Virus record (IMG/VR): IMGVR_UViG_3300026136_000008
Length of the DNA stretch: 64,000 bases
From: a virus
Reading direction: 5' to 3' (one strand)
Part shown: positions 1-64,000 of the stretch, piece after piece
Layout: the number at the start of each line of letters is the position of its first letter
How positions within the stretch are numbered: the stretch's first letter is position 1
The notes under the pieces: generated by a model
What the model saw: the letters and a program-made list of their open reading frames with translations, nothing else
The model's database searches: none
Told to the model about the DNA's origin: nothing
Program-made: the position numbers and the translations under genes

Positions 1-2
1 TG

Positions 3-224
3 GAAATAGAATCTGGTAATGCAGCTAACGAACCGGTGAATTATGCGATTCGTACAGCTATTGAATATGCAGTCTTGCAAATGCTATATGAAGGAAGAGA
101 GTGTGGTTTATGGGAGTGGGCAGAACCAGTTATGGCAGAACGCGTAGACAAAGATGTCTTAAATTCTAATATACCACTTGATGATTGGGTAAAGCATCCA
201 ATTGAGGCAAAAGAAGGAGAGTAG
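3..224 (+). CDS. csgG: Curli secretion channel CsgG-family protein, C-terminal part (5'-truncated by the window)
   Basis: Frame is open from base 3: EIESGNAANEPVNYAIRTAIEYAVLQMLYEGRECGLWEW resembles the CsgG C-terminus (E.E.G...NEPV......AIE..V...I..G...GLW); curlin-like genes follow. Confidence 0.8.
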   Translation, partial: EIESGNAANEPVNYAIRTAIEYAVLQMLYEGRECGLWEWAEPVMAERVDKDVLNSNIPLDDWVKHPIEAKEGE

Positions 225-227
225 TAA

Positions 228-1337
228 ATGAAATTACTAACATTCTTTGTTATGACTTTGATGAGCATGCCATTAATGGCTGTAAATAAAATTTATGTAA
301 CGCAAGCTGGTGCCTCATTAGTTTTTGATGTACTACAAGATGGAGATGGTAATATGGTCGGTAATTCGACTACGGCATCAACGGTTAATGGATCAGCTTC
401 AAACTTTAATATCGACCAAGTGGGAGATAGTAATATAATCACCTTTGATATAAATGGTGATAACTTTGTTGGTACATGGAGTACCACAGGTAACAGTAAC
501 AATATTGATTTTAATTGTGACCCAGCAGATAATACAAGTGGTTGTGATGATGTCAATGCTGTTATCACATTTACTGGTAACTCACAAGACATTGATATAG
601 ATGTTGGTGGTACTACATCTGGTGATAATGCTGATATTGATATTGTTGGCCAATCAGGTACTGATAGTACTGTTGTTAATGCTACTATTGATGGTACAAG
701 TGCAATACTAAGATTAACAGTTAACGGCGACACAAATAACTATTTAATAGACATAGATGGTAATGGAGATGTTAATGGTCATACATTAATTATGACTCAA
801 ACTGGTATTACTGCTGATGTTGATGTTACTCAATCTGGTACAGATGATAACTCTATAACATTTACATCAACGGGCGATTCACAAAACATTGATATTACAC
901 AAACCTCTGGTGGTACAGTTACGGCAACAACAAGCGGAAGTACATCATCTGCGGTAAAGACAGTTAATATTAATCAGACTGCGGCCGCAACATTTAATAC
1001 AGATGGTACTATCCTTGGACAAACGTCATCTGGTCTTGCTGGTGCTGGTGGTACATACGATATTGACCAAACAGCTGCTGGTACAATTAACTTAGATGTA
1101 AATGGTGCAAGTGCGGATGTGAGTATAGAACAAACAAGTACAGGAACAGTAAATATTGATGCTGCTGGTGCAAGTTTTACTGCTGACATTGACCAAGATA
1201 ACGCAAGTACACTTTCATTACATCATGATGGTGCTAGTGGAGATTATGTTATATTGCAAACTGGTGGTAATGGAGATATATTAACCCTAACGGTTAACGG
1301 TGCTTCGGCAAACGTAGATATTATCCAAAGAGATTAA
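228..1337 (+). CDS. Secreted curlin-repeat (CsgA/CsgB-like beta-solenoid) protein
   Basis: N-terminal signal peptide; repeated I-D-I-x-Q-x-G-x-x-N units; G/S/T/N/D/Q-rich; directly downstream of csgG. Confidence 0.7.
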   Translation: MKLLTFFVMTLMSMPLMAVNKIYVTQAGASLVFDVLQDGDGNMVGNSTTASTVNGSASNFNIDQVGDSNIITFDINGDNFVGTWSTTGNSNNIDFNCDPADNTSGCDDVNAVITFTGNSQDIDIDVGGTTSGDNADIDIVGQSGTDSTVVNATIDGTSAILRLTVNGDTNNYLIDIDGNGDVNGHTLIMTQTGITADVDVTQSGTDDNSITFTSTGDSQNIDITQTSGGTVTATTSGSTSSAVKTVNINQTAAATFNTDGTILGQTSSGLAGAGGTYDIDQTAAGTINLDVNGASADVSIEQTSTGTVNIDAAGASFTADIDQDNASTLSLHHDGASGDYVILQTGGNGDILTLTVNGASANVDIIQRD

Positions 1338-1338
1338 T

Positions 1339-2439
1339 GTGCGATTATTTGTTATATTATGGTGTTTAACATTTTCATCATTCGCTAGTATAATTGGCGA
1401 TGTCATTAAGACAGAGGGCAGCGCTGCTATTCAAAGAACGGATGGTGAAGATGTTGAATCTGAATTAGATTTAGATATATTTCAGTATGATACTGTAAAG
1501 ACAGGTAAAGGTAAAGTCGCTATTGGCTTTATTGATGAAACGAGAGTAGATGTAACCCAACATTCAAAATTAATTATTGATGAATTTGTTTATGACCCAA
1601 ATACAAAGAAAGGTTCGTTATCACTAAAAGCAGCACTTGGTACAGTAAGATATGCTTCTGGCCAAATAGCAAAGACCAGTGCAACAAATGTTCAAATAAA
1701 AACGCCCACCGCAACGATAGGTGTTCGAGGTACAGATTTCTCGATGACGATAGACGAGCTAGGTAGCTCTACTATTATTCTTTTACCGTCATGTGATACA
1801 AATGGAAACTGCTTCGTAGGTGAAATAATAGTTGAATCTGATGCAGGTATGGTTATTATGAACCAAGCTTTTCAAGCTACGCTTGTAGATACAATTGATA
1901 GTAAACCTATAAATCCTGTTATTGTAGAGCTAGATGAAAGTTGGATCAGTAACTTACTTATTATATCAAAACCAAAGGAAATTGAAGAAGCAGTTCAAGA
2001 ATCAGAATTTAATAAAGTTGCAACTGCCCTTGATATAGACTTTCTAAAGTTTGAAGAATTAGAAATAGATTATTTAGAAGAGGTAGAAGATGATGCAGTA
2101 ACAATGCTTGATATTAATTTTTTAGATCAGAATTTTTTAGCAGATGTTTTAGAACAACTCAATCGTCAATTGGCATTACAAATGCAATCTGAATTTGATA
2201 AAAAGAAAGGAGTTGTGTACGATTTTAAATTAGGTAAAGACAAGGAAACAGGAATTACAATACTAGACGAAGATCCACAATGGTATTGGCATAGAGAAGC
2301 TGCAAGTGGTAGTGTGGTTGAATTAAGGCTTGAGAAAGAAAATAGTTATATGATGAATATACAACAAGGGGATTTCTATTTAATAGATTTTGAATTAGGA
2401 GGAACAGAAAGTGAAATCACTATTATTCAAAGTCAGTAG
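1339..2439 (+). CDS. Exported FecR-domain protein
   Basis: Signal peptide; FecR-type motifs DTVKTGKG and IKTPTATIGVRGTDF; acidic C-terminal half. Confidence 0.8.
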   Translation: MRLFVILWCLTFSSFASIIGDVIKTEGSAAIQRTDGEDVESELDLDIFQYDTVKTGKGKVAIGFIDETRVDVTQHSKLIIDEFVYDPNTKKGSLSLKAALGTVRYASGQIAKTSATNVQIKTPTATIGVRGTDFSMTIDELGSSTIILLPSCDTNGNCFVGEIIVESDAGMVIMNQAFQATLVDTIDSKPINPVIVELDESWISNLLIISKPKEIEEAVQESEFNKVATALDIDFLKFEELEIDYLEEVEDDAVTMLDINFLDQNFLADVLEQLNRQLALQMQSEFDKKKGVVYDFKLGKDKETGITILDEDPQWYWHREAASGSVVELRLEKENSYMMNIQQGDFYLIDFELGGTESEITIIQSQ

Positions 2440-3193
2440 TATATTACTATTATGCTTACCTGTATTTGCTAACAACGAGATATACATTTCGCAAGTTGGC
2501 ACAAGTAATAACTTTACATTAGATATAACCCAAGATGGTGATGATAATGTAGTAAATTTTTCTGTATCACACGATGATAATACAATTACAATTGACCAAG
2601 AGGGTGAAGATGGTTATGTAGGTTATACTACGGCATGGGGAACTCAATCTAATGGAGATTTAGATGGTTCTGACAATAATATTAATATTAAGCAATACTG
2701 TAATCAAACTGTTTGTGGTGGTGATAGATTTGAATTTCACATAATGGGTAATGATAATGATGTTGATTTTTATCAAGGGTATAGTGTAAATACTTCGAAT
2801 AATCCAGGAACTCCAGATTTATTTGAAGCAGGTGGTCACTTTGTAAGATTAGATATTCATGGTTCTAATAATAGATTTTTAGGAAGTCAAAGATCACATA
2901 ATACAGGACACGAACACTCAAATACTTCAAACATTTATGGTAATTATAATGACATTTATATGAGGCAAGATAGCAATCAAGATAAAACAATGACTTTAAC
3001 TGTCAATAATTCTAATAATGATATTGATATGATACAAACTGGAAGTGCTGAACATAGTGCTACTATTACATTGAGTGGTTCTTATGCTACAGATTTAGAT
3101 TTATTACAAAAAGGTGGTACAGCACAGTCATATACTTTAACACAAACGTGTACGACTGCGAGTGGATGTTCAGTTCAAGTTACACAACAATAG
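2411..3193 (+). CDS. Second secreted curlin-repeat protein
   Basis: Signal peptide; NEIYISQVG, LDITQDGDDN, ITIDQEGED, IDMIQTG repeats; C-terminal Cys pair. Confidence 0.7.
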   Translation: MKSLLFKVSSILLLCLPVFANNEIYISQVGTSNNFTLDITQDGDDNVVNFSVSHDDNTITIDQEGEDGYVGYTTAWGTQSNGDLDGSDNNINIKQYCNQTVCGGDRFEFHIMGNDNDVDFYQGYSVNTSNNPGTPDLFEAGGHFVRLDIHGSNNRFLGSQRSHNTGHEHSNTSNIYGNYNDIYMRQDSNQDKTMTLTVNNSNNDIDMIQTGSAEHSATITLSGSYATDLDLLQKGGTAQSYTLTQTCTTASGCSVQVTQQ

Positions 3194-3201
3194 TATAAAT
3201 A
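3194..3201 (+). promoter_or_regulatory. T4-type late promoter (TATAAATA), 5 nt before the cyclase ATG
   Basis: Exact consensus between genes; ATG at 3207. Confidence 0.7.
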
Positions 3202-3206
3202 GGTTT

Positions 3207-5048
3207 ATGAAGAAAATATTATCACATTGGTCTATAGCATTTGTTACTCTTATAGCATTAACCTATATCGGTTTACAAGATCCATGGGTCAAAGAGATAC
3301 TACGACTTAAATCATTTGACTATGTATTGCAAAATGAAGAGAAGACTCCTTCTCAAGCAATATCAATAGTTACCATAGACGAAGCAGCGATCGAAGAACA
3401 TGGTCAATGGCCATGGGATCGTGATACGCTTGCTAACCTCATACTTCAATTAAGGAATGCAGAGACAGGTATTATTGTTATGCCTATATTGTTTAGTGAG
3501 GAAGATAGGTTTGGTAGTGATGATACATTCTGTGAAACATTAACGTATGGTACAGTTATTGCCCAAACAGGTACAGCACAAGAAAGAACATCTAATCCAG
3601 TACCGAGAGGTGTGGCAAAGATAGGAGATCCGTTACCATATTTGTATGAGTGGAATGGCATGGTTGGTCCATTACCTAAACTTGCAGAATGTGCAGGTGG
3701 TGTTGGTGTCATTAATACTGCTCCTGAGATTGATGGTGTTGTAAGACGAGTTCCATTACTTATGAAGATAGGTGAAGAGGTATATCCGAATATGGCAATA
3801 GAAACTATTCGTGTTGCTGTAGGTGACCCATCATATCAAGTCAAAGCTGATGAGACTGGTATTGTGGCTATGAGAGTTCCTGCTTATGCTACAATTAATA
3901 CAGATACAAATGCTCGTGTATGGGTAAGATGGAATAAAGAATTCAAAACAATGAGTGCCGCATCTGAAGACTTCACGCCGCTTGCGGGTACCACAGTCAT
4001 TATTGCTATGACAGCAGAGGGATTAGGTGGAGTGATTGCAACGCCTGTGGGTGAACAATATGACTATGTTATATCTGCACAAACCCTTCAAACAATATTA
4101 GATGGCGAAACAATAAAGCGATACGATAGCCTTATAGAGATACTGGCTGGATTCGTATTAGGTATAATCATCATACTTATTACTAGATTTACACCATATT
4201 GGATAATTGGTGTATCTTTATTAGGTGTATTTGGTGGAGGTATATATTACTTCCAACATATGTTTAGTACACAATTAGTTCTTGTAGATATTACATGGGC
4301 ATTATTAACATTCTTTATTGTAGGATTCCATGCTACATTCAATAGATTCATATTAGAGTTTAGGCAGAAACAACAGATTAAGAAACAGTTCGAACACTAC
4401 TTAGATCCAAGACAAGTCAAAGAACTACAGAAAAATCCTGACTTATTGAAGTTAGGTGGTGAGAGAAAAGAAATGTCTTATTTGTTTATGGACATTATTG
4501 GATTTACACCTATATCAGAATACTATAAAAACAATGATGACCCAGAAGGATTAGTCGTTCTTGTTAATGAATTCTTAGATGAGATGACAAATATTATATT
4601 GGCTAATGGTGGTATGGTCGATAAGTTTATGGGTGATTGTATTATGGCAGTATTTGGTGCACCACTTGATATGCCTAATCATGCTGAGATGGCGGTGAAG
4701 TCTGCTATTGAAATAGAAGCAAAGACATTAGAACTAAAACAAAGATATAAAGATCGTGGCTTACCTGATATAAACGTAGGTACAGGTGTAAATACTGGAC
4801 CAGCAATTATCGGTAATATGGGTAGCTCTACACGATTTGATTTTAGTGTAATAGGTGATGCTGTTAATCTAGCAGCAAGACTAGAAGCAACAGCAGGAAG
4901 GGGAGATTATTCAAAATATCCAACTATATATTCCTCAATGACAATGGATCAGTTACCTGATACTTATAAATCTAAAAAGATTGGCGATATAAAAGTTAAG
5001 GGGAAAGAAGACGTAATAACTATTTATGCCGCTGTTCCCTCTTCATAA
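3207..5048 (+). CDS. CHASE2-domain membrane-bound class III adenylate cyclase
   Basis: CHASE2 motifs (IVTIDE, GQWPWDR, DGVVRRVPLL), three TM helices, cyclase motifs LFMDIIGFT, DKFMGDCIMAVF, FSVIGDAVNLAARLE (Lys and Ser at the adenine-specifying positions); start moved to ATG 3207. Confidence 0.92.
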   Translation: MKKILSHWSIAFVTLIALTYIGLQDPWVKEILRLKSFDYVLQNEEKTPSQAISIVTIDEAAIEEHGQWPWDRDTLANLILQLRNAETGIIVMPILFSEEDRFGSDDTFCETLTYGTVIAQTGTAQERTSNPVPRGVAKIGDPLPYLYEWNGMVGPLPKLAECAGGVGVINTAPEIDGVVRRVPLLMKIGEEVYPNMAIETIRVAVGDPSYQVKADETGIVAMRVPAYATINTDTNARVWVRWNKEFKTMSAASEDFTPLAGTTVIIAMTAEGLGGVIATPVGEQYDYVISAQTLQTILDGETIKRYDSLIEILAGFVLGIIIILITRFTPYWIIGVSLLGVFGGGIYYFQHMFSTQLVLVDITWALLTFFIVGFHATFNRFILEFRQKQQIKKQFEHYLDPRQVKELQKNPDLLKLGGERKEMSYLFMDIIGFTPISEYYKNNDDPEGLVVLVNEFLDEMTNIILANGGMVDKFMGDCIMAVFGAPLDMPNHAEMAVKSAIEIEAKTLELKQRYKDRGLPDINVGTGVNTGPAIIGNMGSSTRFDFSVIGDAVNLAARLEATAGRGDYSKYPTIYSSMTMDQLPDTYKSKKIGDIKVKGKEDVITIYAAVPSS

Positions 5049-5175
5049 GATTCTTTAAACTCTTTACGAGATTCTTCTTCTTATTGGATCTATCATGACC
5101 CATCTCATGTAACTTTTGTTTTGTATGTTTTAATTGTACTTTCTTACTTATATTACGACTAGTAGTCTGATTCAT
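5020..5175 (-). CDS. Small basic protein, 51 aa (absent from the ORF track)
   Basis: MNQTTSRNISKKVQLKHTKQKLHEMGHDRSNKKKNLVKSLKNLMKREQRHK*; TATAAATA lies 5 nt upstream; fills an otherwise empty gap. Confidence 0.6.
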   Translation of the reverse strand: MNQTTSRNISKKVQLKHTKQKLHEMGHDRSNKKKNLVKSLKNLMKREQRHK

Positions 5176-5180
5176 ATATT

Positions 5181-5188
5181 TATTTATA
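5181..5188 (-). promoter_or_regulatory. T4-type late promoter
   Basis: TATAAATA-N5-ATG(5175). Confidence 0.65.
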
Positions 5189-5191
5189 AAG

Positions 5192-5216
5192 AAAAAAAAA
5201 GGCTCCCGAAGGAGCC
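5192..5216 (-). terminator. Rho-independent terminator with UUCG loop
   Basis: GGCTCC-TTCG-GGAGCC followed by T9 on the minus strand, just after the nitroreductase-like stop. Confidence 0.9.
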
Positions 5217-5225
5217 TTAGAAATG

Positions 5226-5906
5226 TTACGCGTGAACTTCGTAAGTCCTCATATTTGGCTTAGAGCCGAACTTGAAAGACGCATCTGAATGATGTTCTTG
5301 TCTTGAGCGAGAAGTATCAGCGATACCAACACCCATTAACAATACAGTCTTCTTACCTTCAGGAACACCCAGTATTTCGTTAACTTTTTCTACATGGAAA
5401 CACTTGCAACATCCAGTTGAATAACCCATCATTGTTGATACAAGGTTTACATAACCTGCAGCAATACCTACTGCCTGGTCACGATCTTCCTTATATGAAA
5501 AATGTTCTTTTGAACCACCCATCTTTTCAGACTCACTAATATTACGAACTTCTTCGCCATATTGTTTTACATCGTCTTCAACAAATGCATATACTGTATG
5601 AGCAGATAGTTGTGAGTTAGTTGGTCCCGTACCTTCGTCATAACCTTGTAGACCATCAAATCCTAAGAATGAATTGTCTTCACTACCAAACTCAGGAATA
5701 GCAGTAGCAGCTTCGATTTGTTCAATCATAGCACGATCTGTTATCACGTGGGTTTTATAGTGGTTAAGGTTTTGCTTAGTAGGGCATTGAGTAGCCGCTT
5801 CAGTTATCAAGTCGATATCTTCTTGTGGCATTTCCTTGCTTAAATCCCAGTTGCGATTGCAATGCTGAGATTTATGTATAGATTTTTTAATCATTGATCT
5901 AAACAT
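5226..5906 (-). CDS. Nitroreductase-family flavoprotein
   Basis: SQHCNRNWDLSKEMPQEDIDLITEAATQCPTKQN and AVGIAAGYVNLVSTMMGYSTGCC fit the nitroreductase fold; AAGGAG SD. Confidence 0.7.
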   Translation of the reverse strand: MFRSMIKKSIHKSQHCNRNWDLSKEMPQEDIDLITEAATQCPTKQNLNHYKTHVITDRAMIEQIEAATAIPEFGSEDNSFLGFDGLQGYDEGTGPTNSQLSAHTVYAFVEDDVKQYGEEVRNISESEKMGGSKEHFSYKEDRDQAVGIAAGYVNLVSTMMGYSTGCCKCFHVEKVNEILGVPEGKKTVLLMGVGIADTSRSRQEHHSDASFKFGSKPNMRTYEVHA

Positions 5907-5925
5907 TTTTTTCTCCTTATGTTAT

Positions 5926-6008
5926 AAAAACGTAAGATTGCAATCATGAGATTATTCCGGATAGTCCTTCTCCGTTGTTACTGAACGATTTCGAATAATT
6001 GCTCTTAC
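5926..6008 (-). ncRNA. Candidate structured late RNA (small RNA or 5' leader/attenuator)
   Basis: Nested pairings GTAAGA/TCTTAC, GCA/TGC, ATTATTC/GAATAAT, GTTC/GGAC around AGTA...GAA; starts at the predicted +1 and is followed by GTTTTT. Confidence 0.4.
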
Positions 6009-6013
6009 AGGTG

Positions 6014-6021
6014 TATTTATA
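6014..6021 (-). promoter_or_regulatory. T4-type late promoter
   Basis: TATAAATA immediately after the upstream stop codon. Confidence 0.7.
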
Positions 6022-6468
6022 CTAATCTTTACTTCTACGTGCAGCTAATTCAGCCTTCATAGCATCATACTTATCTTTCCTACGCTGATCTACTGCTGCT
6101 TGTTCTGCCTTTCTTCTTGCTCTTCGTTGTGCAGCCCATGGACCGACAACATTAGTAAATATTAAAAATCCGATTACGCCGTATAAAACGGTTTCTGTTA
6201 AATTTGCAAACATAAATGCCCTCAGTTGTTCTTCATTTCCAGCTTCTATCTCACTTATTTGTGGTTTGTCATCAGGTAATACTGAATCGACTGCTACTGA
6301 TGTTGCTGCATTCACTGCCGCTGGAATAGGGCCTGCTACAACGTATGTGGCACCAGTAGTTGCCGCTGTTTTAATTAAATTCTTGGGATCTAATGCGTTG
6401 AATCCGCCTAACATACTACATCCACTTATAGAAAGGGCTAATGTGCCCGCTAATATTTTCTCAATCAT
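6022..6468 (-). CDS. Lipoprotein with a C-terminal TM helix (unimolecular-spanin-like topology)
   Basis: Lipobox ISG-C with Ser at +2; TM VLYGVIGFLIFTNVVGPW; basic tail. Confidence 0.55.
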   Translation of the reverse strand: MIEKILAGTLALSISGCSMLGGFNALDPKNLIKTAATTGATYVVAGPIPAAVNAATSVAVDSVLPDDKPQISEIEAGNEEQLRAFMFANLTETVLYGVIGFLIFTNVVGPWAAQRRARRKAEQAAVDQRRKDKYDAMKAELAARRSKD

Positions 6469-6472
6469 ACAC

Positions 6473-7459
6473 TTATTTATATGGTTTTAGCGGTGCAATG
6501 CCAACTATATGTATTCGCGGTTCAAGTGATGAATTAATTGCTGTATGTGGTTTAGTAGTATCAAAGTAATATGGATAACCATTATCAGGTACATGGAATA
6601 ATCTCCACTTATCATCTGTCATAAAAGCCCATTCATTTGTTTCTACTACTAAATGTATACGTGGAGTAGGATCAAAATGGAATGTATAACAACCTTTAGG
6701 TGGTAGAACCATTAATCTAGTTCTTGTTAAGCCTTCAGTTTGTATAAACCTTGCAATCTCTGAATCTTCAGGGACGTTAAGCTTATTAAAATCATTTTCA
6801 GAAGATCCATCTGGTAACTTATCTATTTGTAATAAACCAGTATAGAAGTCTTTACCATCACGTGATTGTAACATAATTTGATTATCATGTAAATCAGGTA
6901 AGTCTTTTATTTCTTCACGTATTCTTGTAAGATTATATTTACGGTTAATCTTTTTATGTTGCGCTGCATACATGCCAGAATACTTATATAGCTTATCTGA
7001 TCTTTTCATTTGTTCGCTTGACCTATCATCATCAGGTAGTATTGTCATTTCCTTTACACGATTTGGATTTAATAATACCCATTCAATAGTATCAAGAACA
7101 GATTGAAGTGTCATTTTATTGTCAGATATATCAGCAACTCTTTCAGTATCTAACCAACCAAAACGTAAAGCTGTGGTATTCATGCCTAAATAGAATAGTT
7201 GTTCGTTTGCTTTATCTAATGCAGCTTTCTCAACAGCGTATACATGCTTCCATTTTTTAAAGCCATCCCCGCTGTTTGAGCTTATGTTAATTGCAGTTTT
7301 ATTTAAGTCATAAGCTTTATATAACATTTCTACTTGACTAAATCCATCATGCTTACAATTAATAAACACATCACATTCTTCGAGAGACTCAACTGTATTT
7401 AATCTATCGTGAAGGTACTTACCTAACCCTCGTCTAATCCCCGTTATATAAAACTTCAT
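6473..7459 (-). CDS. Fusion of a minimal SDR-like domain and an Asp/Asn beta-hydroxylase-like Fe/2OG oxygenase
   Basis: ITGIRRGLG and YAVEK (SDR); RLMVLPPKGCYTFHFD, PHTAIN, RIHIV (HxD...H...R). Confidence 0.7.
   Translation of the reverse strand: MKFYITGIRRGLGKYLHDRLNTVESLEECDVFINCKHDGFSQVEMLYKAYDLNKTAINISSNSGDGFKKWKHVYAVEKAALDKANEQLFYLGMNTTALRFGWLDTERVADISDNKMTLQSVLDTIEWVLLNPNRVKEMTILPDDDRSSEQMKRSDKLYKYSGMYAAQHKKINRKYNLTRIREEIKDLPDLHDNQIMLQSRDGKDFYTGLLQIDKLPDGSSENDFNKLNVPEDSEIARFIQTEGLTRTRLMVLPPKGCYTFHFDPTPRIHLVVETNEWAFMTDDKWRLFHVPDNGYPYYFDTTKPHTAINSSLEPRIHIVGIAPLKPYK
6474..6481 (-). promoter_or_regulatory. T4-type late promoter
   Basis: TATAAATA-N5-ATG(6468), overlapping the upstream stop codon. 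Confidence 0.65.
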
Positions 7460-8939
7460 TTAAATCGCCATTGTAAAATATGTATTGTTTATTATTAGGA
7501 TATATAATCTCTAATTTTTCTGGGTGTACTTGCCATGATGTAGAATCTTTAATGTCTTCTTGAACACCAAAAATATGAGGAAGTTCTTTTAATAATTTAT
7601 GAAAAAACAGCGGTGATTTATCACGTGACCAATAAGCTACTTTATGTTCTTGAAAGTATCCTAATAATTCAAATACGTATTTAAGCTCTTCCCAATCATC
7701 TACTTTATCTAATAGTGTTGATCCATCTGTTTTATATTGGTCAAATTCAAAATACCTTGAAAAAATCCTTGCTGCTTTACCATGTTCTTGTACACCACTT
7801 GCAAACATCGGTGGTAGTTGTCTATGGTATATTTCTTTGCCTCTTACATCATGCTTATATCTTTTATGTTTTAGTAATGGACCAAATACAATATTGTATA
7901 CCCACATCTTATCTAGGTGCAATCCTTTTTCTGAATAGTTATCTGCTAATCTATGGTTGTGCCTCTCTTTTTCCATTAATTTAAATGCATTTGCGCACAG
8001 CTCAAGTTCTTTATAAGTTAATTTAGGATTTACTTTTCCTCTCCATATATAAGGTACTACCTTTTCGCCCTTAGGTAAATATCTAATTGGAGGTATTCTA
8101 TCCCATTCTTCTATAGGTAATTTATTATATTGTGGACCACATAAAATTCCATGTATATCTTTTTCAGTCCATGTTCGTGATCTTCTACCTTCAGATCTAT
8201 AACATGTGATATGAGCAATTAATCTACGTCCACTAAATATATCGCAATCAGTTACTACATCTTCATAAGCATGATATTTATTTTTATAATGAAGCTGTAC
8301 TGAATTTGCTATTGTATTTAATTCTAAGCCATCTCTCCAAACCCTTTGATCTTTCATAGGCTCTTGTATGATAGCATGACGAGCCCCATATGCTTGTTGT
8401 ATATCTTGAAAATATCTCTGATGTTGTTGCGGTTCATATAATAAAACACCTGACCATATTAAACAATCAACTTTATAATCAACTTGATAGGCAACTTCTA
8501 CATTAGGTGTTGCGTCACTTGCAAATATATCATCTATAAATTTATATGTACCAACTTTATATTCTATGCCTGGAAATTCTTCCCACACCTTTTGTGCGTA
8601 TTCAATAGATTCTGTACTTGTATCAAATCCAAAGTAACGATAATCCTCGTCGATATAACCTCTCTCATATAATATATCATTTACTGGGCCGTGTCTACAA
8701 CCAATATCGACTATGGTCTTATGACCAAATTTCATTATATAATCTGCTTGAGCTTCGAATATAGGTTTAGCTTCATCACTATCTAAATAATCCATACTAT
8801 AATGCCTATATTCTTCTTGCAAAGGAACCTTATCGTACTCACCCTCCGGCAACCTAGGCCAAGGCATTCCATTTACAAAGTGCGGTTCTTTAGTTTCTAT
8901 TTCAGGAGTATGTTTTTTCCACATGTTCTTTAAATTCAT
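7434..8939 (-). CDS. Class I SAM-dependent methyltransferase domain fused to an unknown C-terminal domain
   Basis: IVDIGCRHG motif I, YFGFDTS motif II, DCLIWSGVLLY. Confidence 0.65.
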   Translation of the reverse strand: MNLKNMWKKHTPEIETKEPHFVNGMPWPRLPEGEYDKVPLQEEYRHYSMDYLDSDEAKPIFEAQADYIMKFGHKTIVDIGCRHGPVNDILYERGYIDEDYRYFGFDTSTESIEYAQKVWEEFPGIEYKVGTYKFIDDIFASDATPNVEVAYQVDYKVDCLIWSGVLLYEPQQHQRYFQDIQQAYGARHAIIQEPMKDQRVWRDGLELNTIANSVQLHYKNKYHAYEDVVTDCDIFSGRRLIAHITCYRSEGRRSRTWTEKDIHGILCGPQYNKLPIEEWDRIPPIRYLPKGEKVVPYIWRGKVNPKLTYKELELCANAFKLMEKERHNHRLADNYSEKGLHLDKMWVYNIVFGPLLKHKRYKHDVRGKEIYHRQLPPMFASGVQEHGKAARIFSRYFEFDQYKTDGSTLLDKVDDWEELKYVFELLGYFQEHKVAYWSRDKSPLFFHKLLKELPHIFGVQEDIKDSTSWQVHPEKLEIIYPNNKQYIFYNGDLNEVLYNGD

Positions 8940-9483
8940 TATATGTTTTATTTATACCTCTCCAGGCAAAGCAAAATATAGCTCGAGGTGCTTCAACCAC
9001 TTGTACATCATGTAAGTAAGCAGTGTTTAATAATACTGGCTTGTCAACCAGTATTTCCCCCATCTGTATTGCTGGATATTTGTCTTGCAACATATTCCAA
9101 TGAGTCTTGCCATGCCTATATTCTAATTGATGTTGATGTGTTTCGTATATGCCAATCTTTGCTTGACCAAACATAGGTAATAATAAATTAAATTGATTGC
9201 CTTCTCTCTCATCAAAATCTATATGAGGTGGAACACCCGATCTTAAAGTACCATTTAAGTTAAAGCCCGTACCGTGTTCGCACATACCCATATGAGCGTC
9301 TGATCCCCATGTTAATAATCTATCCCATTGTCTATAATAATCTGGGTTAGATATAAGAACATGTGATTCAGTACCACATTCGATATACTCTAAGGCTGTC
9401 TCACCACGAACTTCATTATGCATTCGTATAAGCCAATCTTTATCATAATCGACATTAACATATTCAGCTATTCCACTTAGCAT
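8902..9483 (-). CDS. Cupin / Fe-2OG oxygenase-like protein
   Basis: PPHIDFD...FNLLLP...LNTAYLHDV...PRAIF. Confidence 0.55.
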   Translation of the reverse strand: MLSGIAEYVNVDYDKDWLIRMHNEVRGETALEYIECGTESHVLISNPDYYRQWDRLLTWGSDAHMGMCEHGTGFNLNGTLRSGVPPHIDFDEREGNQFNLLLPMFGQAKIGIYETHQHQLEYRHGKTHWNMLQDKYPAIQMGEILVDKPVLLNTAYLHDVQVVEAPRAIFCFAWRGINKTYNEFKEHVEKTYS

Positions 9484-10099
9484 CCCATTCCTTATATTGT
9501 TCTACCCATTTTTGTGGTCTATCTTTCATGTCAGGTTTTCTTTCTTTCGGTTCATTTAACCAATAATTATTATGGTCAAATATTTCAATACATACATCTT
9601 TGACCCATTCATAATTACCTGGCACACATTCTTTCCAGCCATTGTTCATGCAAAAAGTATCATAAACTATACCACCCATTTTCTCTATTAAATGTCTTGT
9701 CATATCAAAATGTCTATGCCCAGCATTTTTTGTTACAGGTGTAAATGTTATTACATAGATAGGTTTATTTGAGAATGGTCCATCTTGACCAAGATCAGAA
9801 TTAAAATGTGTTGAACATATTATCCAATCCATTGCATTCTTAAATCCAACAGAATAATGAGCAGTAGCTTCAGGTACTGCAAACACTAATATATCTGCCT
9901 CTTTAATAACCTTTAAAAAGTTATGTACACGAGCTAAGACTTTACCATCAGCACTATTCTTATTACAAATAGGCATATTAAAATCTGTCATGTCATACAC
10001 GTAATCAAGACCCATTAATCCTAGGCCTCGTGTGTTCATGGAATTTTCTGCGTAACTAAAGGATATTCCTGTAATTACACTTTTAGTATGCGCCGACAT
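9464..10099 (-). CDS. NAD(P)H-dependent FMN reductase family protein
   Basis: IKEADILVFAVPE...YSVGFKNAMDW...FSNKP. Confidence 0.8.
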   Translation of the reverse strand: MSAHTKSVITGISFSYAENSMNTRGLGLMGLDYVYDMTDFNMPICNKNSADGKVLARVHNFLKVIKEADILVFAVPEATAHYSVGFKNAMDWIICSTHFNSDLGQDGPFSNKPIYVITFTPVTKNAGHRHFDMTRHLIEKMGGIVYDTFCMNNGWKECVPGNYEWVKDVCIEIFDHNNYWLNEPKERKPDMKDRPQKWVEQYKEWDAKWNS

Positions 10100-11030
10100 T
10101 TTTAAATTTGTTTTTAAAGCCTTTCATACCTTTTTTTAATTCTTCATTACTCAACACATTATTATAGAATTCTGGTAATGGCATAATAGTACTATAATCA
10201 GTTGCTATTCTCCATAGCTCACGATCTAAATCACTTATTGCTGTTCGTCTATGTAGTGAGGCAAACTGGTCCATAAGTATTAAGTCGCCCTTTTTAAATA
10301 TGTGATGATCCATATATTTAGATCTCATTATTTTTTTATATAATGTATCAACAAATTCATCTCTGTCAATTTGCTTTCTCTTTCCACCTGGTGGTGTATA
10401 CCATACCTTTCTAATAAAATGATATGAGAAATAGATATAGTCTTCATTAGTATGCGGATGCTTACCACACAATGGTCTAATTTGACCACTATGACTATCC
10501 ATCACTTCTAACTCTGGATCATCATCTTCTATTTCCATCATAGTATTATTTTTGTATTTAAAATAACAAATAATATTATTATAATAATCTTTCTCTTCTT
10601 GTGAAAAATCTTTAAATACATCTCTTGTATTTACAATCGATAAAGTAGTATCTTCACATTCCTTGTGACAATATAATCCTATTAGTATTTTTTTAATATC
10701 TTTCCTTGAGTTTCCGTTTGAATGCCAACCTAATTCTTTTTCACCAAACATACCTACTTTCTTTCCATCTATTTTTTTGCCAGTGACAATAAAGATTTCT
10801 GGATTCTCTGGAGGATTCATCCAAAGCTTTGGTGTTTCAGGTTCACCAAACCTTTTCATTACTTCAACATATTCTGACTGAGTAAAGTCTTGCTCATAAA
10901 AGAAAACTGGCTTACCGGTTTGAACTTCTTTTGCAACTTCTAATAGTTCTTCATTAGAAAAATCTAATAATTTTTTGTCAGAATTTGATGTTTGTGTAGT
11001 CAAATGCAGTTCTCCATAATTGTCTTTCAA
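10083..11030 (-). CDS. TauD/TfdA-family dioxygenase (HxN variant)
   Basis: LGWHSNG; HIFKKGDLILMDQFASLHRR; RELWR. Confidence 0.8.
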   Translation of the reverse strand: MKDNYGELHLTTQTSNSDKKLLDFSNEELLEVAKEVQTGKPVFFYEQDFTQSEYVEVMKRFGEPETPKLWMNPPENPEIFIVTGKKIDGKKVGMFGEKELGWHSNGNSRKDIKKILIGLYCHKECEDTTLSIVNTRDVFKDFSQEEKDYYNNIICYFKYKNNTMMEIEDDDPELEVMDSHSGQIRPLCGKHPHTNEDYIYFSYHFIRKVWYTPPGGKRKQIDRDEFVDTLYKKIMRSKYMDHHIFKKGDLILMDQFASLHRRTAISDLDRELWRIATDYSTIMPLPEFYNNVLSNEELKKGMKGFKNKFKNVGAY

Positions 11031-11847
11031 GGTATTGTATCGGCGATCTCCTATGAATAGTATGCAACTGGTCCATAATTAATAAGTCGCCTCGTCTAAA
11101 TACATGATGAACCATATATTTTGATTTAAATAATGTTTGCCATAAATCATCTTTAAAATGTTTAAATTCGTGACCAGTTAATCTTACACCGTTTCGACTA
11201 GCACCCACCATAAAAGGCACACAAAAATATAAGTATTCTCTACCATCAACTGGATGTACACCTACGAGTGGTCTACGATCAAGATCCTCATGATGATTGT
11301 TAGCATTTTTATCTCTATAATGTTTTATACCAGTTCTAATTTCACCTGATGGTTCCGGATCATCTTCTGAGTCATGTTCAGATATAGCATATATAGCATC
11401 ATTTACATGGTCAAGATGTATATCAAATTCTCTAAAATAGTTTTGTCTTTCTTCAGATAATTCAGCAAAGCAATCTACTTGGCTACATATAGAAAGAACT
11501 GTATCAATGCATTCCTCAACACAATACAATGATACTATTATATCCTCGAACTCGTGCCGTGCCGATCCATTCTGATGCCACTCTAATTCAGTATCACCAA
11601 ACATTCCAATACGTTTACCTTCCTCATTCCTCTGTCCAGATACAATACTAATTTCTCTGGCATTTACTGGATTCATAAAGTATTCATTACGATCCATTTT
11701 ACCGAATCGCTTACATGCTTCAATGTGTTGTTGTTGTGTTAGATTTTGTTCGTGAAGTACTATGCTACCATCTTGTACTACTTTTAATGCTAAATCTTTT
11801 ATTTGTTCGTCGCTATAATCTAATATCTGTAATGTCATCTTGTCCAT
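10978..11847 (-). CDS. TauD/TfdA-family dioxygenase (HxN variant)
   Basis: LEWHQNG; PLVGVHPVDGREYLY; HVFRRGDLLIMDQLHTIHRR; RQLWR. Confidence 0.8.
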   Translation of the reverse strand: MDKMTLQILDYSDEQIKDLALKVVQDGSIVLHEQNLTQQQHIEACKRFGKMDRNEYFMNPVNAREISIVSGQRNEEGKRIGMFGDTELEWHQNGSARHEFEDIIVSLYCVEECIDTVLSICSQVDCFAELSEERQNYFREFDIHLDHVNDAIYAISEHDSEDDPEPSGEIRTGIKHYRDKNANNHHEDLDRRPLVGVHPVDGREYLYFCVPFMVGASRNGVRLTGHEFKHFKDDLWQTLFKSKYMVHHVFRRGDLLIMDQLHTIHRRSPIQYLERQLWRTAFDYTNIKF

Positions 11848-12445
11848 CCAAACTAAACATAAAGGCTATACGTGGTTCTTCACTTTGATTAAATACTCCG
11901 TGTGCAAATCCAGTATTAAAGAAATATGCTTTGCCTGCTTCTAAATGTGTCTCTATAATTTCACCTTTTACCTTAAATCTATTTATCACTTTCTTATTTG
12001 TATAAACTGGTATCACAACCCTTGTTGCATAGGTAGGATCATAATCGATATGCATCGGAACATCAGTATTCCCATCAAGTTTAGTAATACGAATTCTCAT
12101 CTTATCGCATTTAAATTGATTAGCTATTTCTTCAAAGTAACTTCCAATAAATTTATCGTTTGGCTTATTATATAATTTCTCTTCGTTTCTTCTCAATCTT
12201 TCTTTTATATCATCAGTATATGGTAACTCTTCACCGTTAAGCTCAGTTAAGTTTATTTGTTTAAAGTTATCGTATACAGATTTACTCAACGCCATATGGT
12301 TATCACATAGTGCTTTGTTCGCAGTTTTAACATCAACATATTCGGCAGCTAAAACATCTGTTGCTGCTTGAAGCTTGCCAAGATCTATATTGATATGTTT
12401 TAATTCACCATGTGTTGGTAACTTATATTTTGTTCTTGGTTTCAT
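11813..12445 (-). CDS. Asp/Asn beta-hydroxylase-like Fe/2OG oxygenase
   Basis: RIRITKL...PMHID...FNTGFAHGVFN...PRI; start placed at ATG 12445 behind a late promoter. Confidence 0.7.
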   Translation of the reverse strand: MKPRTKYKLPTHGELKHINIDLGKLQAATDVLAAEYVDVKTANKALCDNHMALSKSVYDNFKQINLTELNGEELPYTDDIKERLRRNEEKLYNKPNDKFIGSYFEEIANQFKCDKMRIRITKLDGNTDVPMHIDYDPTYATRVVIPVYTNKKVINRFKVKGEIIETHLEAGKAYFFNTGFAHGVFNQSEEPRIAFMFSLDGQDDITDIRL

Positions 12446-12450
12446 ATACT

Positions 12451-12458
12451 TATTTATA
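12451..12458 (-). promoter_or_regulatory. T4-type late promoter
   Basis: TATAAATA-N5-ATG(12445). Confidence 0.7.
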
Positions 12459-12461
12459 TGG

Positions 12462-13406
12462 CTATACAACATAGTTATGATGTTTCCTTAAATGCGATTT
12501 ATACCATTTAGCCGTACGCAATAATCTACGTGGCTTATCCTTTAATATGTCTGGTCTTCTATGTATACCTATTACATTATCAAATAAACATATGTCGCCT
12601 TCCTGCCATTTGTGTTTATATGTGTACTTTTCATTACATACATAATCTTCCCATAACTCATAAAATAATTTTTTAGAGTGTTCATACGGTTCACCATCTT
12701 TTAAAAATCCGTGTACTTCATACGGGCTAAAGAATAAACCTTCAGGGCCGACTGGATGATCAGGTACAAGTTTATGGTTATTCATTATACCACGAGATGC
12801 ACCAAACTTATGTTTATTCTCAGGCTCCATGTTTAAACAGTTAACTATCTCACGAGTATTTCTATTCTTATTAATCTCATCAAGAACTTCTTGACCATAT
12901 ATTTTTTTAAATGATGGTTGCCAAGCTTTTTTAATAACACCTAATTCCCTTTTAGGATCAAGCACAACAGTAAGTTGTCTCAATAAATCTTTCTTATGTT
13001 CATGTAATTGTTTAAAATACGGCAGTGAATTAGCAAACCAAGTTTCAGTATCATATGTGATTGTCTTTGCGTATAAGCCTATGACTTCCTCAGCATCAGC
13101 AACTGGTGTCATATTTGTATGCCAATCTAATTCATAGTCACCAAACAATCCTTGGTTCCTATCATCCATCATCTCATTTGTTACAGTCCAGAATAAATCA
13201 GAATGTTCCTTATCAGTACACCATATCTCTGGACTTAAATGATAACCCACACCAAGCGACCACTCAGCATATTCTTCAGGTGTTGCACCGCTATCACGTA
13301 TAACAACAACTCCAGCATGAGCAACCATTCTTGCTATATTATCTGGATCTAAATCTTCTAATGGAATTTCTAAATAAGTTGGTACTACCATAGTGGTGTT
13401 AAGCAA
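12462..13406 (-). CDS. TauD/TfdA-family dioxygenase (HxN variant)
   Basis: LDWHTNM; YKHKWQEGDICLFDNVIGIHRR; PRRLLR; true start may be ATG 13391. Confidence 0.8.
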   Translation of the reverse strand: MLNTTMVVPTYLEIPLEDLDPDNIARMVAHAGVVVIRDSGATPEEYAEWSLGVGYHLSPEIWCTDKEHSDLFWTVTNEMMDDRNQGLFGDYELDWHTNMTPVADAEEVIGLYAKTITYDTETWFANSLPYFKQLHEHKKDLLRQLTVVLDPKRELGVIKKAWQPSFKKIYGQEVLDEINKNRNTREIVNCLNMEPENKHKFGASRGIMNNHKLVPDHPVGPEGLFFSPYEVHGFLKDGEPYEHSKKLFYELWEDYVCNEKYTYKHKWQEGDICLFDNVIGIHRRPDILKDKPRRLLRTAKWYKSHLRKHHNYVV

Positions 13407-14209
13407 AGCCTCGCTGTTGGATTATCATGCATTCGTCTTCTCCTTTTATAATATTTATCACCGCTCTGGGCAAGGAAAAAAACGTCAGATGGTACTAAAC
13501 TATACTCTGAACATAGAGCTAGTTGTCTTCCTCTATTTTCGTGAAACATTTCATCGACATGAAAATTGCTCATAATAAGATCCATTGTTTTTACTGATGC
13601 ATAATTCCAATTCTCAAACTGCTTGAGTAGATGTAATGTCTTATGTGGTTTCTTTGTATAAACTAAACCACATCTGTTACCTATCATGCCGAATCCTTTT
13701 GAGAAACTAAACATTACTTGTTCAGTATTTTTTGGTATATGTATTCTTTGTGTATCTGTGCTAGATACATATGTGCAGTCTAATATAACAGGGCAATTAA
13801 CTTCTACATCTCTAAACATACCATCGCCAGCAAATGGATTAGATAGATATAATACTTTGTGCGGATCAATAAAATACGAATGTTCTATCTCTGTTCCTGC
13901 ATCAATCATATTAGGATATTCATAATCACCTTTAATGTATTGCCATTGACGATCTTCTGTTTGTAACCAATGATGAATTGCATCTGTTGTACCATTTGTA
14001 ACATAGCAATATGGAAAGTCACTTAAGTCAGTAATCTCATGAACCCAGTTTCTATGCGTAGCCTCAACCCATTCTAATTCTTGGGTGGCTTTACCTGATC
14101 CACGTTGATAATAAGTATCGGATATGCGTTGTTCTTTCAGCAGATGCCAAATATCTTCTGACATAGGTACATCTACCCATCTATTATTTTTTAAAGTCTC
14201 TTTTTCCAA
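13385..14209 (-). CDS. PLP-dependent fold-type I (aminotransferase class I/II-like) enzyme
   Basis: VTNGTTDAI, LSNP, ILDCTY, FSFSKGFGMIGNRCG (PLP lysine motif). Confidence 0.75.
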   Translation of the reverse strand: MEKETLKNNRWVDVPMSEDIWHLLKEQRISDTYYQRGSGKATQELEWVEATHRNWVHEITDLSDFPYCYVTNGTTDAIHHWLQTEDRQWQYIKGDYEYPNMIDAGTEIEHSYFIDPHKVLYLSNPFAGDGMFRDVEVNCPVILDCTYVSSTDTQRIHIPKNTEQVMFSFSKGFGMIGNRCGLVYTKKPHKTLHLLKQFENWNYASVKTMDLIMSNFHVDEMFHENRGRQLALCSEYSLVPSDVFFLAQSGDKYYKRRRRMHDNPTARLCLTPLW

Positions 14210-14835
14210 AATCTCTCTGCCAAATGTCCACCTAAATCGTATTTACCTAATATCAACCTACGCGGTTCATCATGGTGTACTTTGTGATAACCATCGCCAC
14301 CTAAAATCCAATTCATCCATGGACCATCTGTCGGACCATTCCAATGACCAAATATATTTAACATACCAAATCCTACCTTTGCAAATAGGTATGGCATAAA
14401 TGCTGCACCCCACCAGAAGTATGGTGATATAGCCATACATACTGCCCAATATAACCATAAGAATGTTTCCCAATTCTCATGAGCCCATACAAGTCTTGGG
14501 TTATTGTATAAGTCTTTTGCAAACCTTACTGGAACATGTTTTAAATCCCAAGTAGTAGTTGCTACTTTCCAGTAACCTATTCGTTTAGCGTCATGTGGAT
14601 CTAATGGTCCCTCTGTATCTGCATGGTGCATTCTATGAGAACTTATCCAACCAATAGGTGTACGAACACACGCAATGAGTATGCCTATAATAAAGCCCCA
14701 TTCGTGAAATACACTTGTTCTAAATTGTCCGTGAGCAAAGTATCTATGTAATCCCACGGAGACAGCGTAATGTGTAATTACCTGACACCATAAGAAGCCT
14801 AAGCCTGTTGCCCATAAAAATAATTCTAAATCCAT
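14191..14835 (-). CDS. Membrane fatty-acid desaturase (delta-9-like)
   Basis: His boxes HRYFAH, HRMHH and YHKVHH; DTEGPLDPH; TM segments. Confidence 0.88.
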   Translation of the reverse strand: MDLELFLWATGLGFLWCQVITHYAVSVGLHRYFAHGQFRTSVFHEWGFIIGILIACVRTPIGWISSHRMHHADTEGPLDPHDAKRIGYWKVATTTWDLKHVPVRFAKDLYNNPRLVWAHENWETFLWLYWAVCMAISPYFWWGAAFMPYLFAKVGFGMLNIFGHWNGPTDGPWMNWILGGDGYHKVHHDEPRRLILGKYDLGGHLAERFWKKRL

Positions 14836-15566
14836 TTTCCCATTGCCATATATCTATTCCAAAAATTATATGTCTTACCTTCTTTACTTTTCATTGTTCG
14901 CCATCCACCATTTAATAATTGAATGCCATTCTTTTCTGCCAGCTCTTGCTCATTTTCTACACAATTAATATGATCGTCTTCATCCGTTTTATTATTACTT
15001 TGTAAACATAATAAGGTTCTTTCAGGATCAAAATAATATTCTTTCATACTCAACATATCTGGCATATGTTCACATGAGGTATTAATTATTAAATGAGCTC
15101 TACGCTTCTCTTTATAATTAAAATAATCACCCATGCTATTGCTAAATATTTTAACATCTTGTATATCTACCCACCATGTACTTAGATATACTCCAAACAC
15201 TTTTGCCGCAAATGGATCCACATCAAAAAAGTCAATAGCTCTTATCTGATCACCGTATTTATTATATAACAAATCTATAAGAGGAAAGCCAAACCAACCA
15301 CCAACAATTTCAACCTTAAATCGACCTTCCTGATCACGTGGTATTTGTACCTTATCTAATTCTTTTACTAACCAATTCTTACCTTCTATCTGATTAGGTG
15401 ATATGCTTTCAATAAATCTATCCATCTTATCTGGATAATTTCTATTAAACCATTTGAGCATATTATAATATATTTCAGGATCTACTGGTTTTTTTACATC
15501 ATGACCCATATGATCTGCGTCACGTGGTCCTAATTCTTTTTCTAAATCTACTATTCCTAATTGCAT
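14826..15566 (-). CDS. Rossmann / methyltransferase-like protein
   Basis: EIVGGWFG, FFDVD, IINTSCEHM. Confidence 0.5.
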   Translation of the reverse strand: MQLGIVDLEKELGPRDADHMGHDVKKPVDPEIYYNMLKWFNRNYPDKMDRFIESISPNQIEGKNWLVKELDKVQIPRDQEGRFKVEIVGGWFGFPLIDLLYNKYGDQIRAIDFFDVDPFAAKVFGVYLSTWWVDIQDVKIFSNSMGDYFNYKEKRRAHLIINTSCEHMPDMLSMKEYYFDPERTLLCLQSNNKTDEDDHINCVENEQELAEKNGIQLLNGGWRTMKSKEGKTYNFWNRYMAMGKWI

Positions 15567-16054
15567 CCGTATACCACATAATATTTACCTTTCCATCTAT
15601 TAAATTCATTAAATGTCCAGATTTCTTTTAATTCATTTTGTTCCGCTAATTGTTTATTACCAGTAATAGGATTACAATCACCGTTATGATGTTCATTATC
15701 ACCTACTAATATAAATTCTCTATCCTTATACATCTTACCTAACGGCCACATCTTTTCACAAGCATAATTTATAATGAGCTCTTCTTTTAGTTCAATATCA
15801 AATACAACATCAGCAGTAATAATTTCATCGCAAGCTCTTTGAGGATCGTAGTCGTACATATTTACTGTAAGTCTATCAATAGCATTAAACTCATCATATA
15901 AATTTCTTTTATCCGCTGGGCCCACGATAGCAATAGATTCAGCTTCACTAAATGTTGTTATTTGTGTATATATCCAGGCATCAACTTGCGTCATAACTTG
16001 TCCAATATTCCCAGGGCCATTGACCCTCTGTTTCATGTAATTCAAATGCTTCAA
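15557..16054 (-). CDS. Degenerate paralog of the adjacent methyltransferase-like protein
   Basis: YDYDP, IINYACEKMWP and NKQLAEQN parallel FDVDP, IINTSCEHMPD and EQELAEKN; start uncertain. Confidence 0.45.
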   Translation of the reverse strand: MKHLNYMKQRVNGPGNIGQVMTQVDAWIYTQITTFSEAESIAIVGPADKRNLYDEFNAIDRLTVNMYDYDPQRACDEIITADVVFDIELKEELIINYACEKMWPLGKMYKDREFILVGDNEHHNGDCNPITGNKQLAEQNELKEIWTFNEFNRWKGKYYVVYGCN

Positions 16055-16784
16055 TACCCATTCTTTGTATTCGAATGTGTGATGTATTAAATAATGTCAT
16101 CCTTGCTTCTTCTCTTTCGGTATGAGGCGGCTCACTAAAATTATAATTATCTACAATGCCTTCTTCCCAATACGCTAATCTATCGTTACGATAATGCTGG
16201 TAATATAAGTATTTATCTAAAGACTTGTAGGTGAACATGAGCTTCTCTAGATTTTCATTTGTATAATCAAATAACCATTGAGCATCTTGCCATGCCACAA
16301 AGCTTGAGTTAACGTGACAATCTGATCCTTTACCAAACCATTTGTGTGCACCTTCTTTTTTTATATTCCAGTGGTTTAGAATAAATGTTGGCTTATCAAA
16401 ATCTCTACTTACTAATTCTGTTATATCACCGTGAATTAAATTATCTAAGTCTACCCACAGCTTTGTGCCTGGAAGATCTAAATCAAATAGACATAATTTT
16501 TCACGAGTAAAAATTTTATCTTGACCATAAGATCTCCAATGATCTGGACCAAATGTATTATAATCTATTAAGCCTACATCAGGATTAATCCCACTAGGGT
16601 TATCAGTAATACAAGTAAAGTTAAAATCCAGATCACAAAACCTCTTTATACTTCCGTATAATCTATTAACATATTCTGGTCCATATAATGTTCCCCACTT
16701 AAACGTAAAGAAGTTTAATTTTACTTCCGGGTTCGACTTCGCTAGGAAATCCTCCGTACTCAATAATATACCATCTGATGACAT
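15981..16784 (-). CDS. GT-A fold glycosyltransferase (KWG..Y family)
   Basis: KWGTLYGPEYVNRLY, FTCITD, WVDLD (DxD), NSSF. Confidence 0.75.
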   Translation of the reverse strand: MSSDGILLSTEDFLAKSNPEVKLNFFTFKWGTLYGPEYVNRLYGSIKRFCDLDFNFTCITDNPSGINPDVGLIDYNTFGPDHWRSYGQDKIFTREKLCLFDLDLPGTKLWVDLDNLIHGDITELVSRDFDKPTFILNHWNIKKEGAHKWFGKGSDCHVNSSFVAWQDAQWLFDYTNENLEKLMFTYKSLDKYLYYQHYRNDRLAYWEEGIVDNYNFSEPPHTEREEARMTLFNTSHIRIQRMGIEAFELHETEGQWPWEYWTSYDAS

Positions 16785-16929
16785 TCTTGTAAAATTCCTC
16801 TGAGTTATGATTTGCTTTAAATTGTTTTATCCATATATTGTTTGCATTATGCGAACTTATAACTCGTGCGGCTTCTAACTGAAGTTCACGTGTATCAAAA
16901 GTATTTATAAGCTCTTCTATTGCGTCCAT
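16699..16929 (-). CDS. Hypothetical protein, 76 aa
   Basis: Bridges two genes of the operon with overlaps. Confidence 0.55.
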   Translation of the reverse strand: MDAIEELINTFDTRELQLEAARVISSHNANNIWIKQFKANHNSEEFYKNVIRWYIIEYGGFPSEVEPGSKIKLLYV

Positions 16930-18050
16930 AATGGGATCATATTTCCTGGCTTGCGTTTAGGTATCTTACTATCGGCTGAAGATACACAAGCACTTGTTGT
17001 ACATATCTTGGGTCCATCATATAACTTAAACCCAGTTTCTATTTGGCCTAATGGTTCATCATGGCAAGAATAACTTCTTTTGATTGTACCATCTGGTTCA
17101 CGTATAATAATACTTCTATAACCTGATGAACATTCCCATCCATTAAAGTTATTAAAGTTAAATGCATTGAATCTTTCTGCCTGATCCATATACCATTTCT
17201 TACCATGCTTATCTGTAAATTCTATTTCAAAGTGAGCAGGTACTTTACCATATCTATTATCTACTGCTTTGTTTCTCCACTTATAATGTGGTCTATCAAC
17301 TTTAGATTTTTCTTGAGTGTATGCTCGTTGTGGCATTCCTTTATGTAAAACTGCTAATTGTTCATCTGTATATCCATCTACAACAAATGAAGCGGTAGGA
17401 TCTGATTGAGGTTTAAGTGTTACATTTATATCTCTGCTATGAAAGTACAATGCTTCCTCATAAAATTTCTCAAAGAACTCAGGCACCATAACTATATTAA
17501 TAGTAACTTGTATATTATGTTCTTGACAGAATTCTAATTTGTCTGCAAATTCTTTTACCTTCTTTGGTGTGTTTACATGTTCTCTATGATAAGAAGCTGT
17601 AATCGATACACGATGCATATCTTTAGATGCTTGATAATATTCCTCGAACCATTTTAACGGTCGAGAAATATTTGAGGTCATGTGAAGTGAGTGAAAATTA
17701 CATCTGCTAACATCATCATTGAGATGACGTACAATATCCAAATACTGTGGATGAAAGGTTGGCTCTCCACCAGAGAGGCTAAAGTGGAACGAATTAAACC
17801 CCCTTTCCCTTGCTTGTCTTTTAATTTCATCTATTGTTCCTATAGTTGCTTTAAGTGGTCTATGGTCTTTCTTATCTGATCTTGCATACGGCCAGCAATA
17901 AGAACAGCGGTAATTACAGAATCTTCCTAGTAACCAAGATACTGTAAATGTATCTCTATCCAACATAGAACGTGTACCAAAATGTTCTATATCATCAAAA
18001 GGTATTTGACCGAAGTCATATTCACTCCACTTTAATTCTTTTACTGCCAT
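16917..18050 (-). CDS. Radical SAM protein with C-terminal SPASM/twitch-type Cys cluster
   Basis: CNYRCSYC, SGGEPT, C-terminal CSSG...C...C...C. Confidence 0.9.
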   Translation of the reverse strand: MAVKELKWSEYDFGQIPFDDIEHFGTRSMLDRDTFTVSWLLGRFCNYRCSYCWPYARSDKKDHRPLKATIGTIDEIKRQARERGFNSFHFSLSGGEPTFHPQYLDIVRHLNDDVSRCNFHSLHMTSNISRPLKWFEEYYQASKDMHRVSITASYHREHVNTPKKVKEFADKLEFCQEHNIQVTINIVMVPEFFEKFYEEALYFHSRDINVTLKPQSDPTASFVVDGYTDEQLAVLHKGMPQRAYTQEKSKVDRPHYKWRNKAVDNRYGKVPAHFEIEFTDKHGKKWYMDQAERFNAFNFNNFNGWECSSGYRSIIIREPDGTIKRSYSCHDEPLGQIETGFKLYDGPKICTTSACVSSADSKIPKRKPGNMIPLWTQ

Positions 18051-19090
18051 TGTGCTGCAAATGGGTCAAATGCTTTATTACATTTAAGAGCACAAACCTT
18101 TAATCGGTTAGGCCCAACTTCCCATGCTTCCTCTATTGAATTAAAAAATGTATTTATAATTTCTTCTATAGGTGTAGTGATTGCATTAATATCGTACTGA
18201 TCTATGTGTTCCCATATCTGTGCTTCACCTGGTTTTTGCCACCATTTATACATTTGTCCTGCTGTCCAACAACAAGGGAATACAAATCCCTCAGCTGAAA
18301 TATAAATCTCTTTTTTCTTTATGCATTTAGGCTCTATGTCAGCCACATCCAGATAAGAATCCATAGAACCAAACTTCCTAGTAATCTCATCAAATGTTGT
18401 GCTTGCCTTGTTCTTAAAGCGTTCCATAGTAGGTGGCTCCAAGAGTTGTGTGTGTTGCTCATGTCTGTCCTGTGATTGATGTGAATCTTTTTTCTTTAAC
18501 GTTGCACTAGAAATATATCTACCTGATTTCTTTACACTAAATGTTTTAACACCTAATGTCTTTGACCATAACTCAGCCTCTTCAAGCTGATGTTCGTTAT
18601 GTTTAAATACTAAGAATTCCCACTTCGCGTTACCACCTGCTTCACAAAAGGCGGCCATATTTTCTTCTACTTTATTCCAACTAACACCTTGTCTATACAA
18701 ATGATTAGTGTCATCTAAACCATCAACAGAGAATGTTACATGGTCTACAACCTTTGCTAACTCTCTCCACCAACCAGGTGTTCGTGCACCACCATTTGTA
18801 TTCATTGCAAGACGTATCTTCGGATTAACTTCCTTTAACCATTGGCATATCTCTAATGTTTCAGGTGCCATCATCGGATCACCATGATTACCACACATAT
18901 AGAGGTTCTCAAGCTGGCGTACAAAAGCTTCAGGCATCATAATCTTGACATCCATCAATGATAGATCAGCATTAGTTAAATGATAATTATCTTTACCACC
19001 ATTCACATTACGATCACACATTGGACATCTTGCCTGACACTTCTGCGTTGGCTCAAGATGAACCTGTTTTATATCTTCGTATTTGTACAT
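18041..19090 (-). CDS. Radical SAM/SPASM protein
   Basis: CQARCPMC, CGNHGDP, FSVDG, PKC...FPCC...CALKC. Confidence 0.9.
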   Translation of the reverse strand: MYKYEDIKQVHLEPTQKCQARCPMCDRNVNGGKDNYHLTNADLSLMDVKIMMPEAFVRQLENLYMCGNHGDPMMAPETLEICQWLKEVNPKIRLAMNTNGGARTPGWWRELAKVVDHVTFSVDGLDDTNHLYRQGVSWNKVEENMAAFCEAGGNAKWEFLVFKHNEHQLEEAELWSKTLGVKTFSVKKSGRYISSATLKKKDSHQSQDRHEQHTQLLEPPTMERFKNKASTTFDEITRKFGSMDSYLDVADIEPKCIKKKEIYISAEGFVFPCCWTAGQMYKWWQKPGEAQIWEHIDQYDINAITTPIEEIINTFFNSIEEAWEVGPNRLKVCALKCNKAFDPFAAQWQ

Positions 19091-19989
19091 TATACCCCTG
19101 GTTCAGTAATCCCTGGATAATATTTTAATGCTTCTTTAGGATCATTATTCCAAATATGAGCGGTAGCCCATTGTTTTTCTATACACCACCAACAGCGTTT
19201 ACATTCTGTTTTAAATCCATCTGTTCTTTCCCATGGTCCTTCACAACTTCTTGTTAATGGACCAAGCTCTAATAATAACCCATACTTTTTATATAAAGCT
19301 AGTACAATTCTTTTATCATCGTGTATAAACGGAAGATTTTCAAAGAACTTATAATTAGAAACTTTTCTACCTTGATCACACAAATCATCTATTGCTTTTT
19401 GATTCCACTCTTTTCCACATAAAGCTTTTGCTTCAGGTCCAAATTCATTATCAATAATTGGAAGGTGTATCTCTTTAATTTCTTCTTCATCCCAACCAGC
19501 AGTATCATCATCACGATTCAAAGCTCTTTTTTCCCATGCTACACCCCAATATTGTTGTTCATGTTTTGATGGATTTAGTGTTACACCGTTAAATAATTTT
19601 GTTATTTTCCAATCATAAGCCATTTCCCATGATAATTCTGTACCATGATCCACATATTCTATTGAATTGGCTACGCTAGTTCTATGCTCTCCAAATTCAA
19701 CATTAGGGAAAGAATCTTTTACAAATTGAATAACTTTCTTTGCGTGATGAACTTGAAAAGGTCTTTCGTCAAGGCAGACCGACCATTGATGTATTGTTGT
19801 ATCCCAATTATTTTTATCAATATGATATGCAAGTAACCACAATAACATGGCTGAATCCATTCCACCTGACATGCCTATTCCGATATGTTTATCTGATTTA
19901 TCAATATTTAATTTTATATTATATGTTTTTTCATGAGGTATTGTTTTTGCTTTACCTCTTCCGTATATTACTATATTTTCCTCAATCAT
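19090..19989 (-). CDS. QueC-like PP-loop ATP pyrophosphatase
   Basis: MSGGMDS; LPFIHDDK; LTRSC...CKRCWWC zinc motif. Confidence 0.75.
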   Translation of the reverse strand: MIEENIVIYGRGKAKTIPHEKTYNIKLNIDKSDKHIGIGMSGGMDSAMLLWLLAYHIDKNNWDTTIHQWSVCLDERPFQVHHAKKVIQFVKDSFPNVEFGEHRTSVANSIEYVDHGTELSWEMAYDWKITKLFNGVTLNPSKHEQQYWGVAWEKRALNRDDDTAGWDEEEIKEIHLPIIDNEFGPEAKALCGKEWNQKAIDDLCDQGRKVSNYKFFENLPFIHDDKRIVLALYKKYGLLLELGPLTRSCEGPWERTDGFKTECKRCWWCIEKQWATAHIWNNDPKEALKYYPGITEPGV

Positions 19990-21146
19990 TAACTTAGCCT
20001 CTCGCTTAATTCAACATTTAGTTTTGAGCACCGCTTTGTGCAAACTTTTAATTTAGGCATGACCTCATCGTCATACGAATTAGACCAAGATTTCTCTAAG
20101 TCTTCTGTAAAGAATGGATGATTTACTATCTCATCCCATGTATGATAATTTATATTATTCCAATTCTCGTCATAGTTATCCATAAATCTTTCCCAAGCAT
20201 GTTTATCACCTGAGTTTAATCTTGTCCAATAGTTATAATTAGACTGATGCCAACAACATCTATATACTCCACCATCGTGTGATATTTGCCACATACCATT
20301 TTCAGACCATTCACATACTATACCAGATTTTTCTTTTGCATTATCTAGATTCTGTTCTACACTTAAAGCAGGATTAATCTCAACATCTTGTATGAGTGTC
20401 TTCGCTTTTTCTGCCACCTCATCTAAATTACTCTTAGGTGATAAATTGATTTCTGCATCACGCATATCTTTATAATCTGCATCTTCACCTTTCATAGCTT
20501 TAAAGATGGCTAACTTACTTGCTACTTGTTCTATTCGCTGTACTCTATCTCTATGAAATTCTGCAAACCCATATTCTGTGGCTAACTCTTTTGCTCTTTC
20601 TTCTAGTGGTTCATTAAATTCAAATGGAATCATTTTCCAACATGCAGTACCACCCGCACCTATAAATGCTTTTGCATTTGCAATAATCTTATCAAAGCTA
20701 GTATTGATTCTATACATTTCTTGTGTTTCATTATCGACACCATCTAAATCAAAAAAGATTTTATGACGATCTACACCATCAACAGTAGGTAAATGCTCAC
20801 TTAATATAGCACCAAGTTTTGCCCACCATTTTGGATTACGCATAGATGCATTAGTAGATATAGTAAGCATCTCTATATCTTTCTTTGCTGCGTATTCTAT
20901 CATCTCTAGAAATTTTGGATGAAGAGGAGAATCACCAAATCCACCATCGTATGATATATACTTTAATGGAGAAGCCTCATCAAGTAATTTGTTATGAGCT
21001 TCTAATGTCATATTAATATTTTTTGGCGGACCGCCAATTTCATCTGTAACAGAATTAATTACTTTATGGCGTATACACCCAGGGCATTTTGCCTGGCAAT
21101 TTGATGTAACCTCTATGGTTAATTGATCTAATCTATTATCAAGCAT
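19989..21146 (-). CDS. Radical SAM/SPASM protein
   Basis: CQAKCPGC, GGFGD, C-terminal C...YRCC...CTKRC. Confidence 0.88.
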   Translation of the reverse strand: MLDNRLDQLTIEVTSNCQAKCPGCIRHKVINSVTDEIGGPPKNINMTLEAHNKLLDEASPLKYISYDGGFGDSPLHPKFLEMIEYAAKKDIEMLTISTNASMRNPKWWAKLGAILSEHLPTVDGVDRHKIFFDLDGVDNETQEMYRINTSFDKIIANAKAFIGAGGTACWKMIPFEFNEPLEERAKELATEYGFAEFHRDRVQRIEQVASKLAIFKAMKGEDADYKDMRDAEINLSPKSNLDEVAEKAKTLIQDVEINPALSVEQNLDNAKEKSGIVCEWSENGMWQISHDGGVYRCCWHQSNYNYWTRLNSGDKHAWERFMDNYDENWNNINYHTWDEIVNHPFFTEDLEKSWSNSYDDEVMPKLKVCTKRCSKLNVELSERLS

Positions 21147-22317
21147 TTACATAATCCCATATTTTAGGAGCCATCTCTTTTGCAGATACATCATATAATT
21201 CATCTTGTAGTTTTACTAGTTCTTTAAACTTATATGTATCTATTGTTCTTTTACCTGTCAATCTCTTTAAGAATTCTTTTGTAAAATCATTTTCATCTGT
21301 ATTTGCTAACAAATGAAGCTTGACATCTTCTTCAAGATTTACAATATCCATAACCTGAGGCCAATGAACAAATGTAGCTCTTATATTTGCAGGTGTATCA
21401 ATTGAGTCTCTTATATCACACAAGTCTTTATATATTTCATTCATATAAAAAGCCTGATATGATGATGTAGTACACACAAATAAAAACTTAGTTACATATG
21501 GTGCAATCTCTTTTATATTATTTATAACTGTTTGGTAATCTCCCCCAGTTCTAAAGTAATTAAACAGATCGCCTGTGCCATCCATAGATACTGTTACATT
21601 TACACCTTTAAAATGCGGCCAAAGATCTTTAACATTATATCCTTTATATTCTAAGATACTCATATTTGTATTGTATATAAGTTGAATCTTTTTCGTATCA
21701 ATGTTTGGATCATCTATCATTCTATGTAAGTGTTTATACATATCTCGTGTATAGAATGGTTCACCACCAGAAAATTCTATTCCTTCTACTCCACGCGGTA
21801 TAACATTTTTAAATAAATCATCAATAACTTCAGTAGCCGGAACAGGAATCTTTTCTTTAGGTGTAGATATATGTGTGAATTGAAAATCCTTTCTTAATTT
21901 TGTTTCTATCTCAGGGAATTGTCTACCAGTTAATTCGAATCTTGAATTAGATGCTGTGTCACAATGTCTACACTGATAGTTACAAGCTCGGGTTGCTTTG
22001 ATCTGTAAATCTTTTATATAGATATTATCACTATCATAATCAGGTTCAGATATATGAGCAATGTCTAGTGATCGTGTTCTATACGAAGATACTCCAGCCT
22101 CTTCTTGTATTTTACAATCTATACAACCATTTGGAAATACACCATTACGAAGTTGCTGACGAACCTTTACAAAGTCACTATTATTAATTACTTCAGAAGG
22201 AAGTTTATCACTACCTGATTCTACAAAGTCATGCCTTTTAAAACGAAAGCATGGAGCATATCCACCTTTCTTGAAGTCTAAATGACCCCAAGCATATTTA
22301 CATTTTAGCATCCCCAT
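21139..22317 (-). CDS. Radical SAM protein with N-terminal twitch-type domain
   Basis: CKYAW...PC...CIDC; CNYQCRHC; SGGEPF; VSMDG. Confidence 0.88.
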   Translation of the reverse strand: MGMLKCKYAWGHLDFKKGGYAPCFRFKRHDFVESGSDKLPSEVINNSDFVKVRQQLRNGVFPNGCIDCKIQEEAGVSSYRTRSLDIAHISEPDYDSDNIYIKDLQIKATRACNYQCRHCDTASNSRFELTGRQFPEIETKLRKDFQFTHISTPKEKIPVPATEVIDDLFKNVIPRGVEGIEFSGGEPFYTRDMYKHLHRMIDDPNIDTKKIQLIYNTNMSILEYKGYNVKDLWPHFKGVNVTVSMDGTGDLFNYFRTGGDYQTVINNIKEIAPYVTKFLFVCTTSSYQAFYMNEIYKDLCDIRDSIDTPANIRATFVHWPQVMDIVNLEEDVKLHLLANTDENDFTKEFLKRLTGKRTIDTYKFKELVKLQDELYDVSAKEMAPKIWDYVNA

Positions 22318-23543
22318 CCTTCTTCAATAAACTCAGCAAGCTCAGGATTATAATCTTCTAATTTTGAATCATAATATTTATCTAAAGCAACAATCTTTTC
22401 TTTGAATCTTGCCCATCGTTTATGGTTATACTCTTCTTTTTTAAATAATTTATGTCTTTGACTATCAAGTTTTAACATAGCATCATCTGACATCTCGACT
22501 TTACTCCATTCTTCTTCTAACCAATCTAAATATTCAGCGGGCGCATAATGAGGACAATAGTCACCATCTTTTACTATTAATCTTGACACACTACACTCTG
22601 GATAATTCTCAGCAAACCATACTATATCACCAGCTAATCCATTTAAATTTAATAATGAATATGTTGAATGCACATGATGTTTAACCATTTTATAAATTTT
22701 AGAATGATACCATTTATAAATTTCTAATGTCTCTTTCCAACCAGGAGAACCCCAACGTTGATATGAATTATAATCATTGCACCCATCTAATGAGCAAGTA
22801 AGAATAATTTCTTTAAATAAATTTAACTTATCTATTATTCGTTCATCGACTTTATTTGTACAATTACTTACAATCTCAAGTCTTAAATTTTCTGGTTTAG
22901 CTTCTTCTATTAAATGATCTAATAGTTTTTCAAAATTAGGTGAATAAAATGGTTCACCGCCAAGGATTTTAAGATGCTGTAACTCGGACCAATCTACACC
23001 AAGAGATTTAATAAATTCAATTCTTTGTTTAGGAATCTTTGTAGGTTTTCTACTTCCAAGATTAGTTACTTTATCATTATATACAAATTCTACGTTTATT
23101 AGATGTTCATCTCTTCTATATAAATTACTTGAAAACATTGAGTCACACATCTTGCATTGAAGATTACATATATTATCAAGGCTAATTTCCATGCCTTTTA
23201 AACCAATAAAATTTTCATCTAAATTTTGTAAGTCTAATCTATAGTCAGTATTAGCTTGTCCTCGCATAGACATAGGTTGCATTTTATCTGGGTAAGATGC
23301 TTCATTTAAATAACATTCATTACATTCTTCTATCTTTTCACCAGCAAGCATCTTTACTCTCATCCATTTAAATGCATCTTCTAAGGTATCATTAGTATTC
23401 TCACCGAGTTTTACAGTGCCTCTACCACGCAGACTAATACCACAGCATGGTCTTAAAGAATTTTCCATTGTTACAGTAGTATGAACCCAAGGATACATGC
23501 ATACTACACCATTATCTTTACCATCATAATCGTATCTACTCAT
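22305..23543 (-). CDS. Radical SAM protein with N-terminal twitch-type domain
   Basis: CMYPW...PCC...CNEC; CNLQCKMC; LGGEPF. Confidence 0.9.
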   Translation of the reverse strand: MSRYDYDGKDNGVVCMYPWVHTTVTMENSLRPCCGISLRGRGTVKLGENTNDTLEDAFKWMRVKMLAGEKIEECNECYLNEASYPDKMQPMSMRGQANTDYRLDLQNLDENFIGLKGMEISLDNICNLQCKMCDSMFSSNLYRRDEHLINVEFVYNDKVTNLGSRKPTKIPKQRIEFIKSLGVDWSELQHLKILGGEPFYSPNFEKLLDHLIEEAKPENLRLEIVSNCTNKVDERIIDKLNLFKEIILTCSLDGCNDYNSYQRWGSPGWKETLEIYKWYHSKIYKMVKHHVHSTYSLLNLNGLAGDIVWFAENYPECSVSRLIVKDGDYCPHYAPAEYLDWLEEEWSKVEMSDDAMLKLDSQRHKLFKKEEYNHKRWARFKEKIVALDKYYDSKLEDYNPELAEFIEEGWGC

Positions 23544-24669
23544 TTATTATATCCTCAAATCTGTCATCTAAATCTAATATATTTTGATTTCTAATTTTAT
23601 CTTGTTTAGCTACAACATGTTTAAAAGCATAATTCTTTTCTTTGTCAAATTTGCTGGCTTGTAAAATACTAATAGCTTCTTCAGCTTCTAGAGTTTTTCT
23701 TCTCCATACTTCACCCGTTTGCTGATGTCTATCATCATAATTTTCAATCCATCTTTTTAACCAGGCTATTTGATAATCTTTATATTCATCTGGTATAGCA
23801 TCAAGATTATATTCTACTGGCCAAAATACAACACCAAAGAATAATGGAATATTAAATTCCATCAGCTCATCCCACCATGTATCAAGCACTGGCATATTAA
23901 TAGCAGTAGCAGTTAATTGAATTTGTAAATTCTTAAAATGCTTTTTATATTTCCATATATTTTGTTTAATTTCATTCCAATTACTTTTATGTCTTTGGTA
24001 TTCTTGTACAGGGCCTGCGGCATCAACAGATAAAGTTATTTCAAGTTTGCCAGTAATAGAGTGAAGCTTATTAAACCATTTATCAGATGCGTTAGTTGCA
24101 TTAGTAGTTATACCAACATACATATCAAGATCTTTAATATGGTCAATCCACTTTCTTATTTCTAAATCAATAGAAGGTTCACCGCCTAATATCATAAGTT
24201 TTTTACAATTAGACAAATCTATATCATAAGCATCTGAAGTATCTAAGTGCATTACTTCAACTCCCTTTTCTTCTTCAATCAAGCTAGATGCACCTTCCCA
24301 ACACATGCGACACATTAAATTACATTTATTACCTGGTCTATAATCGAATCTTACTACTTTGTTTTCACTATTGAAGTCTGCAGGATAACCTTCGTATTTC
24401 TGTCTTCTTGATAAAACATTAGGAATATTTCTCTCTTCGGTATTAGTACACTCAATACATGCCGGATGAATTTCATCTTCATACATTAACTGTTTAAAGT
24501 CTTTTAAGTAATCAGAATCCTTATAGTCTGTATATGTACCTTTAAAAACATCACCTTTCCATTCACAGCAGGGTTTACATCCTACTGTACCTTCATAAGC
24601 TAAGCCTAGCCAGGGTGCTTTACAATATGGTTTAGTTCGCATCAAACATTTCTCTGTATTGTGGTACAA
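23536..24669 (-). CDS. Radical SAM protein with N-terminal twitch-type domain
   Basis: CKAPW...PCC...CIEC; CNLMCRMC; LGGEPS; likely start ATG 24642. Confidence 0.9.
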   Translation of the reverse strand: MYHNTEKCLMRTKPYCKAPWLGLAYEGTVGCKPCCEWKGDVFKGTYTDYKDSDYLKDFKQLMYEDEIHPACIECTNTEERNIPNVLSRRQKYEGYPADFNSENKVVRFDYRPGNKCNLMCRMCWEGASSLIEEEKGVEVMHLDTSDAYDIDLSNCKKLMILGGEPSIDLEIRKWIDHIKDLDMYVGITTNATNASDKWFNKLHSITGKLEITLSVDAAGPVQEYQRHKSNWNEIKQNIWKYKKHFKNLQIQLTATAINMPVLDTWWDELMEFNIPLFFGVVFWPVEYNLDAIPDEYKDYQIAWLKRWIENYDDRHQQTGEVWRRKTLEAEEAISILQASKFDKEKNYAFKHVVAKQDKIRNQNILDLDDRFEDIINE

Positions 24670-25969
24670 TATCTCTTATATCTTGACCTCGTATCTCATC
24701 TAGTTGATTTGTTATATCAATGAAGCCTTGTAAATGATCTTTAGAATAATCTTCTGATTGCATGAATCTTATTGTACTATCTAATACTTGATAGAAATGT
24801 TTTTTTACTTTGTCTGAATAGTCAGTACCTTTCATCCATTCTTTATACAATTCATAATGATCTTCTACGTCATCTTTCAACATTTGAGGAAGTACTTTAA
24901 TGTTATAATATTTTGGTGAGTGGCACATATGCTGAGTTATAGTCGGCCGTAAACCATCAATAGGATTATATCTGTCTAATCCACTCTCTTCTAATTTCCA
25001 TTTAATAAACTCAGGCATATGATATACATTATATGGTGTAACAGTAAATGTAAACCAGCATTTTAGATTTACATCACGATTGTCATTTAGCTTTTTCATA
25101 TGGTTATACACGGAATCCCATTTAGCTGGTGTACGTTGATAATCAAATACAGCTCCATATCCATCAACAGATGCACCTACACGGATCTGTTTAAACTGTG
25201 ACCATAACTCCATGTATTTGTTTGTTACATTTGTTAGATTAGAATTATATTCTATTTCGATATTATGCGCATTACCACCATCAACTAATCGTTGTAAACT
25301 CTCTTCGTGTTCTTTAATAATAAGAGGTTCACCGCCGACAATATAAAGTTTTTTTGCTGTATGTGCATATTTTTCAAAGTTATCCCAGTAAATAGGAGCA
25401 TCTTTAAACCAATCATATTGATCAGTCGTCCATTTACCTGTAGGAGTTTGATGTAGTTCTATACGAGTGTGAGTATCTTTATATGTTGTTGCACCACTTA
25501 GTTTAACATAATCAGGATACCACATATGAGAATCTGTTGGTCCACACATTCTACATTTAAGATTACAGAAATTACCATAACGTATATCAAAGAATTCAAT
25601 AAGTTGTTTATCTACATCAAGAGTTCCATCCTCCATTGTGATTGGAATAGCTGTTTCTTTTTTTATTTCCCAATCGTTATTCTCATATTCTCGACGAGAT
25701 GGAATACCATTAATCTCTTCTTGTCTACAGCGTTCACATTCAGGATGCCATTCATCTTTTAGCATAGCTGCACGAACTTCCTTTAATATGTCAGCGTTCC
25801 TTGCCTCATTAAAGTCATCTTTTCCAGCGTTATATATTGTACCATCTTCCTTACGCATTATACCTTTTTTAGGTGAATATGAATTTGTATTACAACAAAT
25901 CCTCATATCACCATTATTTCTTAGGTTAATAGAGTTCCAAGGAAGTGGACAGAAGGTATCTTTTTTCAT
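24632..25969 (-). CDS. Radical SAM protein with N-terminal twitch-type domain
   Basis: CPLPW...ICC...CERC; CNLKCRMC; VGGEPL. Confidence 0.92.
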   Translation of the reverse strand: MKKDTFCPLPWNSINLRNNGDMRICCNTNSYSPKKGIMRKEDGTIYNAGKDDFNEARNADILKEVRAAMLKDEWHPECERCRQEEINGIPSRREYENNDWEIKKETAIPITMEDGTLDVDKQLIEFFDIRYGNFCNLKCRMCGPTDSHMWYPDYVKLSGATTYKDTHTRIELHQTPTGKWTTDQYDWFKDAPIYWDNFEKYAHTAKKLYIVGGEPLIIKEHEESLQRLVDGGNAHNIEIEYNSNLTNVTNKYMELWSQFKQIRVGASVDGYGAVFDYQRTPAKWDSVYNHMKKLNDNRDVNLKCWFTFTVTPYNVYHMPEFIKWKLEESGLDRYNPIDGLRPTITQHMCHSPKYYNIKVLPQMLKDDVEDHYELYKEWMKGTDYSDKVKKHFYQVLDSTIRFMQSEDYSKDHLQGFIDITNQLDEIRGQDIRDIVPQYREMFDAN

Positions 25970-26012
25970 ATAAATAAACTTATGTTAATCAATTTATTAT
26001 TATTTATATGAA
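25965..26012. promoter_or_regulatory. 13-bp inverted repeat holding two face-to-face late promoters and both start codons
   Basis: TTCATATAAATAA (25965-25977) and TTATTTATATGAA (26000-26012); TATAAATA at 25969-25976 (+) and 26001-26008 (-). Confidence 0.7.
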
Positions 26013-26685
26013 TTATAAGACTACTAAAATAGAAATACCAAAGACTGGAAATTTACTTTTGTGGGTATCTGGCGGACTTGATTCAGCATTAGGATTATAT
26101 ACTATAGCTAAACATATTAAAGAAAATAAACTAAAGAATAAAATTGTTGTAGCTACATGGAAAAGAGACGCAGATGATAATCCTAAAAAGGGTAAACCTG
26201 CTAAAGATTGGAATGTTACCCACGCTAAAAAAGTTATGACATGGGTTGAAAAAGAATTAAAATTAACAAAGACTCAGAAGTTTCAACATATTATTGTAGA
26301 TACTCCACCTAAAGATGGTTTAAGAATTGATAACGATCAATGGCAGAAAGTATTTGATGATAATAAAAAGAAATACAAATTAAAAGAGTGTTACGGATTT
26401 GTTACTAAAAACCCATCTAGACCTGTTATGATAGAACATGATTTATATACTGATGATAGACCTGCTTATAGAGATGGTGCAAAAAGATATCATCCTGAAA
26501 AACCATTTCAAAATCATGATAAAGCTTGGGTAGCCCGTTGTTTTGAATCGGAAGGTTTAATGAAAGGTTTATTTCCTTTAACAAGATCTTGTGAAGGCCA
26601 GGCAGATGAAACAAAAAACTTTACTAAACCATGTAAGAAATGTTGGTGGTGTAAAGAGAAATACTGGGCTTTTAAACAGTATTAA
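26008..26685 (+). CDS. QueC-like PP-loop ATP pyrophosphatase (only plus-strand gene in the island)
   Basis: VSGGLDS; PFQNHDK; LTRSCEG...CKKCWWC. Confidence 0.75.
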   Translation: MNYKTTKIEIPKTGNLLLWVSGGLDSALGLYTIAKHIKENKLKNKIVVATWKRDADDNPKKGKPAKDWNVTHAKKVMTWVEKELKLTKTQKFQHIIVDTPPKDGLRIDNDQWQKVFDDNKKKYKLKECYGFVTKNPSRPVMIEHDLYTDDRPAYRDGAKRYHPEKPFQNHDKAWVARCFESEGLMKGLFPLTRSCEGQADETKNFTKPCKKCWWCKEKYWAFKQY

Positions 26686-28108
26686 TTACTAGCGGAAAGT
26701 CATTGTTTGGTTTATGATAGTCTTGAAGCCAAGATAGTTCTGGGAAGATTGCATTAAAATCTTGTCCTCTTTCTTCTGCAACACGATAACACCATTCAGC
26801 AGTCTCAGGTAATCGTACAGACCAATCTTCTGCATTCATGAATGAGGCAATACCTTTAAGTCTATCAATAGTATAATTGTTTTCCATGAAAGCTTCTTTT
26901 GTTGGTGCACCAGATAATTCCCAGTTCTCTTCTAACCATGGATAGAAAGCCTCATACTTTTCAGTAACCTTCTTCTTAAAATCTAATGGCAACGCTTTAC
27001 AATTTAATTGAGGCGGCCAATATGCCAGATGGTTATCAATCATACCTCCACCCTGAGGCCATGTATTTAACAGCTTCCATTTATTTGTTAATTTCCATTT
27101 AACGAAATCTGGTATAGACCATATGTTGAGTAGTTGTATAGTATAAGCTGTTGTAAGCCTAAGGTTTCCATGAGGATAGTTATCTAACTCCCTCATTTTT
27201 TCAGTGAGATGGTCGAATGTTGCAGGATATCTTATATAATGCAACCTATCTCCCATATCATCAATAGAGAAATGAAATATAACTTCCTTAAAATGCTTCC
27301 ATAAATCGAACAAGTTGTCGTCCCACTCCATTCCGTTTGAGTTATATCTCACTTCAATCTCGCTAGCATAACCATCTTCAATGATTTGCTCTAATAATTC
27401 ATAATGTTCTTTCATTACAAGTGGTTCACCACCTGCCCAATACAATTGTTTTAGTTTAGGTATTTGTTCGTATAGTTCATCAAAGAACATAGGATTCTTT
27501 TTATGCCATGCATAACTTGCACCTACGAAGGCTAACTTACCTGTCTCCTTCTCCCAACGCATTGTTTTTTCTAAATTTTCATTCTTTAATTTAGGATGTA
27601 TTTTTTTATGTTCTACAATCCAACCCGAAGAATCGTTCGGTGAACACATAACACAGGCTAACTGACACTTAGACCCAAGGCGAAGATCCACGTATCGGAT
27701 TTGTGGTGGTACTGAACCAGTCTCTGGATCGTAACCTTCTAATACTGACTCTAAACCTAATTTATTAATCCATTTTGTGGTCTCCCACATCCTCTTAGAT
27801 CTATGTCCTGCATCTTCCTCTTTGTAACACTTAATACAACTATTAGGTTTCTCACCACGCATCATTGCTTTACGTGTACCTCTCATATAAGCATTATTCC
27901 ATGCTGATTCTAATGATGTATTGGCAAGATTAGAAGGCATACCATCATCATTCTTTAGAATGCCAATGTCTGATTCTATCTTATCTTGAGAGTCTGGATT
28001 CTGAACACCGGAAGCGTTAGCTGTACAACATACGCGCATGTGTCCGTTTGGTCTTGTTGAGAGGTGTACCCATGGAAGAGCACAAAAAGTTTCACTTGGA
28101 TAATTCAT
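26672..28108 (-). CDS. Radical SAM protein with N-terminal twitch-type domain
   Basis: CALPW...VCC...CIKC; CQLACVMC; AGGEPL. Confidence 0.92.
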   Translation of the reverse strand: MNYPSETFCALPWVHLSTRPNGHMRVCCTANASGVQNPDSQDKIESDIGILKNDDGMPSNLANTSLESAWNNAYMRGTRKAMMRGEKPNSCIKCYKEEDAGHRSKRMWETTKWINKLGLESVLEGYDPETGSVPPQIRYVDLRLGSKCQLACVMCSPNDSSGWIVEHKKIHPKLKNENLEKTMRWEKETGKLAFVGASYAWHKKNPMFFDELYEQIPKLKQLYWAGGEPLVMKEHYELLEQIIEDGYASEIEVRYNSNGMEWDDNLFDLWKHFKEVIFHFSIDDMGDRLHYIRYPATFDHLTEKMRELDNYPHGNLRLTTAYTIQLLNIWSIPDFVKWKLTNKWKLLNTWPQGGGMIDNHLAYWPPQLNCKALPLDFKKKVTEKYEAFYPWLEENWELSGAPTKEAFMENNYTIDRLKGIASFMNAEDWSVRLPETAEWCYRVAEERGQDFNAIFPELSWLQDYHKPNNDFPLVINTV

Positions 28109-28113
28109 AACAA

Positions 28114-28121
28114 TATTTATA
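28114..28121 (-). promoter_or_regulatory. T4-type late promoter at the head of the enzyme island
   Basis: TATAAATA-N5-ATG(28108). Confidence 0.7.
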
Positions 28122-28141
28122 AGGGCTCCGAAGAGCCCTTA
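28120..28141 (-). terminator. UUCG hairpin after the tail-fibre operon
   Basis: TAAGGGCTC-TTCG-GAGCCCTTA; no proper U tract (it runs into TATAAATA). Confidence 0.65.
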
Positions 28142-28153
28142 GAATTTTACTTA

Positions 28154-30445
28154 TTAGTTAAGTAATGAACCTGCAGCGTTGTAGATATCTATACGGTAAT
28201 GAGAACCGTGTTGACCATCTAGTAAGTCAGCATCTAAACCTGAAGAAGCACCATCAACTGTCTTAATAGCAGTTAAGATTTCTGCAGCTGTTTGGTCAGC
28301 CGTTGCAGAAGCTTCAATACCATTTAGTTTAGTGTGGTCTGCATCTGTGAATACATTACTGTCCGTCGCTGCTTCAACCGCTGCTCTAATTTCAGCATCA
28401 GTTTGGTCAGCTGTAGCAGAAGCTTCTATACCATCTAGCTTAGTATGATCAGCGTCAGTAAACACATTTGAATCCGAAGCAGCTTCAACCGCTGCACGTA
28501 TCTCAGCGTTTGTTTGATCAGCTGTTGCACCAGACTCAATACCATCTAGCTTACTACCGTCAGTGGCTAAGTCACGTCCGTCAACCGTACCACCAATTGT
28601 CAAGTTACCTGATGAAGGATTATACGCTAATCCAGTATCACTTTCAAGACCTTGTGTACCTGTAGCACCATCAACAAATACTGGATAAACAGTCTCATCA
28701 GTAGAGTTATTTGCAGTAATTGTAACAGTAGTTGCTAAAGTTGCTGTATCAGCATTACCTGTAACTGCACCCGTAACATCACCTTCTAAGTTAGCAACTA
28801 AAGTACCAACTGCATAGCCAGTACCAGAAGTATTAACTGTTGTAGTAGGCTCAGCTTGGTTGTCTTTAAAGATCTTCCACTTACCTGAATCAGAAGCATC
28901 TCTAAAGATACCACCATAAAGGTCTTGTGAACCTGATGTATCATACAATCCGTATAGACCAATATCCACTGCATCAGCCGAACCATTGTTGGTAGCTAGT
29001 GATAATAGTGGATCAGCAACTTCGATTGTTGTTGAGCTAACTGAAGTGTTCGTACCAGATACTGTTAGGTTACCAGCAATTGTTACATTATCTGGTAGAC
29101 CGACTGTGATTGTTCCTGAAGACTCAGCAACTGTAACCTCGTTGGCAGTTCCGGCGAAAGTAACTGTACCACCGAGAGCTGTGGCTGTTGAGTTTGAACC
29201 ATCACTTACAGTAATAGTTGAGTTAGCAAGTTTAGCGTTAGCAATTGAACCACTTAAGTGTGAGTTATCAACTGAACCTGCAACTAGATGCTCACTATCA
29301 ATTTGAGCGTCAGCAATCAATGCAGATGTAATTTGATCAGCTGCTATATGTGCAGTGTCAATTGAACCATCTACATAGTGCTCTGAGTTAATTGAATCAT
29401 CAGCAATCTTAGTTCCATCTACCGCATCAGCAGCTAGACGAGCAGTATCAACCGCACCATCTGCTATCTGAGCTGTGTCAATTGCATCATCTGCCATCAA
29501 AGCGTTTGTGATTTGATCTGCAGCAATGTGAGCCGTGTCGATTGAACCATCAACATAGTGTTCACTATTGATCGAATCATCAGCAATTTCTGCACCAGTA
29601 ATTACATCAGCACTAATGTTTGTTACACCCGCATTAGTCATTGTTACATCACCACTTAGTGAAGCAGCAGTAAATCCAGTGCCATCACCAATTAGTATTT
29701 GAGTATCTGCAACAGCTTTAGCTGAAAGAACACCAGAACTATTTGCATCTCTTACTATAACTGTGTTAGCAGCTTGAGAAGCAATCTTTGCTAATGTTAC
29801 ATTTGCATCTTGAATATGTGCTGTGCGTACTGCATCATCAATAATAGCATCAGTATTAATAGAGTTTGGAGCTAAATGCTCAGCATCAATTGAATCTGCA
29901 ACGATATGCTCTGAGTTAATAACATCATCTGCAATCAATGAAGCAACAATCTGATCTGCAGCAATATGAGCCGTATCGATAGAACCGGCGGTGATATGCT
30001 CTGAGTTAACTGCGTTATCTGCTAGATGAGTACCATCAATAACATCTGCGCCTAGTGTTATTACACCACCATCTGTCATTGTAGCATCACCAGACATCAC
30101 ATTGTCGATCCACATTGATGTTCCTGTGTCATATAACAACATAGATCCATCGGCGGCAGATGTGATATTTACATCGTTATCTTCGGCAAGAGTATTCTCA
30201 GCGCCAATTTGTGCATCAACGTAAGCTTTGACGGATTGTTGCGATGGTACCTTCGTGGCAAGGTTAGATGCCATGTTATCTTCGTCAATTAACCAAGAAT
30301 AACCGGAAGCATCAGATTGTGCTGAAGTTACAATCGTACCGGCGTCGTCCGGTAGAGTTATTGTTCTATCAGTATTTGAATTAGGAGAAGTTAATGTAAA
30401 TACACCAGTTCCGCCTGAATCACCCTGAATTTTTATCTTTGACAT
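28154..30445 (-). CDS. Tail fibre / fibre-like structural protein
   Basis: ADDAV-type decapeptide repeats, KLDGIEASATADQT repeats, SGLDADLLDG motif. Confidence 0.75.
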   Translation of the reverse strand: MSKIKIQGDSGGTGVFTLTSPNSNTDRTITLPDDAGTIVTSAQSDASGYSWLIDEDNMASNLATKVPSQQSVKAYVDAQIGAENTLAEDNDVNITSAADGSMLLYDTGTSMWIDNVMSGDATMTDGGVITLGADVIDGTHLADNAVNSEHITAGSIDTAHIAADQIVASLIADDVINSEHIVADSIDAEHLAPNSINTDAIIDDAVRTAHIQDANVTLAKIASQAANTVIVRDANSSGVLSAKAVADTQILIGDGTGFTAASLSGDVTMTNAGVTNISADVITGAEIADDSINSEHYVDGSIDTAHIAADQITNALMADDAIDTAQIADGAVDTARLAADAVDGTKIADDSINSEHYVDGSIDTAHIAADQITSALIADAQIDSEHLVAGSVDNSHLSGSIANAKLANSTITVSDGSNSTATALGGTVTFAGTANEVTVAESSGTITVGLPDNVTIAGNLTVSGTNTSVSSTTIEVADPLLSLATNNGSADAVDIGLYGLYDTSGSQDLYGGIFRDASDSGKWKIFKDNQAEPTTTVNTSGTGYAVGTLVANLEGDVTGAVTGNADTATLATTVTITANNSTDETVYPVFVDGATGTQGLESDTGLAYNPSSGNLTIGGTVDGRDLATDGSKLDGIESGATADQTNAEIRAAVEAASDSNVFTDADHTKLDGIEASATADQTDAEIRAAVEAATDSNVFTDADHTKLNGIEASATADQTAAEILTAIKTVDGASSGLDADLLDGQHGSHYRIDIYNAAGSLLN
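28270..28552 (-). repeat. Coding tandem repeat, 37-aa (111-nt) period, about 2.5 copies
   Basis: KLDGIE.ATADQT.AEIRAAVEAA.DSNVFTDADHT repeated; boundaries approximate. Confidence 0.8.
29230..30055 (-). repeat. Two blocks of 10-aa coding repeats, about 22 units
   Basis: ADDSINSEHY/VDGSIDTAHI/AADQIT pattern; boundaries approximate. Confidence 0.8.
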
Positions 30446-30462
30446 TTATCGTCTCCTAAAAA

Positions 30463-33400
30463 TTAAACCACTACCCAAGTAGATCCGCTAGGGACCGTCA
30501 CTGAATAGCCTGAGTTAATGGTTATTGGTCCAGCAGTTAACGCGTTGTTACCAGAAGTTATTTCATAATCTTCTGCAACTGTATAACTGTGTTCCCACAT
30601 AACCTTTCCTGTAGTGTTTCCACCACCAACTAATCCCCACTCACTTCCATCATAGATTTCCGCACTTGAAGTTGTTGTATTCCATCTAAAGAAACCAGCA
30701 CTTGGAGATCCATCTCTCTGTGCTGTAGTTCCTGAAGGTATCTTCGCAGATGCGTTAGCACCTGATTCCATTACCGCGCCAGCAGCTTCTACATTTGTAG
30801 CATCCGTGACATCTGCTAATGCTTCAATACCACCTAGTTTTGCTAGTGCAGCATCTGTAAAGTCATTAGTACTTTTAACGTGTGTTGTACCATTATCAAT
30901 ATCATCTAATGTACCGCCCATTTCTGATAAATGATCTTGTGTTGCATCAGCGGCAGTATATGCAGTTGTAATTGCAGCTTCACGTGCATCTACATATGCT
31001 TTAATTGATTGTTGTGTTGCTAATTTAGTAGCAGAATCTGACGCCATATTATCTTCATCAACAACAAATCCCATTCCAGAAGTTGTTGTATCTGATAACA
31101 TAACTGCACCAGCAGCATTAACATTTGTTGCATCTGTTACATCAGCATTAGCTTCGATATTTGCTAGCTTAGTAAATTGCGCATCTGTAAAGGCTGAGGT
31201 TTCTGCCTCATATAATGCTTTAATCTCAGCACCAGTTTGGTCTGCGGTTGCAGCAGATTCAATGCCATCTAGTTTTGTACCATCTGCAGCAACATCACGT
31301 CCGTCAACCGTACCACCTACTGTTATATTACCAGTAAGACTTGCAGTTGCACCTTCAAGGTTAGCAACCATAGTACCAGTTGTAATTGTTAAGTTACCGG
31401 TTGAAGCACCTGTAAATGATCCTGTACCAACTATAAATTTATCTGCACTCTCATCAAATCCGATAAAGGCATTATCTGATGAACCACGTTCAAATACTAA
31501 ACCTAAATCACCTGATGGTGAACCAGTTTGACCATTACCAAGTTCGATTAACTTATCAGTAATAACAGTGTTTGTCGAAGCGGCTGTTGTTGTAGTACCA
31601 TTAACTGTAAGGTTACCACTAACAACTACATCATCAAACGTTACATCAGCATCGGTAGCAACTGATTGTCCAATAGATATTGCACCACCTGAATATGTAA
31701 CACCCGTGCCAGCACTTAAATGAGCCCGTACTTCAGCAGCACTTGGCCCTGTATATGTAATAACACCAGTAGAATTATTGTAAGCTAATGAACCATCACC
31801 TCCAGAATCAGTAACACTAATATGTGCTCTGGCTTCTGCAGCACTTGGACCAGTATAAGTTATTACACCGGTAGAATTATTATAAGCTAATGAACCATCA
31901 CCACCAGCATCGGTAACACTTACCTTACCTCTAATAACAGCATCTGTAATTGATAGATCTATTGCACCATCACCATTATCATCATATGTTGCTGTGATAT
32001 TTGTGTGTGAACCATTAGTAGCAATTTGAGCACCTGCAGCATCTTGTGCTCTCTCGTCTGTGAAGTATAAGTTAGCTGAACCTTCACTAAGGTCATCTGT
32101 ATCGTTAGCAGCTAGATCATAACCACTTGCACCCGTTGTTGCTGATATTGTTAATCTATTATTAGCATCATCATATGTTGCAGTTACGTTTGTACCACCA
32201 ACAATCAATGCACTTACACGATCATCAACTCTTTCCTCTGTGTAGTATAAGTTATTTGAACCCTCAGCAGTTTCGTCTGTAGTTTGTGCATCAACATATG
32301 CCTTAATAGATTGTTGAGTAGCAAGATGAGTAGCACTATTTGATGACATATCATCTTCATCTTTAACTGCTGAACCACTAACACCCGTATTTAATACTGG
32401 TGAAGTTACTGTTGGACTAGTTAATGTCTTATTAGTTAATGTCTGTGTGCCTGTTAATGTAGTAACTGTTGAGTCGATAGCAAATGTAACAGCGTTTCCA
32501 GAGCCTGATGTATCAATACCTGTACCACCAGTAAATGTTAATGCTTCACTATCTAAATCAATTGATAATGAACCACCGCTGTCGGCAGCAAAGTCTAAGT
32601 CTTGAGCAGTAACTTGAGAGTCTACATAAGCTTTAATTGATTGCTGTGTTGCTAGTTGAGTAGCAGAATCACTAGACATATCATCTTCATCTAATATAGC
32701 TGTACCACTTACTCCTGTATTTAGAACAGGTGAAGTTAATGTTTTATTTGTTAATGTTTGTGAAGCTGTATTTAAAGTAATAGCACTCGTATTAGATAAA
32801 TCAGTTGAAGCAATTGTAATATCAGCAGAACCATTAAAGCTTTGACCCGCAATTGTTCTTGCAGTTGCTAATGTAGTTGCTGTATCTGCATTTCCAGTTA
32901 CGTCACCTGTTACATCACCTGTTAAATCACCAACAAATGCTGTTGATGTAATACTTGTAGCACCCGTAACTACACCTGCATCAACATTAATTGCACCATC
33001 TAATACAATTTGTTGTCCAGCGAGTGGAGTAATATTTAAATCTGTACCCGCAGTAGATGAAATAGTATTTCCATTAATGTTAATATTATCAACATCTAAC
33101 GCTGTTAATGTACCTAATGAAGTAATAGCAGTTTGTGCAGCACCTGTAACTGTAGCTGCTGTACCAGATACATTTCCTGTTACATCACCTGTAACATCAC
33201 CCGTTAAATCACCAGTTACATTACCTTCAAGGTTAGCAACTAATGTACCAGTCGTATGGCCAGTAGCACTTACATTAACTGTAGTAGTTGGTTCGGCTTG
33301 TGAATCCTTATATAGTTTCCACTTACCAGAATCTGATGCATCTCTAAATAGACCTGAGTATAAATCTTGTGAACCGCTTGTATCATATAAACCATAGAAA

Positions 33401-34680
33401 CCTATGTCAACTGCATCTGCAGAATCATTATTTGTAGCTAATGATAACATTGGATCTGCAACATTAACAGTAGTCGATGAAACAGTTGTTTGTGTTCCTG
33501 ATACTGTTAAGTTACCACCAATCGTAACGTTTCCATTAATACTAGCAATAGTAGGATTGGTTAGTGTTTTATTCGTTAATGTTTGTGTACCTGTTAATGT
33601 AGCAACAGTAGAATCAATAGCAATCGAGATGTCATTATCAGATACTGTTGTATCAATACCTGTTCCACCAGTAAAGTTTAATGTATCAGTGGCAAGAGCT
33701 ACTGTATCATCAGAACCTGAATCAGCTCCAACCGTTAATGATGTTGTAATAGACGCAGTACTCGCTGCTGTAATTAAACCTTTAGCATTAACCGTAATAA
33801 CTGGAATTGCTGTTGTAGAACCAAATGAACCTACGTTTGAATTAACTGTAGCAAGAGTAATTGCACCTGTATCAGCTAGAGTAGCATCGCCTGACATGAC
33901 ATTATCAATCCAAACAGAATTACCAGTGTCATATAATAACATTGAACCATCTGCTGGAGATGTTATAGTTGTATCGGCTAATTCACTTAATGCATCGGCT
34001 GTATCTACTTGAGCATCAACATATGCTTTAATTGATTGCTGCGTAGCAAGATGAGTAGCTGAATCACTAGCCATATCATCTTCATCTTTAATTGCAGTAC
34101 CAGAAATTCCTGTATTTAATACTGGACTTGTTAATGTTTTATTTGTTAATGTTTGGGAGCCCGTTAATGTTGTAACAGTGGAATCAATAGAGGCAGTAAT
34201 GCTATTACCACTACCTACAGTGTCGATACCTGTACCACCTGCGATTGTAAGTGACTCTGAATCTAGGTCAATGCTTAATGCACCACCTGAATCACCTTGA
34301 AAATCTAGGTCTTGGGCAGTTACTTGTGCATCCACATAAGCTTTAATTGATTGTTGTGTAGCTAAATGTGTTGCTGAATCTGTTGATAAATCGTCTTCAT
34401 CTAATACTGGAACTACAAAATCAAGTGTTCCATCTGAGTCATCATAGGTTACTGAGATAAATGTTTCAGTATTTGAGGTGACCATTGCACCTACTAAATC
34501 CTCTACATTCTCAATATTTTGTGTGAATTGTGGTAATGAATTCCAAGCAGTTGAACCATCACCCATTTTAATAAAGTTATTAGTTTGGTCAAGCCCCATC
34601 TCACCAGCGGCAAGGGTTGGGTTATTAGACGACCAATTGGCCGCTGTATCTCTTCTTATCTTAAATATTGTTCCTGCCAT
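30463..34680 (-). CDS. Long tail fibre protein with an Mtd-N-like N-terminus
   Basis: RRDTAANWSSNNPTLAAGEMG..K.GDG..AWN.LP; five DED.M.SDSAT.LATQQSIKAYVD modules; QTLTNKTLTSP repeats; GTTAQR module. Confidence 0.8.
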   Translation of the reverse strand: MAGTIFKIRRDTAANWSSNNPTLAAGEMGLDQTNNFIKMGDGSTAWNSLPQFTQNIENVEDLVGAMVTSNTETFISVTYDDSDGTLDFVVPVLDEDDLSTDSATHLATQQSIKAYVDAQVTAQDLDFQGDSGGALSIDLDSESLTIAGGTGIDTVGSGNSITASIDSTVTTLTGSQTLTNKTLTSPVLNTGISGTAIKDEDDMASDSATHLATQQSIKAYVDAQVDTADALSELADTTITSPADGSMLLYDTGNSVWIDNVMSGDATLADTGAITLATVNSNVGSFGSTTAIPVITVNAKGLITAASTASITTSLTVGADSGSDDTVALATDTLNFTGGTGIDTTVSDNDISIAIDSTVATLTGTQTLTNKTLTNPTIASINGNVTIGGNLTVSGTQTTVSSTTVNVADPMLSLATNNDSADAVDIGFYGLYDTSGSQDLYSGLFRDASDSGKWKLYKDSQAEPTTTVNVSATGHTTGTLVANLEGNVTGDLTGDVTGDVTGNVSGTAATVTGAAQTAITSLGTLTALDVDNININGNTISSTAGTDLNITPLAGQQIVLDGAINVDAGVVTGATSITSTAFVGDLTGDVTGDVTGNADTATTLATARTIAGQSFNGSADITIASTDLSNTSAITLNTASQTLTNKTLTSPVLNTGVSGTAILDEDDMSSDSATQLATQQSIKAYVDSQVTAQDLDFAADSGGSLSIDLDSEALTFTGGTGIDTSGSGNAVTFAIDSTVTTLTGTQTLTNKTLTSPTVTSPVLNTGVSGSAVKDEDDMSSNSATHLATQQSIKAYVDAQTTDETAEGSNNLYYTEERVDDRVSALIVGGTNVTATYDDANNRLTISATTGASGYDLAANDTDDLSEGSANLYFTDERAQDAAGAQIATNGSHTNITATYDDNGDGAIDLSITDAVIRGKVSVTDAGGDGSLAYNNSTGVITYTGPSAAEARAHISVTDSGGDGSLAYNNSTGVITYTGPSAAEVRAHLSAGTGVTYSGGAISIGQSVATDADVTFDDVVVSGNLTVNGTTTTAASTNTVITDKLIELGNGQTGSPSGDLGLVFERGSSDNAFIGFDESADKFIVGTGSFTGASTGNLTITTGTMVANLEGATASLTGNITVGGTVDGRDVAADGTKLDGIESAATADQTGAEIKALYEAETSAFTDAQFTKLANIEANADVTDATNVNAAGAVMLSDTTTSGMGFVVDEDNMASDSATKLATQQSIKAYVDAREAAITTAYTAADATQDHLSEMGGTLDDIDNGTTHVKSTNDFTDAALAKLGGIEALADVTDATNVEAAGAVMESGANASAKIPSGTTAQRDGSPSAGFFRWNTTTSSAEIYDGSEWGLVGGGNTTGKVMWEHSYTVAEDYEITSGNNALTAGPITINSGYSVTVPSGSTWVVV
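31720..31923 (-). repeat. 102-nt tandem duplication inside the fibre gene
   Basis: SVTD.GGDGSLAYNNSTGVITYTGPSAAE.RAH twice. Confidence 0.85.
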
Positions 34681-34684
34681 TTAG

Positions 34685-34951
34685 TTACGCTCCCCCGCCA
34701 TCATAGCTGTTAAAAGGTGATGCCATTAATGCTTCTCCAGAAGTTCCTGCATCAATAAAAACATCGCCGTTAGAATCACCCATATCAAATACCTGTTGTG
34801 TTGTCACTTGAAAGATATTTCCATTTCCGTCTTTTGAATACAATGCATGGTCGGCTGTGTTAAGGGCTAACTCGCCTTGCTGGAGGTCGCTTGCTGATGG
34901 TTTCTTACCAGCAACCGCCGATTGCTTGATTTTTACTATTGTTCCTGCCAT
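34685..34951 (-). CDS. Small tail-fibre connector-like protein
   Basis: KQSAVAGKKPSASDLQQGELALNTAD resembles N-terminal domains of T4-like distal fibres. Confidence 0.6.
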   Translation of the reverse strand: MAGTIVKIKQSAVAGKKPSASDLQQGELALNTADHALYSKDGNGNIFQVTTQQVFDMGDSNGDVFIDAGTSGEALMASPFNSYDGGGA

Positions 34952-35000
34952 ATCTATGTGCTCAAATTGTAATGTAGTGATTATATAACCACTATGTTCT

Positions 35001-35008
35001 TATTTATA
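35001..35008 (-). promoter_or_regulatory. T4-type late promoter for the fibre operon, with a 5' hairpin at 34975-34994
   Basis: Intergenic TATAAATA; TAGTGGTT-ATAT-AATCACTA starts at about +2. Confidence 0.7.
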
Positions 35009-35040
35009 ACAACCGAATATTCAGCTGTATATACCTTTAT

Positions 35041-35712
35041 TTATAATCCGCCTTGTCCGTTAAGCAAACAGATTGCAGCGCTTTCTAAAAAATAAGGCTC
35101 ATCGGGAGGGTTATACCAAGACTCTTCTTTAATCCCATAGTATCTTGAATAGATTCTTCCTTGCTTCCAGTAATTAGAAGGAGCAAAGCCTTCACAATAT
35201 ATAAAGCCATCTATTCCAGGATAGGTTATCATATAGTCATCGGGATTTTCCCAGAAATGTTCCCATATATGATAGTTCTCATCATTCCAAAATACCATTA
35301 CACTTGAGTTTATATCATGATCTCTTATTGTTCGACCTTCGAATACCCAATCAGATCTTAATTGTTCTATAGGTTTCCAATAACATTTAACCATTGTAAA
35401 CTCGTGTGCCATATAGATTTCATCTAATCTACCTTGTATAACAACATCTAAGTCTAGATATAACCATTTACCTTCAGGTAATATGCCAGGCTTAAACAAC
35501 ATAAGCTTATTCCATACACCGTGCAGATCCATATCAATCAACGGTATCCAATGAATATGTGGATGTAACCCTATTGAATCATCGGTATAACAATAGAATT
35601 GTATAGAGTTCTCGTGTTCACCCCATTGCAATTGATTTCGAATACTATAATATAGCTTATTGACATCATCGGCACTATATTTGTCACCCCATTTTACTGT
35701 TACAATGTTAAT
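35041..35712 (-). CDS. GT-A glycosyltransferase (KWG..Y family), probable ATT start
   Basis: In-frame (M)NIVTVKWGDKYSADDVNKLY lies upstream of the ORF-track TTG; AAGGAG 6 nt before ATT; WNKL, YLDLD, INSSVM. Confidence 0.75.
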   Translation of the reverse strand: MNIVTVKWGDKYSADDVNKLYYSIRNQLQWGEHENSIQFYCYTDDSIGLHPHIHWIPLIDMDLHGVWNKLMLFKPGILPEGKWLYLDLDVVIQGRLDEIYMAHEFTMVKCYWKPIEQLRSDWVFEGRTIRDHDINSSVMVFWNDENYHIWEHFWENPDDYMITYPGIDGFIYCEGFAPSNYWKQGRIYSRYYGIKEESWYNPPDEPYFLESAAICLLNGQGGL

Positions 35713-37022
35713 GGTACTCTCCTTGGAAATAATTTTACTTTTGCTAATGCTTTTAAACTTTTATCATGCCAGTTATTCCAATACATAATATAATTATCTG
35801 GATCAATATCTATACCATTATTTATTAAATAATCTGGGTTATATAACTTATCAAATGTTACTTGTATTATTCCCATGTGATCTCGAACCTTATGATTCTT
35901 TTCCCAAAAATCAATAGTGACTCTTCTTGCTCTATCAGAATCTGGCCAATTCATATCGTGTGGACTTATTTTATCGCCCATTGCTTTATGAACTTTTTCT
36001 AAATCTTGTTCTTTCATCTCAAGTCTTTTTACATTAACTTCATCATTCTTAAAATATGATATTGATATCCTCGGCCAAAATTTAGATACCATAACACCAT
36101 AAACTATATTATTTAATGTGATACAATCCATTTGTTCTATGTTTACACCAAAGTTATTATGCTGACCTATTATATCTAAAGTCCTATAATACAGGGGAAT
36201 AGTATCATCATCTAAAATTGGAGCAAGGTACCTACAATATCTATCTATATTTTCTTCAGTAGTATATTCTGGTTCCCAATCTTTTTCAAGATAATACGCA
36301 TTACTTTTCTCGCCCCAAATACCAGTAATTCCTTTTTGATATCTCCAATCAGCAACACGAATTGCTTCTAGCTTACGTTCATATTCCCATTCAGGTTGAA
36401 GGTATACTTTCATAGTTTCTAACATTTGAATGTATTCTTGATAGTCACCGCCACTAATAGAAAAATATTTTCCTTTTGGACCCCAACACATTGTAAGAGG
36501 AGTAATTCCGTGTGTTCGTATTAGATACGGTTTATCTTGATTTGCAAATGCATCTCGTATTTCAGATAATGCATCATCCATAATTTGTGGTCTTTCACTA
36601 TCTGGATCTTCTCTATTTTTTATATGATCGTATAATAATCCAAATGGATTTTCAAGAGTCTCTTCAGGTATTATAGGTATATTCTCATACTCTGGTACCC
36701 AACAATGAGAAGTATAAAGATTATCAACACCGTCAAGTACAAATACATCTGCAAACAAAAAATCAAAAAAGGTTTTTTGCCTATGTGAACTAGGATTTAA
36801 TGCAACATCATTACCTTTTGAGCCATCAATCATAGCCATAAGATTTTCAGGTATTAAGTTTTGGTCATAAGACATTTTAATAACTTCTTTATTAAAAAAT
36901 AAATCGGTCTCTTGTGTTAACCAATTACATAAACCTTCACCACCTGCTCCACCCTGATATGATATGACTACAAACTTATGTGCATTCTCTTCACACCATT
37001 TTATAAATTTATTTTTATTCAC
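35700..37022 (-). CDS. Hypothetical protein, possible P-loop/sulfotransferase-like N-terminus
   Basis: Long ORF; VVISYQGGAGGEGLCNWL glycine-rich loop; family call is weak. Confidence 0.4.
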   Translation of the reverse strand: MNKNKFIKWCEENAHKFVVISYQGGAGGEGLCNWLTQETDLFFNKEVIKMSYDQNLIPENLMAMIDGSKGNDVALNPSSHRQKTFFDFLFADVFVLDGVDNLYTSHCWVPEYENIPIIPEETLENPFGLLYDHIKNREDPDSERPQIMDDALSEIRDAFANQDKPYLIRTHGITPLTMCWGPKGKYFSISGGDYQEYIQMLETMKVYLQPEWEYERKLEAIRVADWRYQKGITGIWGEKSNAYYLEKDWEPEYTTEENIDRYCRYLAPILDDDTIPLYYRTLDIIGQHNNFGVNIEQMDCITLNNIVYGVMVSKFWPRISISYFKNDEVNVKRLEMKEQDLEKVHKAMGDKISPHDMNWPDSDRARRVTIDFWEKNHKVRDHMGIIQVTFDKLYNPDYLINNGIDIDPDNYIMYWNNWHDKSLKALAKVKLFPRRVPLTL

Positions 37023-37641
37023 TTTCTATTTCTTCTACGAGTTGATCTCTCATTGTTTCATTACGCATATAGAATGCTATACTCCATCTTGGTTCATTAG
37101 TCATAGCACAATGAAATGTTGATTCTTGACCTGGTCCATACCAACCAGTTTTGCAAGTCCAGCCTGGTCTATCTTTAATAGTATGTATCTTACCAGTTTT
37201 CCAATCACGATATCTATAAAAGGCATCACCGCCTTTACTCCAATTAAATAATACTGTATAACCTGGAGCATCACGATTATCATGCCAACCTATATATCCA
37301 TCTTCAGGATAATAGCAGAATAATGCATTTTGTTGTGCACCTAATTCCTGTGCAAAAGTAAAGCTTACATCTTTCATTAAATCCTGCCAGTCTTTTGCTA
37401 TATTATAATTATTACATAAATCAAATAACTTCGCTATTTCAGGCGGACCTCTAAATTCTTTTTTCTTAGTTTTCTCAAGAATATAATTTAAATATTCTTT
37501 GGATGTTGCATAGTGTTTATGTTTATCACCACGTTGTTTTATTCGGCGCTGGATGTATCCTATATCCATACTATTAATAGTATCAATAAACCCATCAAGT
37601 CTTTCTAATATCTCTTTATTTTTAATTAATACTTCGCGCAT
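37015..37641 (-). CDS. Fe/2OG oxygenase-like protein
   Basis: YYPEDGYIGWHDN...FHCA...PRWSIAF. Confidence 0.65.
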   Translation of the reverse strand: MREVLIKNKEILERLDGFIDTINSMDIGYIQRRIKQRGDKHKHYATSKEYLNYILEKTKKKEFRGPPEIAKLFDLCNNYNIAKDWQDLMKDVSFTFAQELGAQQNALFCYYPEDGYIGWHDNRDAPGYTVLFNWSKGGDAFYRYRDWKTGKIHTIKDRPGWTCKTGWYGPGQESTFHCAMTNEPRWSIAFYMRNETMRDQLVEEIESE

Positions 37642-38341
37642 CTGCTGGTTTTTTTAATGGTAATGTATAATGCCATACTACTATTGGTCCTTTGCATTCA
37701 TCTTCTTTATATATGTAAACAAAATTCCATCTTGCATCATCTTCGTATATACTTATATCTAAATCAGAATACGTATTTTCAGTTAACCACCATAATGTTA
37801 ATTGATCCCAATTTACTAATCTCTCTTTTGGTTGTACACCTTCGGGCCACCAAGAGCCATCACGTTGTTTATTATAGTATTTCCACCAGTCATCCATAAA
37901 TTCTAATACACGTGGTGTTGACTTATAACCGAATACACCACCATGAAGAACCATTTCACCTCCAATAAATTTAGCTATCTTACCTGCGTATGGTCTTATG
38001 TTAGTAAATACTAAATCGGAATCGAAGTCAAACATCTTAGATACATCTTCATGTTGCACAAATGTATCAGCATCTAAGTATACAGTTTTATCAAATGGGG
38101 TTTTAGAGAGGCAAGCCAACTTGGCTCGAACATGATTAGGACAATCATCAACCATATAGAGATCATCACAGCGTGGATCAGATTTTGTCCATTGTTCATG
38201 AGCGAATAAGGCTATATTTGCCTCTGGCATATAATCTAATAAGGAGTCAATAAGCATATGAGCTGCCTCATAATACTCATAAAACTGACTTGCTACAATT
38301 ATAAAACCGTTAGGCTTTTGGTTTTTCTGCTTCCTTACCAT
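37622..38341 (-). CDS. GT-A (GT8-like) glycosyltransferase
   Basis: KL..L.KTPFDKTVYLDADT, HGGVF, WDQ, RWN. Confidence 0.75.
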   Translation of the reverse strand: MVRKQKNQKPNGFIIVASQFYEYYEAAHMLIDSLLDYMPEANIALFAHEQWTKSDPRCDDLYMVDDCPNHVRAKLACLSKTPFDKTVYLDADTFVQHEDVSKMFDFDSDLVFTNIRPYAGKIAKFIGGEMVLHGGVFGYKSTPRVLEFMDDWWKYYNKQRDGSWWPEGVQPKERLVNWDQLTLWWLTENTYSDLDISIYEDDARWNFVYIYKEDECKGPIVVWHYTLPLKKPADARSIN

Positions 38342-38765
38342 TTTCTTCTATAATAATAGCAGCGGAGTACGCCATAATCTCAATCATGTTTGTTGCTTTA
38401 CGTACTTTAGATTTGAGTGCTCTATTTTTAGAAGCTTTAATTTCTGGTATTTCAAATGAATCAACCTTTGCAGCAAATAAAGCTTCATTTTTTGCTTTAT
38501 CCATTTCGGCTTTTTGTTCAGCTGCGCGTACTGCTTGATTTTCGTGATGTGCCTCAGCCTTCTTTTTAGTGATGGCTTTAATTTCTTCGTGAGTGAACGT
38601 ATTAAAGATCTCCTTCCAATCAGGATTATCTTTTTGTCCATCGGGAGTGTTACTTACTGAAACGGTTTGATTTGTGCCATCTGCAAATTCAAAATTACAT
38701 ACGATGATATCACAACTCTTGTCCGCGTAATACGGCTCAAGTATTTTTCTGCCTTCTACAGCCAT
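38310..38765 (-). CDS. Hypothetical protein
   Basis: GAGGT SD, late promoter upstream, helical C-terminus. Confidence 0.65.
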   Translation of the reverse strand: MAVEGRKILEPYYADKSCDIIVCNFEFADGTNQTVSVSNTPDGQKDNPDWKEIFNTFTHEEIKAITKKKAEAHHENQAVRAAEQKAEMDKAKNEALFAAKVDSFEIPEIKASKNRALKSKVRKATNMIEIMAYSAAIIIEENGKEAEKPKA

Positions 38766-38796
38766 GATTTACCTCATTATATTAAATTATTAAAAT

Positions 38797-38804
38797 TATT
38801 TATA
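38797..38804 (-). promoter_or_regulatory. T4-type late promoter
   Basis: Intergenic TATAAATA upstream of the 38765-35041 operon. Confidence 0.7.
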
Positions 38805-39203
38805 TCAACTCAAAAGATGCCATCCATCTATGTGTTCTACTCCTGTATCAGGGTTAATGTCTTTTGATGAAACTGTCCAGCCACCGGTTTGCAAACCAGA
38901 AGTATCCGTTGACCCGTTTGCTATAATGTCTGCTTTAAGTACATCTTCTGTCCATATTTGTTTAATAGCGTATCCATTACCTGCAGTTCCGCTAGATACT
39001 GGCTCACCATTAGATGTTAAGTATCTTGTTGATGTAACTCCAGTTGGCGGACTTGATTCAGCTGATCCAGCAGCATAACTATTATAATCTGCTATTGTAT
39101 CGCCATTTCCTATACTAGCAAAATGTGCTTCCATTGCTTCATCAGCTGTATTAAATGCAGCTCCTTCTTTTTCGAAGTTAACTATTATATGATGATCTGC
39201 CAT
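38805..39203 (-). CDS. Hypothetical protein
   Basis: Abuts the upstream gene in the operon; AAGGA SD. Confidence 0.6.
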   Translation of the reverse strand: MADHHIIVNFEKEGAAFNTADEAMEAHFASIGNGDTIADYNSYAAGSAESSPPTGVTSTRYLTSNGEPVSSGTAGNGYAIKQIWTEDVLKADIIANGSTDTSGLQTGGWTVSSKDINPDTGVEHIDGWHLLS

Positions 39204-39204
39204 A

Positions 39205-40185
39205 TTATGCCGTCCTTAGCCACAATGAAACAGTAGAAACAGTTTCATTTGACGATTGAATTGTTGCACCGGTATAGTTACCAGTATATGTGCCAGAGTA
39301 ATAACCTGTATATGTGCCAGTATATGTACCGGAATATGGACCTACCTGACGTCCTGAGTAGAATGTTGAATATGAACCAGTATAGTTACCAGTATAATCA
39401 CCTGCATAAGCACCAGTATAATCACCAGCGTATGATACATCTGTACGTTCTTTTCTTGTATCAGAGAAAGCATCGCCAACTCTTTGCCATGTTCCTGAAG
39501 CAGGAGCAGATGCTTGTAGTACATACTTACCAATACCTGTATCTACAATAGACTCTTGATATATTTCTACTAAGTCATTAATCTCAGCATCAGATAATTC
39601 ACTTAATCTGCTGTTACCTGCATCCCAAGCTAATGGACGTGTAGCAGTTGTATTCGAACCGGTTGTTCTCTTCCAAAGTTTAGTAGAGTTATTTACACCT
39701 GATTGAAACTTATTATTAATAGTAGCAACCTCAGACCATGTACCTGTACCAGGAGCACTTGGTTGTAATACATATGAACCTACACCACCAGCAGCAATTT
39801 TAGCATTAACTCTGTCAATAATATCAGCTCTCATTTCAGCATCTGTCATTTCGATAATACCATCATAAGAACCAGAATCATATTTAACCGACATTGGTCT
39901 CCTTGTTGGAGTAGGAGTAACATCAGTTAGGTTTTGTCTAAAGACATAGTTATCTGTATGAATAGTTGTGTTAGCTGGGTGAGTACCAACAGCTTGATCA
40001 CGTCTTGTATCTGCGAATGTACCAATGTCTGTCCAACCTGATTCTGCATTCATAGCAAGGTGACCAGTATTATTAGAAGTCATTCCAGAAAAATGGTCTA
40101 GAATTAGATCTACATTGTCATCAATTTCTGCAGATGACATCTCTTTTAACGAGCTTGATCCATTCCACTTTAAAGGTTTTGCCAT
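39205..40185 (-). CDS. Probable virion structural protein with internal domain repeats and a Tyr-x-Gly-x ladder
   Basis: PL.W....L.E.SDAEI and G.Y.LQ.SAP..GTW repeats; GAGG SD. Confidence 0.6.
   Translation of the reverse strand: MAKPLKWNGSSSLKEMSSAEIDDNVDLILDHFSGMTSNNTGHLAMNAESGWTDIGTFADTRRDQAVGTHPANTTIHTDNYVFRQNLTDVTPTPTRRPMSVKYDSGSYDGIIEMTDAEMRADIIDRVNAKIAAGGVGSYVLQPSAPGTGTWSEVATINNKFQSGVNNSTKLWKRTTGSNTTATRPLAWDAGNSRLSELSDAEINDLVEIYQESIVDTGIGKYVLQASAPASGTWQRVGDAFSDTRKERTDVSYAGDYTGAYAGDYTGNYTGSYSTFYSGRQVGPYSGTYTGTYTGYYSGTYTGNYTGATIQSSNETVSTVSLWLRTA
39265..39432 (-). repeat. 12-nt coding repeat: 14 tetrapeptides, mostly Y-[ATS]-G-x
   Basis: YAGD YTGA YAGD YTGN YTGS YSTF YSGR QVGP YSGT YTGT YTGY YSGT YTGN YTGA. 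Confidence 0.9.
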
Positions 40186-40204
40186 AGTTATTTCCTCTTT
40201 ATAC

Positions 40205-40219
40205 TATATATATATATAT
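40205..40219. repeat. (TA)7 microsatellite in an intergenic region
   Basis: TATATATATATATAT. Confidence 0.85.
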
Positions 40220-40224
40220 CTTAA

Positions 40225-41835
40225 TTAAAACGTTCCGCCATCAATTGTTGATGTAGCGGTTGGGACACCTGATGAGTTGAATCCCATAACTTGGTATTGA
40301 GTACCTGTCTCAAATTCTAGAGCTGTACCACCAGTGTTGGCTATGAGTACACCGTTGGATGTAAATGCACTTAATCCTGTACCACCATGTGCTACTGCAA
40401 CATCTGTACCTTGCCAAACACCTGTAGCAATAGTACCAAGTGTTGTTATTGTATTTTGACCAGCATATGTATTTGCAATAGTAATCGCATCAGCACTTAC
40501 AGTAATTTTATCTGCCGTACCGACTACATCAATCGTATTACCATTCTTAGTTAAACCATTTCCTGCTGCTATTTGACCAGCACCAGAGAATTGTTCAAAG
40601 TTTATTGCTGTTGAACCTAGTGTGATAGCACCGTTTGTACTTAATACATAACCATTATCAGCATTCGCAGTACCTTCTTCACAGAAAGTAAATGCGCCTG
40701 AAGTTAATTCAGAAGCAGCATCAGCATCTGGTGTTCTTGTTAGTACCCAATTTGATGAACCATCACCAACAGTTGTAACCTTATAGAAACCGTTTTGTGC
40801 TGCAGTTGACTGATCTTTAACAAGAACTCTATCATTAACACTTAGAGTTACGCCGTCAATTTGAATAGCAGCTTGTGATCCTGAGTTAGTTAGTGTGCTT
40901 GGTGCAGTATTTACATAAGTTGCACCTAAGTTAGCAGTTGTTGCAACCTTAACAGATTTTTTAACATCTAATCCGTTTGCAACACTATCAACATATGTTT
41001 TATTAACAAGTGAATCTGAAGTAAATCCAGCACGACCTTCATAACCTGAAGGAACCGTTACTGAACCTGTACCATTTGGTGCAAGTGCAATATTTCCATT
41101 GTTATCTGTTGATGATAATGTATTGCCATCTAATGTTAAGTTATCAACATCAACAGAGGTTAATCCATTTAAGTCTGTAATTGTGTCGCCTAGAGATGTA
41201 TCATCACTACCAATTGTTATACCATCATTTACTAGTTTAGCATTAGCAATAGAAGTATTAGGAATATTAAGAGTGATTGTAATTTCATTATCTGATACTG
41301 CAGTATCAATACCTGTACCACCAGTATATGTTATTGTTTCACCAGTACTTACTGAATCATTTGAACCTGAATCAGCTGCTATACTTAATGTACTTACAAC
41401 GGTACCAAATGATAGATTACCTGAACCGTCTGTTTTTAAGAATTGCCCAGCTGAACCATCCGCTGTTGGATGTGATAAACCATCGATAATGACATTACCA
41501 GATCCGTTTGGTGTAATTGTAATATCACCGTTTGTATCTGTTGATGTAATGGCATTACCATTTAATGTTAGGTTATCAACATTTAATACATCAATTTTTG
41601 AATTCGCGTCTACTATAATTGCAGATGACGCGGTTAGCGTTCCTGCAGTGTGGTCCATCATATCGGTGAAGTGTTGTCCACCGATGACTCTTGCTACTAC
41701 ATCTGAGCCTGAAGTTTCACCTATAAAAAGTTTATCTGAGCTAAATGAATAAGCTTGTTCACCTACCGCCAGAGCATCTGTTGCCGGATTGCCAGACGCT
41801 AAACTATATTTTGTGATAATGACTGTGCCTGCCAT
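40225..41835 (-). CDS. Tail fibre / structural protein
   Basis: LAVGEQAYS N-domain; GLDVKKSVKVATTAN...DRVLVKDQSTAAQNG.Y fibre module; VAHGGTG; ends IDGGTF. Confidence 0.75.
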   Translation of the reverse strand: MAGTVIITKYSLASGNPATDALAVGEQAYSFSSDKLFIGETSGSDVVARVIGGQHFTDMMDHTAGTLTASSAIIVDANSKIDVLNVDNLTLNGNAITSTDTNGDITITPNGSGNVIIDGLSHPTADGSAGQFLKTDGSGNLSFGTVVSTLSIAADSGSNDSVSTGETITYTGGTGIDTAVSDNEITITLNIPNTSIANAKLVNDGITIGSDDTSLGDTITDLNGLTSVDVDNLTLDGNTLSSTDNNGNIALAPNGTGSVTVPSGYEGRAGFTSDSLVNKTYVDSVANGLDVKKSVKVATTANLGATYVNTAPSTLTNSGSQAAIQIDGVTLSVNDRVLVKDQSTAAQNGFYKVTTVGDGSSNWVLTRTPDADAASELTSGAFTFCEEGTANADNGYVLSTNGAITLGSTAINFEQFSGAGQIAAGNGLTKNGNTIDVVGTADKITVSADAITIANTYAGQNTITTLGTIATGVWQGTDVAVAHGGTGLSAFTSNGVLIANTGGTALEFETGTQYQVMGFNSSGVPTATSTIDGGTF

Positions 41836-41868
41836 CCTATATCTCCTCTAATTTATATTTAAGCGGCA

Positions 41869-42120
41869 CTAAAATGTACCACCATTAATTTTTGTATTAC
41901 TGTTCGTGTCTTCCATCACAGGTTTAACCTTAAAAGTACTTGATGACGCATCATATTGTATGATCGATCCATCAACTCTTGCAGATACATCAACATCTGT
42001 TAATGTGGATAACTGAGTAGTAAATGTTGAAACAGAAATATTTCTTGCAACTATTTCTTTTTGTTTCATTCCAGCACCTTGTAACGGCCTAGTTGCCGTA
42101 ATCTTACCTTGTAATGCCAT
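41869..42120 (-). CDS. Small fibre-associated protein
   Basis: LSTLTDVD...DGSIIQYD motif; ends INGGTF. Confidence 0.6.
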   Translation of the reverse strand: MALQGKITATRPLQGAGMKQKEIVARNISVSTFTTQLSTLTDVDVSARVDGSIIQYDASSSTFKVKPVMEDTNSNTKINGGTF

Positions 42121-42455
42121 TACTGTGTTACTCCTGGAGTCACTGTTACTTGTCCTTCTATTACCCTAGTTTTTTCACCCGAAGATGTTTTTGTTATCTC
42201 TACATCATAAACATAACGCCCAGCTTTCATACCATTTGTTACGCTATTAGCCAATGTTATTGTAATTTCACCTGCAGTAGCATTTGATACAGTTGCTCCA
42301 AAATCTATTGCAGTACTTGACGAATAGCTTTTTCTTATTTGTCCTGCAACAGTATATCCTGTTAAGTTTGCTACATTACCTGCAGCATCTTCTACAATAA
42401 CCTCAGCACTATAATCTGCACCCTGATCTATACTTAAATTACTTAATATTGCCAT
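42120..42455 (-). CDS. Virion structural protein (BppU-N-like Ig fold)
   Basis: NLSIDQGADY...GRYVYDVEI...RVIEGQVTVTPGVT. Confidence 0.7.
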   Translation of the reverse strand: MAILSNLSIDQGADYSAEVIVEDAAGNVANLTGYTVAGQIRKSYSSSTAIDFGATVSNATAGEITITLANSVTNGMKAGRYVYDVEITKTSSGEKTRVIEGQVTVTPGVTQ

Positions 42456-42471
42456 TTTCTATGTATACCTC

Positions 42472-42479
42472 TATTTATA
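42472..42479 (-). promoter_or_regulatory. T4-type late promoter
   Basis: Intergenic TATAAATA. Confidence 0.65.
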
Positions 42480-42490
42480 TTTTTGTTGTT

Positions 42491-43699
42491 TTAGAACAGT
42501 TGGTTACCAGCGACATCAAAAACATCTAGCTTTGTTGATGTAGACGCTGTTGTTGTGATGCTAACATTACCTAAGTTTGTCATTGTTGCAGAACCTGTAA
42601 CCGCACCAGTCAAAGTGATGGTTGGATCATTAACATTAAAATCAAGTGTTCCGTCACCATCTTCGTAATCAACTGAAATACCACCTTCAGTATTACCTGA
42701 TACCATTGCTCCGATAATATCCTGTACTTCTTCTGTAAAGTTATCGATATTACCTACAACGTGAGCGTGTCCATCATCAGCAATTGCTAAATTAATATTA
42801 CCATTTGTATCATCATATGTAGCCGAGATACCACCTGTTTCCGTACCATCAAACATAGCACCTACAGCATCTTCAAAGGCTTCGCCTTGTTCAAAGAATA
42901 CTGATTTTAAATCTGTTCCGCCATAACTTAATGTAGTCGCATTTAAATTACCTGATACATCTACTTTATGTGATCCATGCGCTGCTATACCAATACCAAT
43001 TCTTTGATTTGAGTCAACTGTTATCGCTGTTCCCGAACCAGTACCTAATGTTAATGATGTTGCAGCACTTACACCAGCATTTGAACCACCTAATCCTGAT
43101 GATGCAGTAATTAATTTACCAGTCATTGTATCACCGGCTACTGCTACAAAATTACTACCAATTGCTGCAATATCTGCTGTAGCTGTGGTTACTTCACCAT
43201 GTAATTCTAAAATAGCAGGACCAACAGTGGATGCGGTTGTTCCCATTGCCGCTGCTGATATTGTACCTAGCTTAGTATTTATTGCAGCAATATCCGTGTC
43301 ATTGCTTGTTATATTAGCTGTTTGAGTATTGTCAACTGCATATTGAGCATTAAGAATAGCAACTAGAGTTGTCTCTGAACCATTATATCCAGATAAGCTT
43401 GAGCCTGCTAAGTTAATACCAGCGGTTGAAGCAATTGTTTCAATATCTGCATGGTTTTTATTTGCAGCAAGTACTAACGCACCGTAATTTGATGTATCCC
43501 ATAAGTCACCTATTGTACCGATGGCAGCCGCGGCCGCTTCAGTTGCAGTATCATGTATATTCAGCGCTGCAACAACCGTAGTTGCACCCGAATCATTTGC
43601 AGTTAGATTAGTTAAGTCACCAATCGCAGTACCTAACTGGTTGGTTTTAACTCTCCATTCTTCAAATGTATTTGCTGTTGTTACGTTTACTGTTGCCAT
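42491..43699 (-). CDS. Fibre-like structural protein
   Basis: NTFEEWRVKTN N-terminus; coiled-coil stretch; EDAVGAM..G..T..GIS.TYDD modules. Confidence 0.65.
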   Translation of the reverse strand: MATVNVTTANTFEEWRVKTNQLGTAIGDLTNLTANDSGATTVVAALNIHDTATEAAAAAIGTIGDLWDTSNYGALVLAANKNHADIETIASTAGINLAGSSLSGYNGSETTLVAILNAQYAVDNTQTANITSNDTDIAAINTKLGTISAAAMGTTASTVGPAILELHGEVTTATADIAAIGSNFVAVAGDTMTGKLITASSGLGGSNAGVSAATSLTLGTGSGTAITVDSNQRIGIGIAAHGSHKVDVSGNLNATTLSYGGTDLKSVFFEQGEAFEDAVGAMFDGTETGGISATYDDTNGNINLAIADDGHAHVVGNIDNFTEEVQDIIGAMVSGNTEGGISVDYEDGDGTLDFNVNDPTITLTGAVTGSATMTNLGNVSITTTASTSTKLDVFDVAGNQLF

Positions 43700-43700
43700 A

Positions 43701-43901
43701 TTATCTCTCTATTAATTGTTTTAACATATCTTTAATTTCAGATACATCTTGTTCTACTTTATCCAAACGTTCTTGATGCACTCTTGCTTCTTCTTTAAGC
43801 GCAGCTCTATTCATAGAGTGTATCTTACTGTTACTCATATTTATAATCGCTCCAGACTTTGGATCTCTTGCTAAATTAGTATATCCTTCAACTTTTATCA
43901 T
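43701..43901 (-). CDS. Small conserved-type hypothetical protein
   Basis: LARDPKSGAIIN plus coiled-coil; TAATG coupling to the upstream gene. Confidence 0.65.
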   Translation of the reverse strand: MIKVEGYTNLARDPKSGAIINMSNSKIHSMNRAALKEEARVHQERLDKVEQDVSEIKDMLKQLIER

Positions 43902-46900
43902 TATACTTGAAGTGCTATAGCTCTAAGTTGTTGAACCATCGGTATATCACTTGTATTAGTAGATCTCATTACAATCTTAATAGCAAATAATGTAAATGTT
44001 GCTGCAGGTGTAATAGTATATACCGTCTCATTAAATTCATAACCGTCTGAGAATGCAACTGTAGTTTCATCATTTGTTGCTAACACCCATGACTCTGTAT
44101 CAAAATCTGCTAAGTTATTACCAGTCTTATGATATACGTCAATAAATGTATTATTCGGACGATGTAAATCCATAATTAGTTTAATTCCATCTGAATCATT
44201 TTGTAATTCAACAGTCTTTGTTACGTACTTCGCTAAGTTAGCACCACCCGCTGCTGTATCTTCACCACTTGTTACATTATCAATACGATTTCCAATAGTA
44301 ATCAATGAACATCTTTCCATATCAATAACTGGTGATAGGTAACTATTGCTTGATGTAAATGTAGACTCAAGTTCTACTGTGTGAGTTCCACCTGATTTAA
44401 TCACCTTCGGACTTAACGGTGTATAATCTTCATTTGCTCTTATTGCTAATGCTGTCGTTCCAATAGTTGTACCATTACCTTGAGCTGTATCTTTAATTGT
44501 ATACGTTGTTCCAGTATCAGGTAATATAAGTTCTTGAATAATTGGTTTAACTGTATTCCAAGCTAAATGCTGTGTTGCAGTACACGCTGCTCCACCACCA
44601 ATACCTGTAGCACTACCGGTTCCAGCTGATACAAATGTATATGTATCATGAGTCACAGCAGTAATTGTATGTGCTTTATTTAGATGCGTAGTAGTATGAC
44701 CGTTAATCGTTGCAGCAACTCCAGCTATAGTAACTGAATCGCCAACTGCATGACCATGATCACGATGAGCAACAGTAATATTTTGTGAACCACTAGTTGT
44801 TGTAATTGGATTATTACCTAATGCTCTTGCTTCTAAAGTGTCATTTCTTAATACCGCATTACGTGTTTGCGAAGTATCAAACTCAGCTCTATGCATAACA
44901 AATGTTAAGTCTTTACCTTGCTCAGCAGTCCATGTTGATGCATTAGCTGATTTAAATAATACACCGTTGTATGGTTGTTGTGAAATTCTATTACCATTTT
45001 GATCTTCAGCGCCAACTTCAGCAAAACGTACCGTGTAATCATTTGAATTAGCAAGAATAACAAATGCATATTCAATACCATCTTGTAAGAATACTGGAGA
45101 TGGGAATGTGAATGTAGTTGCTGTACCATCGATATTTACAGAACCTGGATTAAGTGTTACATCAGAGAATGGAACAACTGTTTGAGTTGGGAATCCATTT
45201 ACCATTTCACGTATCTGTACTTGAACAGGTATATTAGCATCTTTAGTTACAAAATAAAGATCTAACTTAGTAATAAATTGAGCCTTATCAAATAAGAATG
45301 ATTGTGCTAATGGATCTGAGTATGCCACATTACCTGAAGAAACATTAGTTCTCTGTATACGTGGAATTCTTGTTGAAATAATAACGTTCTCTCTTGTTTC
45401 AATTAAGCCTGCAGCTGTATAATCTGCTGTGGCTGATGTACGAGATAAGCTTTCATTATTAGTACTATCAGAAGTCAATCTAAATTCTTTTGTACCAGCA
45501 CTAAATTGAGTTGTACTATTATTAGGTATAAGGAATGAACCACTCACAGCACCATTTGCATCAGTCGTTAATGCTCCAGCACCACTCGGATGAGCAGTCT
45601 CACTATTAATACCTACTAGAGGTGTATGACCTGGTTGAGCTTCGTTAACAAAGTTTGCTACTGATACTCCATCAAAGAATGCATAAACAGTAGTGTTTGG
45701 TTTCATACGAGTAGCACTAAAGTGTACAAGCCTTGATCTCATGAATGGAACAAAGTTAACTTCAACTACTCTATCACCTTGCTCAACTCTTGATGTTTCA
45801 ACTGCAATACTTGTTTTAACACCTGATCTTGATTTACCAGTGATATGGCGGTTACCACTTACCCAGTTTCTTGACCATGAACCTCTACCACGATATGAAT
45901 TCCTTGGCCCTTCCATCTTACCAGGAGTATAAGACATCTCCCAATGTCCGCCACCGCCTGACCAGTTTGTTGTCCATGAACCCCATACAGTACCAAGTTG
46001 AGGTTGTAATGCTTCTACCATTGCATCAAACTCACCATCGTTATTTAAAACAACTTCTGGTCTACGTTCGATATCTAACCATTCATCAGTAGATGGAGAT
46101 AGTGCCATTGAACCAACCCAGTTAAAGACATTATATGGGTTAACATTAACACTTCCTGAATATTGTGTTTGTGTTATAGCTGCAGAATGAGTATATGGTA
46201 ATGTAATTAAATCACCAGTTTTAACTGTATCTGAAGATCCTGAAATCCACGATAAGGCAGCATTACCTTGTGCAAATCCAGGTCGTAGTCTACGGTTAGG
46301 TATATCAACAGAAGCTCTGTACTCAGGAGAATCATTCCTTGACATACGAGTATTTGCAAAAGCATCTACTAAATAACCAGATTTCCATCTTGGATTAAAT
46401 GGTGATACTGTATCTAAAATTTGTGTATTCTGTGCTTCAGTTTCTAAGAAATTTAAAGCAGTATAATATTCTACTTGATTTAATCTTGTGTCAAGCTTAC
46501 CAATATCACGCATAGTGTATCTACGCTGGTCAACAAATCCAATTCCAACTTCTTCAGTACTCAACGTGTATGCAGGAATACTTAATGTAAATAAATGCAT
46601 TGCATCACTTGGAATAGCAGGGCCTTCAGGAGCTCTAGCTGGAATACCTTCAGAAACACCAAAATTGCCTTTAGAATCTAAATATACTTTGTCCATTCTA
46701 GGCAAGTAAAATTGAATATCAGTTTCAAATTGTGAGAATCTTGTAGGAGCAAATGCTGTAACTGCGCCTGTTCCTGTAAAGTTACTACCAGTATTATCCA
46801 TCCTTGGTCTAAAGTCGACCGCACTTCTTAATTCTATGTCTCCATGCTTAGGAATATTTTCGTAATCAAGTCCGGTATATGAATCAACTGTAAAGAAATC

Positions 46901-48934
46901 TCCGGCAGTATGTGTAAAGTAATCATATGTTACAGTAAGTGCTACAGCCGCTGTATAGTTAGATGTAGTTTTTAATTGTATATGACCAACATCATAATGA
47001 GTATCTCTTTGACCATTATCTAAATCAAAGTGTTCAGTAACGTCAGCGCCACCAGAAGTTTCTGTAACAGATACTATACGATAAATATCTGCATGACCAA
47101 GAGCATTAGCGCTATTGATAGTAGTATAATCTGTTCCTGCATTTAATGGACTGCTTTGGTTAGTAACTAACGATTTAGTCTTTTGATTTAACGTACGTAC
47201 AACAGGGGCAATTAGTCTTACCGTATCACCCTGAGAAGATACAGGTAAGTTAGATATAACAACATTTGGTGGATTTGCGCTGTTATTAATAGTAATATCA
47301 GAAGTAGTTACTTCTTCACCACCGACTGTTGAATCAGTATCGTTAATTAGAATCCAATTTGTATTAAGTGATTTAGAACCAAATTGTTCACCAGCAGCAA
47401 CGGCTTCAAATGTGGCAGTACCAGTACCTGATACAGTAGCTGAAGCTATAATACGATTAGTCTCATATCTATAGTTAAAATCAGTTGTGCCATCTGTTTG
47501 ACTATTACAAGTTTTAATTCTTTCGTATGGCAATTGGTATACTAAACTATCTGGACCAAGGTTAAATACATTAACAGAACTTGTTTGTGCAATTTGTGCA
47601 GCAAACGATCCACCGCCCGTTTCATCTAGCTGAGTTGCACTAGCCATTCCAGTAGTATTACCACTTGCAAATTTTACATCAAATATATGAATTCTATACC
47701 TTGAAGCTGTACTTGCACCATCACCACTTACTCTTTCGATTGATCGTGCACGACATGTACCAATCTCTGTACCACCAGAATTCTCAATTGATATAGTATT
47801 AAATGTAGTAATATCAGGAACACCAACCATGTTATCAACTTCAATAAAGTTATTATGTGTTATCTCTGTAAGTTTATCTGTAACTAATTCTGATGTTCTT
47901 GCTTTATTAAAGTGAACATTAGAAGTTCCTAATTTAGTTATTTCATAACCCCTTACATAAGCTTTTGAAGGGCCAACAGCAAGAGATAATTTTGTAGCAC
48001 TAGGACTATCTGCTTGATGTGTTTTAACAACTGCTGGAAAAGGATTAACATAATAGTTACCTGATTCATCAAATGTTCTGCGTGCTAATTCATCTTGCAA
48101 AGCATTATAATCAACACCAGCTTTCTTTGTAATAACACCAGATTCTAATCGAGCAATAAGAACAAAGTTACCAGAGTTTGCATTAACTGCTTGAGAAGAT
48201 AATGCTGCTGTAATAGAATAACGATGTGCACCTGGAGCAGACTCATTAGGTGTGCCTGTAGCATTATCATTTAACGATGCATCAGTACCTGAACTAACAA
48301 GAGCTTCTGTAACGAGTAAGCCAATATCAAATGATACATTTTCTGTGTATTTGTTTAAGACAATTGTCTTTGCTTTAACTGTTATAAAGTGTTTCTTAAT
48401 ATAATAGATACCATCTTCGATAGCTACAATTGAACCAAAACCTATAGGAGTATTTGAATTAGCATCATTAGAATTTGCAACTGTAGCTGTCTTACCTCCT
48501 GTAGCTGTTAATGATTCTCCTGCTGCAAAAATTGTGCCTGCAATATATTGAACAAATAAAGTAATTGAATCATCACCACTTGCTAATGTAGCATGGATGA
48601 CACGCGCAACAGTAGAACTTGAGTTACTATATTCAGTACCAATAATATCTGCAACTGCAGTTGTGTTACATGCTGATAATCTTACATAGTCAATCTTATT
48701 ATGTAGATGCACTGCCCCTGGTACAACAACAGAACCATCTTTAAATATATGATCTCCCGCAGAAGATATTTGATGTTGTAGCTGTGTTTGAAGCTGAGTT
48801 AATTCTCGAGCTTGTACCGCCTTACCTGGACGAAATAGTATTCTTTGATATTGTTCTTTCGGGCTAAGTGTATTGCCCGATGCGACCGATTCAAAGTCGT
48901 CATAATATGGTTCTACGTTAAATGAAATTGCCAT
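43901..48934 (-). CDS. Large virion structural protein (VrlC-like / DUF4815-type)
   Basis: FNVEPYYDDF, RILFRPGKAVQARELTQLQ, APGAHR, LARRTFDESGNY, DPLAQSF. Confidence 0.85.
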   Translation of the reverse strand: MAISFNVEPYYDDFESVASGNTLSPKEQYQRILFRPGKAVQARELTQLQTQLQHQISSAGDHIFKDGSVVVPGAVHLHNKIDYVRLSACNTTAVADIIGTEYSNSSSTVARVIHATLASGDDSITLFVQYIAGTIFAAGESLTATGGKTATVANSNDANSNTPIGFGSIVAIEDGIYYIKKHFITVKAKTIVLNKYTENVSFDIGLLVTEALVSSGTDASLNDNATGTPNESAPGAHRYSITAALSSQAVNANSGNFVLIARLESGVITKKAGVDYNALQDELARRTFDESGNYYVNPFPAVVKTHQADSPSATKLSLAVGPSKAYVRGYEITKLGTSNVHFNKARTSELVTDKLTEITHNNFIEVDNMVGVPDITTFNTISIENSGGTEIGTCRARSIERVSGDGASTASRYRIHIFDVKFASGNTTGMASATQLDETGGGSFAAQIAQTSSVNVFNLGPDSLVYQLPYERIKTCNSQTDGTTDFNYRYETNRIIASATVSGTGTATFEAVAAGEQFGSKSLNTNWILINDTDSTVGGEEVTTSDITINNSANPPNVVISNLPVSSQGDTVRLIAPVVRTLNQKTKSLVTNQSSPLNAGTDYTTINSANALGHADIYRIVSVTETSGGADVTEHFDLDNGQRDTHYDVGHIQLKTTSNYTAAVALTVTYDYFTHTAGDFFTVDSYTGLDYENIPKHGDIELRSAVDFRPRMDNTGSNFTGTGAVTAFAPTRFSQFETDIQFYLPRMDKVYLDSKGNFGVSEGIPARAPEGPAIPSDAMHLFTLSIPAYTLSTEEVGIGFVDQRRYTMRDIGKLDTRLNQVEYYTALNFLETEAQNTQILDTVSPFNPRWKSGYLVDAFANTRMSRNDSPEYRASVDIPNRRLRPGFAQGNAALSWISGSSDTVKTGDLITLPYTHSAAITQTQYSGSVNVNPYNVFNWVGSMALSPSTDEWLDIERRPEVVLNNDGEFDAMVEALQPQLGTVWGSWTTNWSGGGGHWEMSYTPGKMEGPRNSYRGRGSWSRNWVSGNRHITGKSRSGVKTSIAVETSRVEQGDRVVEVNFVPFMRSRLVHFSATRMKPNTTVYAFFDGVSVANFVNEAQPGHTPLVGINSETAHPSGAGALTTDANGAVSGSFLIPNNSTTQFSAGTKEFRLTSDSTNNESLSRTSATADYTAAGLIETRENVIISTRIPRIQRTNVSSGNVAYSDPLAQSFLFDKAQFITKLDLYFVTKDANIPVQVQIREMVNGFPTQTVVPFSDVTLNPGSVNIDGTATTFTFPSPVFLQDGIEYAFVILANSNDYTVRFAEVGAEDQNGNRISQQPYNGVLFKSANASTWTAEQGKDLTFVMHRAEFDTSQTRNAVLRNDTLEARALGNNPITTTSGSQNITVAHRDHGHAVGDSVTIAGVAATINGHTTTHLNKAHTITAVTHDTYTFVSAGTGSATGIGGGAACTATQHLAWNTVKPIIQELILPDTGTTYTIKDTAQGNGTTIGTTALAIRANEDYTPLSPKVIKSGGTHTVELESTFTSSNSYLSPVIDMERCSLITIGNRIDNVTSGEDTAAGGANLAKYVTKTVELQNDSDGIKLIMDLHRPNNTFIDVYHKTGNNLADFDTESWVLATNDETTVAFSDGYEFNETVYTITPAATFTLFAIKIVMRSTNTSDIPMVQQLRAIALQV

Positions 48935-48947
48935 GTTTCTATCCTAT

Positions 48948-50462
48948 TTAAAATGCGATTACTAATCTTACTGTTTCTACTTGTCCTGACGCTCTTGTTG
49001 TGGCTGTTCTATTCTCTACAAACATTATATCACCTTCGTGATGCAGAATTGCAGGAGCATTTATTGCTGTAAGATCTACACCTGCAACTGAAGTACCTTC
49101 ATCGCGGATGTTATCTGTTGATGCATTAAACGTACCAAATCCGGTAGTTTCGTTTTGAATATAGTATATGATACCATTTGATGAATCATATTCTACAACC
49201 ATTGCTTTTGCACCTGTTGCTGTACCTTCAATCATTTGATCTGCCGGGAATGAATCACCAGTAGCAACTGTTAAGCTCTTACATGTATTGTATGCACTTG
49301 CTTCTGCAACTCCAGCAATTGTACCTGTAGTTGAACCAGTTACTGTTGTAGCGATTGCTTTAAATACTTCACCAACAACTGGATTATCTGATGCACCTGC
49401 GGTTGCCCATAGTGCGTCAGTAGTAGTACCCATTGTTAAGATCTTATAAAATTGACCTACAACCATTGAGCCAGTAGCTGTCACCGTAGCACTTGCAGTT
49501 GCTCCACTCTTAATCGGATTCTTTACAACTGCTATTTGTCTAAAGTCGTTTGAATCAGGAATTGTACCCGACTCATCGCCAGTAAATACTGTGTTAATTG
49601 TAACATAATGTGCTCTTAGATCATTTGTAGGATCTGCGCCAAATCCACCGATTGGACCAATCACTGGTCGTATTGCACCGTTAGATCCTGAACCACCCGT
49701 TACTGTTACAGTAGCGTGAGTATATCCTGAACCAACAGCGGTCATTGTAATACCTGTGATAGCACCGCCAGCTACTGTTGCTGTCGCTGTAGCACCCGTA
49801 CCATCACCAACAATTGTTAATGTAGGTGCTGAAGTATATCCAGTTCCTGCAGTTGTGATCTTCATATTATAGATTGCACCATCAACAGCATTATTTTGTA
49901 CTGACCATTGATTAGTCAATGCAGTATCAGATCCGCCTGGTGGTACTTCTTTAATATGTCTTACTGGTATAAATGATGTTGTTAAGAATTTAGTTACATC
50001 AGCCGTTGGGACTGTATACATGTATTTCCATATATAACCGTCTGATCCACTATGATTAATAACACCAGATGTTTGAACACCTGTTGTGTCTGGGTTAGTA
50101 GTAGAAGCTCCGCTTCCTGCCTTTAAGCACATATATACATTGTTATTCGCTGAAATAACAAAGTATGTTTTGCTTTCTATATTTGTATCTTGATCATCAT
50201 ATTCTGCATATGTTGTACCAGAAACCCATAGATTTCTTGGTGCACAATGAACAATGTCTGTAGCATCGATTCTCTTCATGGCAAACATGTTTTCCCATAA
50301 AGTATGTGATGTATAGTCATTTTCATATGGGGTTGTTGGGACAGTATCATCTGTCCATGCGTTTGGCCGTCCCAAGGCCATATAGAATTGATTATCACCT
50401 AGACTATTTACAAACTTATCTGTTGTATCCAGTCTGAATTTACTTGTGATTATTGCTGCCAT
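48948..50462 (-). CDS. gp8: Baseplate wedge subunit
   Basis: MAAIITSKFR, NVYMCL, DGYIWKYMY, DFRQIAVVKNP, GDIMFVENR. Confidence 0.85.
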   Translation of the reverse strand: MAAIITSKFRLDTTDKFVNSLGDNQFYMALGRPNAWTDDTVPTTPYENDYTSHTLWENMFAMKRIDATDIVHCAPRNLWVSGTTYAEYDDQDTNIESKTYFVISANNNVYMCLKAGSGASTTNPDTTGVQTSGVINHSGSDGYIWKYMYTVPTADVTKFLTTSFIPVRHIKEVPPGGSDTALTNQWSVQNNAVDGAIYNMKITTAGTGYTSAPTLTIVGDGTGATATATVAGGAITGITMTAVGSGYTHATVTVTGGSGSNGAIRPVIGPIGGFGADPTNDLRAHYVTINTVFTGDESGTIPDSNDFRQIAVVKNPIKSGATASATVTATGSMVVGQFYKILTMGTTTDALWATAGASDNPVVGEVFKAIATTVTGSTTGTIAGVAEASAYNTCKSLTVATGDSFPADQMIEGTATGAKAMVVEYDSSNGIIYYIQNETTGFGTFNASTDNIRDEGTSVAGVDLTAINAPAILHHEGDIMFVENRTATTRASGQVETVRLVIAF

Positions 50463-50477
50463 GTCTTTTCCTTTGTT

Positions 50478-51662
50478 TTATGAAATAACGAGTGAACTAG
50501 CTCCACCCATTCCGAATTGTGTACTTATATTGTTATTTATACTATCTTGTAGTGTCCAATGAGCAAAATCTGAGTTTGGACCTAAATATCTAAACTTCAT
50601 ATTTTCCCAATGGTTCTGCATACCTATAATGCTGAGTTCTGAACTTCCTCTTGCAAAATGCGTATAAGATTTCTCTAATACGTGACTATTAAACGATGCT
50701 GGTCCAACTTGGAATGCACCGATATTAAAGTTAATTTCACCAGCTGGTTCTAACCAACCATACTGTGTTTGCGTATTCGATGATGTAAGTAGCTTTACTA
50801 AGATAACAATCTCACCAAAGAACTTAAATCCAGCCGGGTGAACTAATCTTGTAAATGAATTCTTCCAGTCAGCAATGTTTTTACCAGTTTTTAGAACATA
50901 AGAGAACTGCTGATAATAATAAGAGTCTTGTATATATTTTTTATCTGATAAGAATCCATCGTTATTGGTAAACAAACCCTTTGGATATGTTCTTACAACA
51001 TCGCCGTTTGATAATTGTGTTGTAAAATTTAATCTATATTTTATAGTAGTATCTGAATATACTTCTTCAGTATAATCTGTACCTGGAGTTTGATATGTAT
51101 TATTAACAAATACCACATCATCATCAAGTAATAAGCTATTACCATCATCATTATTACCACTAATTATTGTTGGGTTTGCTTGTGTTCCAGATAATGTAAT
51201 TGTATTCGTAGGTGTAAACTGAGTTCTATCTGCCTGAATAGCTACAGCCTGATCTGTCCAGTTTCCATTAGATGGTGTAAGCATATCTACATATGGAAAA
51301 TATGTTTCTACATCATCGTCAAAAATCATTCTAAAGAATGATGTGATTGATTCAGGTGTACCACGTGACTTATAGAATTCTACAAGTCTCTTATAAAACA
51401 TCCTTGGATTTGTAGCAAAGTCTCTTGGTATTGCAATACCGATTTCATTCTGCAATTCAGTAAGTAAGTTATCTTCTACAAAGTCGATATCTCTTTGTAT
51501 ATCTAATGAGTTAAGATAGAATCCAGATTTATTTTGACGCTCTAAATATAATGCATACGTTTTAAGAAATGAAACTAAATCAGGATATGTAGACTCTACA
51601 TGATCAGGTACTAGTTCATCTATATAAGATGATATATTATATTTTCCAAGTCCACTTGCCAT
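50478..51662 (-). CDS. gp7: Baseplate wedge initiator (short gp7-like)
   Basis: FYKSRGTPESITSFFR, IQDSYYYQQFSYV, LVHPAGFKFFG; lies between gp6 and gp8. Confidence 0.7.
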   Translation of the reverse strand: MASGLGKYNISSYIDELVPDHVESTYPDLVSFLKTYALYLERQNKSGFYLNSLDIQRDIDFVEDNLLTELQNEIGIAIPRDFATNPRMFYKRLVEFYKSRGTPESITSFFRMIFDDDVETYFPYVDMLTPSNGNWTDQAVAIQADRTQFTPTNTITLSGTQANPTIISGNNDDGNSLLLDDDVVFVNNTYQTPGTDYTEEVYSDTTIKYRLNFTTQLSNGDVVRTYPKGLFTNNDGFLSDKKYIQDSYYYQQFSYVLKTGKNIADWKNSFTRLVHPAGFKFFGEIVILVKLLTSSNTQTQYGWLEPAGEINFNIGAFQVGPASFNSHVLEKSYTHFARGSSELSIIGMQNHWENMKFRYLGPNSDFAHWTLQDSINNNISTQFGMGGASSLVIS

Positions 51663-53545
51663 TAGTTACTTACCGTTGTATAATCGATTCCAGCAGTTGT
51701 ACCGCCAGTTGCCATTGTATCTACTTCACCTGTGATTAAAGCAGTTGATGTATTTATCGTTAATAATTCATTCCTTGTTGGTGATACATCAGATGATGCC
51801 GGTTTAACCGTTACATCGATTGTAGTTGAACCAGTAGGTAATGCAGTTGGATTAAATGAGTTAAGAGTTACTGTTCCAGCTTCCTCATTTACTTCACCAA
51901 CATTCGTAGCTAGTACTAAACCAGCTGCATCAACAATTTGAATAATTCGTGTATCACTTGAGCTATCATAGTAATCTTTAAGCTTTGCATCTGCGCCAGC
52001 AAATGTAAAATTAGTTGAAGATACATAAGAGCCAGTAGATGATGTAGTAGCATCTATATCAGTTAACGCTTGATTAAACTTAAGTTCGTATTTAGTTGCT
52101 GTTCCAAGTACTGGTGTAATCTTCTTTGTCATCTTCACACGAGTAATATTAGATACGATAGCAACATTTGTATCATCAATTAATTTACCAACATTTGAAT
52201 CTCTATAAACGCCGTTAAAGCTCTTAAGTGTATCATTATTATATGACACGAGTGTACTCCTTATTGATGTAGCCAAACCGCTTGCAGTTACTGTAGCTTT
52301 GTTAGGATTATATTTAAAATAAACTTCTAAATCAATATATGTATAATCAGGATCAACAAGCACTGGCGTGATACTTACAACATTCTTTGGTTTAAGAATC
52401 TGATTCTTAATTGTTGCTTTTTGAGTATCAGTTAATTTCTCAGAAGATAATGGTTTAATCGATACATAAACCTTACCATAATCTGGTATATCATTATCTT
52501 CACCGCCCCATACAGCAACAGCTTCTAAATCAGCGAATTCACTTTTGATAATAGCTTTATAATCATCAGGTGTTACAGCTCTGTTTTGTGATATATGAGC
52601 AAGGGGTGCATTAAACTTAATTGCTTCTAGTGATTCTCTTGCGGCACCGCCAGTAGCTCTAGTAACGAGTGTGATAGTCTCATCACTATTACCATTAAGC
52701 GAATCAGTCATAGTAAATGTAGTAGCTCCATTTACATGAGTGCCTGATGGAATTGATGCATATTCTATTGAAATTGTATTACCATTACCTGGCCTCTTAC
52801 CAATAATGTTATCACCAAACTTAATCTCATAGTATCCATCTCTTCCTTCTTCTAAGAAATATACTTCTGATGTGCCATCTAATGTAACCATGTTTGTATT
52901 TAAAGCATAAACTTTAGATGCATTTGTTGCACCTGAATCTATTACAGTAACTTTAATCGAAGCAGTATTTACATTATTAACAGGAATAATATATGATTCA
53001 AATGCATTATTCTGATATGTGTAAGTTATAGATGATAATACGCCTTGTTCTATTTTAATGTTAGAAAACTTCCATCCGTTTGTTGCATCATAGTTAATTG
53101 TTGTAGTGTCTGAAGCAAACATGGGGTAATTAACCCCATCGATAGTAGTATTAAATGCTGTGCCTCTTGTCATAGTTAAAGGTAACGGAGTATTTGTTCC
53201 ATCATGATTCCATAAAGGTGTAGCATTTCCCTTTGCCATAGTCATATCAATATAAGCAACAGATGGTGCAATAGATCTTGGTGTATAACCTAATAGTTTG
53301 GCATGTGATACAACAGAAGATCTTAATTGAGATGTATCAAGGAATGTTTCATTCAAAGCAAAGTTAGCATTCATTGAATTCACATGAGTAACATATGATA
53401 GTACATCAATGATTGTATTCATTGCAGATCCTTCATAGTTATAGTCACTGAAGGTAGTATCGGTTGCCTTCATATATGCGATTAAGTTTGATTTTAATTG
53501 ATCAAAATCTAATTCACTTGCTGATATTCTGCGTTCTATTGCCAT
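51662..53545 (-). CDS. gp6: Baseplate wedge subunit
   Basis: ELDFDQLK, DYNYEGS, SHAKLLGYTPRS, QNRAVTPDDY, WGGED, YGKVY. Confidence 0.93.
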   Translation of the reverse strand: MAIERRISASELDFDQLKSNLIAYMKATDTTFSDYNYEGSAMNTIIDVLSYVTHVNSMNANFALNETFLDTSQLRSSVVSHAKLLGYTPRSIAPSVAYIDMTMAKGNATPLWNHDGTNTPLPLTMTRGTAFNTTIDGVNYPMFASDTTTINYDATNGWKFSNIKIEQGVLSSITYTYQNNAFESYIIPVNNVNTASIKVTVIDSGATNASKVYALNTNMVTLDGTSEVYFLEEGRDGYYEIKFGDNIIGKRPGNGNTISIEYASIPSGTHVNGATTFTMTDSLNGNSDETITLVTRATGGAARESLEAIKFNAPLAHISQNRAVTPDDYKAIIKSEFADLEAVAVWGGEDNDIPDYGKVYVSIKPLSSEKLTDTQKATIKNQILKPKNVVSITPVLVDPDYTYIDLEVYFKYNPNKATVTASGLATSIRSTLVSYNNDTLKSFNGVYRDSNVGKLIDDTNVAIVSNITRVKMTKKITPVLGTATKYELKFNQALTDIDATTSSTGSYVSSTNFTFAGADAKLKDYYDSSSDTRIIQIVDAAGLVLATNVGEVNEEAGTVTLNSFNPTALPTGSTTIDVTVKPASSDVSPTRNELLTINTSTALITGEVDTMATGGTTAGIDYTTVSN

Positions 53546-53943
53546 TATCGTAATCTCTCTATTGTGGTCGAAATATCTAATACTTCATTACTAGATAAAA
53601 CTCTTCCGGTTACTGTTATTAATACTTCGTTTTCATCGGCTTTTGCCTGTATATTTGTATTAAGTACTTCTATTCTTGGCTCATGGTTTCTTAAAGAATT
53701 GTTAACAGACGTTGCCATTTGTGCTGCTGTTATATTTGTCATATTCTCAAATAGATATGATCTTAAGTTTGCGCCAAAAAAATAATTAAATGGGCGTTCG
53801 CCATGATTCGTACGAAGTATATTTAATACACTTTGTTTAATCGATTCATTATTCTTTTTTATTGCAACGTCATTTGTATTAGGATTTTCCTTAAAAGTAA
53901 AATCTGCATCTTTATACGTTTCTTGTCGTGCTATCTGTGCCAT
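53545..53943 (-). CDS. gp25: Baseplate wedge subunit
   Basis: IKQSVLNILRTNHGERPF, EPRI. Confidence 0.9.
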   Translation of the reverse strand: MAQIARQETYKDADFTFKENPNTNDVAIKKNNESIKQSVLNILRTNHGERPFNYFFGANLRSYLFENMTNITAAQMATSVNNSLRNHEPRIEVLNTNIQAKADENEVLITVTGRVLSSNEVLDISTTIERLR

Positions 53944-53949
53944 ATATCT

Positions 53950-53957
53950 TATTTATA
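53950..53957 (-). promoter_or_regulatory. T4-type late promoter
   Basis: TATAAATA-N6-ATG(53943). Confidence 0.65.
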
Positions 53958-53963
53958 CATTTA

Positions 53964-54782
53964 TTATGGATTTTGTGGACCATTTGTATTACCTTGTGAG
54001 GTATCATCTGCTCCAGTATCAGGTTGTGTATGAATATGAGTATTCAAATTAATTGTTGTGTCACCAGTATTAGTTTGCAATGTTCCAGTAACATCAACAT
54101 CTCCAGTCATTGTTATCTTACCTGTGCTTGTTAAGTTTGTTGTGCCACCGACAGCAGTATTCATATTACCTGCTACTGCAATATCAGCATTACCACTTAC
54201 TATAATACGTACATCACCAAATACTTCAAGAGTGTCATGACCTACAACTAACTGATAATTGTCTCTTACTATTCTTTCTGTTTTAGAACCATTGGCAGCT
54301 ATCTCATATTGAGTGCCACTCTTATGTCTCTCCGTTATTCGTTCTACACCCGGAGTATCATCATATTCTTTGACATGACCACTCTCTGTTTCCATAACAT
54401 TATTATATGGATATTGTGGTGCGTATGTACTTGCTGGTTGATATGAACCAAGTTCTTCATCTGCATTAGGATCAGCTTCAGCTCTTACTCTTACATTATT
54501 ATCTTCTATTCCATCAGTTTTTGTAGGCAAAGTTCCCAAGACTAAAAATTCTTGCATAGCTCTATCCATGCACACACCTGCTACTAATGTACCAACCAAT
54601 AAGTTAACTGATGAACCTACACCGCCTTTAGCTGGAGTATTTCCTGGCATCATAACCATACTCCATGCAAGATCTGCAGAGTCTATATTGTCATGAAGTC
54701 CGTATACATTAACCTTTACCCTACCTAACTTTTCAGGATCATTAATATCAACAACTGTTCCAAATTTTATTTGATTATACAT
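53964..54782 (-). CDS. gp5: Baseplate central spike, lysozyme-less
   Basis: DPEKLGRVKV OB fold; YPYNNVMETESGHVKEYDDTPG.ERI; beta-helix repeats; C-terminal HIH. Confidence 0.85.
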   Translation of the reverse strand: MYNQIKFGTVVDINDPEKLGRVKVNVYGLHDNIDSADLAWSMVMMPGNTPAKGGVGSSVNLLVGTLVAGVCMDRAMQEFLVLGTLPTKTDGIEDNNVRVRAEADPNADEELGSYQPASTYAPQYPYNNVMETESGHVKEYDDTPGVERITERHKSGTQYEIAANGSKTERIVRDNYQLVVGHDTLEVFGDVRIIVSGNADIAVAGNMNTAVGGTTNLTSTGKITMTGDVDVTGTLQTNTGDTTINLNTHIHTQPDTGADDTSQGNTNGPQNP

Positions 54783-55915
54783 TATTCTCTCACTAGTCCT
54801 AACGATTGATGGTAACTATATTCTCCGCCTTTTTGTGTAAAGTCATGTTGTATGTGTTTAACTAGCCATTTGCCATCGTGTCGACGAGTGCCTTGTTCTA
54901 TATTACTACTTAGTTTACAATCAACAGTCATTCCAACTCCTAAACCAGGCAAGGCTGCCATAGCAGATACATCCATCATAGTATTAAATGCTCGTACTGT
55001 AGTGTTAATAATTGTGCCCGATGCCACATCACCTCTATTAGCTAATACGCTTTTTACATTCTCATCATATAATTTATTACTTAGCTTAAATTTTGTTTTA
55101 GGTACCGATGTTACTTCTTTTGTAGTATTCTCTATCTTCTGTGTTTCATCTAAATTAATTTCATTAATTGCTTCACCAAATAATCCATCTTCTATTTTTT
55201 GAACAAAATCCATACTGTATTCTTTCATTAAGAAATCTTCTGCTGTTCCTAAAACTGATAGAGGATTTGTTTGAACTTCTCTCATATCTGCTATACCTTG
55301 CTTAATAGAAACCGGTGTTCCTTGATTATCAATAAATGCATTATTAACCATATCATGTAAAGAAGTTAACCTTATAGTATTTTCATCAACTAATCTTTCA
55401 TACATAAATAATCCAGATTGATCTATACAATATGCATTTGCTACAAGTGTTTTAAAACAATCTTTTGCAGCAATGTTTGGTGCAATATATCTACCACTCG
55501 TTGCTGTTTTTGAATCAACAGCCATTTTATTTTCTGAAGCACTTACATCTGCAAATATTTTAGCAATAATTTCAGCCGATGTTCCATTATATACTGAATT
55601 TACGGTATTAGCAAAGTTAGGTACATGTATAGATTTTAAATGGATAGTATAATTCTTTTTTTCTGTATTTAATTTCATATCAGTTATTCCATCCATATAA
55701 AAGCTTGCCGTATATTCTTGCTTTAAATATGAAAAACTGATATCAACAGGAGCTAATTCTGTGCCTATAAAATTATCAAAGAAGTTAGTTGAATCTTGAA
55801 CAGCAATTTGCCCTTGCATCATACCGAATATACTTTCATATAAAGTTAATCCATTAACAAATCCGCTAATATCTATTTTACGTACTTCAATTTTTATACT
55901 ATCTAGATTAAGCAT
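54782..55915 (-). CDS. Baseplate hub protein (gp27-like)
   Basis: LYESIF..M.G, GKWLVKHIQHDF; position between gp53 and gp5. Confidence 0.6.
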   Translation of the reverse strand: MLNLDSIKIEVRKIDISGFVNGLTLYESIFGMMQGQIAVQDSTNFFDNFIGTELAPVDISFSYLKQEYTASFYMDGITDMKLNTEKKNYTIHLKSIHVPNFANTVNSVYNGTSAEIIAKIFADVSASENKMAVDSKTATSGRYIAPNIAAKDCFKTLVANAYCIDQSGLFMYERLVDENTIRLTSLHDMVNNAFIDNQGTPVSIKQGIADMREVQTNPLSVLGTAEDFLMKEYSMDFVQKIEDGLFGEAINEINLDETQKIENTTKEVTSVPKTKFKLSNKLYDENVKSVLANRGDVASGTIINTTVRAFNTMMDVSAMAALPGLGVGMTVDCKLSSNIEQGTRRHDGKWLVKHIQHDFTQKGGEYSYHQSLGLVRE

Positions 55916-56627
55916 TTTGCATTACTTTAATAAACTGTGTAGATACCGCCGTCATGTGTTCAGGCTTAATTACTTTAAGTTGCCTGTTTTGTTCAGTTAC
56001 AGCCGACTCATAATCGATGTATGTATATGCGGTAGTTCCAGCCTCTCTACGTTTTACCCATGCTCCAGTTGAATCATCAACATGATGATGAGGTGCATAA
56101 GCTTGTGACTTAATAAAATTACAAGATACTGAATCTGAAGAACTAAGACCTTGTATAGTTTCACCGGTCTCAGTAAATGCAACACCATTTGATGGATCTA
56201 TTACAATATAACCCATATTGACATGGATCTCTTTTACTATACCTAATGCACCAGATACAGAACCTTGAACACTTTCTCCTAGTGTAAATTTATCTACTAA
56301 TGAATCATCAGTATCTGCAGCTAAGTATTGATACTTGTTTGTGCAATAGTCTATTAGCTGGGATGAGCTCATTGGCCAATCATCCCATATATTTTTTATT
56401 TGAGGATTAAGTAATAAAAATGTCCAATGGAAATCATCAGTACCATATAAACGTTGGCTTAAATGATCTGGTCTTTCGCCGTCTATAATTTCTACTGTTT
56501 CGTAATAACCTATATTATTAATTAGCTCATCCGAAATCTTTGCTTTAGCTGTCAGATTTTTCATTAAGTCTAAATTGCCAGATGCATCTATATCTATTGG
56601 AACACTTGCTATATTTTTAAAATACAT
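55908..56627 (-). CDS. gp53: Baseplate wedge component
   Basis: MYFKN, IIDGERPDHLSQRLYG...W..LLLN, DWP, YE...E..R.LKVIKP. Confidence 0.85.
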   Translation of the reverse strand: MYFKNIASVPIDIDASGNLDLMKNLTAKAKISDELINNIGYYETVEIIDGERPDHLSQRLYGTDDFHWTFLLLNPQIKNIWDDWPMSSSQLIDYCTNKYQYLAADTDDSLVDKFTLGESVQGSVSGALGIVKEIHVNMGYIVIDPSNGVAFTETGETIQGLSSSDSVSCNFIKSQAYAPHHHVDDSTGAWVKRREAGTTAYTYIDYESAVTEQNRQLKVIKPEHMTAVSTQFIKVMQNA

Positions 56628-56629
56628 AT

Positions 56630-57808
56630 TTAATACCCTGCCTTGACATCATCTTTGTATAATGGATTAAGTTCTTTAAGTGTTACTGTTAAATTAATTT
56701 CTACTGGTGAATTATTTTTTCTAAAGAATGAAGAATTATTTGGGTTATATGTAACACCAACATTCTCTACAACAACAGGAGGTAATTGAATCATGTCTTT
56801 TGAACCGTGGAATGATACTACACAATGGTCAGGAACAGTAATTGTAACCTGATCATTTTTTGTAGCGTGCATAGATTCTCTAAAGAATTTAATAAGACCC
56901 GCTGCTTGATCTGATTCTTGTTCTGAATCAGGTAGTATAGTCCAATTAAAAGTAAATGATCTTAATGGTGTACCAGCGTATGCTGCAAATTCGTTTTTAT
57001 TTAATAGTGCGCCGGTAGATCTTTGCATTTCAGTTGCGATAATATCACCAACACCATAACCAGCTAAAGCACCTAACATACCGCCTCCAGCTATTTTACC
57101 CGCACCTGCACCATATACTGAAATTGCTTGTGTACTAGCCAACACTGCCTTATTATTAAAAGCCCTTGAACCGCCACCGCTTACCATTTCATTTAAGCCT
57201 GCTGCAAATTGTCTTGTGTCCTCGTTATATGTTATACCATCAGATATTTCAATTCCAGTTGGCATATATAAACAAATAGAACCTGTATATGTTCTTCTTA
57301 CTGGAGTTGTATAAGCTTCGATTAATCCTTTTGAAGCTTCGAATGCTTTGCCATTAGTAATACTGTTATTTACTGCTGCGGAATTTTCACCACCAGCAGA
57401 TTCCCTAATTGCATTTTCTCTGTTTGTTCCACGACCGATAGTATTATTTTGGTCCAAGATATCAGCTGCCCTTCCTATTACTGCAGATGCATTACTTTTA
57501 AGAAATCCTGCAGTCCAATCAAATCCTTTTTTACCTTGTTGTGCAAAGCTATTTTGATTTTTATTCGGGGTACCATCAACTTTCATAAACTCAAACATCA
57601 TGTATGGTTCATTAGTTAATTGTGAAGTATTATCCATACGCCTTTTGGCATACTCACTAGTTTCATGACTGTTAAAGCTTATATCATCTTGATAGGTATC
57701 ACTACCAACTGTTGATGGGTATTTCCAAGATTGGAAAGAAAATCCTCTAACTTTATCAGCTATTTCCCTACCACGTTGGTGTCTGTGATCTTCTGCTGGA
57801 TCGCTCAT
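56630..57808 (-). CDS. gp48: Baseplate tail-tube cap
   Basis: ICLYMP, LRSFTFNW...P.S..E, PVEINLTVTLKE. Confidence 0.8.
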   Translation of the reverse strand: MSDPAEDHRHQRGREIADKVRGFSFQSWKYPSTVGSDTYQDDISFNSHETSEYAKRRMDNTSQLTNEPYMMFEFMKVDGTPNKNQNSFAQQGKKGFDWTAGFLKSNASAVIGRAADILDQNNTIGRGTNRENAIRESAGGENSAAVNNSITNGKAFEASKGLIEAYTTPVRRTYTGSICLYMPTGIEISDGITYNEDTRQFAAGLNEMVSGGGSRAFNNKAVLASTQAISVYGAGAGKIAGGGMLGALAGYGVGDIIATEMQRSTGALLNKNEFAAYAGTPLRSFTFNWTILPDSEQESDQAAGLIKFFRESMHATKNDQVTITVPDHCVVSFHGSKDMIQLPPVVVENVGVTYNPNNSSFFRKNNSPVEINLTVTLKELNPLYKDDVKAGY

Positions 57809-57835
57809 AATGGTTCCTTATGTTTGTATATTACT

Positions 57836-57859
57836 TATTTATAACGATTTGTATAAATA
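57836..57859. promoter_or_regulatory. Back-to-back divergent late promoters
   Basis: TATAAATA at 57836-57843 (-) and 57852-57859 (+). Confidence 0.8.
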
Positions 57860-57864
57860 GTTGT

Positions 57865-58362
57865 ATGAAAAAAACATATTCTGGATCATGGAAGCCAAAA
57901 AACCTTCATAAGTATAAAGGTGACCCAAACAAAATAACGTATAGATCATTGTGGGAACGCAATGCATTTCGACATTTAGATAATGCGTCATGGGTAAAGT
58001 GGTGGAATTCAGAAGAAACTGTAATAGGTTATATATGTAAAACAGATAATAAACCTCATAGATACTTTGTTGACCTTACTATAAGAACTACAAAGGGTGA
58101 GACCTGGTTAGTTGAAATTAAACCATCATCACAAACAAAACCGCCTAAACGTAAAAAGCTTAATGAAGCATTAACCTACATGAAGAATGTTTCTAAATGG
58201 GAATATGCAAATAAGTTTTGTGAAAACCGTGGGTATAAGTTTTATATTTGGACCGAGAAAGAATTAGAGGCAATGGGTATTAAGACAATGACCTTAGGGT
58301 TTAAAGCAAGCAAAACTAAAACTGGTAGAAGAATATGGAAAACACTTGGTAAAAAGGTATAA
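57865..58362 (+). CDS. gp4: Head completion protein (TnsA-like nuclease fold)
   Basis: YSGSWKPKNLHKYKGDP, YRSLWE, WNSEE, HRYFVD, LVEIKP, WTEKEL; start ATG 57865. Confidence 0.9.
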   Translation: MKKTYSGSWKPKNLHKYKGDPNKITYRSLWERNAFRHLDNASWVKWWNSEETVIGYICKTDNKPHRYFVDLTIRTTKGETWLVEIKPSSQTKPPKRKKLNEALTYMKNVSKWEYANKFCENRGYKFYIWTEKELEAMGIKTMTLGFKASKTKTGRRIWKTLGKKV

Positions 58363-58365
58363 ATA
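58358..58365 (+). promoter_or_regulatory. T4-type late promoter
   Basis: TATAAATA-N5-ATG(58371), overlapping the gp4 stop. Confidence 0.65.
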
Positions 58366-58370
58366 TAGTT

Positions 58371-58565
58371 ATGAAAGAAGAAGATCAAAGTGATGGTAAA
58401 CTAGAAATATCTCTAAGAATATTGGGGAACGAAATAATAGGATTTAAAATGATGGTAGATGATTTTAAAATAAAGTTTTTACTAGGTGGTATAGCAGCTA
58501 TGAGTATTATAGCATATATCATGGTAGTATTCGGACCGCAATTAATGGAGACTTTTAGTGGCTAG
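58371..58565 (+). CDS. Small single-pass membrane protein
   Basis: C-terminal hydrophobic helix FLLGGIAAMSIIAYIMVVF. Confidence 0.6.
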   Translation: MKEEDQSDGKLEISLRILGNEIIGFKMMVDDFKIKFLLGGIAAMSIIAYIMVVFGPQLMETFSG

Positions 58566-59136
58566 TTTGTTTGACAAGTTAGAATCAGAAGCATTCCGTA
58601 AAGGAATACAAGCAAGAACTAAAGAAGCTGAAGTATGGTTTGCTAAAAATGTAAAGAAGCTTGGTAAGTTAGGGCCAAATGTTTTGCAAGATGATAGGTT
58701 AAAGAAGACACGTATAAAAGCTGGTGATATGGTAATGTACACGTATGATCCAAAGCTTAAAAAGACTTTACCTTACTATGACACATTTCCTTTAGCTATT
58801 ATTGTAGGTAAAGCACCAGGTGGATTCCATGCGTTAAACTTGCATTACTTACCACCTAAAGTTCGTGCTATCTTCTTAGACAAATTAAATGATGTAACGA
58901 ATAATCAGAAGTTTGATGATTCAACTAAATTTAAAATAACATATAAGCTACTGCAATCTACGAAGAACTATAAGTATTTTGCACCGTGCTACAAACATTA
59001 TTTGACACCTAATGTAACATCTAATGTTATGAAGGTAAATGCTGCAGAATGGAATATAGCAATATTTTTACAAACGGCTGCGTTTAGGAAGAAGAGTCAA
59101 AGATATGTTTGGGGACAATCAAGGAGAATGTACTAA
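58558..59136 (+). CDS. gp2: DNA end protector protein
   Basis: YDPKLKKTLPYYDTFPL, LNLHYLPP, PCYKHYL. Confidence 0.9.
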   Translation: MASLFDKLESEAFRKGIQARTKEAEVWFAKNVKKLGKLGPNVLQDDRLKKTRIKAGDMVMYTYDPKLKKTLPYYDTFPLAIIVGKAPGGFHALNLHYLPPKVRAIFLDKLNDVTNNQKFDDSTKFKITYKLLQSTKNYKYFAPCYKHYLTPNVTSNVMKVNAAEWNIAIFLQTAAFRKKSQRYVWGQSRRMY

Positions 59137-59834
59137 TGGCATTACCAGTAAGTATCGATACAATGAAGTCTACAATTAACCGTAGAGGTGGTTTAGCGCG
59201 TGGAAATAGATACGCAGTTTATATAACCCATCCATCAAAATCTATAAACAGTTTATTAGGATATAACCCCGCAACTCTCTTGAGCAATTTAATTTCAGGT
59301 GATGGTGTAAATATAGCAGACTTTATTACTGATCCGAGAGATATGTTTTTATTATGTCAAACAGCAATGATGCCAGGTAAACGTATACTCACACAAGAAG
59401 CTATGCATAACCACCACATGTCTAAAAAACCTTATTCCGCTGCAACAGATGAAGTTACTATGTCATTCTTATTAACGAATGATTACTATATTAAAAAGTA
59501 TTTTGATATGTGGCAAGAAATGATTATTGATACATCAGGTAGACACTATAAGGCATTTTATAAACAAGACTATTGTACTGATGTACTCATACAACAACTG
59601 TCACCATCGAATGATGTGATTCCTGGATATACAGTTAAACTTACGAATGCATATCCAATTACGGTAAGTCAAGTTGATTTAACTGAAGGATCAGAAGGAA
59701 TGATGGAAGTAAGTGTTACGTTTGAATATGATAATTTTAAGGCATTAGATTTAAGAGATGGATTTGAAGATGTAGCAAATAAGATGTTACAGATAGGAGC
59801 GAATACGTTAGATATATTTAAGCGTGTATTTTAA
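59136..59834 (+). CDS. Tail-tube-like protein (gp54/gp19 family)
   Basis: GGLARGNRY, MPGK, FDMWQEMI, AYPITV, VSVTFEY; start ATG 59136 with AAGGAG. Confidence 0.75.
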   Translation: MALPVSIDTMKSTINRRGGLARGNRYAVYITHPSKSINSLLGYNPATLLSNLISGDGVNIADFITDPRDMFLLCQTAMMPGKRILTQEAMHNHHMSKKPYSAATDEVTMSFLLTNDYYIKKYFDMWQEMIIDTSGRHYKAFYKQDYCTDVLIQQLSPSNDVIPGYTVKLTNAYPITVSQVDLTEGSEGMMEVSVTFEYDNFKALDLRDGFEDVANKMLQIGANTLDIFKRVF

Positions 59835-59859
59835 ATTATAACAATGGAGATATAATGAT

Positions 59860-60570
59860 ATGTTGCCAATTATAGCAACCCCAAAGTATGATATGATTGT
59901 ACCCTCAACAGGGCAAAGTATTACATACAGACCATATGTGGTCAAAGAAGAAAAGATTTTATTAATTGCATTAGAATCTGAAAATGAAGTAGCAATTGAA
60001 AGAGCTGTGACTGATATTATCAAGGCTTGTATAGAAACACCGGTTGATATGAAGTCATTCACGATGTTTGATATCGAATATATGTTTACTACTTTGCGTA
60101 GTAAATCTGTAGGTGAAGGTATTGAAGTTCAATTGAAGTGTTTAAATGATGAGTGCGAAGCGACACAAAAATTAAAAATTAATTTAGATGATGTTTATGT
60201 AGCTAATCTAGATACTGATGCAGATATGCATGTAAAAATAAATGACGAGATTAGTGTTGATTTAAAATATCTTGGTTATTCAGATAGTTTAACTCAGGCT
60301 CAAAGAGCTACTGAGACTGAAGCTGCTATTAATATGGTAGCAAAAACAATTGATACAATTTATAGTGGTGAAGAAACATATACAACTAAAGATGCACCGT
60401 TTAAAGAAGTAGTGAGGTTTGTTGAAAGTTTAAATAATGAGCAGTTTGCTAAGATCATAAACTTTATGACAGACTCACCGGTATTAACTTATGATGTTGA
60501 TTATAAGTGTAGTACATGTGGACATCATAATGTTAAACAGCTGAAAGGATTGACAGATTTTTTTTCGTAG
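59860..60570 (+). CDS. gp26: Baseplate hub assembly protein
   Basis: LPII.TPKY, YRPYVVKEEKILL, FDIEY.F..LRSKSVGE, two Cys pairs, GLTDFF. Confidence 0.85.
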   Translation: MLPIIATPKYDMIVPSTGQSITYRPYVVKEEKILLIALESENEVAIERAVTDIIKACIETPVDMKSFTMFDIEYMFTTLRSKSVGEGIEVQLKCLNDECEATQKLKINLDDVYVANLDTDADMHVKINDEISVDLKYLGYSDSLTQAQRATETEAAINMVAKTIDTIYSGEETYTTKDAPFKEVVRFVESLNNEQFAKIINFMTDSPVLTYDVDYKCSTCGHHNVKQLKGLTDFFS

Positions 60571-60758
60571 CCCTTTCACATGATAACGTAGCAAATCAGT
60601 TAAAAACTAATTTTGCTTTAATGGTCCATCATAATTTTAGTTTAGTAGATTTAGAAAATATGTTACCATGGGAAAGGGAATTATATTTAGTTCTCATGAA
60701 GGAACATATTGAAGAAGAGAACAGACGTAATAAGGAACGACAAGCAAAAATGGGATAA
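60558..60758 (+). CDS. gp51: Small gp51-like domain in the -1 frame of gp26, probably reached by frameshift (absent from the ORF track)
   Basis: FFFVALSHDNVANQLKTNFALMVHHNFSLVDLENMLPWERELYLVLMKEHIEEENRRNKERQAKMG*; first ATG is at 60621, inside the conserved-looking block and without an SD. Confidence 0.75.
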   Translation, partial: FFFVALSHDNVANQLKTNFALMVHHNFSLVDLENMLPWERELYLVLMKEHIEEENRRNKERQAKMG

Positions 60759-60764
60759 AAACTT

Positions 60765-62768
60765 ATGGCAAAGAAAACACAAGAAAGTTTATTAGGTGAA
60801 GTAGTACAACTTCTGCGAAAGCAGAATCAACTGAGTACGCGCGATAGACTGAAAGAAGCTGAAGAAGCTAAACGCCAAGAAAAAGCAGATGAGGCTATTT
60901 TAAATCCAAACTCTAAGACGTCAGCTACGGGCGAACCTATCATTAACGATGCACAAGACTTTAAGCGAAGATATAAAGCCAATATTGCTGGTAAAATTAC
61001 TAAAGAAAAAATGGACGCGCCTAAAAATAGGGCAAAGAAAAAAGTCCAAGAAGTAATTAAACACTCTACATTTATGACAAGACGTTTGATTGAGAAATCA
61101 AACAAGATGATGTACCGAATAAATGTTGAAAACACTAACGATGACCTCTTGAGGTTTAAATATAGAAAAGCAAGAGATCAGAAGAAAGACCAAAGTGATG
61201 AGGAATATCGTAGAGAGCATGGCGGTGAGATGTTTGACTTCACTAAGAAATTTAGAAAGATGATTGCTGGATTTTTATCTCCTAGGGAATTAGCACGACA
61301 AAAGAAAAGAGAAGAATGGTCAATCATTAAAGAAAACTGGTTTAAGTATGGCATGATCCCATTAATCACAGCATTAACAGCTTCGATTACTTTAGCATAT
61401 AACGGTATGCATTTATGGCATACAAAAGCTTTGGCTACTTTAGCTGCTGTTAAAACTTGGGGTACAACTACTATTGGAGCATGGTTAAAAGACGGAAAGA
61501 TTGCTACTGCATATACAAGCCTTAAAACTTCTATATACGCATGGTTTGGTTATGACAAAGCCGGTAAACCAATATATACGAAAGTTGATGGTGAATGGAA
61601 AAAGATTGGATGGGCTGGGCTTACTGAAAGTGTAAAGACTAGATTAGCTGACATAAGACTAAAAGCATATAATGCTATTGGATTAGGCCCTGATGGTAAA
61701 CCGCTTGGTGCTAGACCTGGACCTCGTGGATCATTACCTGTTAGAGCAGCATGGATGTCTGCTGGATATGCTGCTTTACTGACACGAAGATTAAATACAA
61801 TGTTTTCACCTGTTACTAAACTTAGTGGTGGTATAGCCAAATGGACTAGTAGTACAAGTGGTAAATTAATTAAAGATACTTTTAAAACCTTTGCCAATCT
61901 TGGTGCTGTGAAATTTATAGGTAGATTACTCTGGCCAATTGCTGCTATATTCTCAGTATTTGAAGGATTCAAAGCAGGTAAAGCTGAAGCTGCTGAAGAT
62001 GATGCTAAATGGTATACGATATTAGGTGAAGCCGGTGGTGGTGCAATAGGTTATCTTGTTGGTGGTTTGGCAGATGCTATTAAGGGATTAGCAGTATGGG
62101 GTATTAGAAAAATGTTTGGTCTTGAAACAGACGCAGATGGTAATATTTTACCTGGGCAAGGTATTGGCGGTGATGCTCTTGCAGCAATACAAAGATTCAG
62201 TTTCGCAGACTTAATACATAAAATTATTGCATTCCCTTTCCATGCAATTTCTGCTATATCAGATTATATAGGAGAGTTGTTAAGTGATCCTTTAGGTACA
62301 GCTGGAGACATGTGGAGCTGGGTTACAGATTTACCGGGTAAATTTGTTAATTGGATAAAAGACCTTATACCAGATTGGGAATTTCAATTTCCAAAACTAT
62401 TAGGTGGCGGAACATGGAATTTACGTAAAGCTCTTGGAATTGATGATGAAGGGGCTGAATCAATGACAAGTAACTATATTGCTCATTATGCAAGTAATAC
62501 TGATCCAGCAACTGGTAAAAAAATGGGCGTTGCAGACCTGCAAGCCATGAAGACTAAATACGGCGAAGATTGGAGATTTGGCGAAAGTGCTTCAGAACTA
62601 TTTCGAATAGCTAATGAGAGACAAGTAGCACTGAGAATAGCTGAAATACAAAATCAGGATGGTTATACTGCACGAGGTGCGGCTGTTAATGTTACTAATA
62701 TAATTCAATATAAAGATGAAGGTTATGGTGACTATATTAAGTCTACACGACTAGAAGCCACAATGTAA
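60765..62768 (+). CDS. Probable tape-measure / hub protein (gp29-like)
   Basis: 667 aa, helical, Gly/Ala/Trp-rich amphipathic segments; follows gp26/gp51. Confidence 0.55.
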   Translation: MAKKTQESLLGEVVQLLRKQNQLSTRDRLKEAEEAKRQEKADEAILNPNSKTSATGEPIINDAQDFKRRYKANIAGKITKEKMDAPKNRAKKKVQEVIKHSTFMTRRLIEKSNKMMYRINVENTNDDLLRFKYRKARDQKKDQSDEEYRREHGGEMFDFTKKFRKMIAGFLSPRELARQKKREEWSIIKENWFKYGMIPLITALTASITLAYNGMHLWHTKALATLAAVKTWGTTTIGAWLKDGKIATAYTSLKTSIYAWFGYDKAGKPIYTKVDGEWKKIGWAGLTESVKTRLADIRLKAYNAIGLGPDGKPLGARPGPRGSLPVRAAWMSAGYAALLTRRLNTMFSPVTKLSGGIAKWTSSTSGKLIKDTFKTFANLGAVKFIGRLLWPIAAIFSVFEGFKAGKAEAAEDDAKWYTILGEAGGGAIGYLVGGLADAIKGLAVWGIRKMFGLETDADGNILPGQGIGGDALAAIQRFSFADLIHKIIAFPFHAISAISDYIGELLSDPLGTAGDMWSWVTDLPGKFVNWIKDLIPDWEFQFPKLLGGGTWNLRKALGIDDEGAESMTSNYIAHYASNTDPATGKKMGVADLQAMKTKYGEDWRFGESASELFRIANERQVALRIAEIQNQDGYTARGAAVNVTNIIQYKDEGYGDYIKSTRLEATM

Positions 62769-62791
62769 AAAAAGGGGACTTTCGTCCCCTT
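62767..62791 (-). terminator. Rho-independent terminator for gene 32 (possibly bidirectional)
   Basis: AAGGGGAC-GAAA-GTCCCCTT plus T tract, between convergent genes. Confidence 0.88.
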
Positions 62792-62808
62792 CTCAAACTG
62801 ATTAACTC

Positions 62809-63693
62809 TTAAGCTTCAGCTGCTAGTTTAGCAAAATAACTCATAGTATCATCATTGTCTGAATCAGCTCTGGCTACTGGATCAGCAGCTGTCGCAACAG
62901 GATCAGACATTGCAGGTTCGTCATTAAATGGAGCATCATCTTCGACTGCTGGCATTTTAACTTCCTCACCTAACACACGAGTTAGCTTAAGATTAAGCTC
63001 ACTGTAAGATTTAAATGATGATGGATCGGTAAACTCTTTCAGTGCATACTGCTTATTGTAAATACCTTCTAACACATTGTCATCGGTATGTAACGCTTCA
63101 GCAGGAGCAAATTCAGATCTGTCATAGTTCCTGTAACCAGCAACATTAGCGATCTTCATTTTAAAGTTAGCACCTTTCCACATATCAAATGGGTTAACTG
63201 GTGTTTCATCTTGAAACTTAGGTTGCATGCTATCCATAATCTTCTCAAAGATTTTAGCACCATAGGTATATAGAAATACCTTACCTTCGTTTTCAGGATT
63301 CTCAGGATCTGAGACAACATAGATATTTGACACATAATGTAGTCTACGCTTACGCTTACGTGCAAGATCTTTGTCAGCTTCAATACCTGTATTCCAAAGT
63401 TTAGAATTCATCTCTGACACAGGATCGTCTTTACCAATAGTAGTCAGTGATTTCTCAACATACCATTGTCCAGTTGGTCCTTGGAAGAAGTGATCCCAGT
63501 ATTTAGCCCAAGGTAAGTCATCACCTTCAACTGCTGGTAGAAAACGAATAACAGCATATCCGTTACCTGCTTTATCTACCGTGGGTTTCCACATACGATC
63601 GTCGCCATATGATTTCTTTTCTGTGGTGCTTCCGGCCGCACCAACTAATGCGCTCATGTCATTAGCTTTAGCCTTTAAGTCTGCAAAACTCAT
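62809..63693 (-). CDS. gp32: Single-stranded DNA-binding protein
   Basis: DDRMWKP..DKAGNGYAVIRFLP, GQWYVEKSLTT, NPFDMWKGANFK, YRNYD, acidic tail. Confidence 0.97.
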   Translation of the reverse strand: MSFADLKAKANDMSALVGAAGSTTEKKSYGDDRMWKPTVDKAGNGYAVIRFLPAVEGDDLPWAKYWDHFFQGPTGQWYVEKSLTTIGKDDPVSEMNSKLWNTGIEADKDLARKRKRRLHYVSNIYVVSDPENPENEGKVFLYTYGAKIFEKIMDSMQPKFQDETPVNPFDMWKGANFKMKIANVAGYRNYDRSEFAPAEALHTDDNVLEGIYNKQYALKEFTDPSSFKSYSELNLKLTRVLGEEVKMPAVEDDAPFNDEPAMSDPVATAADPVARADSDNDDTMSYFAKLAAEA

Positions 63694-63737
63694 TGTACAT
63701 CTCCTTTAAAAATTTATATTAATTTATATCGTTTTAT

Positions 63738-63766
63738 ATTATAACATACTTTTGCAAAAAGTACAT
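63738..63766 (-). promoter_or_regulatory. Sigma70-like (early/middle) promoter for gene 32
   Basis: ATGTAC-N17-TATAAT with an extended TG-n-TATAAT. Confidence 0.5.
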
Positions 63767-63769
63767 ACT

Positions 63770-64000
63770 TTATTTGAAAACATCTACAATAATTCGTTTA
63801 AACTTATTGTCATCAAACTTTAAGAAAGCTTGATACTTTGATATTTTCCTGTGCAAATCAGGCCATAGAATTGTTTCTGTGATCTGTTTATTTGCTTTAT
63901 CAATAAATCCTGTAAGCCTATTGATAATACACACAGTCTCTAATGAAACCGTGCCTTCGAGATGAAGCTGGATAATTCTTGGATATGTTTCTTCTATTTC
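63770..64000 (-). CDS. gp59: Helicase loader, C-terminal part (5'-truncated by the window)
   Basis: EIEETYPRIIQLHLEGTVSLETVCIINRLTGFI...ILWP...KISKYQAFL; directly upstream of gene 32 as in T4. Confidence 0.85.
   Translation of the reverse strand, partial: EIEETYPRIIQLHLEGTVSLETVCIINRLTGFIDKANKQITETILWPDLHRKISKYQAFLKFDDNKFKRIIVDVFK

Follow-up and report, generated by a model that had tools for sequence, protein, structure and literature searches.

A further member of the viral curli gene block, from an uncultured marine T4-like phage, with a FecR-fold protein and a CHASE2 adenylate cyclase that may form a trans-envelope sensor

The gene order CsgF-CsgG-CsgA/B-FecR-CsgA/B-cyclase has already been published for pelagiphages (Wittmers et al. 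2022, PMC9599517), and the block has been located to a hypervariable part of the genome, with the replication module on one side and the structural module on the other (PMC7029224). Both HTVC008M and Melnitz carry it. The papers on viral curli genes (PMC9599517, PMC7029224 and PMC9004378) report that bacterial T8SS operons contain neither FecR nor the cyclase. From bacteria, an operon of FecR and a CHASE2 kinase has been published for Burkholderia (PMC5192318), and in S. meliloti an outer-membrane protein acts through a relay on CHASE2 cyclases, with CHASE2 serving as an inhibitory input domain (PMC7529298). CyaD1 deprived of CHASE2 is constitutive, and SMc02177, the FecR-domain neighbour of cyaD1, is dispensable for perception of the plant signal (PMC5498481).

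We analysed a stretch of 64,000 nucleotides (the window; IMG/VR record IMGVR_UViG_3300026136_000008), which carries such a block at positions 3–5048. The carrier is uncultured and belongs to the SAR11/OM43 group of T4-like marine phages (Kyanoviridae-type). The block is not new: it is a member of the published ‘viral curli’ gene block, and the linkage of its genes is contained in PMC9599517. Its features are as follows.

3–224, plus strand: 3' end of csgG, last 73 codons and stop (viral CsgG HMM, phrog_20175, NCBIfam CsgG)
228–1337, plus strand: cur1, secreted curlin-repeat protein of 369 aa, ending NVDIIQRD (family profile A4 against curlin structures)
1339–2439, plus strand: FecR-fold exported protein of 366 aa (PF04773, E 4e-9; phrog_37870, E 5e-142)
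2411–3193, plus strand: cur2, second secreted curlin-repeat protein, 260 aa, ending SVQVTQQ (Pfam Curlin_rpt, profile A3)
3162–5048, plus strand: CHASE2 / class IIIb-like adenylate cyclase (PF05226, E 1e-37; PF00211, E 3e-18; phrog_35576, E 4e-265)
5199–5218, minus strand: G+C-rich, terminator-like hairpin with a T-run (8-pair stem with 5 GC pairs, T-tail on the minus strand)

The five open reading frames are tightly packed on one strand, as the earlier note had described, with intergenic gaps of 3, 1, −29 and −32 nt, the last becoming 13 nt if the cyclase starts at the ATG at 3207. The hairpin lies between the cyclase gene and the next, convergent gene on the minus strand, and delimits the block at its 3' end.

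Only the C-terminal 73 residues of CsgG, the outer-membrane lipoprotein channel, are encoded in the window. They match positions 222–261 of 262 in the viral CsgG HMM built here (E 8e-18) and phrog_20175 (E 9e-12), and weakly NCBIfam CsgG (E 1e-3); the lipobox falls outside the window, and the rest of csgG, together with csgF, lies upstream of its start. In three close relatives (L056, L006 and L008) csgF and a full-length csgG stand immediately 5' of the cur1 homologue, and a CsgF gene is found directly 5' of csgG in all relatives with sufficient flank, including HTVC008M and Melnitz. The two genes that had been called curlin-like indeed encode secreted curlin-repeat subunits of the CsgA/CsgB type, for which Pfam by itself gives weak evidence (no match for cur1, and one to Curlin_rpt at the cut-off only for cur2), but the family profiles match solved curlins: profile A4 (cur1) matches 8C50 with E 2e-4 and CsgA 8ENQ with E 1e-2, and profile A3 (cur2) matches the same structures with E 5e-15 and E 2e-4, respectively. 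The two families are mutually homologous (hhalign P 100%). At 369 aa, as against the usual ~226 aa, cur1 is unusually long because of extra C-terminal repeats, with repeat copies at residues 236–324 and 307–369. A hydrophobic, signal-peptide-like N-terminus is present on each of cur1, cur2 and the FecR protein.

In the FecR protein this segment is followed at once by the FecR domain, an all-beta N-domain (~20–183; pLDDT >90 in the AF2 model), then by an acidic linker (~200–295) with two LD(I/V)(D/N)FL motifs, modelled at low confidence (pLDDT <55), and by a small, six-stranded C-domain (~300–364; pLDDT 89) that ends in ITIIQSQ and is without a fold match. In addition to the PF04773 match, the periplasmic FecR (CJM) assignment is backed by Foldseek (PupR 6OVK_R, E 2e-4). 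The protein is not an anti-sigma regulator: the N-terminal cytoplasmic anti-sigma domain and single membrane anchor of FecR/PupR are lacking, and no transmembrane segment was found beyond the signal-like N-terminus. Both the sequence profile and the model indicate homology of the N-domain to the ‘plug’ of the RTX adhesin MpIBP, a periplasmic retention module (5IX9; Foldseek E 9e-4, 35% identity, rmsd 1.0 Å over 62 columns; profile A2, E 1.5e-4), the structure that served as template for the LapA/MpIBP retention module, which stays in the periplasm (bioRxiv 10.1101/198937). As in LapA and MpIBP, a 5IX9-like N-terminal domain precedes a flexible linker (200–295). Their features as T1SS substrates (no Sec signal, C-terminal RTX repeats and secretion signal, and a TAAG LapG site) are not shared, and no HemolysinCabind domain was detected with Pfam and no TAAG motif in the sequence. 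The C-domain was not found to be curlin-like by fold (best Foldseek E 0.15, best VIA Z 3.7) and shows a weak profile similarity to cur2 (P 45%).

The cyclase gene encodes 628 aa if read from GTG at 3162, or 613 aa from the ATG at 3207. The protein has the architecture of a CHASE2 sensor: an N-terminal transmembrane segment, a periplasmic CHASE2 domain (~27–340, with the PF05226 match spanning residues 31–339), a hydrophobic block (~320–392) and a cytoplasmic cyclase domain (~427–616), the hydrophobic segments at 19–38, 320–354 and 368–392 flanking CHASE2 on both sides. The best solved relatives of the cyclase domain are CyaB (3R5G) and CyaC (1WC1), to which the metal-binding D444 and D492 and the transition-state residues N569 and R573 align; these are kept in 88–96 of 96 viral homologues. 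The claim that catalytic and adenine-specifying residues are intact stands for the catalytic site and for the substrate-specifying lysine (K488, invariant among the 96 homologues), with a nuance at the second specifying position, where Ser562 occupies the place of the Thr of the class IIIb cyclases CyaB and CyaC and not of the Asp of class IIIa; among the 96 homologues this position holds Ser in 83, Thr in 5 and Asp in 4. These residues are those of class III, and more precisely class IIIb, and the gene product is predicted to be a membrane enzyme that makes cAMP.

The pairing of FecR-type proteins with CHASE2 proteins, held to be frequent in bacteria, was borne out in 40 alphaproteobacterial genomes and by the Burkholderia operon (PMC5192318). 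A FecR-type reading frame lies within ~6 kb of 15 of 40 curli-less CHASE2 genes, mostly adjacent, and PF04773 was confirmed in all nine such neighbours tested (9/9); conversely, a CHASE2 neighbour was seen at 12 of 72 further FecR-type loci. Two of the CHASE2-adjacent partners consist of a FecR N-domain joined to Ig/cadherin and RTX parts. The example given earlier for this pairing, NsrA, was misassigned, as it is an outer-membrane beta-barrel receptor, and the FecR neighbour of cyaD1 is SMc02177.

The genes are strictly co-inherited. Wherever 5 kb or more of viral sequence is available ahead of the cyclase gene, the locus reads CsgF-CsgG-cur1-FecR-(cur2)-cyclase, an order that persists down to 40% cyclase identity and is common to HTVC008M and Melnitz, phages with hosts of different classes; the cyclase is present in 36 of 37 FecR loci with room downstream. 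The same cassette was found among ordinary chromosomal genes in three Caulobacterales chromosomes (L167, L168 and L170), and therefore works without other phage genes. In a tree with 39 curli-less CHASE2 cyclases, all those linked to the cassette group in a single clade (support 1.0). Conservation within the cassette is highest in the FecR N-domain and CHASE2: among the most distant relatives, identity is 62% for the FecR N-domain and 53% for CHASE2, compared with 41% for the catalytic domain and 29–34% for the curlins. Their distance matrices are also each other's best match (rho 0.86), with the reservation that distance correlations among linked genes are largely due to shared ancestry.

Comparison with bacteria points to a sensor pair of FecR protein and cyclase, attached to the pore, and the block may be a single, self-contained unit spanning the envelope. 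CsgG with CsgF would form the outer-membrane pore, through which the two Sec-exported curlins would exit to build a surface fibre. The FecR protein, likewise exported by Sec, would most likely be retained in the periplasm, at or under the pore, possibly with the acidic linker and the small beta-domain at its C-terminus as a tether to pore or fibre; a link to the fibre is hinted at by the terminal I-x-I-x-Q motif only. There it would bind, as a protein ligand, to the periplasmic CHASE2 domain of the cyclase encoded next to it, and the cyclase would turn the state of pore, fibre and plug into cAMP inside the infected cell. The contact between FecR and CHASE2, the location of FecR, the later action of cAMP and the direction of the signal, as outside-in sensing or as feedback on secretion, are inferred, and any effect on lysis timing would be pure conjecture. 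The mechanism as a whole is held tentatively, with the case for it slightly outweighed by doubt.

The most serious alternative, the view taken by Wittmers et al. and by Zaragoza-Solas et al., which we consider unlikely but worth weighing, is that the block serves to cover host cells in curli-type fibres during infection, either so that they aggregate (‘sibling capture’) or to keep out superinfecting phages. FecR would then be a periplasmic chaperone or gate in place of CsgE/CsgC, the cyclase would tune expression or export, and no outside-in sensing would occur. The two bona fide curlins fit this, as does the failure to find CsgE (PF10627), the periplasmic accessory factor (gate/adaptor) of type VIII (curli) secretion, in five phage genomes or three bacterial carriers with the E. 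coli control positive; a periplasmic partner of CsgG is therefore otherwise missing, which speaks for the proposed sensor as well, and CsgE is missing also from many non-enterobacterial curli systems (PMC9599517). Curli genes and FecR also occur without the cyclase in one locus (L145) and in many podophages (PMC9599517), so part of what FecR does is independent of the cyclase. Finally, cur2 is the fastest-evolving gene of the block, sharing ~30% identity even with relatives that match the cyclase at 85%, as is typical of surface-exposed proteins. Against a mere fibre apparatus, however, the FecR N-domain resembles plug and signalling domains and not chaperones, pairs of FecR and CHASE2 are common without any curli genes, and no clumping was seen in Melnitz cultures (PMC9004378). 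Regulation of the fibre through cAMP also meets the lack of a cAMP-reading transcription factor: a search of five phage genomes, among them HTVC008M and Melnitz in complete form, found neither PF00027 (cNMP-binding) nor GAF or GAF_2, and of 121 Pelagibacteraceae genomes just 6 have PF00027 and just 3 have PF00211. The same survey speaks against the earlier proposal that the relay adjusts host transcription, for which no receiver is visible.

It is improbable that the cyclase, alone or along with FecR, acts separately in host takeover, by flooding the cell with cAMP or draining its ATP, and adjoins the curli genes only by way of a common variable region. The block does lie within a hypervariable region (PMC7029224), the cyclase is on the opposite strand in L038 and 2–3 kb away from cur2 in L152, L158 and L159, and catalytic-domain distances correlate poorly with those of the rest of the block (rho 0.35–0.54). 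However, co-occurrence is strict down to 35–40% identity, the same six genes stand together in bacterial chromosomes with unrelated flanks, and CHASE2 co-varies with FecR and the curli genes. Less probable still in our estimation is a pore for lysis timing (Buchholz et al. 2022), with CsgGF repurposed as a gated secretin or pinholin to depolarise the envelope or open it when infection ends, and FecR and cyclase as its trigger. It was proposed for Melnitz from structure modelling and synteny (PMC9004378) and would suit the lysis timing suggested in the earlier note, but CsgG as an outer-membrane channel is unable to depolarise the inner membrane, the curlins overlooked in PMC9004378 are real, and the bacterial cassettes have no lysis genes nearby. 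Least probable is uptake of iron or nutrients, an idea raised in PMC9599517 and suggested by the Pfam name FecR, with siderophores or cofactors imported through an open CsgG pore and FecR reporting iron status as in the Fec system, given that the FecR protein has no cytoplasmic anti-sigma domain or transmembrane segment, that the block has no ECF sigma factor or TonB-dependent transducer, and that this domain heads adhesin-like proteins.

The proposal that the curli parts are the outer-membrane sensor of a relay is partly supported. It gains from linkage, FecR-CHASE2 pairing, plug homology, conservation and the S. meliloti precedent, and loses from the missing receiver, the locus that lacks the cyclase, the fold of the FecR C-domain, the Sec signal and lack of RTX or T1SS features in the FecR protein, and the dispensability of SMc02177 in S. 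meliloti; co-occurrence, the check suggested for it, likewise held in the viral loci with enough flank and in the three bacterial chromosomes, but not in L145 or, according to PMC9599517, in many podophages. The locus adds a member to a known module, and the mechanism put forward for it is plausible but hypothetical.

Among known systems, the relay of NsrA, CyaK/CyaD1/CyaD2 and Clr in S. meliloti (PMC7529298) is the trans-envelope cAMP precedent, an outer-membrane protein being required to activate inner-membrane CHASE2 cyclases; NsrA is, however, a beta-barrel receptor and neither CsgG nor FecR, and its receiver is Clr, whereas the phage block has no known receiver. The FecR/PupR regulators (6OVK) have in common with the phage protein the fold of the periplasmic domain, which in them touches an outer-membrane protein and relays a signal inward, while the anti-sigma domain, membrane anchor, ECF sigma factor and TonB-dependent transducer are absent from the block. 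The bacterial FecR/CHASE2 pairs likewise set an exported FecR protein beside a membrane protein with periplasmic CHASE2 and cytoplasmic output, as in the Burkholderia ‘BiofilmReg’ LysM-FecR protein with its CHASE2 histidine kinase (PMC5192318) and SMc02177 with CyaD1 (PMC5498481). Unlike the phage block they have no CsgG, CsgF or curlins, and they vary in partner (LysM, Ig/cadherin/RTX or none) and output (kinase, cyclase or SpoIIE phosphatase). The retention module of T1SS RTX adhesins (MpIBP region I, 5IX9; LapA of P. fluorescens) shares a homologous N-terminal beta domain followed by a flexible stretch, but the phage protein carries a Sec signal and lacks RTX repeats, T1SS partners and a TAAG LapG site; its putative retention would be served by CsgG, where the module is served by a TolC-like protein. 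Closest of all is the viral type VIII secretion (curli) region (PMC9599517, PMC7029224, PMC9004378), which has these genes in identical order and likewise in T4-like, Kyanoviridae-type phages, as in HTVC008M (KC465899, 7562–13807; 68% identity in the cyclase, 65% in the FecR protein) and Melnitz (MZ577097, 50731–56876; 49% and 53%). The present locus differs in its longer cur1 (369 aa, compared with ~228 aa) and in its downstream neighbourhood. CHASE2, the homology to the retention module and the bacterial chromosomal copies are not mentioned in those papers.

The five genes that an earlier note had described as tightly packed on one strand at 3-5048 were confirmed as closely spaced or overlapping plus-strand ORFs, with the nuance that csgG enters the window only as its 3' tail. 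The features are listed below, cur1 and cur2 being the first and second curlin-repeat proteins.

3-224, plus strand, 3' end of csgG (last 73 codons; the gene runs off the 5' end of the window)
228-1337, plus strand, cur1, repeat protein of 369 aa
1339-2439, plus strand, FecR-fold protein of 366 aa
2411-3193, plus strand, cur2, repeat protein of 260 aa
3162-5048, plus strand, CHASE2 cyclase of 628 aa (613 aa if the start is the ATG at 3207)
5199-5218, terminator-like hairpin between the block and convergent minus-strand genes

The csgG fragment matches a viral CsgG HMM (E 8e-18), phrog_20175 and, weakly, the NCBIfam CsgG model. Outside the block, the window has genes for a T4-like baseplate wedge, for tail fibres and for radical-SAM proteins, and its source is therefore a T4-like myophage, with Pelagibacter phage HTVC008M and Methylophilales phage Melnitz as its nearest cultured relatives; megablast of the block region against GenBank phages gave no match. 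A T4 late-promoter motif (TATAAATA) at 3194 was discarded, its frequency being within chance expectation for A+T-rich DNA, and no enrichment of sigma-70-like sites was found. Elsewhere in the window (16917-28108, minus strand) lie eight to ten ORFs of similar size (300-480 aa), several of which match the same regions of the phage contig L171 and one of which is a radical-SAM protein; they may represent a paralogous family in a variable region adjoining the tail-fibre genes.

The block is a further member of an already published module. A csgF/csgG operon with three unassigned genes was described in pelagimyophages by Zaragoza-Solas et al. 2020 (PMC7029224), and the CsgGF of Melnitz was proposed as a possible lysis-timing pore by Buchholz et al. 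2022 (PMC9004378), with the cyclase and FecR unmentioned. The full set, (histidine kinase)-CsgF-CsgG-CsgA/B-FecR-CsgA/B-adenylate cyclase, was reported from podo- and myo-pelagiphages by Wittmers et al. 2022 (PMC9599517), who found the histidine kinase upstream of csgF in podophages, labelled FecR and the cyclase as putatively regulatory and stated that both fall outside bacterial T8SS operons. According to the same work, podophage versions often lack the cyclase, and viral curli genes were recovered from each of the 65 GOV2 stations as well as from metatranscriptomes, their products making up about 0.1% of assembled viral proteins (PMC9599517). CHASE2 is mentioned in none of the three papers (PMC7029224, PMC9004378, PMC9599517), and the trans-envelope relay of the earlier note does not appear in the papers cited here.

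Searches of viral contigs returned 305 stretches with the cyclase as query and at least 597 with the FecR alignment; the best 80 matches per search were fetched, a sample outside which the podophage versions fall. All fetched loci in which 5 kb or more precede the cyclase carry csgF, csgG, cur1, FecR and usually cur2 ahead of it in the same order, which holds down to 40% cyclase identity, and HTVC008M and Melnitz possess the same six genes (csgF, csgG, cur1, FecR, cur2 and the CHASE2 cyclase) arranged identically. In one locus (L038) the curli and FecR genes, though next to the cyclase, have the opposite orientation. Of the FecR loci that extend 3.5 kb or more downstream, 36 of 37 have the cyclase; in the exception, L145, radical-SAM genes take its place. 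The co-occurrence and synteny that the earlier note had proposed to check hold, apart from L145 and the inversion in L038, in the fetched viral loci with enough flank. In three distant relatives (L152, L158 and L159), one of them a 289-kb contig, additional genes spanning 2-3 kb separate cur2 from the cyclase. In the closest long relative from IMG/VR (L004, 4033-7970; cyclase 95% identical), frame breaks affect csgG, the FecR gene and cur2, with cur1 and the cyclase intact, and these could be assembly errors or module decay. Neither a histidine kinase nor CHASE2 was found upstream of csgF in eight myophage-type loci, the genes there being of nucleotide metabolism, bilin reductase or of unknown function. 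The only matches of FecR in GenBank phages by tblastn were HTVC008M and Melnitz.

In comparison with the most distant relatives (cyclase domain 30-50% identical), the best conserved parts are the FecR N-domain and CHASE2 (median identities of 62% and 53%), followed by the catalytic domain (41%), cur1 (34%) and cur2 (29%). That the sensor domain is better conserved than the catalytic output speaks for a protein ligand that stays the same, and against a changing ligand from the environment. In pairwise-distance matrices, the FecR N-domain and CHASE2 were each other's best match (rho 0.86), which is consistent with, and not proof of, a conserved protein-protein contact, because shared ancestry inflates all such correlations. 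Distances of the catalytic domain (residues 427-616) correlated poorly with those of its own CHASE2 (rho 0.35, 51 viral loci) and with the rest of the block; this suggests exchange of the output domain or a different rate regime. RNA libraries from three metatranscriptome studies contain contigs that match parts of all five genes; as contigs of 90-99% identity, they cannot prove transcription of the window phage itself; the matches agree with published expression data.

Both repeat proteins are barely detected by Pfam alone. The viral-family profile of cur2 matches the solved curlin 8C50 (E 5e-15) and CsgA 8ENQ (2e-4), that of cur1 matches 8C50 (E 2e-4) and 8ENQ (1e-2), and the two families are mutually homologous. 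Here cur1 is 369 aa long, whereas its counterparts in HTVC008M and most relatives have about 226-228 aa; the surplus is made up of further curlin-type repeats at the C-terminus, with HMM copies at residues 236-324 and 307-369. The identity of cur2 is about 30-31% even between phages with 85% identical cyclases, a variability far above that of every other gene of the block and in keeping with diversifying selection on a protein exposed at the surface.

A scan of GTDB with the FecR alignment, in which each species was represented by one genome, yielded eight loci with the full cassette. Five are likely phage contigs mis-binned into MAGs (L164, L165, L166, L169 and L171; MAG names Pelagibacter TMED203, Luteolibacter, Sphingobacteriales, Planctomycetaceae TMED10 and Bacteroidetes) and were left out of the bacterial evidence. 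Phage signs across the five comprise DNA polymerase, clamp-loader and endolysin genes, low GC or T4-like structural homologues: phage DNA polymerase and clamp-loader genes flank the Luteolibacter and Sphingobacteriales loci, and the Bacteroidetes locus carries homologues of the window's phage ORFs. For TMED203 and TMED10, phage origin is inferred only from short contigs, low GC and closeness to viral copies. Such contigs are a trap for host or taxon assignment. The remaining three, from two Caulobacteraceae MAGs and one Henriciella MAG (396-kb contig), are genuine chromosomal copies, flanked, differently in each genome, by genes for TonB-dependent receptors, methylmalonyl-CoA mutase, acyl-CoA dehydrogenase, amidohydrolase, glycosyltransferase and peptidase, with a GC of 0.5-0.6 dipping over the cassette. 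Each of the three genomes encodes 4-7 cNMP-binding proteins, and these carriers perhaps offer a host easier to cultivate. The cassette type of FecR is rare in Caulobacterales (1/401 genomes; E ≤ 1e-15, one protein query). In the cyclase tree, which includes 39 curli-less alphaproteobacterial CHASE2 cyclases for comparison, the cassette-linked enzymes all fall into a single clade (support 1.0), and the three bacterial copies cluster with one phage contig (0.996); their position within the clade is poorly supported (0.03 at the node above the bacterial clade), and transfer between phage and bacterium may have gone either way. From the single cyclase clade and the chromosomal copies we conclude that the six genes share one origin and function as a unit outside phage, and the chromosomal copies qualify the statement on bacterial T8SS operons (PMC9599517).

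The FecR protein (PF04773, E 4e-9) has neither an anti-sigma domain nor a membrane anchor and, like both curlins, begins with a signal-peptide-like segment. Its AlphaFold2 model (alignment of 58 sequences) consists of an all-beta N-domain (residues 20-183, pLDDT above 90), an acidic low-confidence stretch (200-295) with two conserved LD(I/V)(D/N)FL motifs, and a small six-stranded C-domain; an invariant patch of the FecR protein reads TPTATIGVRGTDF. With Foldseek, the N-domain matched the PupR cell-surface-signalling domain 6OVK (E 2e-4) and 5IX9, a 'cell surface anchoring domain' (E 9e-4; 62 columns at rmsd 1.0 Å and 35% identity), the latter also matched by the family profile in sequence (E 1.5e-4). 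The structure 5IX9 shows region I of MpIBP, an RTX adhesin of Marinomonas, and was the template on which the retention module of LapA was modelled; this module is a periplasmic plug and holds the adhesin threaded in an outer-membrane pore (bioRxiv 10.1101/198937). The C-domain, modelled alone at pLDDT 89, matched no curlin and no other clear fold by Foldseek and VIA. Its candidacy as a fibre-joining curlin repeat unit was rejected, hhalign giving P 18-45% to cur2 and nothing to cur1; the C-half aligned weakly with CsgF (P 40%). A C-terminal I-x-I-x-Q ending is common to the FecR protein and both curlins.

In the cyclase, a CHASE2 domain (E 1e-37) flanked by hydrophobic segments precedes a class III cyclase domain (E 3e-18). 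Among solved structures, CyaB (3R5G) and CyaC (1WC1), both of class IIIb, are its closest relatives. Metal-binding D444 and D492, substrate Lys488 and transition-state N569 and R573 are present, and these residues and S562 are conserved in 96 viral homologues. The specificity residues noted earlier therefore hold for Lys488, with the second being Ser and not Asp; Ser562 occupies the IIIb Thr position.

The reading we consider likeliest, at slightly below an even chance, is that CsgGF exports the two curlins to a surface fibre, that the FecR-fold protein is held in the periplasm at the pore as plug or adaptor, and that its state would be read by CHASE2 and converted by the cyclase into cAMP. 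CsgE, the usual periplasmic partner, was not found in five phage genomes or in the three bacterial carriers. Information might flow outside-in or report secretion load. The homology to the retention module, together with a long flexible linker and a C-terminal motif like that of the curlins, suggests that FecR could be tethered through the pore.

Comparative evidence partially supports the relay of curlin, pore, FecR and cyclase put forward in the earlier note, but the receiver is lacking. A search of five phage genomes, the complete HTVC008M and Melnitz among them, gave no cNMP-binding, GAF or GAF_2 domain, and among 121 Pelagibacteraceae genomes a cNMP-binding domain occurs in 6 and a class III cyclase in 3; some of the 583-596-aa ORFs among these matches may be phage. 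No route is thus visible in SAR11 by which host transcription could be adjusted as suggested, and the missing receiver is the main weakness of any cAMP-signalling reading. A fibre factory with FecR and the cyclase as accessory regulators, in line with the published label, is possible, albeit distinctly less probable. That the genes are independent and merely co-located is improbable given their strict co-occurrence, the inversion in L038 and the separated cyclases notwithstanding. A lysis-timing pore, proposed for CsgGF, is more doubtful still, and iron or nutrient import is very improbable.

CHASE2 was present in 66 of 151 alphaproteobacterial genomes. When one CHASE2 gene was taken from each of 40 genomes, 15 of the 40 had a FecR-type ORF at a distance of up to about 6 kb, in most cases as the direct neighbour, and none of the 40 had csgG, csgF or curlins nearby; PF04773 was confirmed by Pfam in all nine partners tested. 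Conversely, 12 of 72 other FecR-type loci had a CHASE2 neighbour. Two partners beside CHASE2 cyclases (L260 and L277) are adhesin-like, combining FecR-N with Ig/cadherin and RTX repeats, and in many loci of Rhodospirillales and related MAGs (L172-L197) the FecR-type domain heads giant ORFs of 5-11 kb; Pfam 'FecR' therefore seems to include the RTX-adhesin retention module. In a 1.2-Mb Pelagibacteraceae genome (G417, locus L275), a CHASE2 protein with a SpoIIE/PP2C phosphatase output and a FecR-domain protein lie 1.3 kb apart (5923-7971 and 9252-10805), so some hosts own a native FecR-CHASE2 pair without cyclase.

To our knowledge, the ligands of CHASE2 have been unknown ever since the domain was defined. 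We speculate, and hold it unlikely, that CHASE2 domains are receptors for FecR-fold periplasmic plugs of surface-anchored fibres and adhesins. The phage and Caulobacterales cassette would be the minimal self-contained version, in which a CsgG-threaded tether runs from the curlin fibre to a plug gating the cyclase, and contact, pulling or fibre assembly would be signalled as cAMP to a receptor so far unrecognised. The block is abundant in ocean viromes, and during infection SAR11 and OM43 cells, with no curli genes and mostly no cAMP signalling, would gain a new envelope structure. If FecR-CHASE2 is a real sensor, CHASE2 sensing and the purpose of viral curli become testable through a small gene set transferable to E. 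coli, and the interest of the block would rise further were the principle general.

Known systems offer partial parallels. In Burkholderia, a biofilm operon has a LysM-FecR gene ahead of one for a CHASE2 histidine kinase (PMC5192318), and S. meliloti SMc02177, with a FecR domain, neighbours cyaD1 and is not needed for signal perception (PMC5498481). NsrA, which the earlier note had given as a FecR-domain example, was wrongly cited as such: it is an outer-membrane beta-barrel receptor upstream of CyaK and CyaD1/D2 (PMC7529298). As an outer-membrane-to-CHASE2 relay, the S. meliloti NsrA pathway is a good precedent for the relay idea.

Follow-up and report, generated by a model that had tools for sequence, protein, structure and literature searches.

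A tailoring-enzyme block beside the tail-fibre genes of a marine T4-like phage and its possible role in sugar-type decoration

The window, a stretch of 64,000 nucleotides from an uncultured marine T4-like phage, contains a 23-kb operon-like block of tailoring enzymes directly behind the tail-fibre genes. Our analysis supports reading this block as a single, coherent tailoring unit that carries promoter motifs of the late type. It is also linked to the fibre module, both in position and by evolution; GT8-like paralogs stand among the fibre genes. We tentatively favour the reading that the block encodes a late, cytoplasmic and modular pathway for sugar-type (glycoconjugate) decoration, which would be part of the host-recognition region, with the virion fibres as our favoured guess for the target.

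Gene content and promoter motifs of the island

The region from 5226 to 28108 is densely filled by 25 ORFs, all on the minus strand save for a single plus-strand gene; they encode 24 enzymes and one membrane lipoprotein (Table 1). Most of them overlap or abut, and the intergenic gaps measure 39, 116 and 133 bp. A preliminary description, made from the nucleotide sequence, had proposed this inventory of mostly translationally coupled genes, and the ORF listing, Pfam and NCBIfam bear it out almost gene for gene. Every enzyme except the short desaturase is predicted to be soluble; the rest have neither a signal peptide nor a transmembrane segment.

The eight radical SAM enzymes of that inventory are all recovered by Pfam and NCBIfam. 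Each has the CxxxCxxC motif and cysteine sets of the auxiliary-cluster (SPASM/twitch) type, and in five the auxiliary domain is N-terminal. Five pass NCBIfam NF033640 (N-terminal twitch, N_Twi_rSAM; cut-off 170 bits) with 182-391 bits over the full model length. They share with this family the N-terminal cysteine set and CxxxCxxC, but they differ in falling into five old separate clades of the tree, three of them phage-only. We know of no assayed or characterised member of this catalogued family. Matches of the radical SAM proteins to solved enzymes are all remote, and the N_Twi profile finds its best PDB hit in SkfB (E 1.6e-10).

The remaining assignments vary in firmness. Among the six non-heme iron oxygenase domains proposed, three TauD proteins (70-90 bits against a cut-off of 27) and the cupin at 11813-12472 pass, whereas the cupin half of 6473-7459 falls just under its cut-off and 8902-9483 retains a motif seen by eye, with no family or PDB match found. 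Pfam recovers both flavoenzymes (FMN_red and nitroreductase) and the desaturase with its three His boxes; a local HMM recovers the SDR; and the PLP enzyme has a conserved D...SxSK motif and weak PDB matches to aminotransferases. The FMN reductase could possibly donate electrons to the radical SAM clusters. The two supposed QueC-like ATPases are indeed PP-loop-type proteins by weak matches, but they score below the Pfam QueC threshold. Two methyltransferase-like candidates were found, the N-domain of 7434-8939 and 14826-15566, although both assignments are weak. The protein at 15557-16054 may be a truncated paralog of the one that follows it (14826-15566).

The motif TATAAATA occurs at all five positions previously named as late promoters (28114, 26001, 25969, 12451 and 6014) and additionally at 16902, 8949, 6474 and 5181. 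The site at 12451 is doubtful, because it lies inside a gene and 604 nt from the next start. Over the whole window, 12 of 22 motifs are followed within 60 nt by a start on the same strand, a condition that 2.8% of positions satisfy, and the same motif precedes structural genes at 35001, 38797, 42472 and 53950. Sites of the sigma-70 type show no enrichment (74, with 104.6 expected). Judged from these motifs, transcription of the island would be late, although some of them lie just 6-10 nt from a start codon, which counts against this timing.

Table 1. Features of the island and its surroundings, in order of minus-strand transcription
Feature	Coordinates	Strand	Evidence and remarks
Enzyme-like genes interleaved with fibre genes	35041..38341	-	GT8-like paralog 35041-35631; weak 2OG-FeII oxygenase 37015-37641; weak GT8 37622-38341
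Two tail-fibre genes abutting the island	30463-34680, 28154-30445	-	PHROG tail-fibre families; Mtd_N; Thr/Ala/Ser/Asp-rich
Island start	28114..28141	-	9-bp-stem hairpin after fibre gene stop, then directly TATAAATA, 6 nt before ATG 28108
N-terminal-twitch radical SAM, orthogroup 1	26672..28108	-	NF033640 391.5 bits; 93% identical in G002, ~50% in Bdellovibrionota
PP-loop-type ATPase, only plus-strand gene	26008..26685	+	3' end overlaps neighbouring gene; weak QueC/PHROG 1550 matches; E 8.4e-40 to local HMM of Bdellovibrionota PP-loop pair
Palindromic pair of divergent TATAAATA	25969..26008		Each overlaps start codon of opposite gene
N-terminal-twitch radical SAM, orthogroup 2	24632..25969	-	NF033640 363.3 bits; sister to Bdellovibrionota clade (tree)
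N-terminal-twitch radical SAM	23536..24669	-	NF033640 182.1 bits; phage-only long branch; 49% identical in G002
N-terminal-twitch radical SAM	22305..23543	-	NF033640 197.8 bits; phage-only long branch; 50% identical in G002
N-terminal-twitch radical SAM	21139..22317	-	NF033640 206.3 bits; phage-only long branch; 60% identical in G002
Radical SAM, diverged paralog of 18041 type	19989..21146	-	Pfam Radical_SAM 38 bits; local HMM E 3.5e-72
PP-loop-type ATPase	19090..19989	-	Most divergent gene of block, 38% identical in G002; weak matches
Radical SAM, core enzyme	18041..19090	-	Conserved auxiliary-cluster Cys C66, C273, C274, C333, C337; 89% identical in G002, 41-51% in cellular loci
MoaA/viperin-like radical SAM	16917..18050	-	Most conserved enzyme of the core, with four C-terminal cysteines (307, 329, 350, 355) invariant; identity 93% in G002 and 57-64% in Bdellovibrionota
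TATAAATA in only sizeable gap (133 bp)	16902..16909	-	118 nt before ATG 16784
Predicted GT-A fold, GT8/GT24-like retaining-type sugar transferase	15981..16784	-	DxD at D112/D114
165-aa protein	15557..16054	-	hhalign to A4: probability 37%, E 3.6e-4, over IINxxCE motif
Rossmann/methyltransferase-like	14826..15566	-	Motifs GGWxG, DxD, INTSCEH
Short membrane-type fatty-acid-desaturase-like di-iron protein	14191..14835	-	Pfam FA_desaturase 34 bits vs 29.7; three His boxes
Truncated fold-type-I PLP-like protein, core enzyme	13385..14209	-	D144, S168-x-x-K171; 92% identical in G002
TauD-family Fe/2OG oxygenase, HxN replacing HxD	12462..13406	-	Pfam 90 bits; alignment to PDB 6d1o
Asp/Asn-beta-hydroxylase-like cupin (Asp_Arg_Hydrox)	11813..12472	-	PF05118 31.8 bits vs cut-off 22.6
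Two tandem TauD-family oxygenases, both HxN	10978-11847, 10083-11030	-	Variable, 50-57% identical in G002
NADPH-dependent FMN-reductase/flavodoxin-like	9464..10099	-	PF03358 51.8 bits
193-aa protein	8902..9483	-	HxD...H by eye only
Two-domain protein: methyltransferase-like residues 1-245, second domain 286-495 without assignment	7434..8939	-	Rare, variable, 45% identical in G002
Fusion: SDR-like N-terminal half, Asp/Asn-hydroxylase-like cupin C-terminal half	6473..7459	-	PF05118 19.9 bits, just below cut-off; local HMMs E 1.9e-9 (SDR), 3.9e-5 (cupin)
Lipobox and TM protein, basic tail, non-enzyme	6022..6468	-	
Nitroreductase-family flavoenzyme, last gene of block	5226..5906	-	PF00881 50.6 bits
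Intrinsic terminator closing island	5199..5218	-	8-bp stem and T-run; graded strong

Predicted transferase, fibre module and conservation

The glycosyltransferase of the preliminary description, which we place at 15981-16784, is upheld by its predicted fold. The structure model (pLDDT 91.3) resembles the UGGT catalytic domain, LgtC, GlyE and glycogenin in Foldseek searches (E 3e-8 to 1e-5, TM 0.57-0.63), and the DxD is invariant in the alignment columns. Assignment as a GT8/GT24-like GT-A sugar transferase is new here and follows from the model. The fibre genes that were said to abut the island match PHROG tail-fibre families, and cysteine is absent from both of their products.

Conservation and co-occurrence in cells mark out a core within the island: the radical SAM enzymes starting at 16917, 18041, 26672 and 24632, the PLP-like protein at 13385 and the methyltransferase-like protein at 14826. 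The core enzymes are 85-93% identical between phage lineages, compared with a baseplate/structural baseline of 63-79%; genes next to the core drop to 38-55%, and the shell enzymes as a set are 38-60% identical. The entire gene order is shared by two lineages whose core proteins differ by ~30%. Three distant phages (L007, L008 and L010) share with the island only the radical SAM, methyltransferase-like and GT-A-like part. No close match to the radical SAM proteins of the window was found among 50,697 phage records.

The toolkit is also present in cells. Predatory Bdellovibrionota carry the same trio of radical SAM enzymes in their chromosomes, where it adjoins Pfam-verified GT2 genes and an outer-membrane beta-barrel-like gene. 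These cassettes include a 228-aa protein whose N-terminal 135 residues have a nucleotide-diphospho-sugar-transferase fold (VIA Z 9.3-11.4). A GT-A-type gene lies within 10 kb in 30 of 52 long cellular loci. The 14826-15566 type accompanies N_Twi genes in 25 of these 52 loci and in the cultured Ralstonia jumbo phage RsoM2USA, where gp347-350 form a minimal cassette (GT-A-like, N_Twi, GT-A-like, methyltransferase-like). The TauD, cupin, desaturase-like, PLP-like, SDR and PP-loop families, drawn from both halves of the island, stand beside radical SAM arrays in the cellular loci L035, L069, L018, L038 and L084.

A proposed pathway and its alternatives

How could these enzymes work together? We propose that the GT-A transferase would put a host-supplied nucleotide sugar on an acceptor. 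The conserved core might then make or rebuild the scaffold through radical C-H chemistry, amino-group chemistry and methylation. A fast-changing shell may diversify the product between phage lineages; its variability is observed, and it would consist of the three further N-twitch radical SAM enzymes, 19989, the two PP-loop ATPases, the three HxN TauD oxygenases, the cupins, the SDR and the two-domain protein at 7434. Electrons could come from the FMN reductase and the nitroreductase. The acceptors we favour are virion proteins that are put together in the cytoplasm, be it the phage's Ser/Thr-rich fibres or others, and after them a host envelope glycolipid.

Among the products suggested in the preliminary description, the sugar adduct is supported directly by the GT-A fold, and further by the GT-A and GT2 genes in the homologous Bdellovibrionota and RsoM2USA cassettes. 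Other observations count against it. A sugar-activating enzyme is not present, and NTP_transferase was not found in the partial relatives; Pfam and NCBIfam reveal no sugar 4,6-dehydratase or DegT-type aminotransferase in the island, where a single glycosyltransferase is verified, and four HMMs detect no glycosyltransferase in 22 of the 52 long cellular loci. The PLP-like protein is closer to aminotransferases of amino acids than to those of sugars, the usual substrates of the TauD and Asp/Asn-hydroxylase families are amino acids, peptides or lipids, and the desaturase-like protein points to a hydrophobic moiety.

The virion might instead stay unadorned, the enzymes changing a glycolipid, the LPS core or a lipid of the host envelope in the late phase of infection, thereby blocking superinfection or the sticking of progeny to debris. 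We judge this unlikely, though it has a real chance of being right. Classically, GT8 enzymes are transferases of the LPS core, the fold matches include LgtC, and PF05118 cupins and fatty-acid desaturase/hydroxylase families include lipid A and ornithine-lipid hydroxylases. A lipoprotein gene lies inside the island, the Bdellovibrionota cassette adjoins its beta-barrel-like gene, and O-chain modification has been proposed for the GT8 genes of pelagimyophages (PMC7029224). However, flippase, polymerase, Und-P transferase and transporter genes are all missing, soluble proteins make up nearly the whole set, late expression would leave little time for remodelling, and eight radical SAM enzymes seem too many for receptor masking. 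Direct RiPP-like chemistry on side chains of virion proteins, with epimerising, cross-linking and methylating radical SAM enzymes, hydroxylating oxygenases and the sugar as a minor step, seems to us quite unlikely. Like RiPP maturase clusters, the island places auxiliary-cluster radical SAM enzymes one after another alongside further tailoring enzymes; of the characterised enzymes with such clusters, SkfB being the nearest here, most act on peptides. Amino acids or proteins are hydroxylated by TauD/CAS-like and Asp/Asn-hydroxylase families, and UGGT, GlyE and glycogenin glycosylate proteins. This branch of the earlier proposal is nevertheless disfavoured: a precursor ORF fits into none of the gaps of 39-133 bp, Pfam and NCBIfam find a PqqD/RRE domain in none of the eight radical SAM enzymes, five of which carry the auxiliary domain N-terminally, the fibres offer no cysteine for thioethers, and the minimal conserved cassette (GT-A-like, N_Twi and methyltransferase-like) is without a peptide gene.

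Polymer-level hypermodification of phage DNA (or tRNA), in which a sugar or other group is placed on a base and then edited, we regard as very unlikely. Late timing had been taken to argue against precursor-level DNA modification. That holds for such routes but not for polymer-level ones: according to PMC13326640, most pyrimidine hypermodifications are put on DNA late, via group transfer, which leaves DNA a small probability as acceptor. The proposed pathway would resemble phage DNA glycan hypermodification in such late transfer by GT-A or GT-B enzymes, followed by tailoring. DNA-glycosylating phage GT-A enzymes exist (bioRxiv 10.1101/2023.12.21.572611), PP-loop ATPases and radical SAM enzymes are known in 7-deazaguanine routes, and Campylobacter phages carry 11-12 radical SAM genes (PMC2853527). 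On the other hand, such systems pair a C5-MT/5mYOX or ThyA-like enzyme with the glycosyltransferase, and neither the island nor five partial relatives yielded a ThyA-like, TET/JBP or C5-methylase gene, the relatives being fragments and thus weak evidence. QueC and QueE models score far under their cut-offs, the island transferase resembles GT8/GT24 and not JGT/TarP-type DNA transferases, Bdellovibrionota carry this toolkit in their chromosomes, next to genes of the GT2 and outer-membrane kinds, and the island lies in the fibre module, not the replication module. An equally slim chance goes to accretion, by which unrelated radical SAM, oxygenase and desaturase cassettes would share only a permissive hypervariable site. 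The internal TATAAATA at 16902, 8949, 6474 and 6014 permit separate units, radical SAM cassettes are gained and lost in a host-recognition cluster (PMC7029224), and the three distant phages carry just part of the set. Against this stand the synteny of the full order across two lineages and the occurrence of families of both halves beside radical SAM arrays in cells.

Relation to known systems

Sugar-type decoration of virions by virus-encoded enzymes has precedents, mycobacteriophage virion glycosylation among them. The capsid glycans of chlorovirus PBCV-1 and the fibril glycans of mimivirus are likewise made in the cytoplasm (review PMC9614988). These viruses themselves encode soluble GT-A transferases, together with enzymes that edit or methylate sugars, and structural proteins are decorated in the cytoplasm. 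They are not known to use radical SAM arrays, whereas the island, whose product would be attached to the virion on our favoured guess, shows no sugar-nucleotide synthesis genes.

The closest genomic setting is the host-recognition cluster of pelagimyophages, which is reported to contain GT8 genes and, in a passing mention, cassettes of radical SAM genes (Zaragoza-Solas et al. 2020, PMC7029224). Our island occupies the same place, after VrlC (43901-48934, DUF4815) among fibre genes, with a curli operon nearby, but the kinship is distant (gp6 shares 36-40% identity with HTVC008M and Melnitz) and the cassette is absent from cultured relatives. Unusually many radical SAM genes have been noted in other T4-like phages, 12 in the environmental genome TARA_ERS488813_N000010 (Nishimura et al. 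2017, PMC5332604) and those of Campylobacter phages CP220/CPt10 (Timms et al. 2010), where the discussion concerned Fe-S or metabolic functions and did not treat them as a pathway. New here are the predicted GT-A fold with its paralog in the fibre module, a core more conserved than the baseplate, and the presence of the toolkit in Bdellovibrionota and in RsoM2USA.

The island and its surroundings

The source of the window is a marine T4-like myophage. Its structural genes encode baseplate wedge proteins (PHROG 219 and 438), gp5-, gp53- and gp25-like proteins, gp32, tail-fibre proteins, and a DUF4815/VrlC protein of 1677 aa. For gp6, identity is 40% with the protein of Methylophilales phage Melnitz and 36% with the one of Pelagibacter phage HTVC008M. 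The genes are arranged as in the "pelagimyophages" described by Zaragoza-Solas et al. (2020; PMC7029224), and the nearest relative, G001, is an IMG/VR fragment of 50.8 kb. The same stretch is present in marine metagenomes from about ten further studies, besides possible sources. Neither a megablast of the island nor a tblastn of 16917-18050 gave a match in phage records (50,697 records in the former search). We also observed a protein with a TnsA-like endonuclease N-terminal domain between baseplate genes (57820-58362), flanked on both strands by TATAAATA motifs. The CHASE2 cyclase of the curli-like operon (see the table) is 91% identical in the lineage of the related phage G002, which exceeds the structural baseline.

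The preliminary description presented a block of tailoring enzymes, and its contents were upheld by family searches and local profile searches. The interval 5226-28108 comprises 25 ORFs, mostly overlapping or abutting; 24 are on the minus strand. Eight of the products are radical SAM enzymes, each carrying CxxxCxxC. There are three TauD oxygenases and two cupins of the Asp/Asn-hydroxylase-like kind, of which one is joined to an SDR-like half. The flavoenzymes are an FMN reductase and a nitroreductase. The block further encodes two PP-loop-type ATPases, a short desaturase-like protein (three His boxes), a PLP-like protein in which a D...SxSK motif is conserved, and two or three methyltransferase-like proteins. 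Some assignments need qualification. Five of the six oxygenase domains originally counted were recovered as the TauD proteins and cupins, and the remaining one, 8902-9483, is a putative oxygenase at most: it has no similarity to the weak 2OG oxygenase at 37015-37641, and a PDB sequence search with it gave nothing usable. The "QueC-like" label of the two PP-loop proteins was overly specific: they reach 11-14 bits where QueC requires 22 (QueE models gave 15-17 bits against cut-offs of 206-300). Finally, 6022-6468 is a lipoprotein/TM protein and not an enzyme. It has 148 aa, an ISGC lipobox, a basic tail and, around residues 90-112, a TM segment; it matches PHROG 19883 (unknown function), and its layout is like that of a unimolecular spanin.

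The three TauD proteins (region 10083-13406) pass the PF02668 cut-off of 27 with 70, 75.4 and 90 bits. Instead of the HxD/E...H facial triad, all three read HxN: DWHTN of 12462-13406 is aligned to NWHTD of PDB 6d1o, and the remaining two have HSN and HQN at the iron-ligand site. Other proteins gave few leads. PDB sequence searches with 16917-18050, 18041-19090 and 19090-19989 returned nothing usable, and the sole PDB match to the profile of the 14826 family was thermospermine synthase (E 0.33). In the ESM Atlas, 14826-15566 matched unnamed viral clusters alone, with a weak methyltransferase lead, and the C-domain of 7434-8939 gave nothing above chance level.

The model of 15981-16784 (pLDDT 91.3) has 273 PDB matches at E <= 1e-3, and the top matches listed are all glycosyl- or sugar-phosphate transferases, with TM of 0.57-0.63 to UGGT, LgtC and glycogenin. 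Its fold thus marks this protein as a predicted GT-A sugar transferase, GT8/GT24-like. Both aspartates of its DxD, D112 and D114, are unchanged across 40 homologs. It has no Pfam match, the gathering threshold of Glyco_transf_8 not being reached, and 37622-38341 scores 20.9 bits against that model, below the cut-off of 24.3. For both, the predicted function is GT8-like with sequence scores under the family threshold.

Coordinates of further features in the window
Feature	Coordinates	Strand	Remark
Curli-like/FecR/CHASE2-cyclase operon	228-5048	+	Curlin-repeat, FecR-domain and CHASE2-adenylate/guanylate-cyclase proteins
GT8-like paralog of 15981-16784	35041-35631, among fibre genes		26% identity
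Weak GT8 match	37622-38341, among fibre genes		20.9 bits
Weak 2OG-Fe(II) oxygenase match	37015-37641, among fibre genes		17.6 bits

Transcription signals

The late-type promoter motif claimed earlier, TATAAATA, was indeed found upstream of gene starts. Its number in the window is only mildly enriched (22 observed, 13.9 expected), and it is the placement that carries the weight: 12 of the 22 sites are followed within 60 nt by a start on the same strand, a placement open to 2.8% of positions. The motif also precedes fibre and baseplate genes. At the start of the island, a hairpin past the fibre-gene stop is directly followed by TATAAATA, with the ATG at 28108 coming 6 nt later. The end is marked by a terminator at 5218-5199, the strongest of the region. 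Sigma-70-like sites show no enrichment (74, against 104.6 +/- 9.3 expected). Because of the placement of the motif, these opening and closing signals and the lack of enrichment of sigma-70-like sites, late expression of the island is a reasonable inference from sequence. Contigs from RNA libraries cover pieces of the island, which indicates presence and not timing; DNA carry-over is possible. In two marine RNA libraries, the contig depth over 11535-13535 (cupin and TauD genes) is 35-110, compared with 0-9 across most of the other island genes. Many sites of these contigs deviate from the window sequence, and therefore related phages contribute to them.

Some sites are placed in unusual ways. 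At 28114-28108, 6474-6468, 53950-53943 and 8949-8939, TATAAATA lies just 6-10 nt before the start codon. Transcription from T4 late promoters begins about 6 nt past the motif, and with a T4-like start the mRNAs from these close-set sites would be leaderless. At 25969-26008 there is a divergent palindromic pair of motifs, each overlapping the ATG of the opposite gene (radical SAM, 24632-25969; PP-loop, 26008-26685). A 51-aa ORF (5020-5175), directly behind the TATAAATA at 5181, overlaps the end of the cyclase gene and may be non-coding.

A shared toolkit with a core and a shell

The complete order of the island is syntenic in two further phage lineages (G001, and G002/G004), and comparison with G002 divides its genes, named here by their lower coordinate, in two groups. 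Between the two phages, identity is 63-79% for the baseplate proteins and VrlC. The core is conserved above this baseline (26672 and 16917 93%, 13385 92%, 18041 89%, 14191 88%, 11813 86%, 24632 85%), and the shell lies far below it (19090 38%, 7434 45%, 23536 49%, 22305 and 10083 50%, 9464 54%, 19989 55%). Radical SAM, PLP-like and MT-like proteins are what the conserved core comprises.

Five of the radical SAM proteins belong to NF033640, the family with an N-terminal twitch domain (N_Twi). For membership, the HMM score of the whole protein must exceed the curated threshold of 170 bits, and they match end to end with 391.5 (26672), 363.3 (24632), 206.3 (21139), 197.8 (22305) and 182.1 bits (23536); the three others, with 38-59 bits, are non-members. 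The five paralogs carry the Cys set of an N-terminal auxiliary cluster ahead of the CxxxCxxC core: C9, C27, C91, C94, C148, C152 and C155 do not vary in an alignment of 12 sequences, all five paralogs among them. In a FastTree phylogeny they fall in five old clades, two sister to Bdellovibrionota and three on phage-only long branches, to which long-branch caveats apply. To our knowledge, no member of the family has ever been assayed.

The first island enzyme, 26672, is represented by 3965 database clusters. When one genome of each prokaryote species was scanned, its relatives of about 50% identity came overwhelmingly from Bdellovibrionota, complete chromosomes included. N_Twi genes occur in 31 of 151 sampled Bdellovibrionota genomes, with 1-11 genes each, and in none of 14 control genomes. 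The Bdellovibrionota loci have a trio formed by an N_Twi protein, a 16917-type radical SAM enzyme (57-64% identical to the phage one) and an 18041-type one. Adjoining it are a 14826-like protein, a 228-aa "DGDN" protein, Pfam-verified GT2 transferases, further N_Twi paralogs, B12-radical SAM enzymes, SDR, PP-loop pairs, 13385-like PLP proteins, cupins, TauD and short desaturase-like genes. The first 135 residues of the 228-aa protein have a nucleotide-diphospho-sugar-transferase (GT-A) fold, with Z of 9.3-11.4 in VIA to B4GALNT1, STIV A197, ThuS and SpsA; nucleotidyltransferases were matched too. A search of the PDB by sequence with the profile of this family found nothing, and the family is absent from the window (hmmsearch, E <= 1). 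The linkage of GT-A/GT2 to the core recurs in cells and phages, being found in 30 of the 52 long cellular loci. The consecutive genes gp347-350 of the cultured Ralstonia jumbo phage RsoM2USA encode a GT-A-like, an N_Twi, a GT-A-like and a 14826-like protein, which make up a minimal cassette. Three contigs of metagenome-assembled genomes (L018, Acidimicrobiaceae; L019, Verrucomicrobiales; L020, Chloroflexota) have radical SAM arrays that group with phage sequences (61-62% identity) and not with cellular ones, and are therefore probably phage contigs binned into these genomes.

Possible products and targets

What does the island make? We tentatively favor a sugar-type tailoring pathway, at a probability slightly short of even. 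A host nucleotide sugar would be transferred first, and then rebuilt and decorated by radical C-H chemistry, hydroxylation, amino-group chemistry and methylation. The PP-loop enzymes could perform amidations and the flavoproteins supply electrons. To the virion as the target we give a lower, fairly low probability; the favored acceptor would be the Ser/Thr-rich, cysteine-free tail fibres, because of the gene position, the late motifs and the cytoplasmic enzymes (the island's enzymes are soluble throughout). No collagen-like GXY runs were found in the structural proteins. Remodelling of the host surface, in line with the proposal of PMC7029224, would fit GT8 and the lipid-type oxygenases, but a membrane translocation gene is missing, and we regard it as rather unlikely.

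RiPP-like protein chemistry would account for the SPASM/twitch-type enzymes and the amino-acid-type oxygenases, and is unlikely given that there is neither a precursor, nor an RRE, nor Cys in the fibres. No precursor gene was found in or beside the island, whose gaps are of 39, 116 and 133 bp and whose small ORFs are all within longer genes; the ORF at 5020-5175, considered as a precursor, is past the terminator and very Lys-rich. Pfam gives Radical_SAM, Fer4_12 and SPASM alone on the eight radical SAM proteins and no RRE/PqqD-like domain, although a very divergent RRE is possible. Late timing had been taken as an argument against DNA modification at the precursor level. This argument does not extend to polymer-level hypermodification of DNA or tRNA, since groups are transferred late according to PMC13326640; GT-A DNA glycosyltransferases also exist (bioRxiv 10.1101/2023.12.21.572611). 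Such hypermodification is nonetheless improbable: no ThyA-like, TET/JBP, C5-MT, QueC, QueE or DpdA signal was found in the sequences searched, and the cellular context of the toolkit speaks against it. The Pfam scan of window ORFs gave no DpdA/TGT transglycosylase, and no ThyA-like, NTP_transferase, Tet_JBP or C5-methylase was found in five partial relatives, which are fragments 7-50% complete; the Tet_JBP control was silent everywhere. Accretion of unrelated cassettes is equally improbable, as the gene order is syntenic and the families of both halves co-occur in cellular loci.

Many radical SAM genes in T4-like phages had been noted without analysis (PMC5332604, PMC7029224, PMC2853527). New here are the core-and-shell pattern, the corrected argument from late timing, the orthogroup tree and the minimal cassette of RsoM2USA. 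We regard the system as a variant of the glycan/tailoring machinery that viruses encode. A bolder idea, to which we give a low probability, is that marine phages and predatory Bdellovibrionota share a radical SAM system building a strain-variable, chemically unprecedented glycoconjugate on prey- or host-recognition structures (tail fibres or the predator surface). The conserved four-enzyme radical SAM core would make the scaffold, and the fast-swapping shell of paralogs would diversify it. Since RsoM2USA is cultured and has the minimal cassette, and cultivable-type Bdellovibrionota have the same core, the question can be tested at the bench. If the bolder idea is true, N_Twi would constitute a new class of radical SAM enzymes that edit sugars, and host-range variation would gain a new layer. 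The island may also yield new radical sugar chemistry. With its product on the fibres, it would help to determine, in a way so far unrecognised, the host range of ocean phages and their immune or defence evasion.

Follow-up and report, generated by a model that had tools for sequence, protein, structure and literature searches.

A probable −1 frameshift on a conserved T-run joining gp26-type and gp51-type sequences in T4-like phages

Genes and reading frames at the gp26-type locus

The window analyzed here is a 64,000-nucleotide stretch of DNA from an uncultured marine T4-like phage (IMG/VR record IMGVR_UViG_3300026136_000008), and all of the features described below lie on its plus strand. 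A tail-tube-like gene of the gp54 type (baseplate-tail tube initiator) occupies positions 59109 to 59834 and matches phrog_45, “tail tube” (1.2e-29), and Pfam PF23849, Phage_TTP_2 (1e-6). The gene just 5′ of gp26 in phages ValKK3, Mosig, and phiM7 is annotated as either “baseplate-tail tube initiator” or “tail tube monomer.” Next in the window comes a gp26-type gene (59860 to 60570) encoding 236 residues, with strong matches to phrog_150 (2.5e-59) and to Pfam PF12322, T4_baseplate (1.4e-54); the latter match extends over residues 8 to 235 and scores 185.6 bits, against a curated cut-off of 24.5.

The 3′ end of the gp26-type gene reads GAT TTT TTT TCG TAG and includes a run of eight T residues at 60558 to 60565. 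The first seven of these form a slippery heptamer, T_TTT_TTT (60558 to 60564), of the type X_XXY_YYZ and in phase with the gp26 frame, and the zero-frame stop, TAG (60568 to 60570), is one codon past it. The open stretch of the −1 frame runs from 60537 to a stop at 60756 to 60758, so that the run and the open overlapping frame are as the first-pass annotation of this DNA had described them. Read from the heptamer, this frame provides an extension of 64 codons plus the stop (60564 to 60758). Its translation matches phrog_634, “baseplate hub assembly catalyst” (2.4e-22), in agreement with the earlier claim of a gp51-like block, and it also matches the C-terminal end of phrog_150 (positions 235 to 280 of 282). 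Profile comparison with T4 gp51, which had been suggested as a check, aligned the extension with gp51 residues 206 to 245 (hhalign E of 4.4e-5). A ribosome slipping at the heptamer is predicted to read GLTDFF followed by FVALSHDNVANQLKTNFALMVHHNFSLVDLENMLPWER, and the predicted long form would consist of gp26 residues 1 to 235 plus the 64 residues of the extension, 299 in all.

The extension is followed by an open reading frame of 667 residues (60765 to 62768), which is probably the tape-measure protein, an analog of gp29, to judge from its position, its size, and its Gly/Ala-rich hydrophobic segments. Searches of Pfam, PHROG, and NCBIfam returned no match for it (E of ≤0.1 to 1), nor did BLASTP show similarity to T4 gp29 (E of 0.55); a single Atlas lead, to PF25671, T4_Tape_measure, was obtained at rank 21 with a score of 0.91. 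The gene order given in the first-pass annotation is thus as claimed, while its tape-measure-like label depends on position, size, and that one lead. In relatives, a large open reading frame follows the extension directly in ACG-2014f, S-WAM1, and ValKK3; in Mosig and phiM7, one or two small open reading frames lie between the two.

Conservation of the heptamer and the −1 frame

Related loci were surveyed to a total of 76, made up of the window, 66 loci from IMG/VR, 6 GenBank phages (cyanophages ACG-2014f, S-WAM1, and S-SSM4, Pelagibacter phage Mosig, Vibrio phage ValKK3, and Sinorhizobium phage phiM7), and 3 further loci. The gp26 proteins of these loci share 24 to 91% identity. A megablast search of GenBank phages with this region found nothing.

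The gp51 block is in the −1 frame relative to gp26 in 76/76 loci; the relative frame never varies, which bears out the proposal that the small gp51 is a frameshift extension. The sequence T_TTT_TT[T/C/A] is found at the same place and in the same phase in every one of them. The first phenylalanine codon here is not interchanged with TTC: it is TTT in all 76 loci, and the base before it is always T, as the last letter of a GAT, AGT, TCT, or AAT codon. The zero-frame stop lies 0 to 2 codons past the heptamer in 75 of the 76, and 8 codons past it in Pelagibacter phage Mosig. Runs of seven T are rarer in the window than expected (24 seen on both strands, compared to 36 ± 7.6 expected); with T7 runs under-represented and the same heptamer, phase, and frame in every locus surveyed, the pattern goes beyond chance. 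The signal is real and conserved.

Among the single-gene loci the Phe-Phe pair encoded by the heptamer is itself conserved, and some of the heptamer's conservation may therefore be at the protein level. Phages in which gp26 and gp51 are separate genes provide a control for this. The heptamer is absent from gp26 of five such phages, and the FF motif has decayed to FL, FV, or IL; T4 gp26 has GAG TTC TTT GAG at the corresponding site. By this comparison, the heptamer has been lost from gp26 of the T4 type. Since both heptamer and FF motif are lost there, the T-run is not forced by the protein, and together with the invariant preceding T this control disfavors a protein-level account of the heptamer.

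The gp51 block might still be a gene of its own, with translation of gp26 ending at the gp26 stop and that of a small gp51, of 45 to 60 residues, starting independently at the first start codon available or by termination-reinitiation near the gp26 stop. The databases lean this way: GenBank and RefSeq list a separate “baseplate hub assembly catalyst” of approximately 45 to 60 residues and no joined coding sequence, and gene callers return mostly stand-alone proteins of 44 to 99 residues. There are also starts that could serve, an ATG overlapping the gp26 stop (TAATG) right after the heptamer in ValKK3, which could allow reinitiation, and an ATG 14 nt past the heptamer in ACG-2014f. In the window, however, the first ATG, GTG, or TTG of the −1 frame is the ATG at 60621, which falls past the start of the conserved block, as had been noted; it lies 19 codons into the block and has no GGAG-like sequence upstream of it; a start there would cost 19 conserved residues and would have no ribosome-binding site. 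The distance from the heptamer to the first ATG 3′ of it varies between 11 and 101 nt among the loci, and in most of them this ATG falls within the conserved block, while the homology always starts at the heptamer. A tblastn search with the extension matched 553 phage records, and nearly all of 60 matches sampled begin at query residue 1 or 2, that is, at the slip site; a profile search with the extension matched 1826 cluster representatives. Roughly half of the loci have a stop in the −1 frame (xxT GAT, giving TGA) immediately 5′ of the heptamer, which, with the loss of conserved residues, argues against an independent gp51 start. Annotators found no callable gp51 in S-WAM1 or S-SSM4. Separate genes would leave unexplained the invariant phase of T_TTT_TTY, the invariant −1 frame, and the in-frame fusion of the same block to a gp26-like body in T4 gp51. 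We regard this arrangement as quite unlikely.

An error in a homopolymer, or decay of a former fusion gene, has next to no probability. Such runs are error-prone in sequencing and assembly, and a few metagenome-predicted proteins (P0101, P0017, P0060, and P0008) have both parts in one frame, as would be expected if the break were an artifact or pseudogenization. Against this, the same break recurs in 76/76 loci, from isolates and from many unrelated metagenomes, both frames are conserved, and two DNA assemblies from other samples span the T-run of the window without an indel. Of the one-frame proteins, P0101 and P0060 have nearest IMG/VR relatives that again show the frameshift arrangement. 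Among “longer” homologs, a search turned up no protein that continues in frame into a long form and shares words with the extension, which is weak evidence. Contigs from two RNA runs cover 59875 to 60049 and 60202 to 60397, stopping short of the slip site.

The best-supported reading is one in which the gp26-type gene very probably (roughly 0.8 by our estimate) makes two proteins, of 236 and 299 residues, by a −1 slip on the conserved T-run. Most ribosomes would read GAT TTT TTT TCG and stop at the TAG, releasing the short form. We infer that a minority slip back by one base with two tRNA-Phe on the heptamer; these would continue in the −1 frame to 60758 and produce the long form, with its 64-residue, predicted helical extension homologous to the C terminus of T4 gp51.

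A long form could also arise mainly in transcription, if the polymerase added one U on the T-run and the resulting mRNA were simply read through. The eight consecutive T residues of the window would suit such a process, and inserting one U would lead into the frame that a −1 slip of the ribosome reaches, so that the sequence by itself fits both. Most relatives have only 6 or 7 T residues, however (T_TTT_TTC, or T_TTT_TTT followed by A, C, or G), and runs of 6 or 7 are short for efficient polymerase slippage. The variant T_TTT_TTA, found in two loci (L075 and L079), is a classic ribosomal heptamer, and a conserved candidate RNA helix spaced 6 nt from the heptamer, described below, suits a ribosomal stimulator. 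Transcriptional slippage is therefore an unlikely main source of the long form.

Candidate RNA stimulators of the proposed ribosomal slip

The helix would pair a 5′ arm, CCCTTTC, A, CATG (60571 to 60582), starting 6 nt past the heptamer, with a 3′ arm, CATG, G, GAAAGGG (60667 to 60678), about 90 nt downstream in the codons for P-W-E-R. In the RNA of the window's clade, CCCUUUC-A-CAUG would thus be opposite CAUG-G-GAAAGGG. The two arms fall within the conserved peptide motifs ALSHD and PWER.

RNAalifold, applied to 29 sequences of the window's wider clade, predicted the core of the helix, with 9 of the 11 pairs, and the helix is present in the single-sequence minimum free energy fold of 28/34 sequences. 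The same program found no structure across all 34 diverse sequences, the helix emerging once the five most distant loci were omitted. The cyanophage, KVP40-type, and phiM7 loci lack the helix. Folded as a whole, the region shows no unusual stability in the window (z = −1.16).

Codon usage in the arms points to a constraint at the RNA level past the stop, departing from the background, which prefers GCT/GCA, TTA, and AGA, compared to GCC, CTT, and AGG in the arms. In the 5′ arm, alanine is GCC in 35/36 cases (background of 7%) and leucine is CTT or CTC in 50/51 (background of 25%); in the 3′ arm, arginine is AGG in 49/52 (background of 9%). Cells of the helix are paired in 88.5% of cases, compared to 86.0 ± 0.5% in shuffles, none of which reached 88.5% in 500 trials, and pairing falls to 37 to 67% when the partner is slid. 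One pair clearly covaries (UA in 19, UG in 7, and CG in 5). On this codon and pairing evidence, rare synonymous codons preserve the helix in the window's clade, and the slip there is probably helped by it.

A second candidate is a Shine-Dalgarno-like AAAGGA at 60544 to 60549, 8 nt 5′ of the heptamer. The glycine codon in it is GGA in 34/53 loci, compared to 23% of background glycine codons (G = 47); since GG is fixed by the conserved glycine, the third base alone is informative, and GGA enrichment is the one signal seen. AAAGGA is a possible weak stimulator, a role that would be doubtful for hosts with weak Shine-Dalgarno signals.

The E. coli dnaX gene, which yields gamma and tau, combines A_AAA_AAG with an upstream Shine-Dalgarno-like element and a downstream hairpin. 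The window shares with it a tandem-slippage heptamer and a zero-frame stop soon after, and has its own candidates for the other two elements in AAAGGA and the helix at 6 nt. The two differ in that the shifted product is the shorter one in dnaX, and in that the putative stimulators of the window include a 3′ arm about 90 nt away.

Tail assembly chaperones and the two genes of T4

An AlphaFold2 model of the window gp26 (pLDDT of 85.6) and a second, independent model, of a 25%-identical natural long form (pLDDT of 86), have the same top structural matches over their N-terminal 85 to 90 residues, namely, 3fgx, 2ob9, and 3klu. The Z scores are 8.4 for 3fgx, 7.1 and 7.0 for the HK97 tail assembly chaperone 2ob9, and 7.4 and 6.0 for YqbN, 3klu, with the next unrelated match at 4.6; values of 7 to 8.4 lie in a range that, as the tool cautions, may reflect a common arrangement. 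The aligned portions comprise 70 to 85 residues of target chains of 96 to 119 residues, with identities of 6 to 12%. Foldseek gave a probability of 0.72 for both 2ob9 and 3fgx and no match against the PDB at an E of ≤0.001, and a PDB sequence search with the gp26 profile returned nothing meaningful. Of the three structures, 2OB9 alone is titled a chaperone. The models thus support, short of proof, a tail-assembly-chaperone fold at the N terminus of the shared part. HK97 2OB9, 3KLU, and 3FGX have no counterpart to gp26 residues ~90 to 236. The extension by itself yielded generic helical-bundle matches (Z of 4 to 5.4).

The arrangement resembles lambda gpG/gpGT in several respects. The window gene sits between a tube-type gene and a probable tape-measure gene, has a chaperone fold predicted at its N terminus, and carries near its 3′ end an in-phase X_XXY_YYZ heptamer that is overlapped by an open −1 frame. 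It differs in belonging to the PF12322 family, with approximately 235 residues and an extra Cys4 domain, in having an extension of only approximately 64 residues, and in its heptamer, which is T_TTT_TTY in the window's group and G_GGA_AAG in lambda. The lambda G/GT type has a fixed product ratio, products absent from the virion, a G part that binds the tape measure, and an extension that binds tube or hub. By analogy with lambda, the shared part would contact the tape-measure protein, whose probable gene comes next, and the extension may provide a second contact, made by the rarer long form in hub and tube initiation. Phage P2 gpE/gpE+E′ is an example of a −1 frameshift on a T-run in the tail chaperone gene of a myovirus. 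P2 and the window have in common the contractile tail, the T-rich slippery run, and a short and long chaperone pair, predicted in the window, 5′ of the tape measure, while the protein sequences are not known to be related.

In T4, gp26 (208 residues) and gp51 (249 residues) are hub assembly chaperones (Leiman et al. 2010, PMC3004832). T4 gp26 is the PF12322 domain alone. T4 gp51 has a complete PF12322 domain (residues 1 to 201; 3.9e-52), continued in frame by the homologous extension, and matches phrog_634 (1.2e-23), the same PHROG as is matched by the extension of the window. In domain makeup, then, the predicted short form of the window is like gp26 and the predicted long form like gp51. T4 differs in having two divergent paralogous genes without a slip site, where the window has one gene and, as proposed, recoding; RB16, RB49, 44RR, and Octan likewise have a gene 26 and a paralogous gene 51 for the two forms and no slip site. 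The earlier suggestion that the two genes of T4 fix the short and long products is well supported by this makeup of gp51. At 249 residues, T4 gp51 is not a small protein, and genes 26 and 51 of T4 are not adjacent pieces of one reading frame, being divergently transcribed paralogs. A tree of PF12322 domains, unrooted and with long branches, has three clades.

A broader reading can be offered tentatively, at less than even odds: a single frameshifting gene may be ancestral for the T4 superfamily, with T4 26/51 as the frameshift “frozen” into paralogs, and the shift in the pelagiphage-like clade may be tuned by a long-range helix closing the ~100-nt extension-coding domain. If so, this would be a natural case of gene duplication replacing recoding, and the helix would be an unusual, long-range one rather than a compact hairpin or pseudoknot.

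No record of the slip was found in the openly accessible literature and the databases searched. The first-pass annotation had considered the arrangement undescribed in this group. That appears to hold for the frameshift and not for the chaperone role, since the expert GenBank annotation of Acinetobacter phage Octan already gives gp26 and gp51 as tape-measure chaperones.

The −1 frameshift of tail chaperone genes is conserved (Levin, Hendrix and Casjens 1993; Xu, Hendrix and Duda 2004; summarized in Atkins et al. 2016, PMC5009743), and the review states the G-T frameshift to be conserved “except T4.” The frameshift proposed here would remove that exception to the chaperone rule of long-tailed phages (Atkins et al. 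2016, PMC5009743). More than 500 public phage genomes, including those of cyanomyoviruses, pelagimyophages, and KVP40-type and phiM12-type phages, have small “gp51” open reading frames, either annotated or overlooked, that are probably mis-called. Two long-puzzling T4 morphogenesis proteins could be read as a G-like form (gp26) and a GT-like form (gp51), and the group as a whole, with one gene and a slip in some phages and two genes in others, would be a natural experiment on why a fixed product ratio matters.

The gp26 locus and its probable slip site

The window comes from an uncultured marine T4-like phage. On its + strand, a gp2-type DNA end protector gene (58558..59136; phrog_429) is followed by a tail-tube-like, gp54-type gene (59109..59834; phrog_45, 1.2e-29), a gp26-type gene (59860..60570; Pfam PF12322, 1.4e-54) and a 667-aa ORF (60765..62768) that is a probable tape measure. 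The gp26 gene ends GAT TTT TTT TCG TAG, with a T-run at 60558-60565. An open -1 frame runs from 60537 to a stop at 60756-60758. From the T-run on it reads FFFVALSHDNVANQLKTNFALMVHHNFSLVDLENMLPWER..., and this 64-residue stretch, the extension, matches both PHROG 634 (gp51, “baseplate hub assembly catalyst”; 2.4e-22) and the final 46 positions of the gp26 family, PHROG 150. The first start codon of this frame (ATG 60621) lies 19 codons inside the conserved block, and inspection of the window sequence found no ribosome-binding site upstream of it. The first-pass annotation, which described an in-phase T-run, an open -1 frame and a gp51-like block beginning before the first ATG, was correct in every detail. 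Its gene order also holds for the tube-like gene, gp26, slip site and extension, while the tape-measure identity of the 667-aa ORF is suggested by position, size and one Atlas lead (PF25671), with no profile match. Upstream of this late operon, the + strand has T4-type late promoter motifs (TATAAATA) at 57852 and 58358, and the ORF at the gp4 head-completion position (57820-58362) has an N-terminal TnsA-like endonuclease domain (PF08722, 4.5e-15).

We surveyed 76 loci: the window, 66 usable IMG/VR loci picked by the window gp26 (31-91% identity), six GenBank phages in four groups (cyanophages ACG-2014f, S-WAM1 and S-SSM4; Pelagibacter phage Mosig; Vibrio phage ValKK3; Sinorhizobium phage phiM7), and three added from relatives of metagenome proteins. 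The slippery heptamer is present in all 76, always in the same phase, as T_TTT_TTT (65 loci), T_TTT_TTC (9) or T_TTT_TTA (2). The variable relative frame and free use of TTC that the first-pass annotation had named as evidence against frameshifting were not seen: the -1 frame holds the gp51 block in 76/76 loci, and the first Phe codon is TTC in none. A T precedes the first TTT whichever codon stands there (GAT, AGT, TCT or AAT), and the zero-frame stop falls 0 to 2 codons past the heptamer in 75 of the 76, and 8 codons past it in Mosig. Runs of at least 7 T or A are under-represented in the window (24 seen versus 36 ± 7.6 expected from dinucleotide-preserving shuffles). The survey excludes an assembly error or pseudogene, which we give essentially no weight, and contigs from two samples, neither flagged as a potential source of the window DNA, span the run without an indel. 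On this comparative evidence, the -1 recoding signal at the gp26 3' end is real and strongly conserved.

Transcriptional slippage on the T-run would yield the same long protein, and the 8 T's of the window would suit it, but most relatives have only 6 or 7 and two have T_TTT_TTA, which makes it improbable. A small gp51 that starts independently or by reinitiation, the form in which GenBank annotates it (with no joined CDS), appears slightly less probable still: it accounts neither for the unvarying frame and heptamer, nor for homology that begins before any start codon, nor for T4 gp51. The first ATG wanders from 11 to 101 nt 3' of the heptamer and is within the conserved block in most loci. 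Furthermore, nearly all of 60 extension matches sampled from 553 GenBank phage records with the extension start at query residue 1 or 2, i.e., at the slip site. Roughly half of the loci have the -1 frame closed just 5' of the heptamer by a stop (the TGA within xxT GAT), so that the extension is out of reach from upstream. A separate start is conceivable in KVP40-type phages, whose stop shares bases with an ATG. In the ValKK3 locus (2490-2510), Met replaces the conserved Ala of [IV]-A-L just after the heptamer, and the codon of this Met overlaps the end of gp26 (TAATG); translation in KVP40-type phages might restart at this point, either in addition to the frameshift or in its place.

Four metagenome-predicted proteins (P0101, P0017, P0060 and P0008) carry the gp26 body and extension in one frame, P0101 with a junction lacking a T-run (…SEWFVICLAHD…). 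Such proteins could be genuine long forms encoded in frame, or could result from indel errors in homopolymers.

A candidate RNA stimulator

A synonymous codon-use scan of 53 non-identical loci revealed sharp anomalies in two places, one just 3' of the zero-frame stop and the other farther away, with an Ala codon that is GCC in 35/36 (background 7%), a Leu codon that is CTT or CTC in 50/51 (25%) and an Arg codon that is AGG in 49/52 (9%). The biased codons lie in the arms of a candidate helix, CCCUUUC-A-CAUG (60571-60582, +) and CAUG-G-GAAAGGG (60667-60678, +), which starts 6 nt 3' of the heptamer, the usual spacing of a -1 stimulator. Given 29 sequences from the wider clade around the window, RNAalifold predicted the helix core (9 of 11 pairs); of 34 sequences folded singly, 28 have the helix in their optimum. 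Of its cells, 88.5% are paired, compared to 86.0 ± 0.5 in shuffles and 37-67% with the partner slid, and one pair covaries (UA 19, UG 7, CG 5). This long-range helix is a likely stimulator in the window's clade; we do not grade it higher because it is absent in the cyanophage, KVP40-type and phiM7 loci and because both arms sit in conserved peptide motifs. Elsewhere in the scan, a Gly codon 8 nt 5' of the heptamer (60547-60549, -11; AAAGGA, 60544-60549) is enriched for GGA (34/53), and a Leu codon at 60693-60695 (+135 from the heptamer) is CTT or CTC in 38/46.

Fold and probable chaperone function

AlphaFold2 models were obtained for the window gp26 (pLDDT 85.6) and for P0101 as a natural in-frame long form (25% identical, pLDDT 86). 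In an exhaustive structural scan, the top matches common to both, over the N-terminal ~85-90 residues, were 3fgx (Z 8.4), the HK97 tail assembly chaperone 2ob9 (Z 7.1 and 7.0) and YqbN, 3klu (Z 7.4 and 6.0), the next unrelated match having Z 4.6. Foldseek gave these matches a probability of 0.72 and all else <0.1. The extension is modeled as three to four helices, for which the structural scan found no specific match. T4 gp26 and gp51 are listed as hub assembly chaperones not present in the particle (PMC3004832). The depositors of Acinetobacter phage Octan (MT409116.1; 1789-5386 of the locus) label gp26, gp51 and gp28 all “tape measure protein assembly chaperone”; expert annotation thus already contains the chaperone role, but not the frameshift. 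Position, recoding signal and fold agree in supporting a short/long gp26-type pair analogous to lambda G/GT, and by the same analogy the two forms would have binding partners as in G/GT.

Short and long forms in two-gene phages

T4 gp51 (249 aa) has a complete PF12322 domain at residues 1-201 (3.9e-52) and, continuing in the same frame, ~48 residues with matches to PHROG 634 and to the extension of the window; T4 gp26 (208 aa) consists of the domain only. T4-type phages thus hold the short and long forms as paralogues, as the first-pass annotation had suggested. The long-form gene was found in 1380 records; Tequatrovirus relatives are among them, as are Acinetobacter, Aeromonas, RB49 and RB16 types. 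Genes 26 and 51 are transcribed divergently in T4; in Escherichia phage RB16 (1610-4187 of the locus) a single strand carries gp54, the long-form gp51, the short-form gp26 and gp25 in tandem, an order intermediate between single-gene phages and the divergent T4 pair. An unrooted PF12322-domain tree has three clades, namely, gp51 paralogues, gp26 paralogues and single-gene frameshifters including ValKK3, and is compatible with either one gene or two as the ancestral state.

Unlike the window and the 75 other surveyed loci, T4-type gp26 genes lack the slip site. At its position T4 has GAG TTC TTT GAG, Octan GAA TTT GTT and RB16 GCG TTT TTA; the Phe-Phe motif has decayed to FL, FV or IL, and 44RR has no Phe whatever. 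Since the T-run is lost where no shift is needed, it is not forced by the protein, and two-gene phages are a natural control for heptamer loss.

A 2016 recoding review describes the G-T frameshift as conserved among long-tailed phages “except T4” (PMC5009743). The first-pass annotation named no earlier description in this group, and full-text searches of openly accessible papers yielded no report of a gp26/gp51 frameshift. Judged from sequence, it is a further case of the known class of tail-chaperone frameshifts, to which the two-gene phages as a control for heptamer loss and, for the window's clade, the codon-level evidence for a long-range helix are new.
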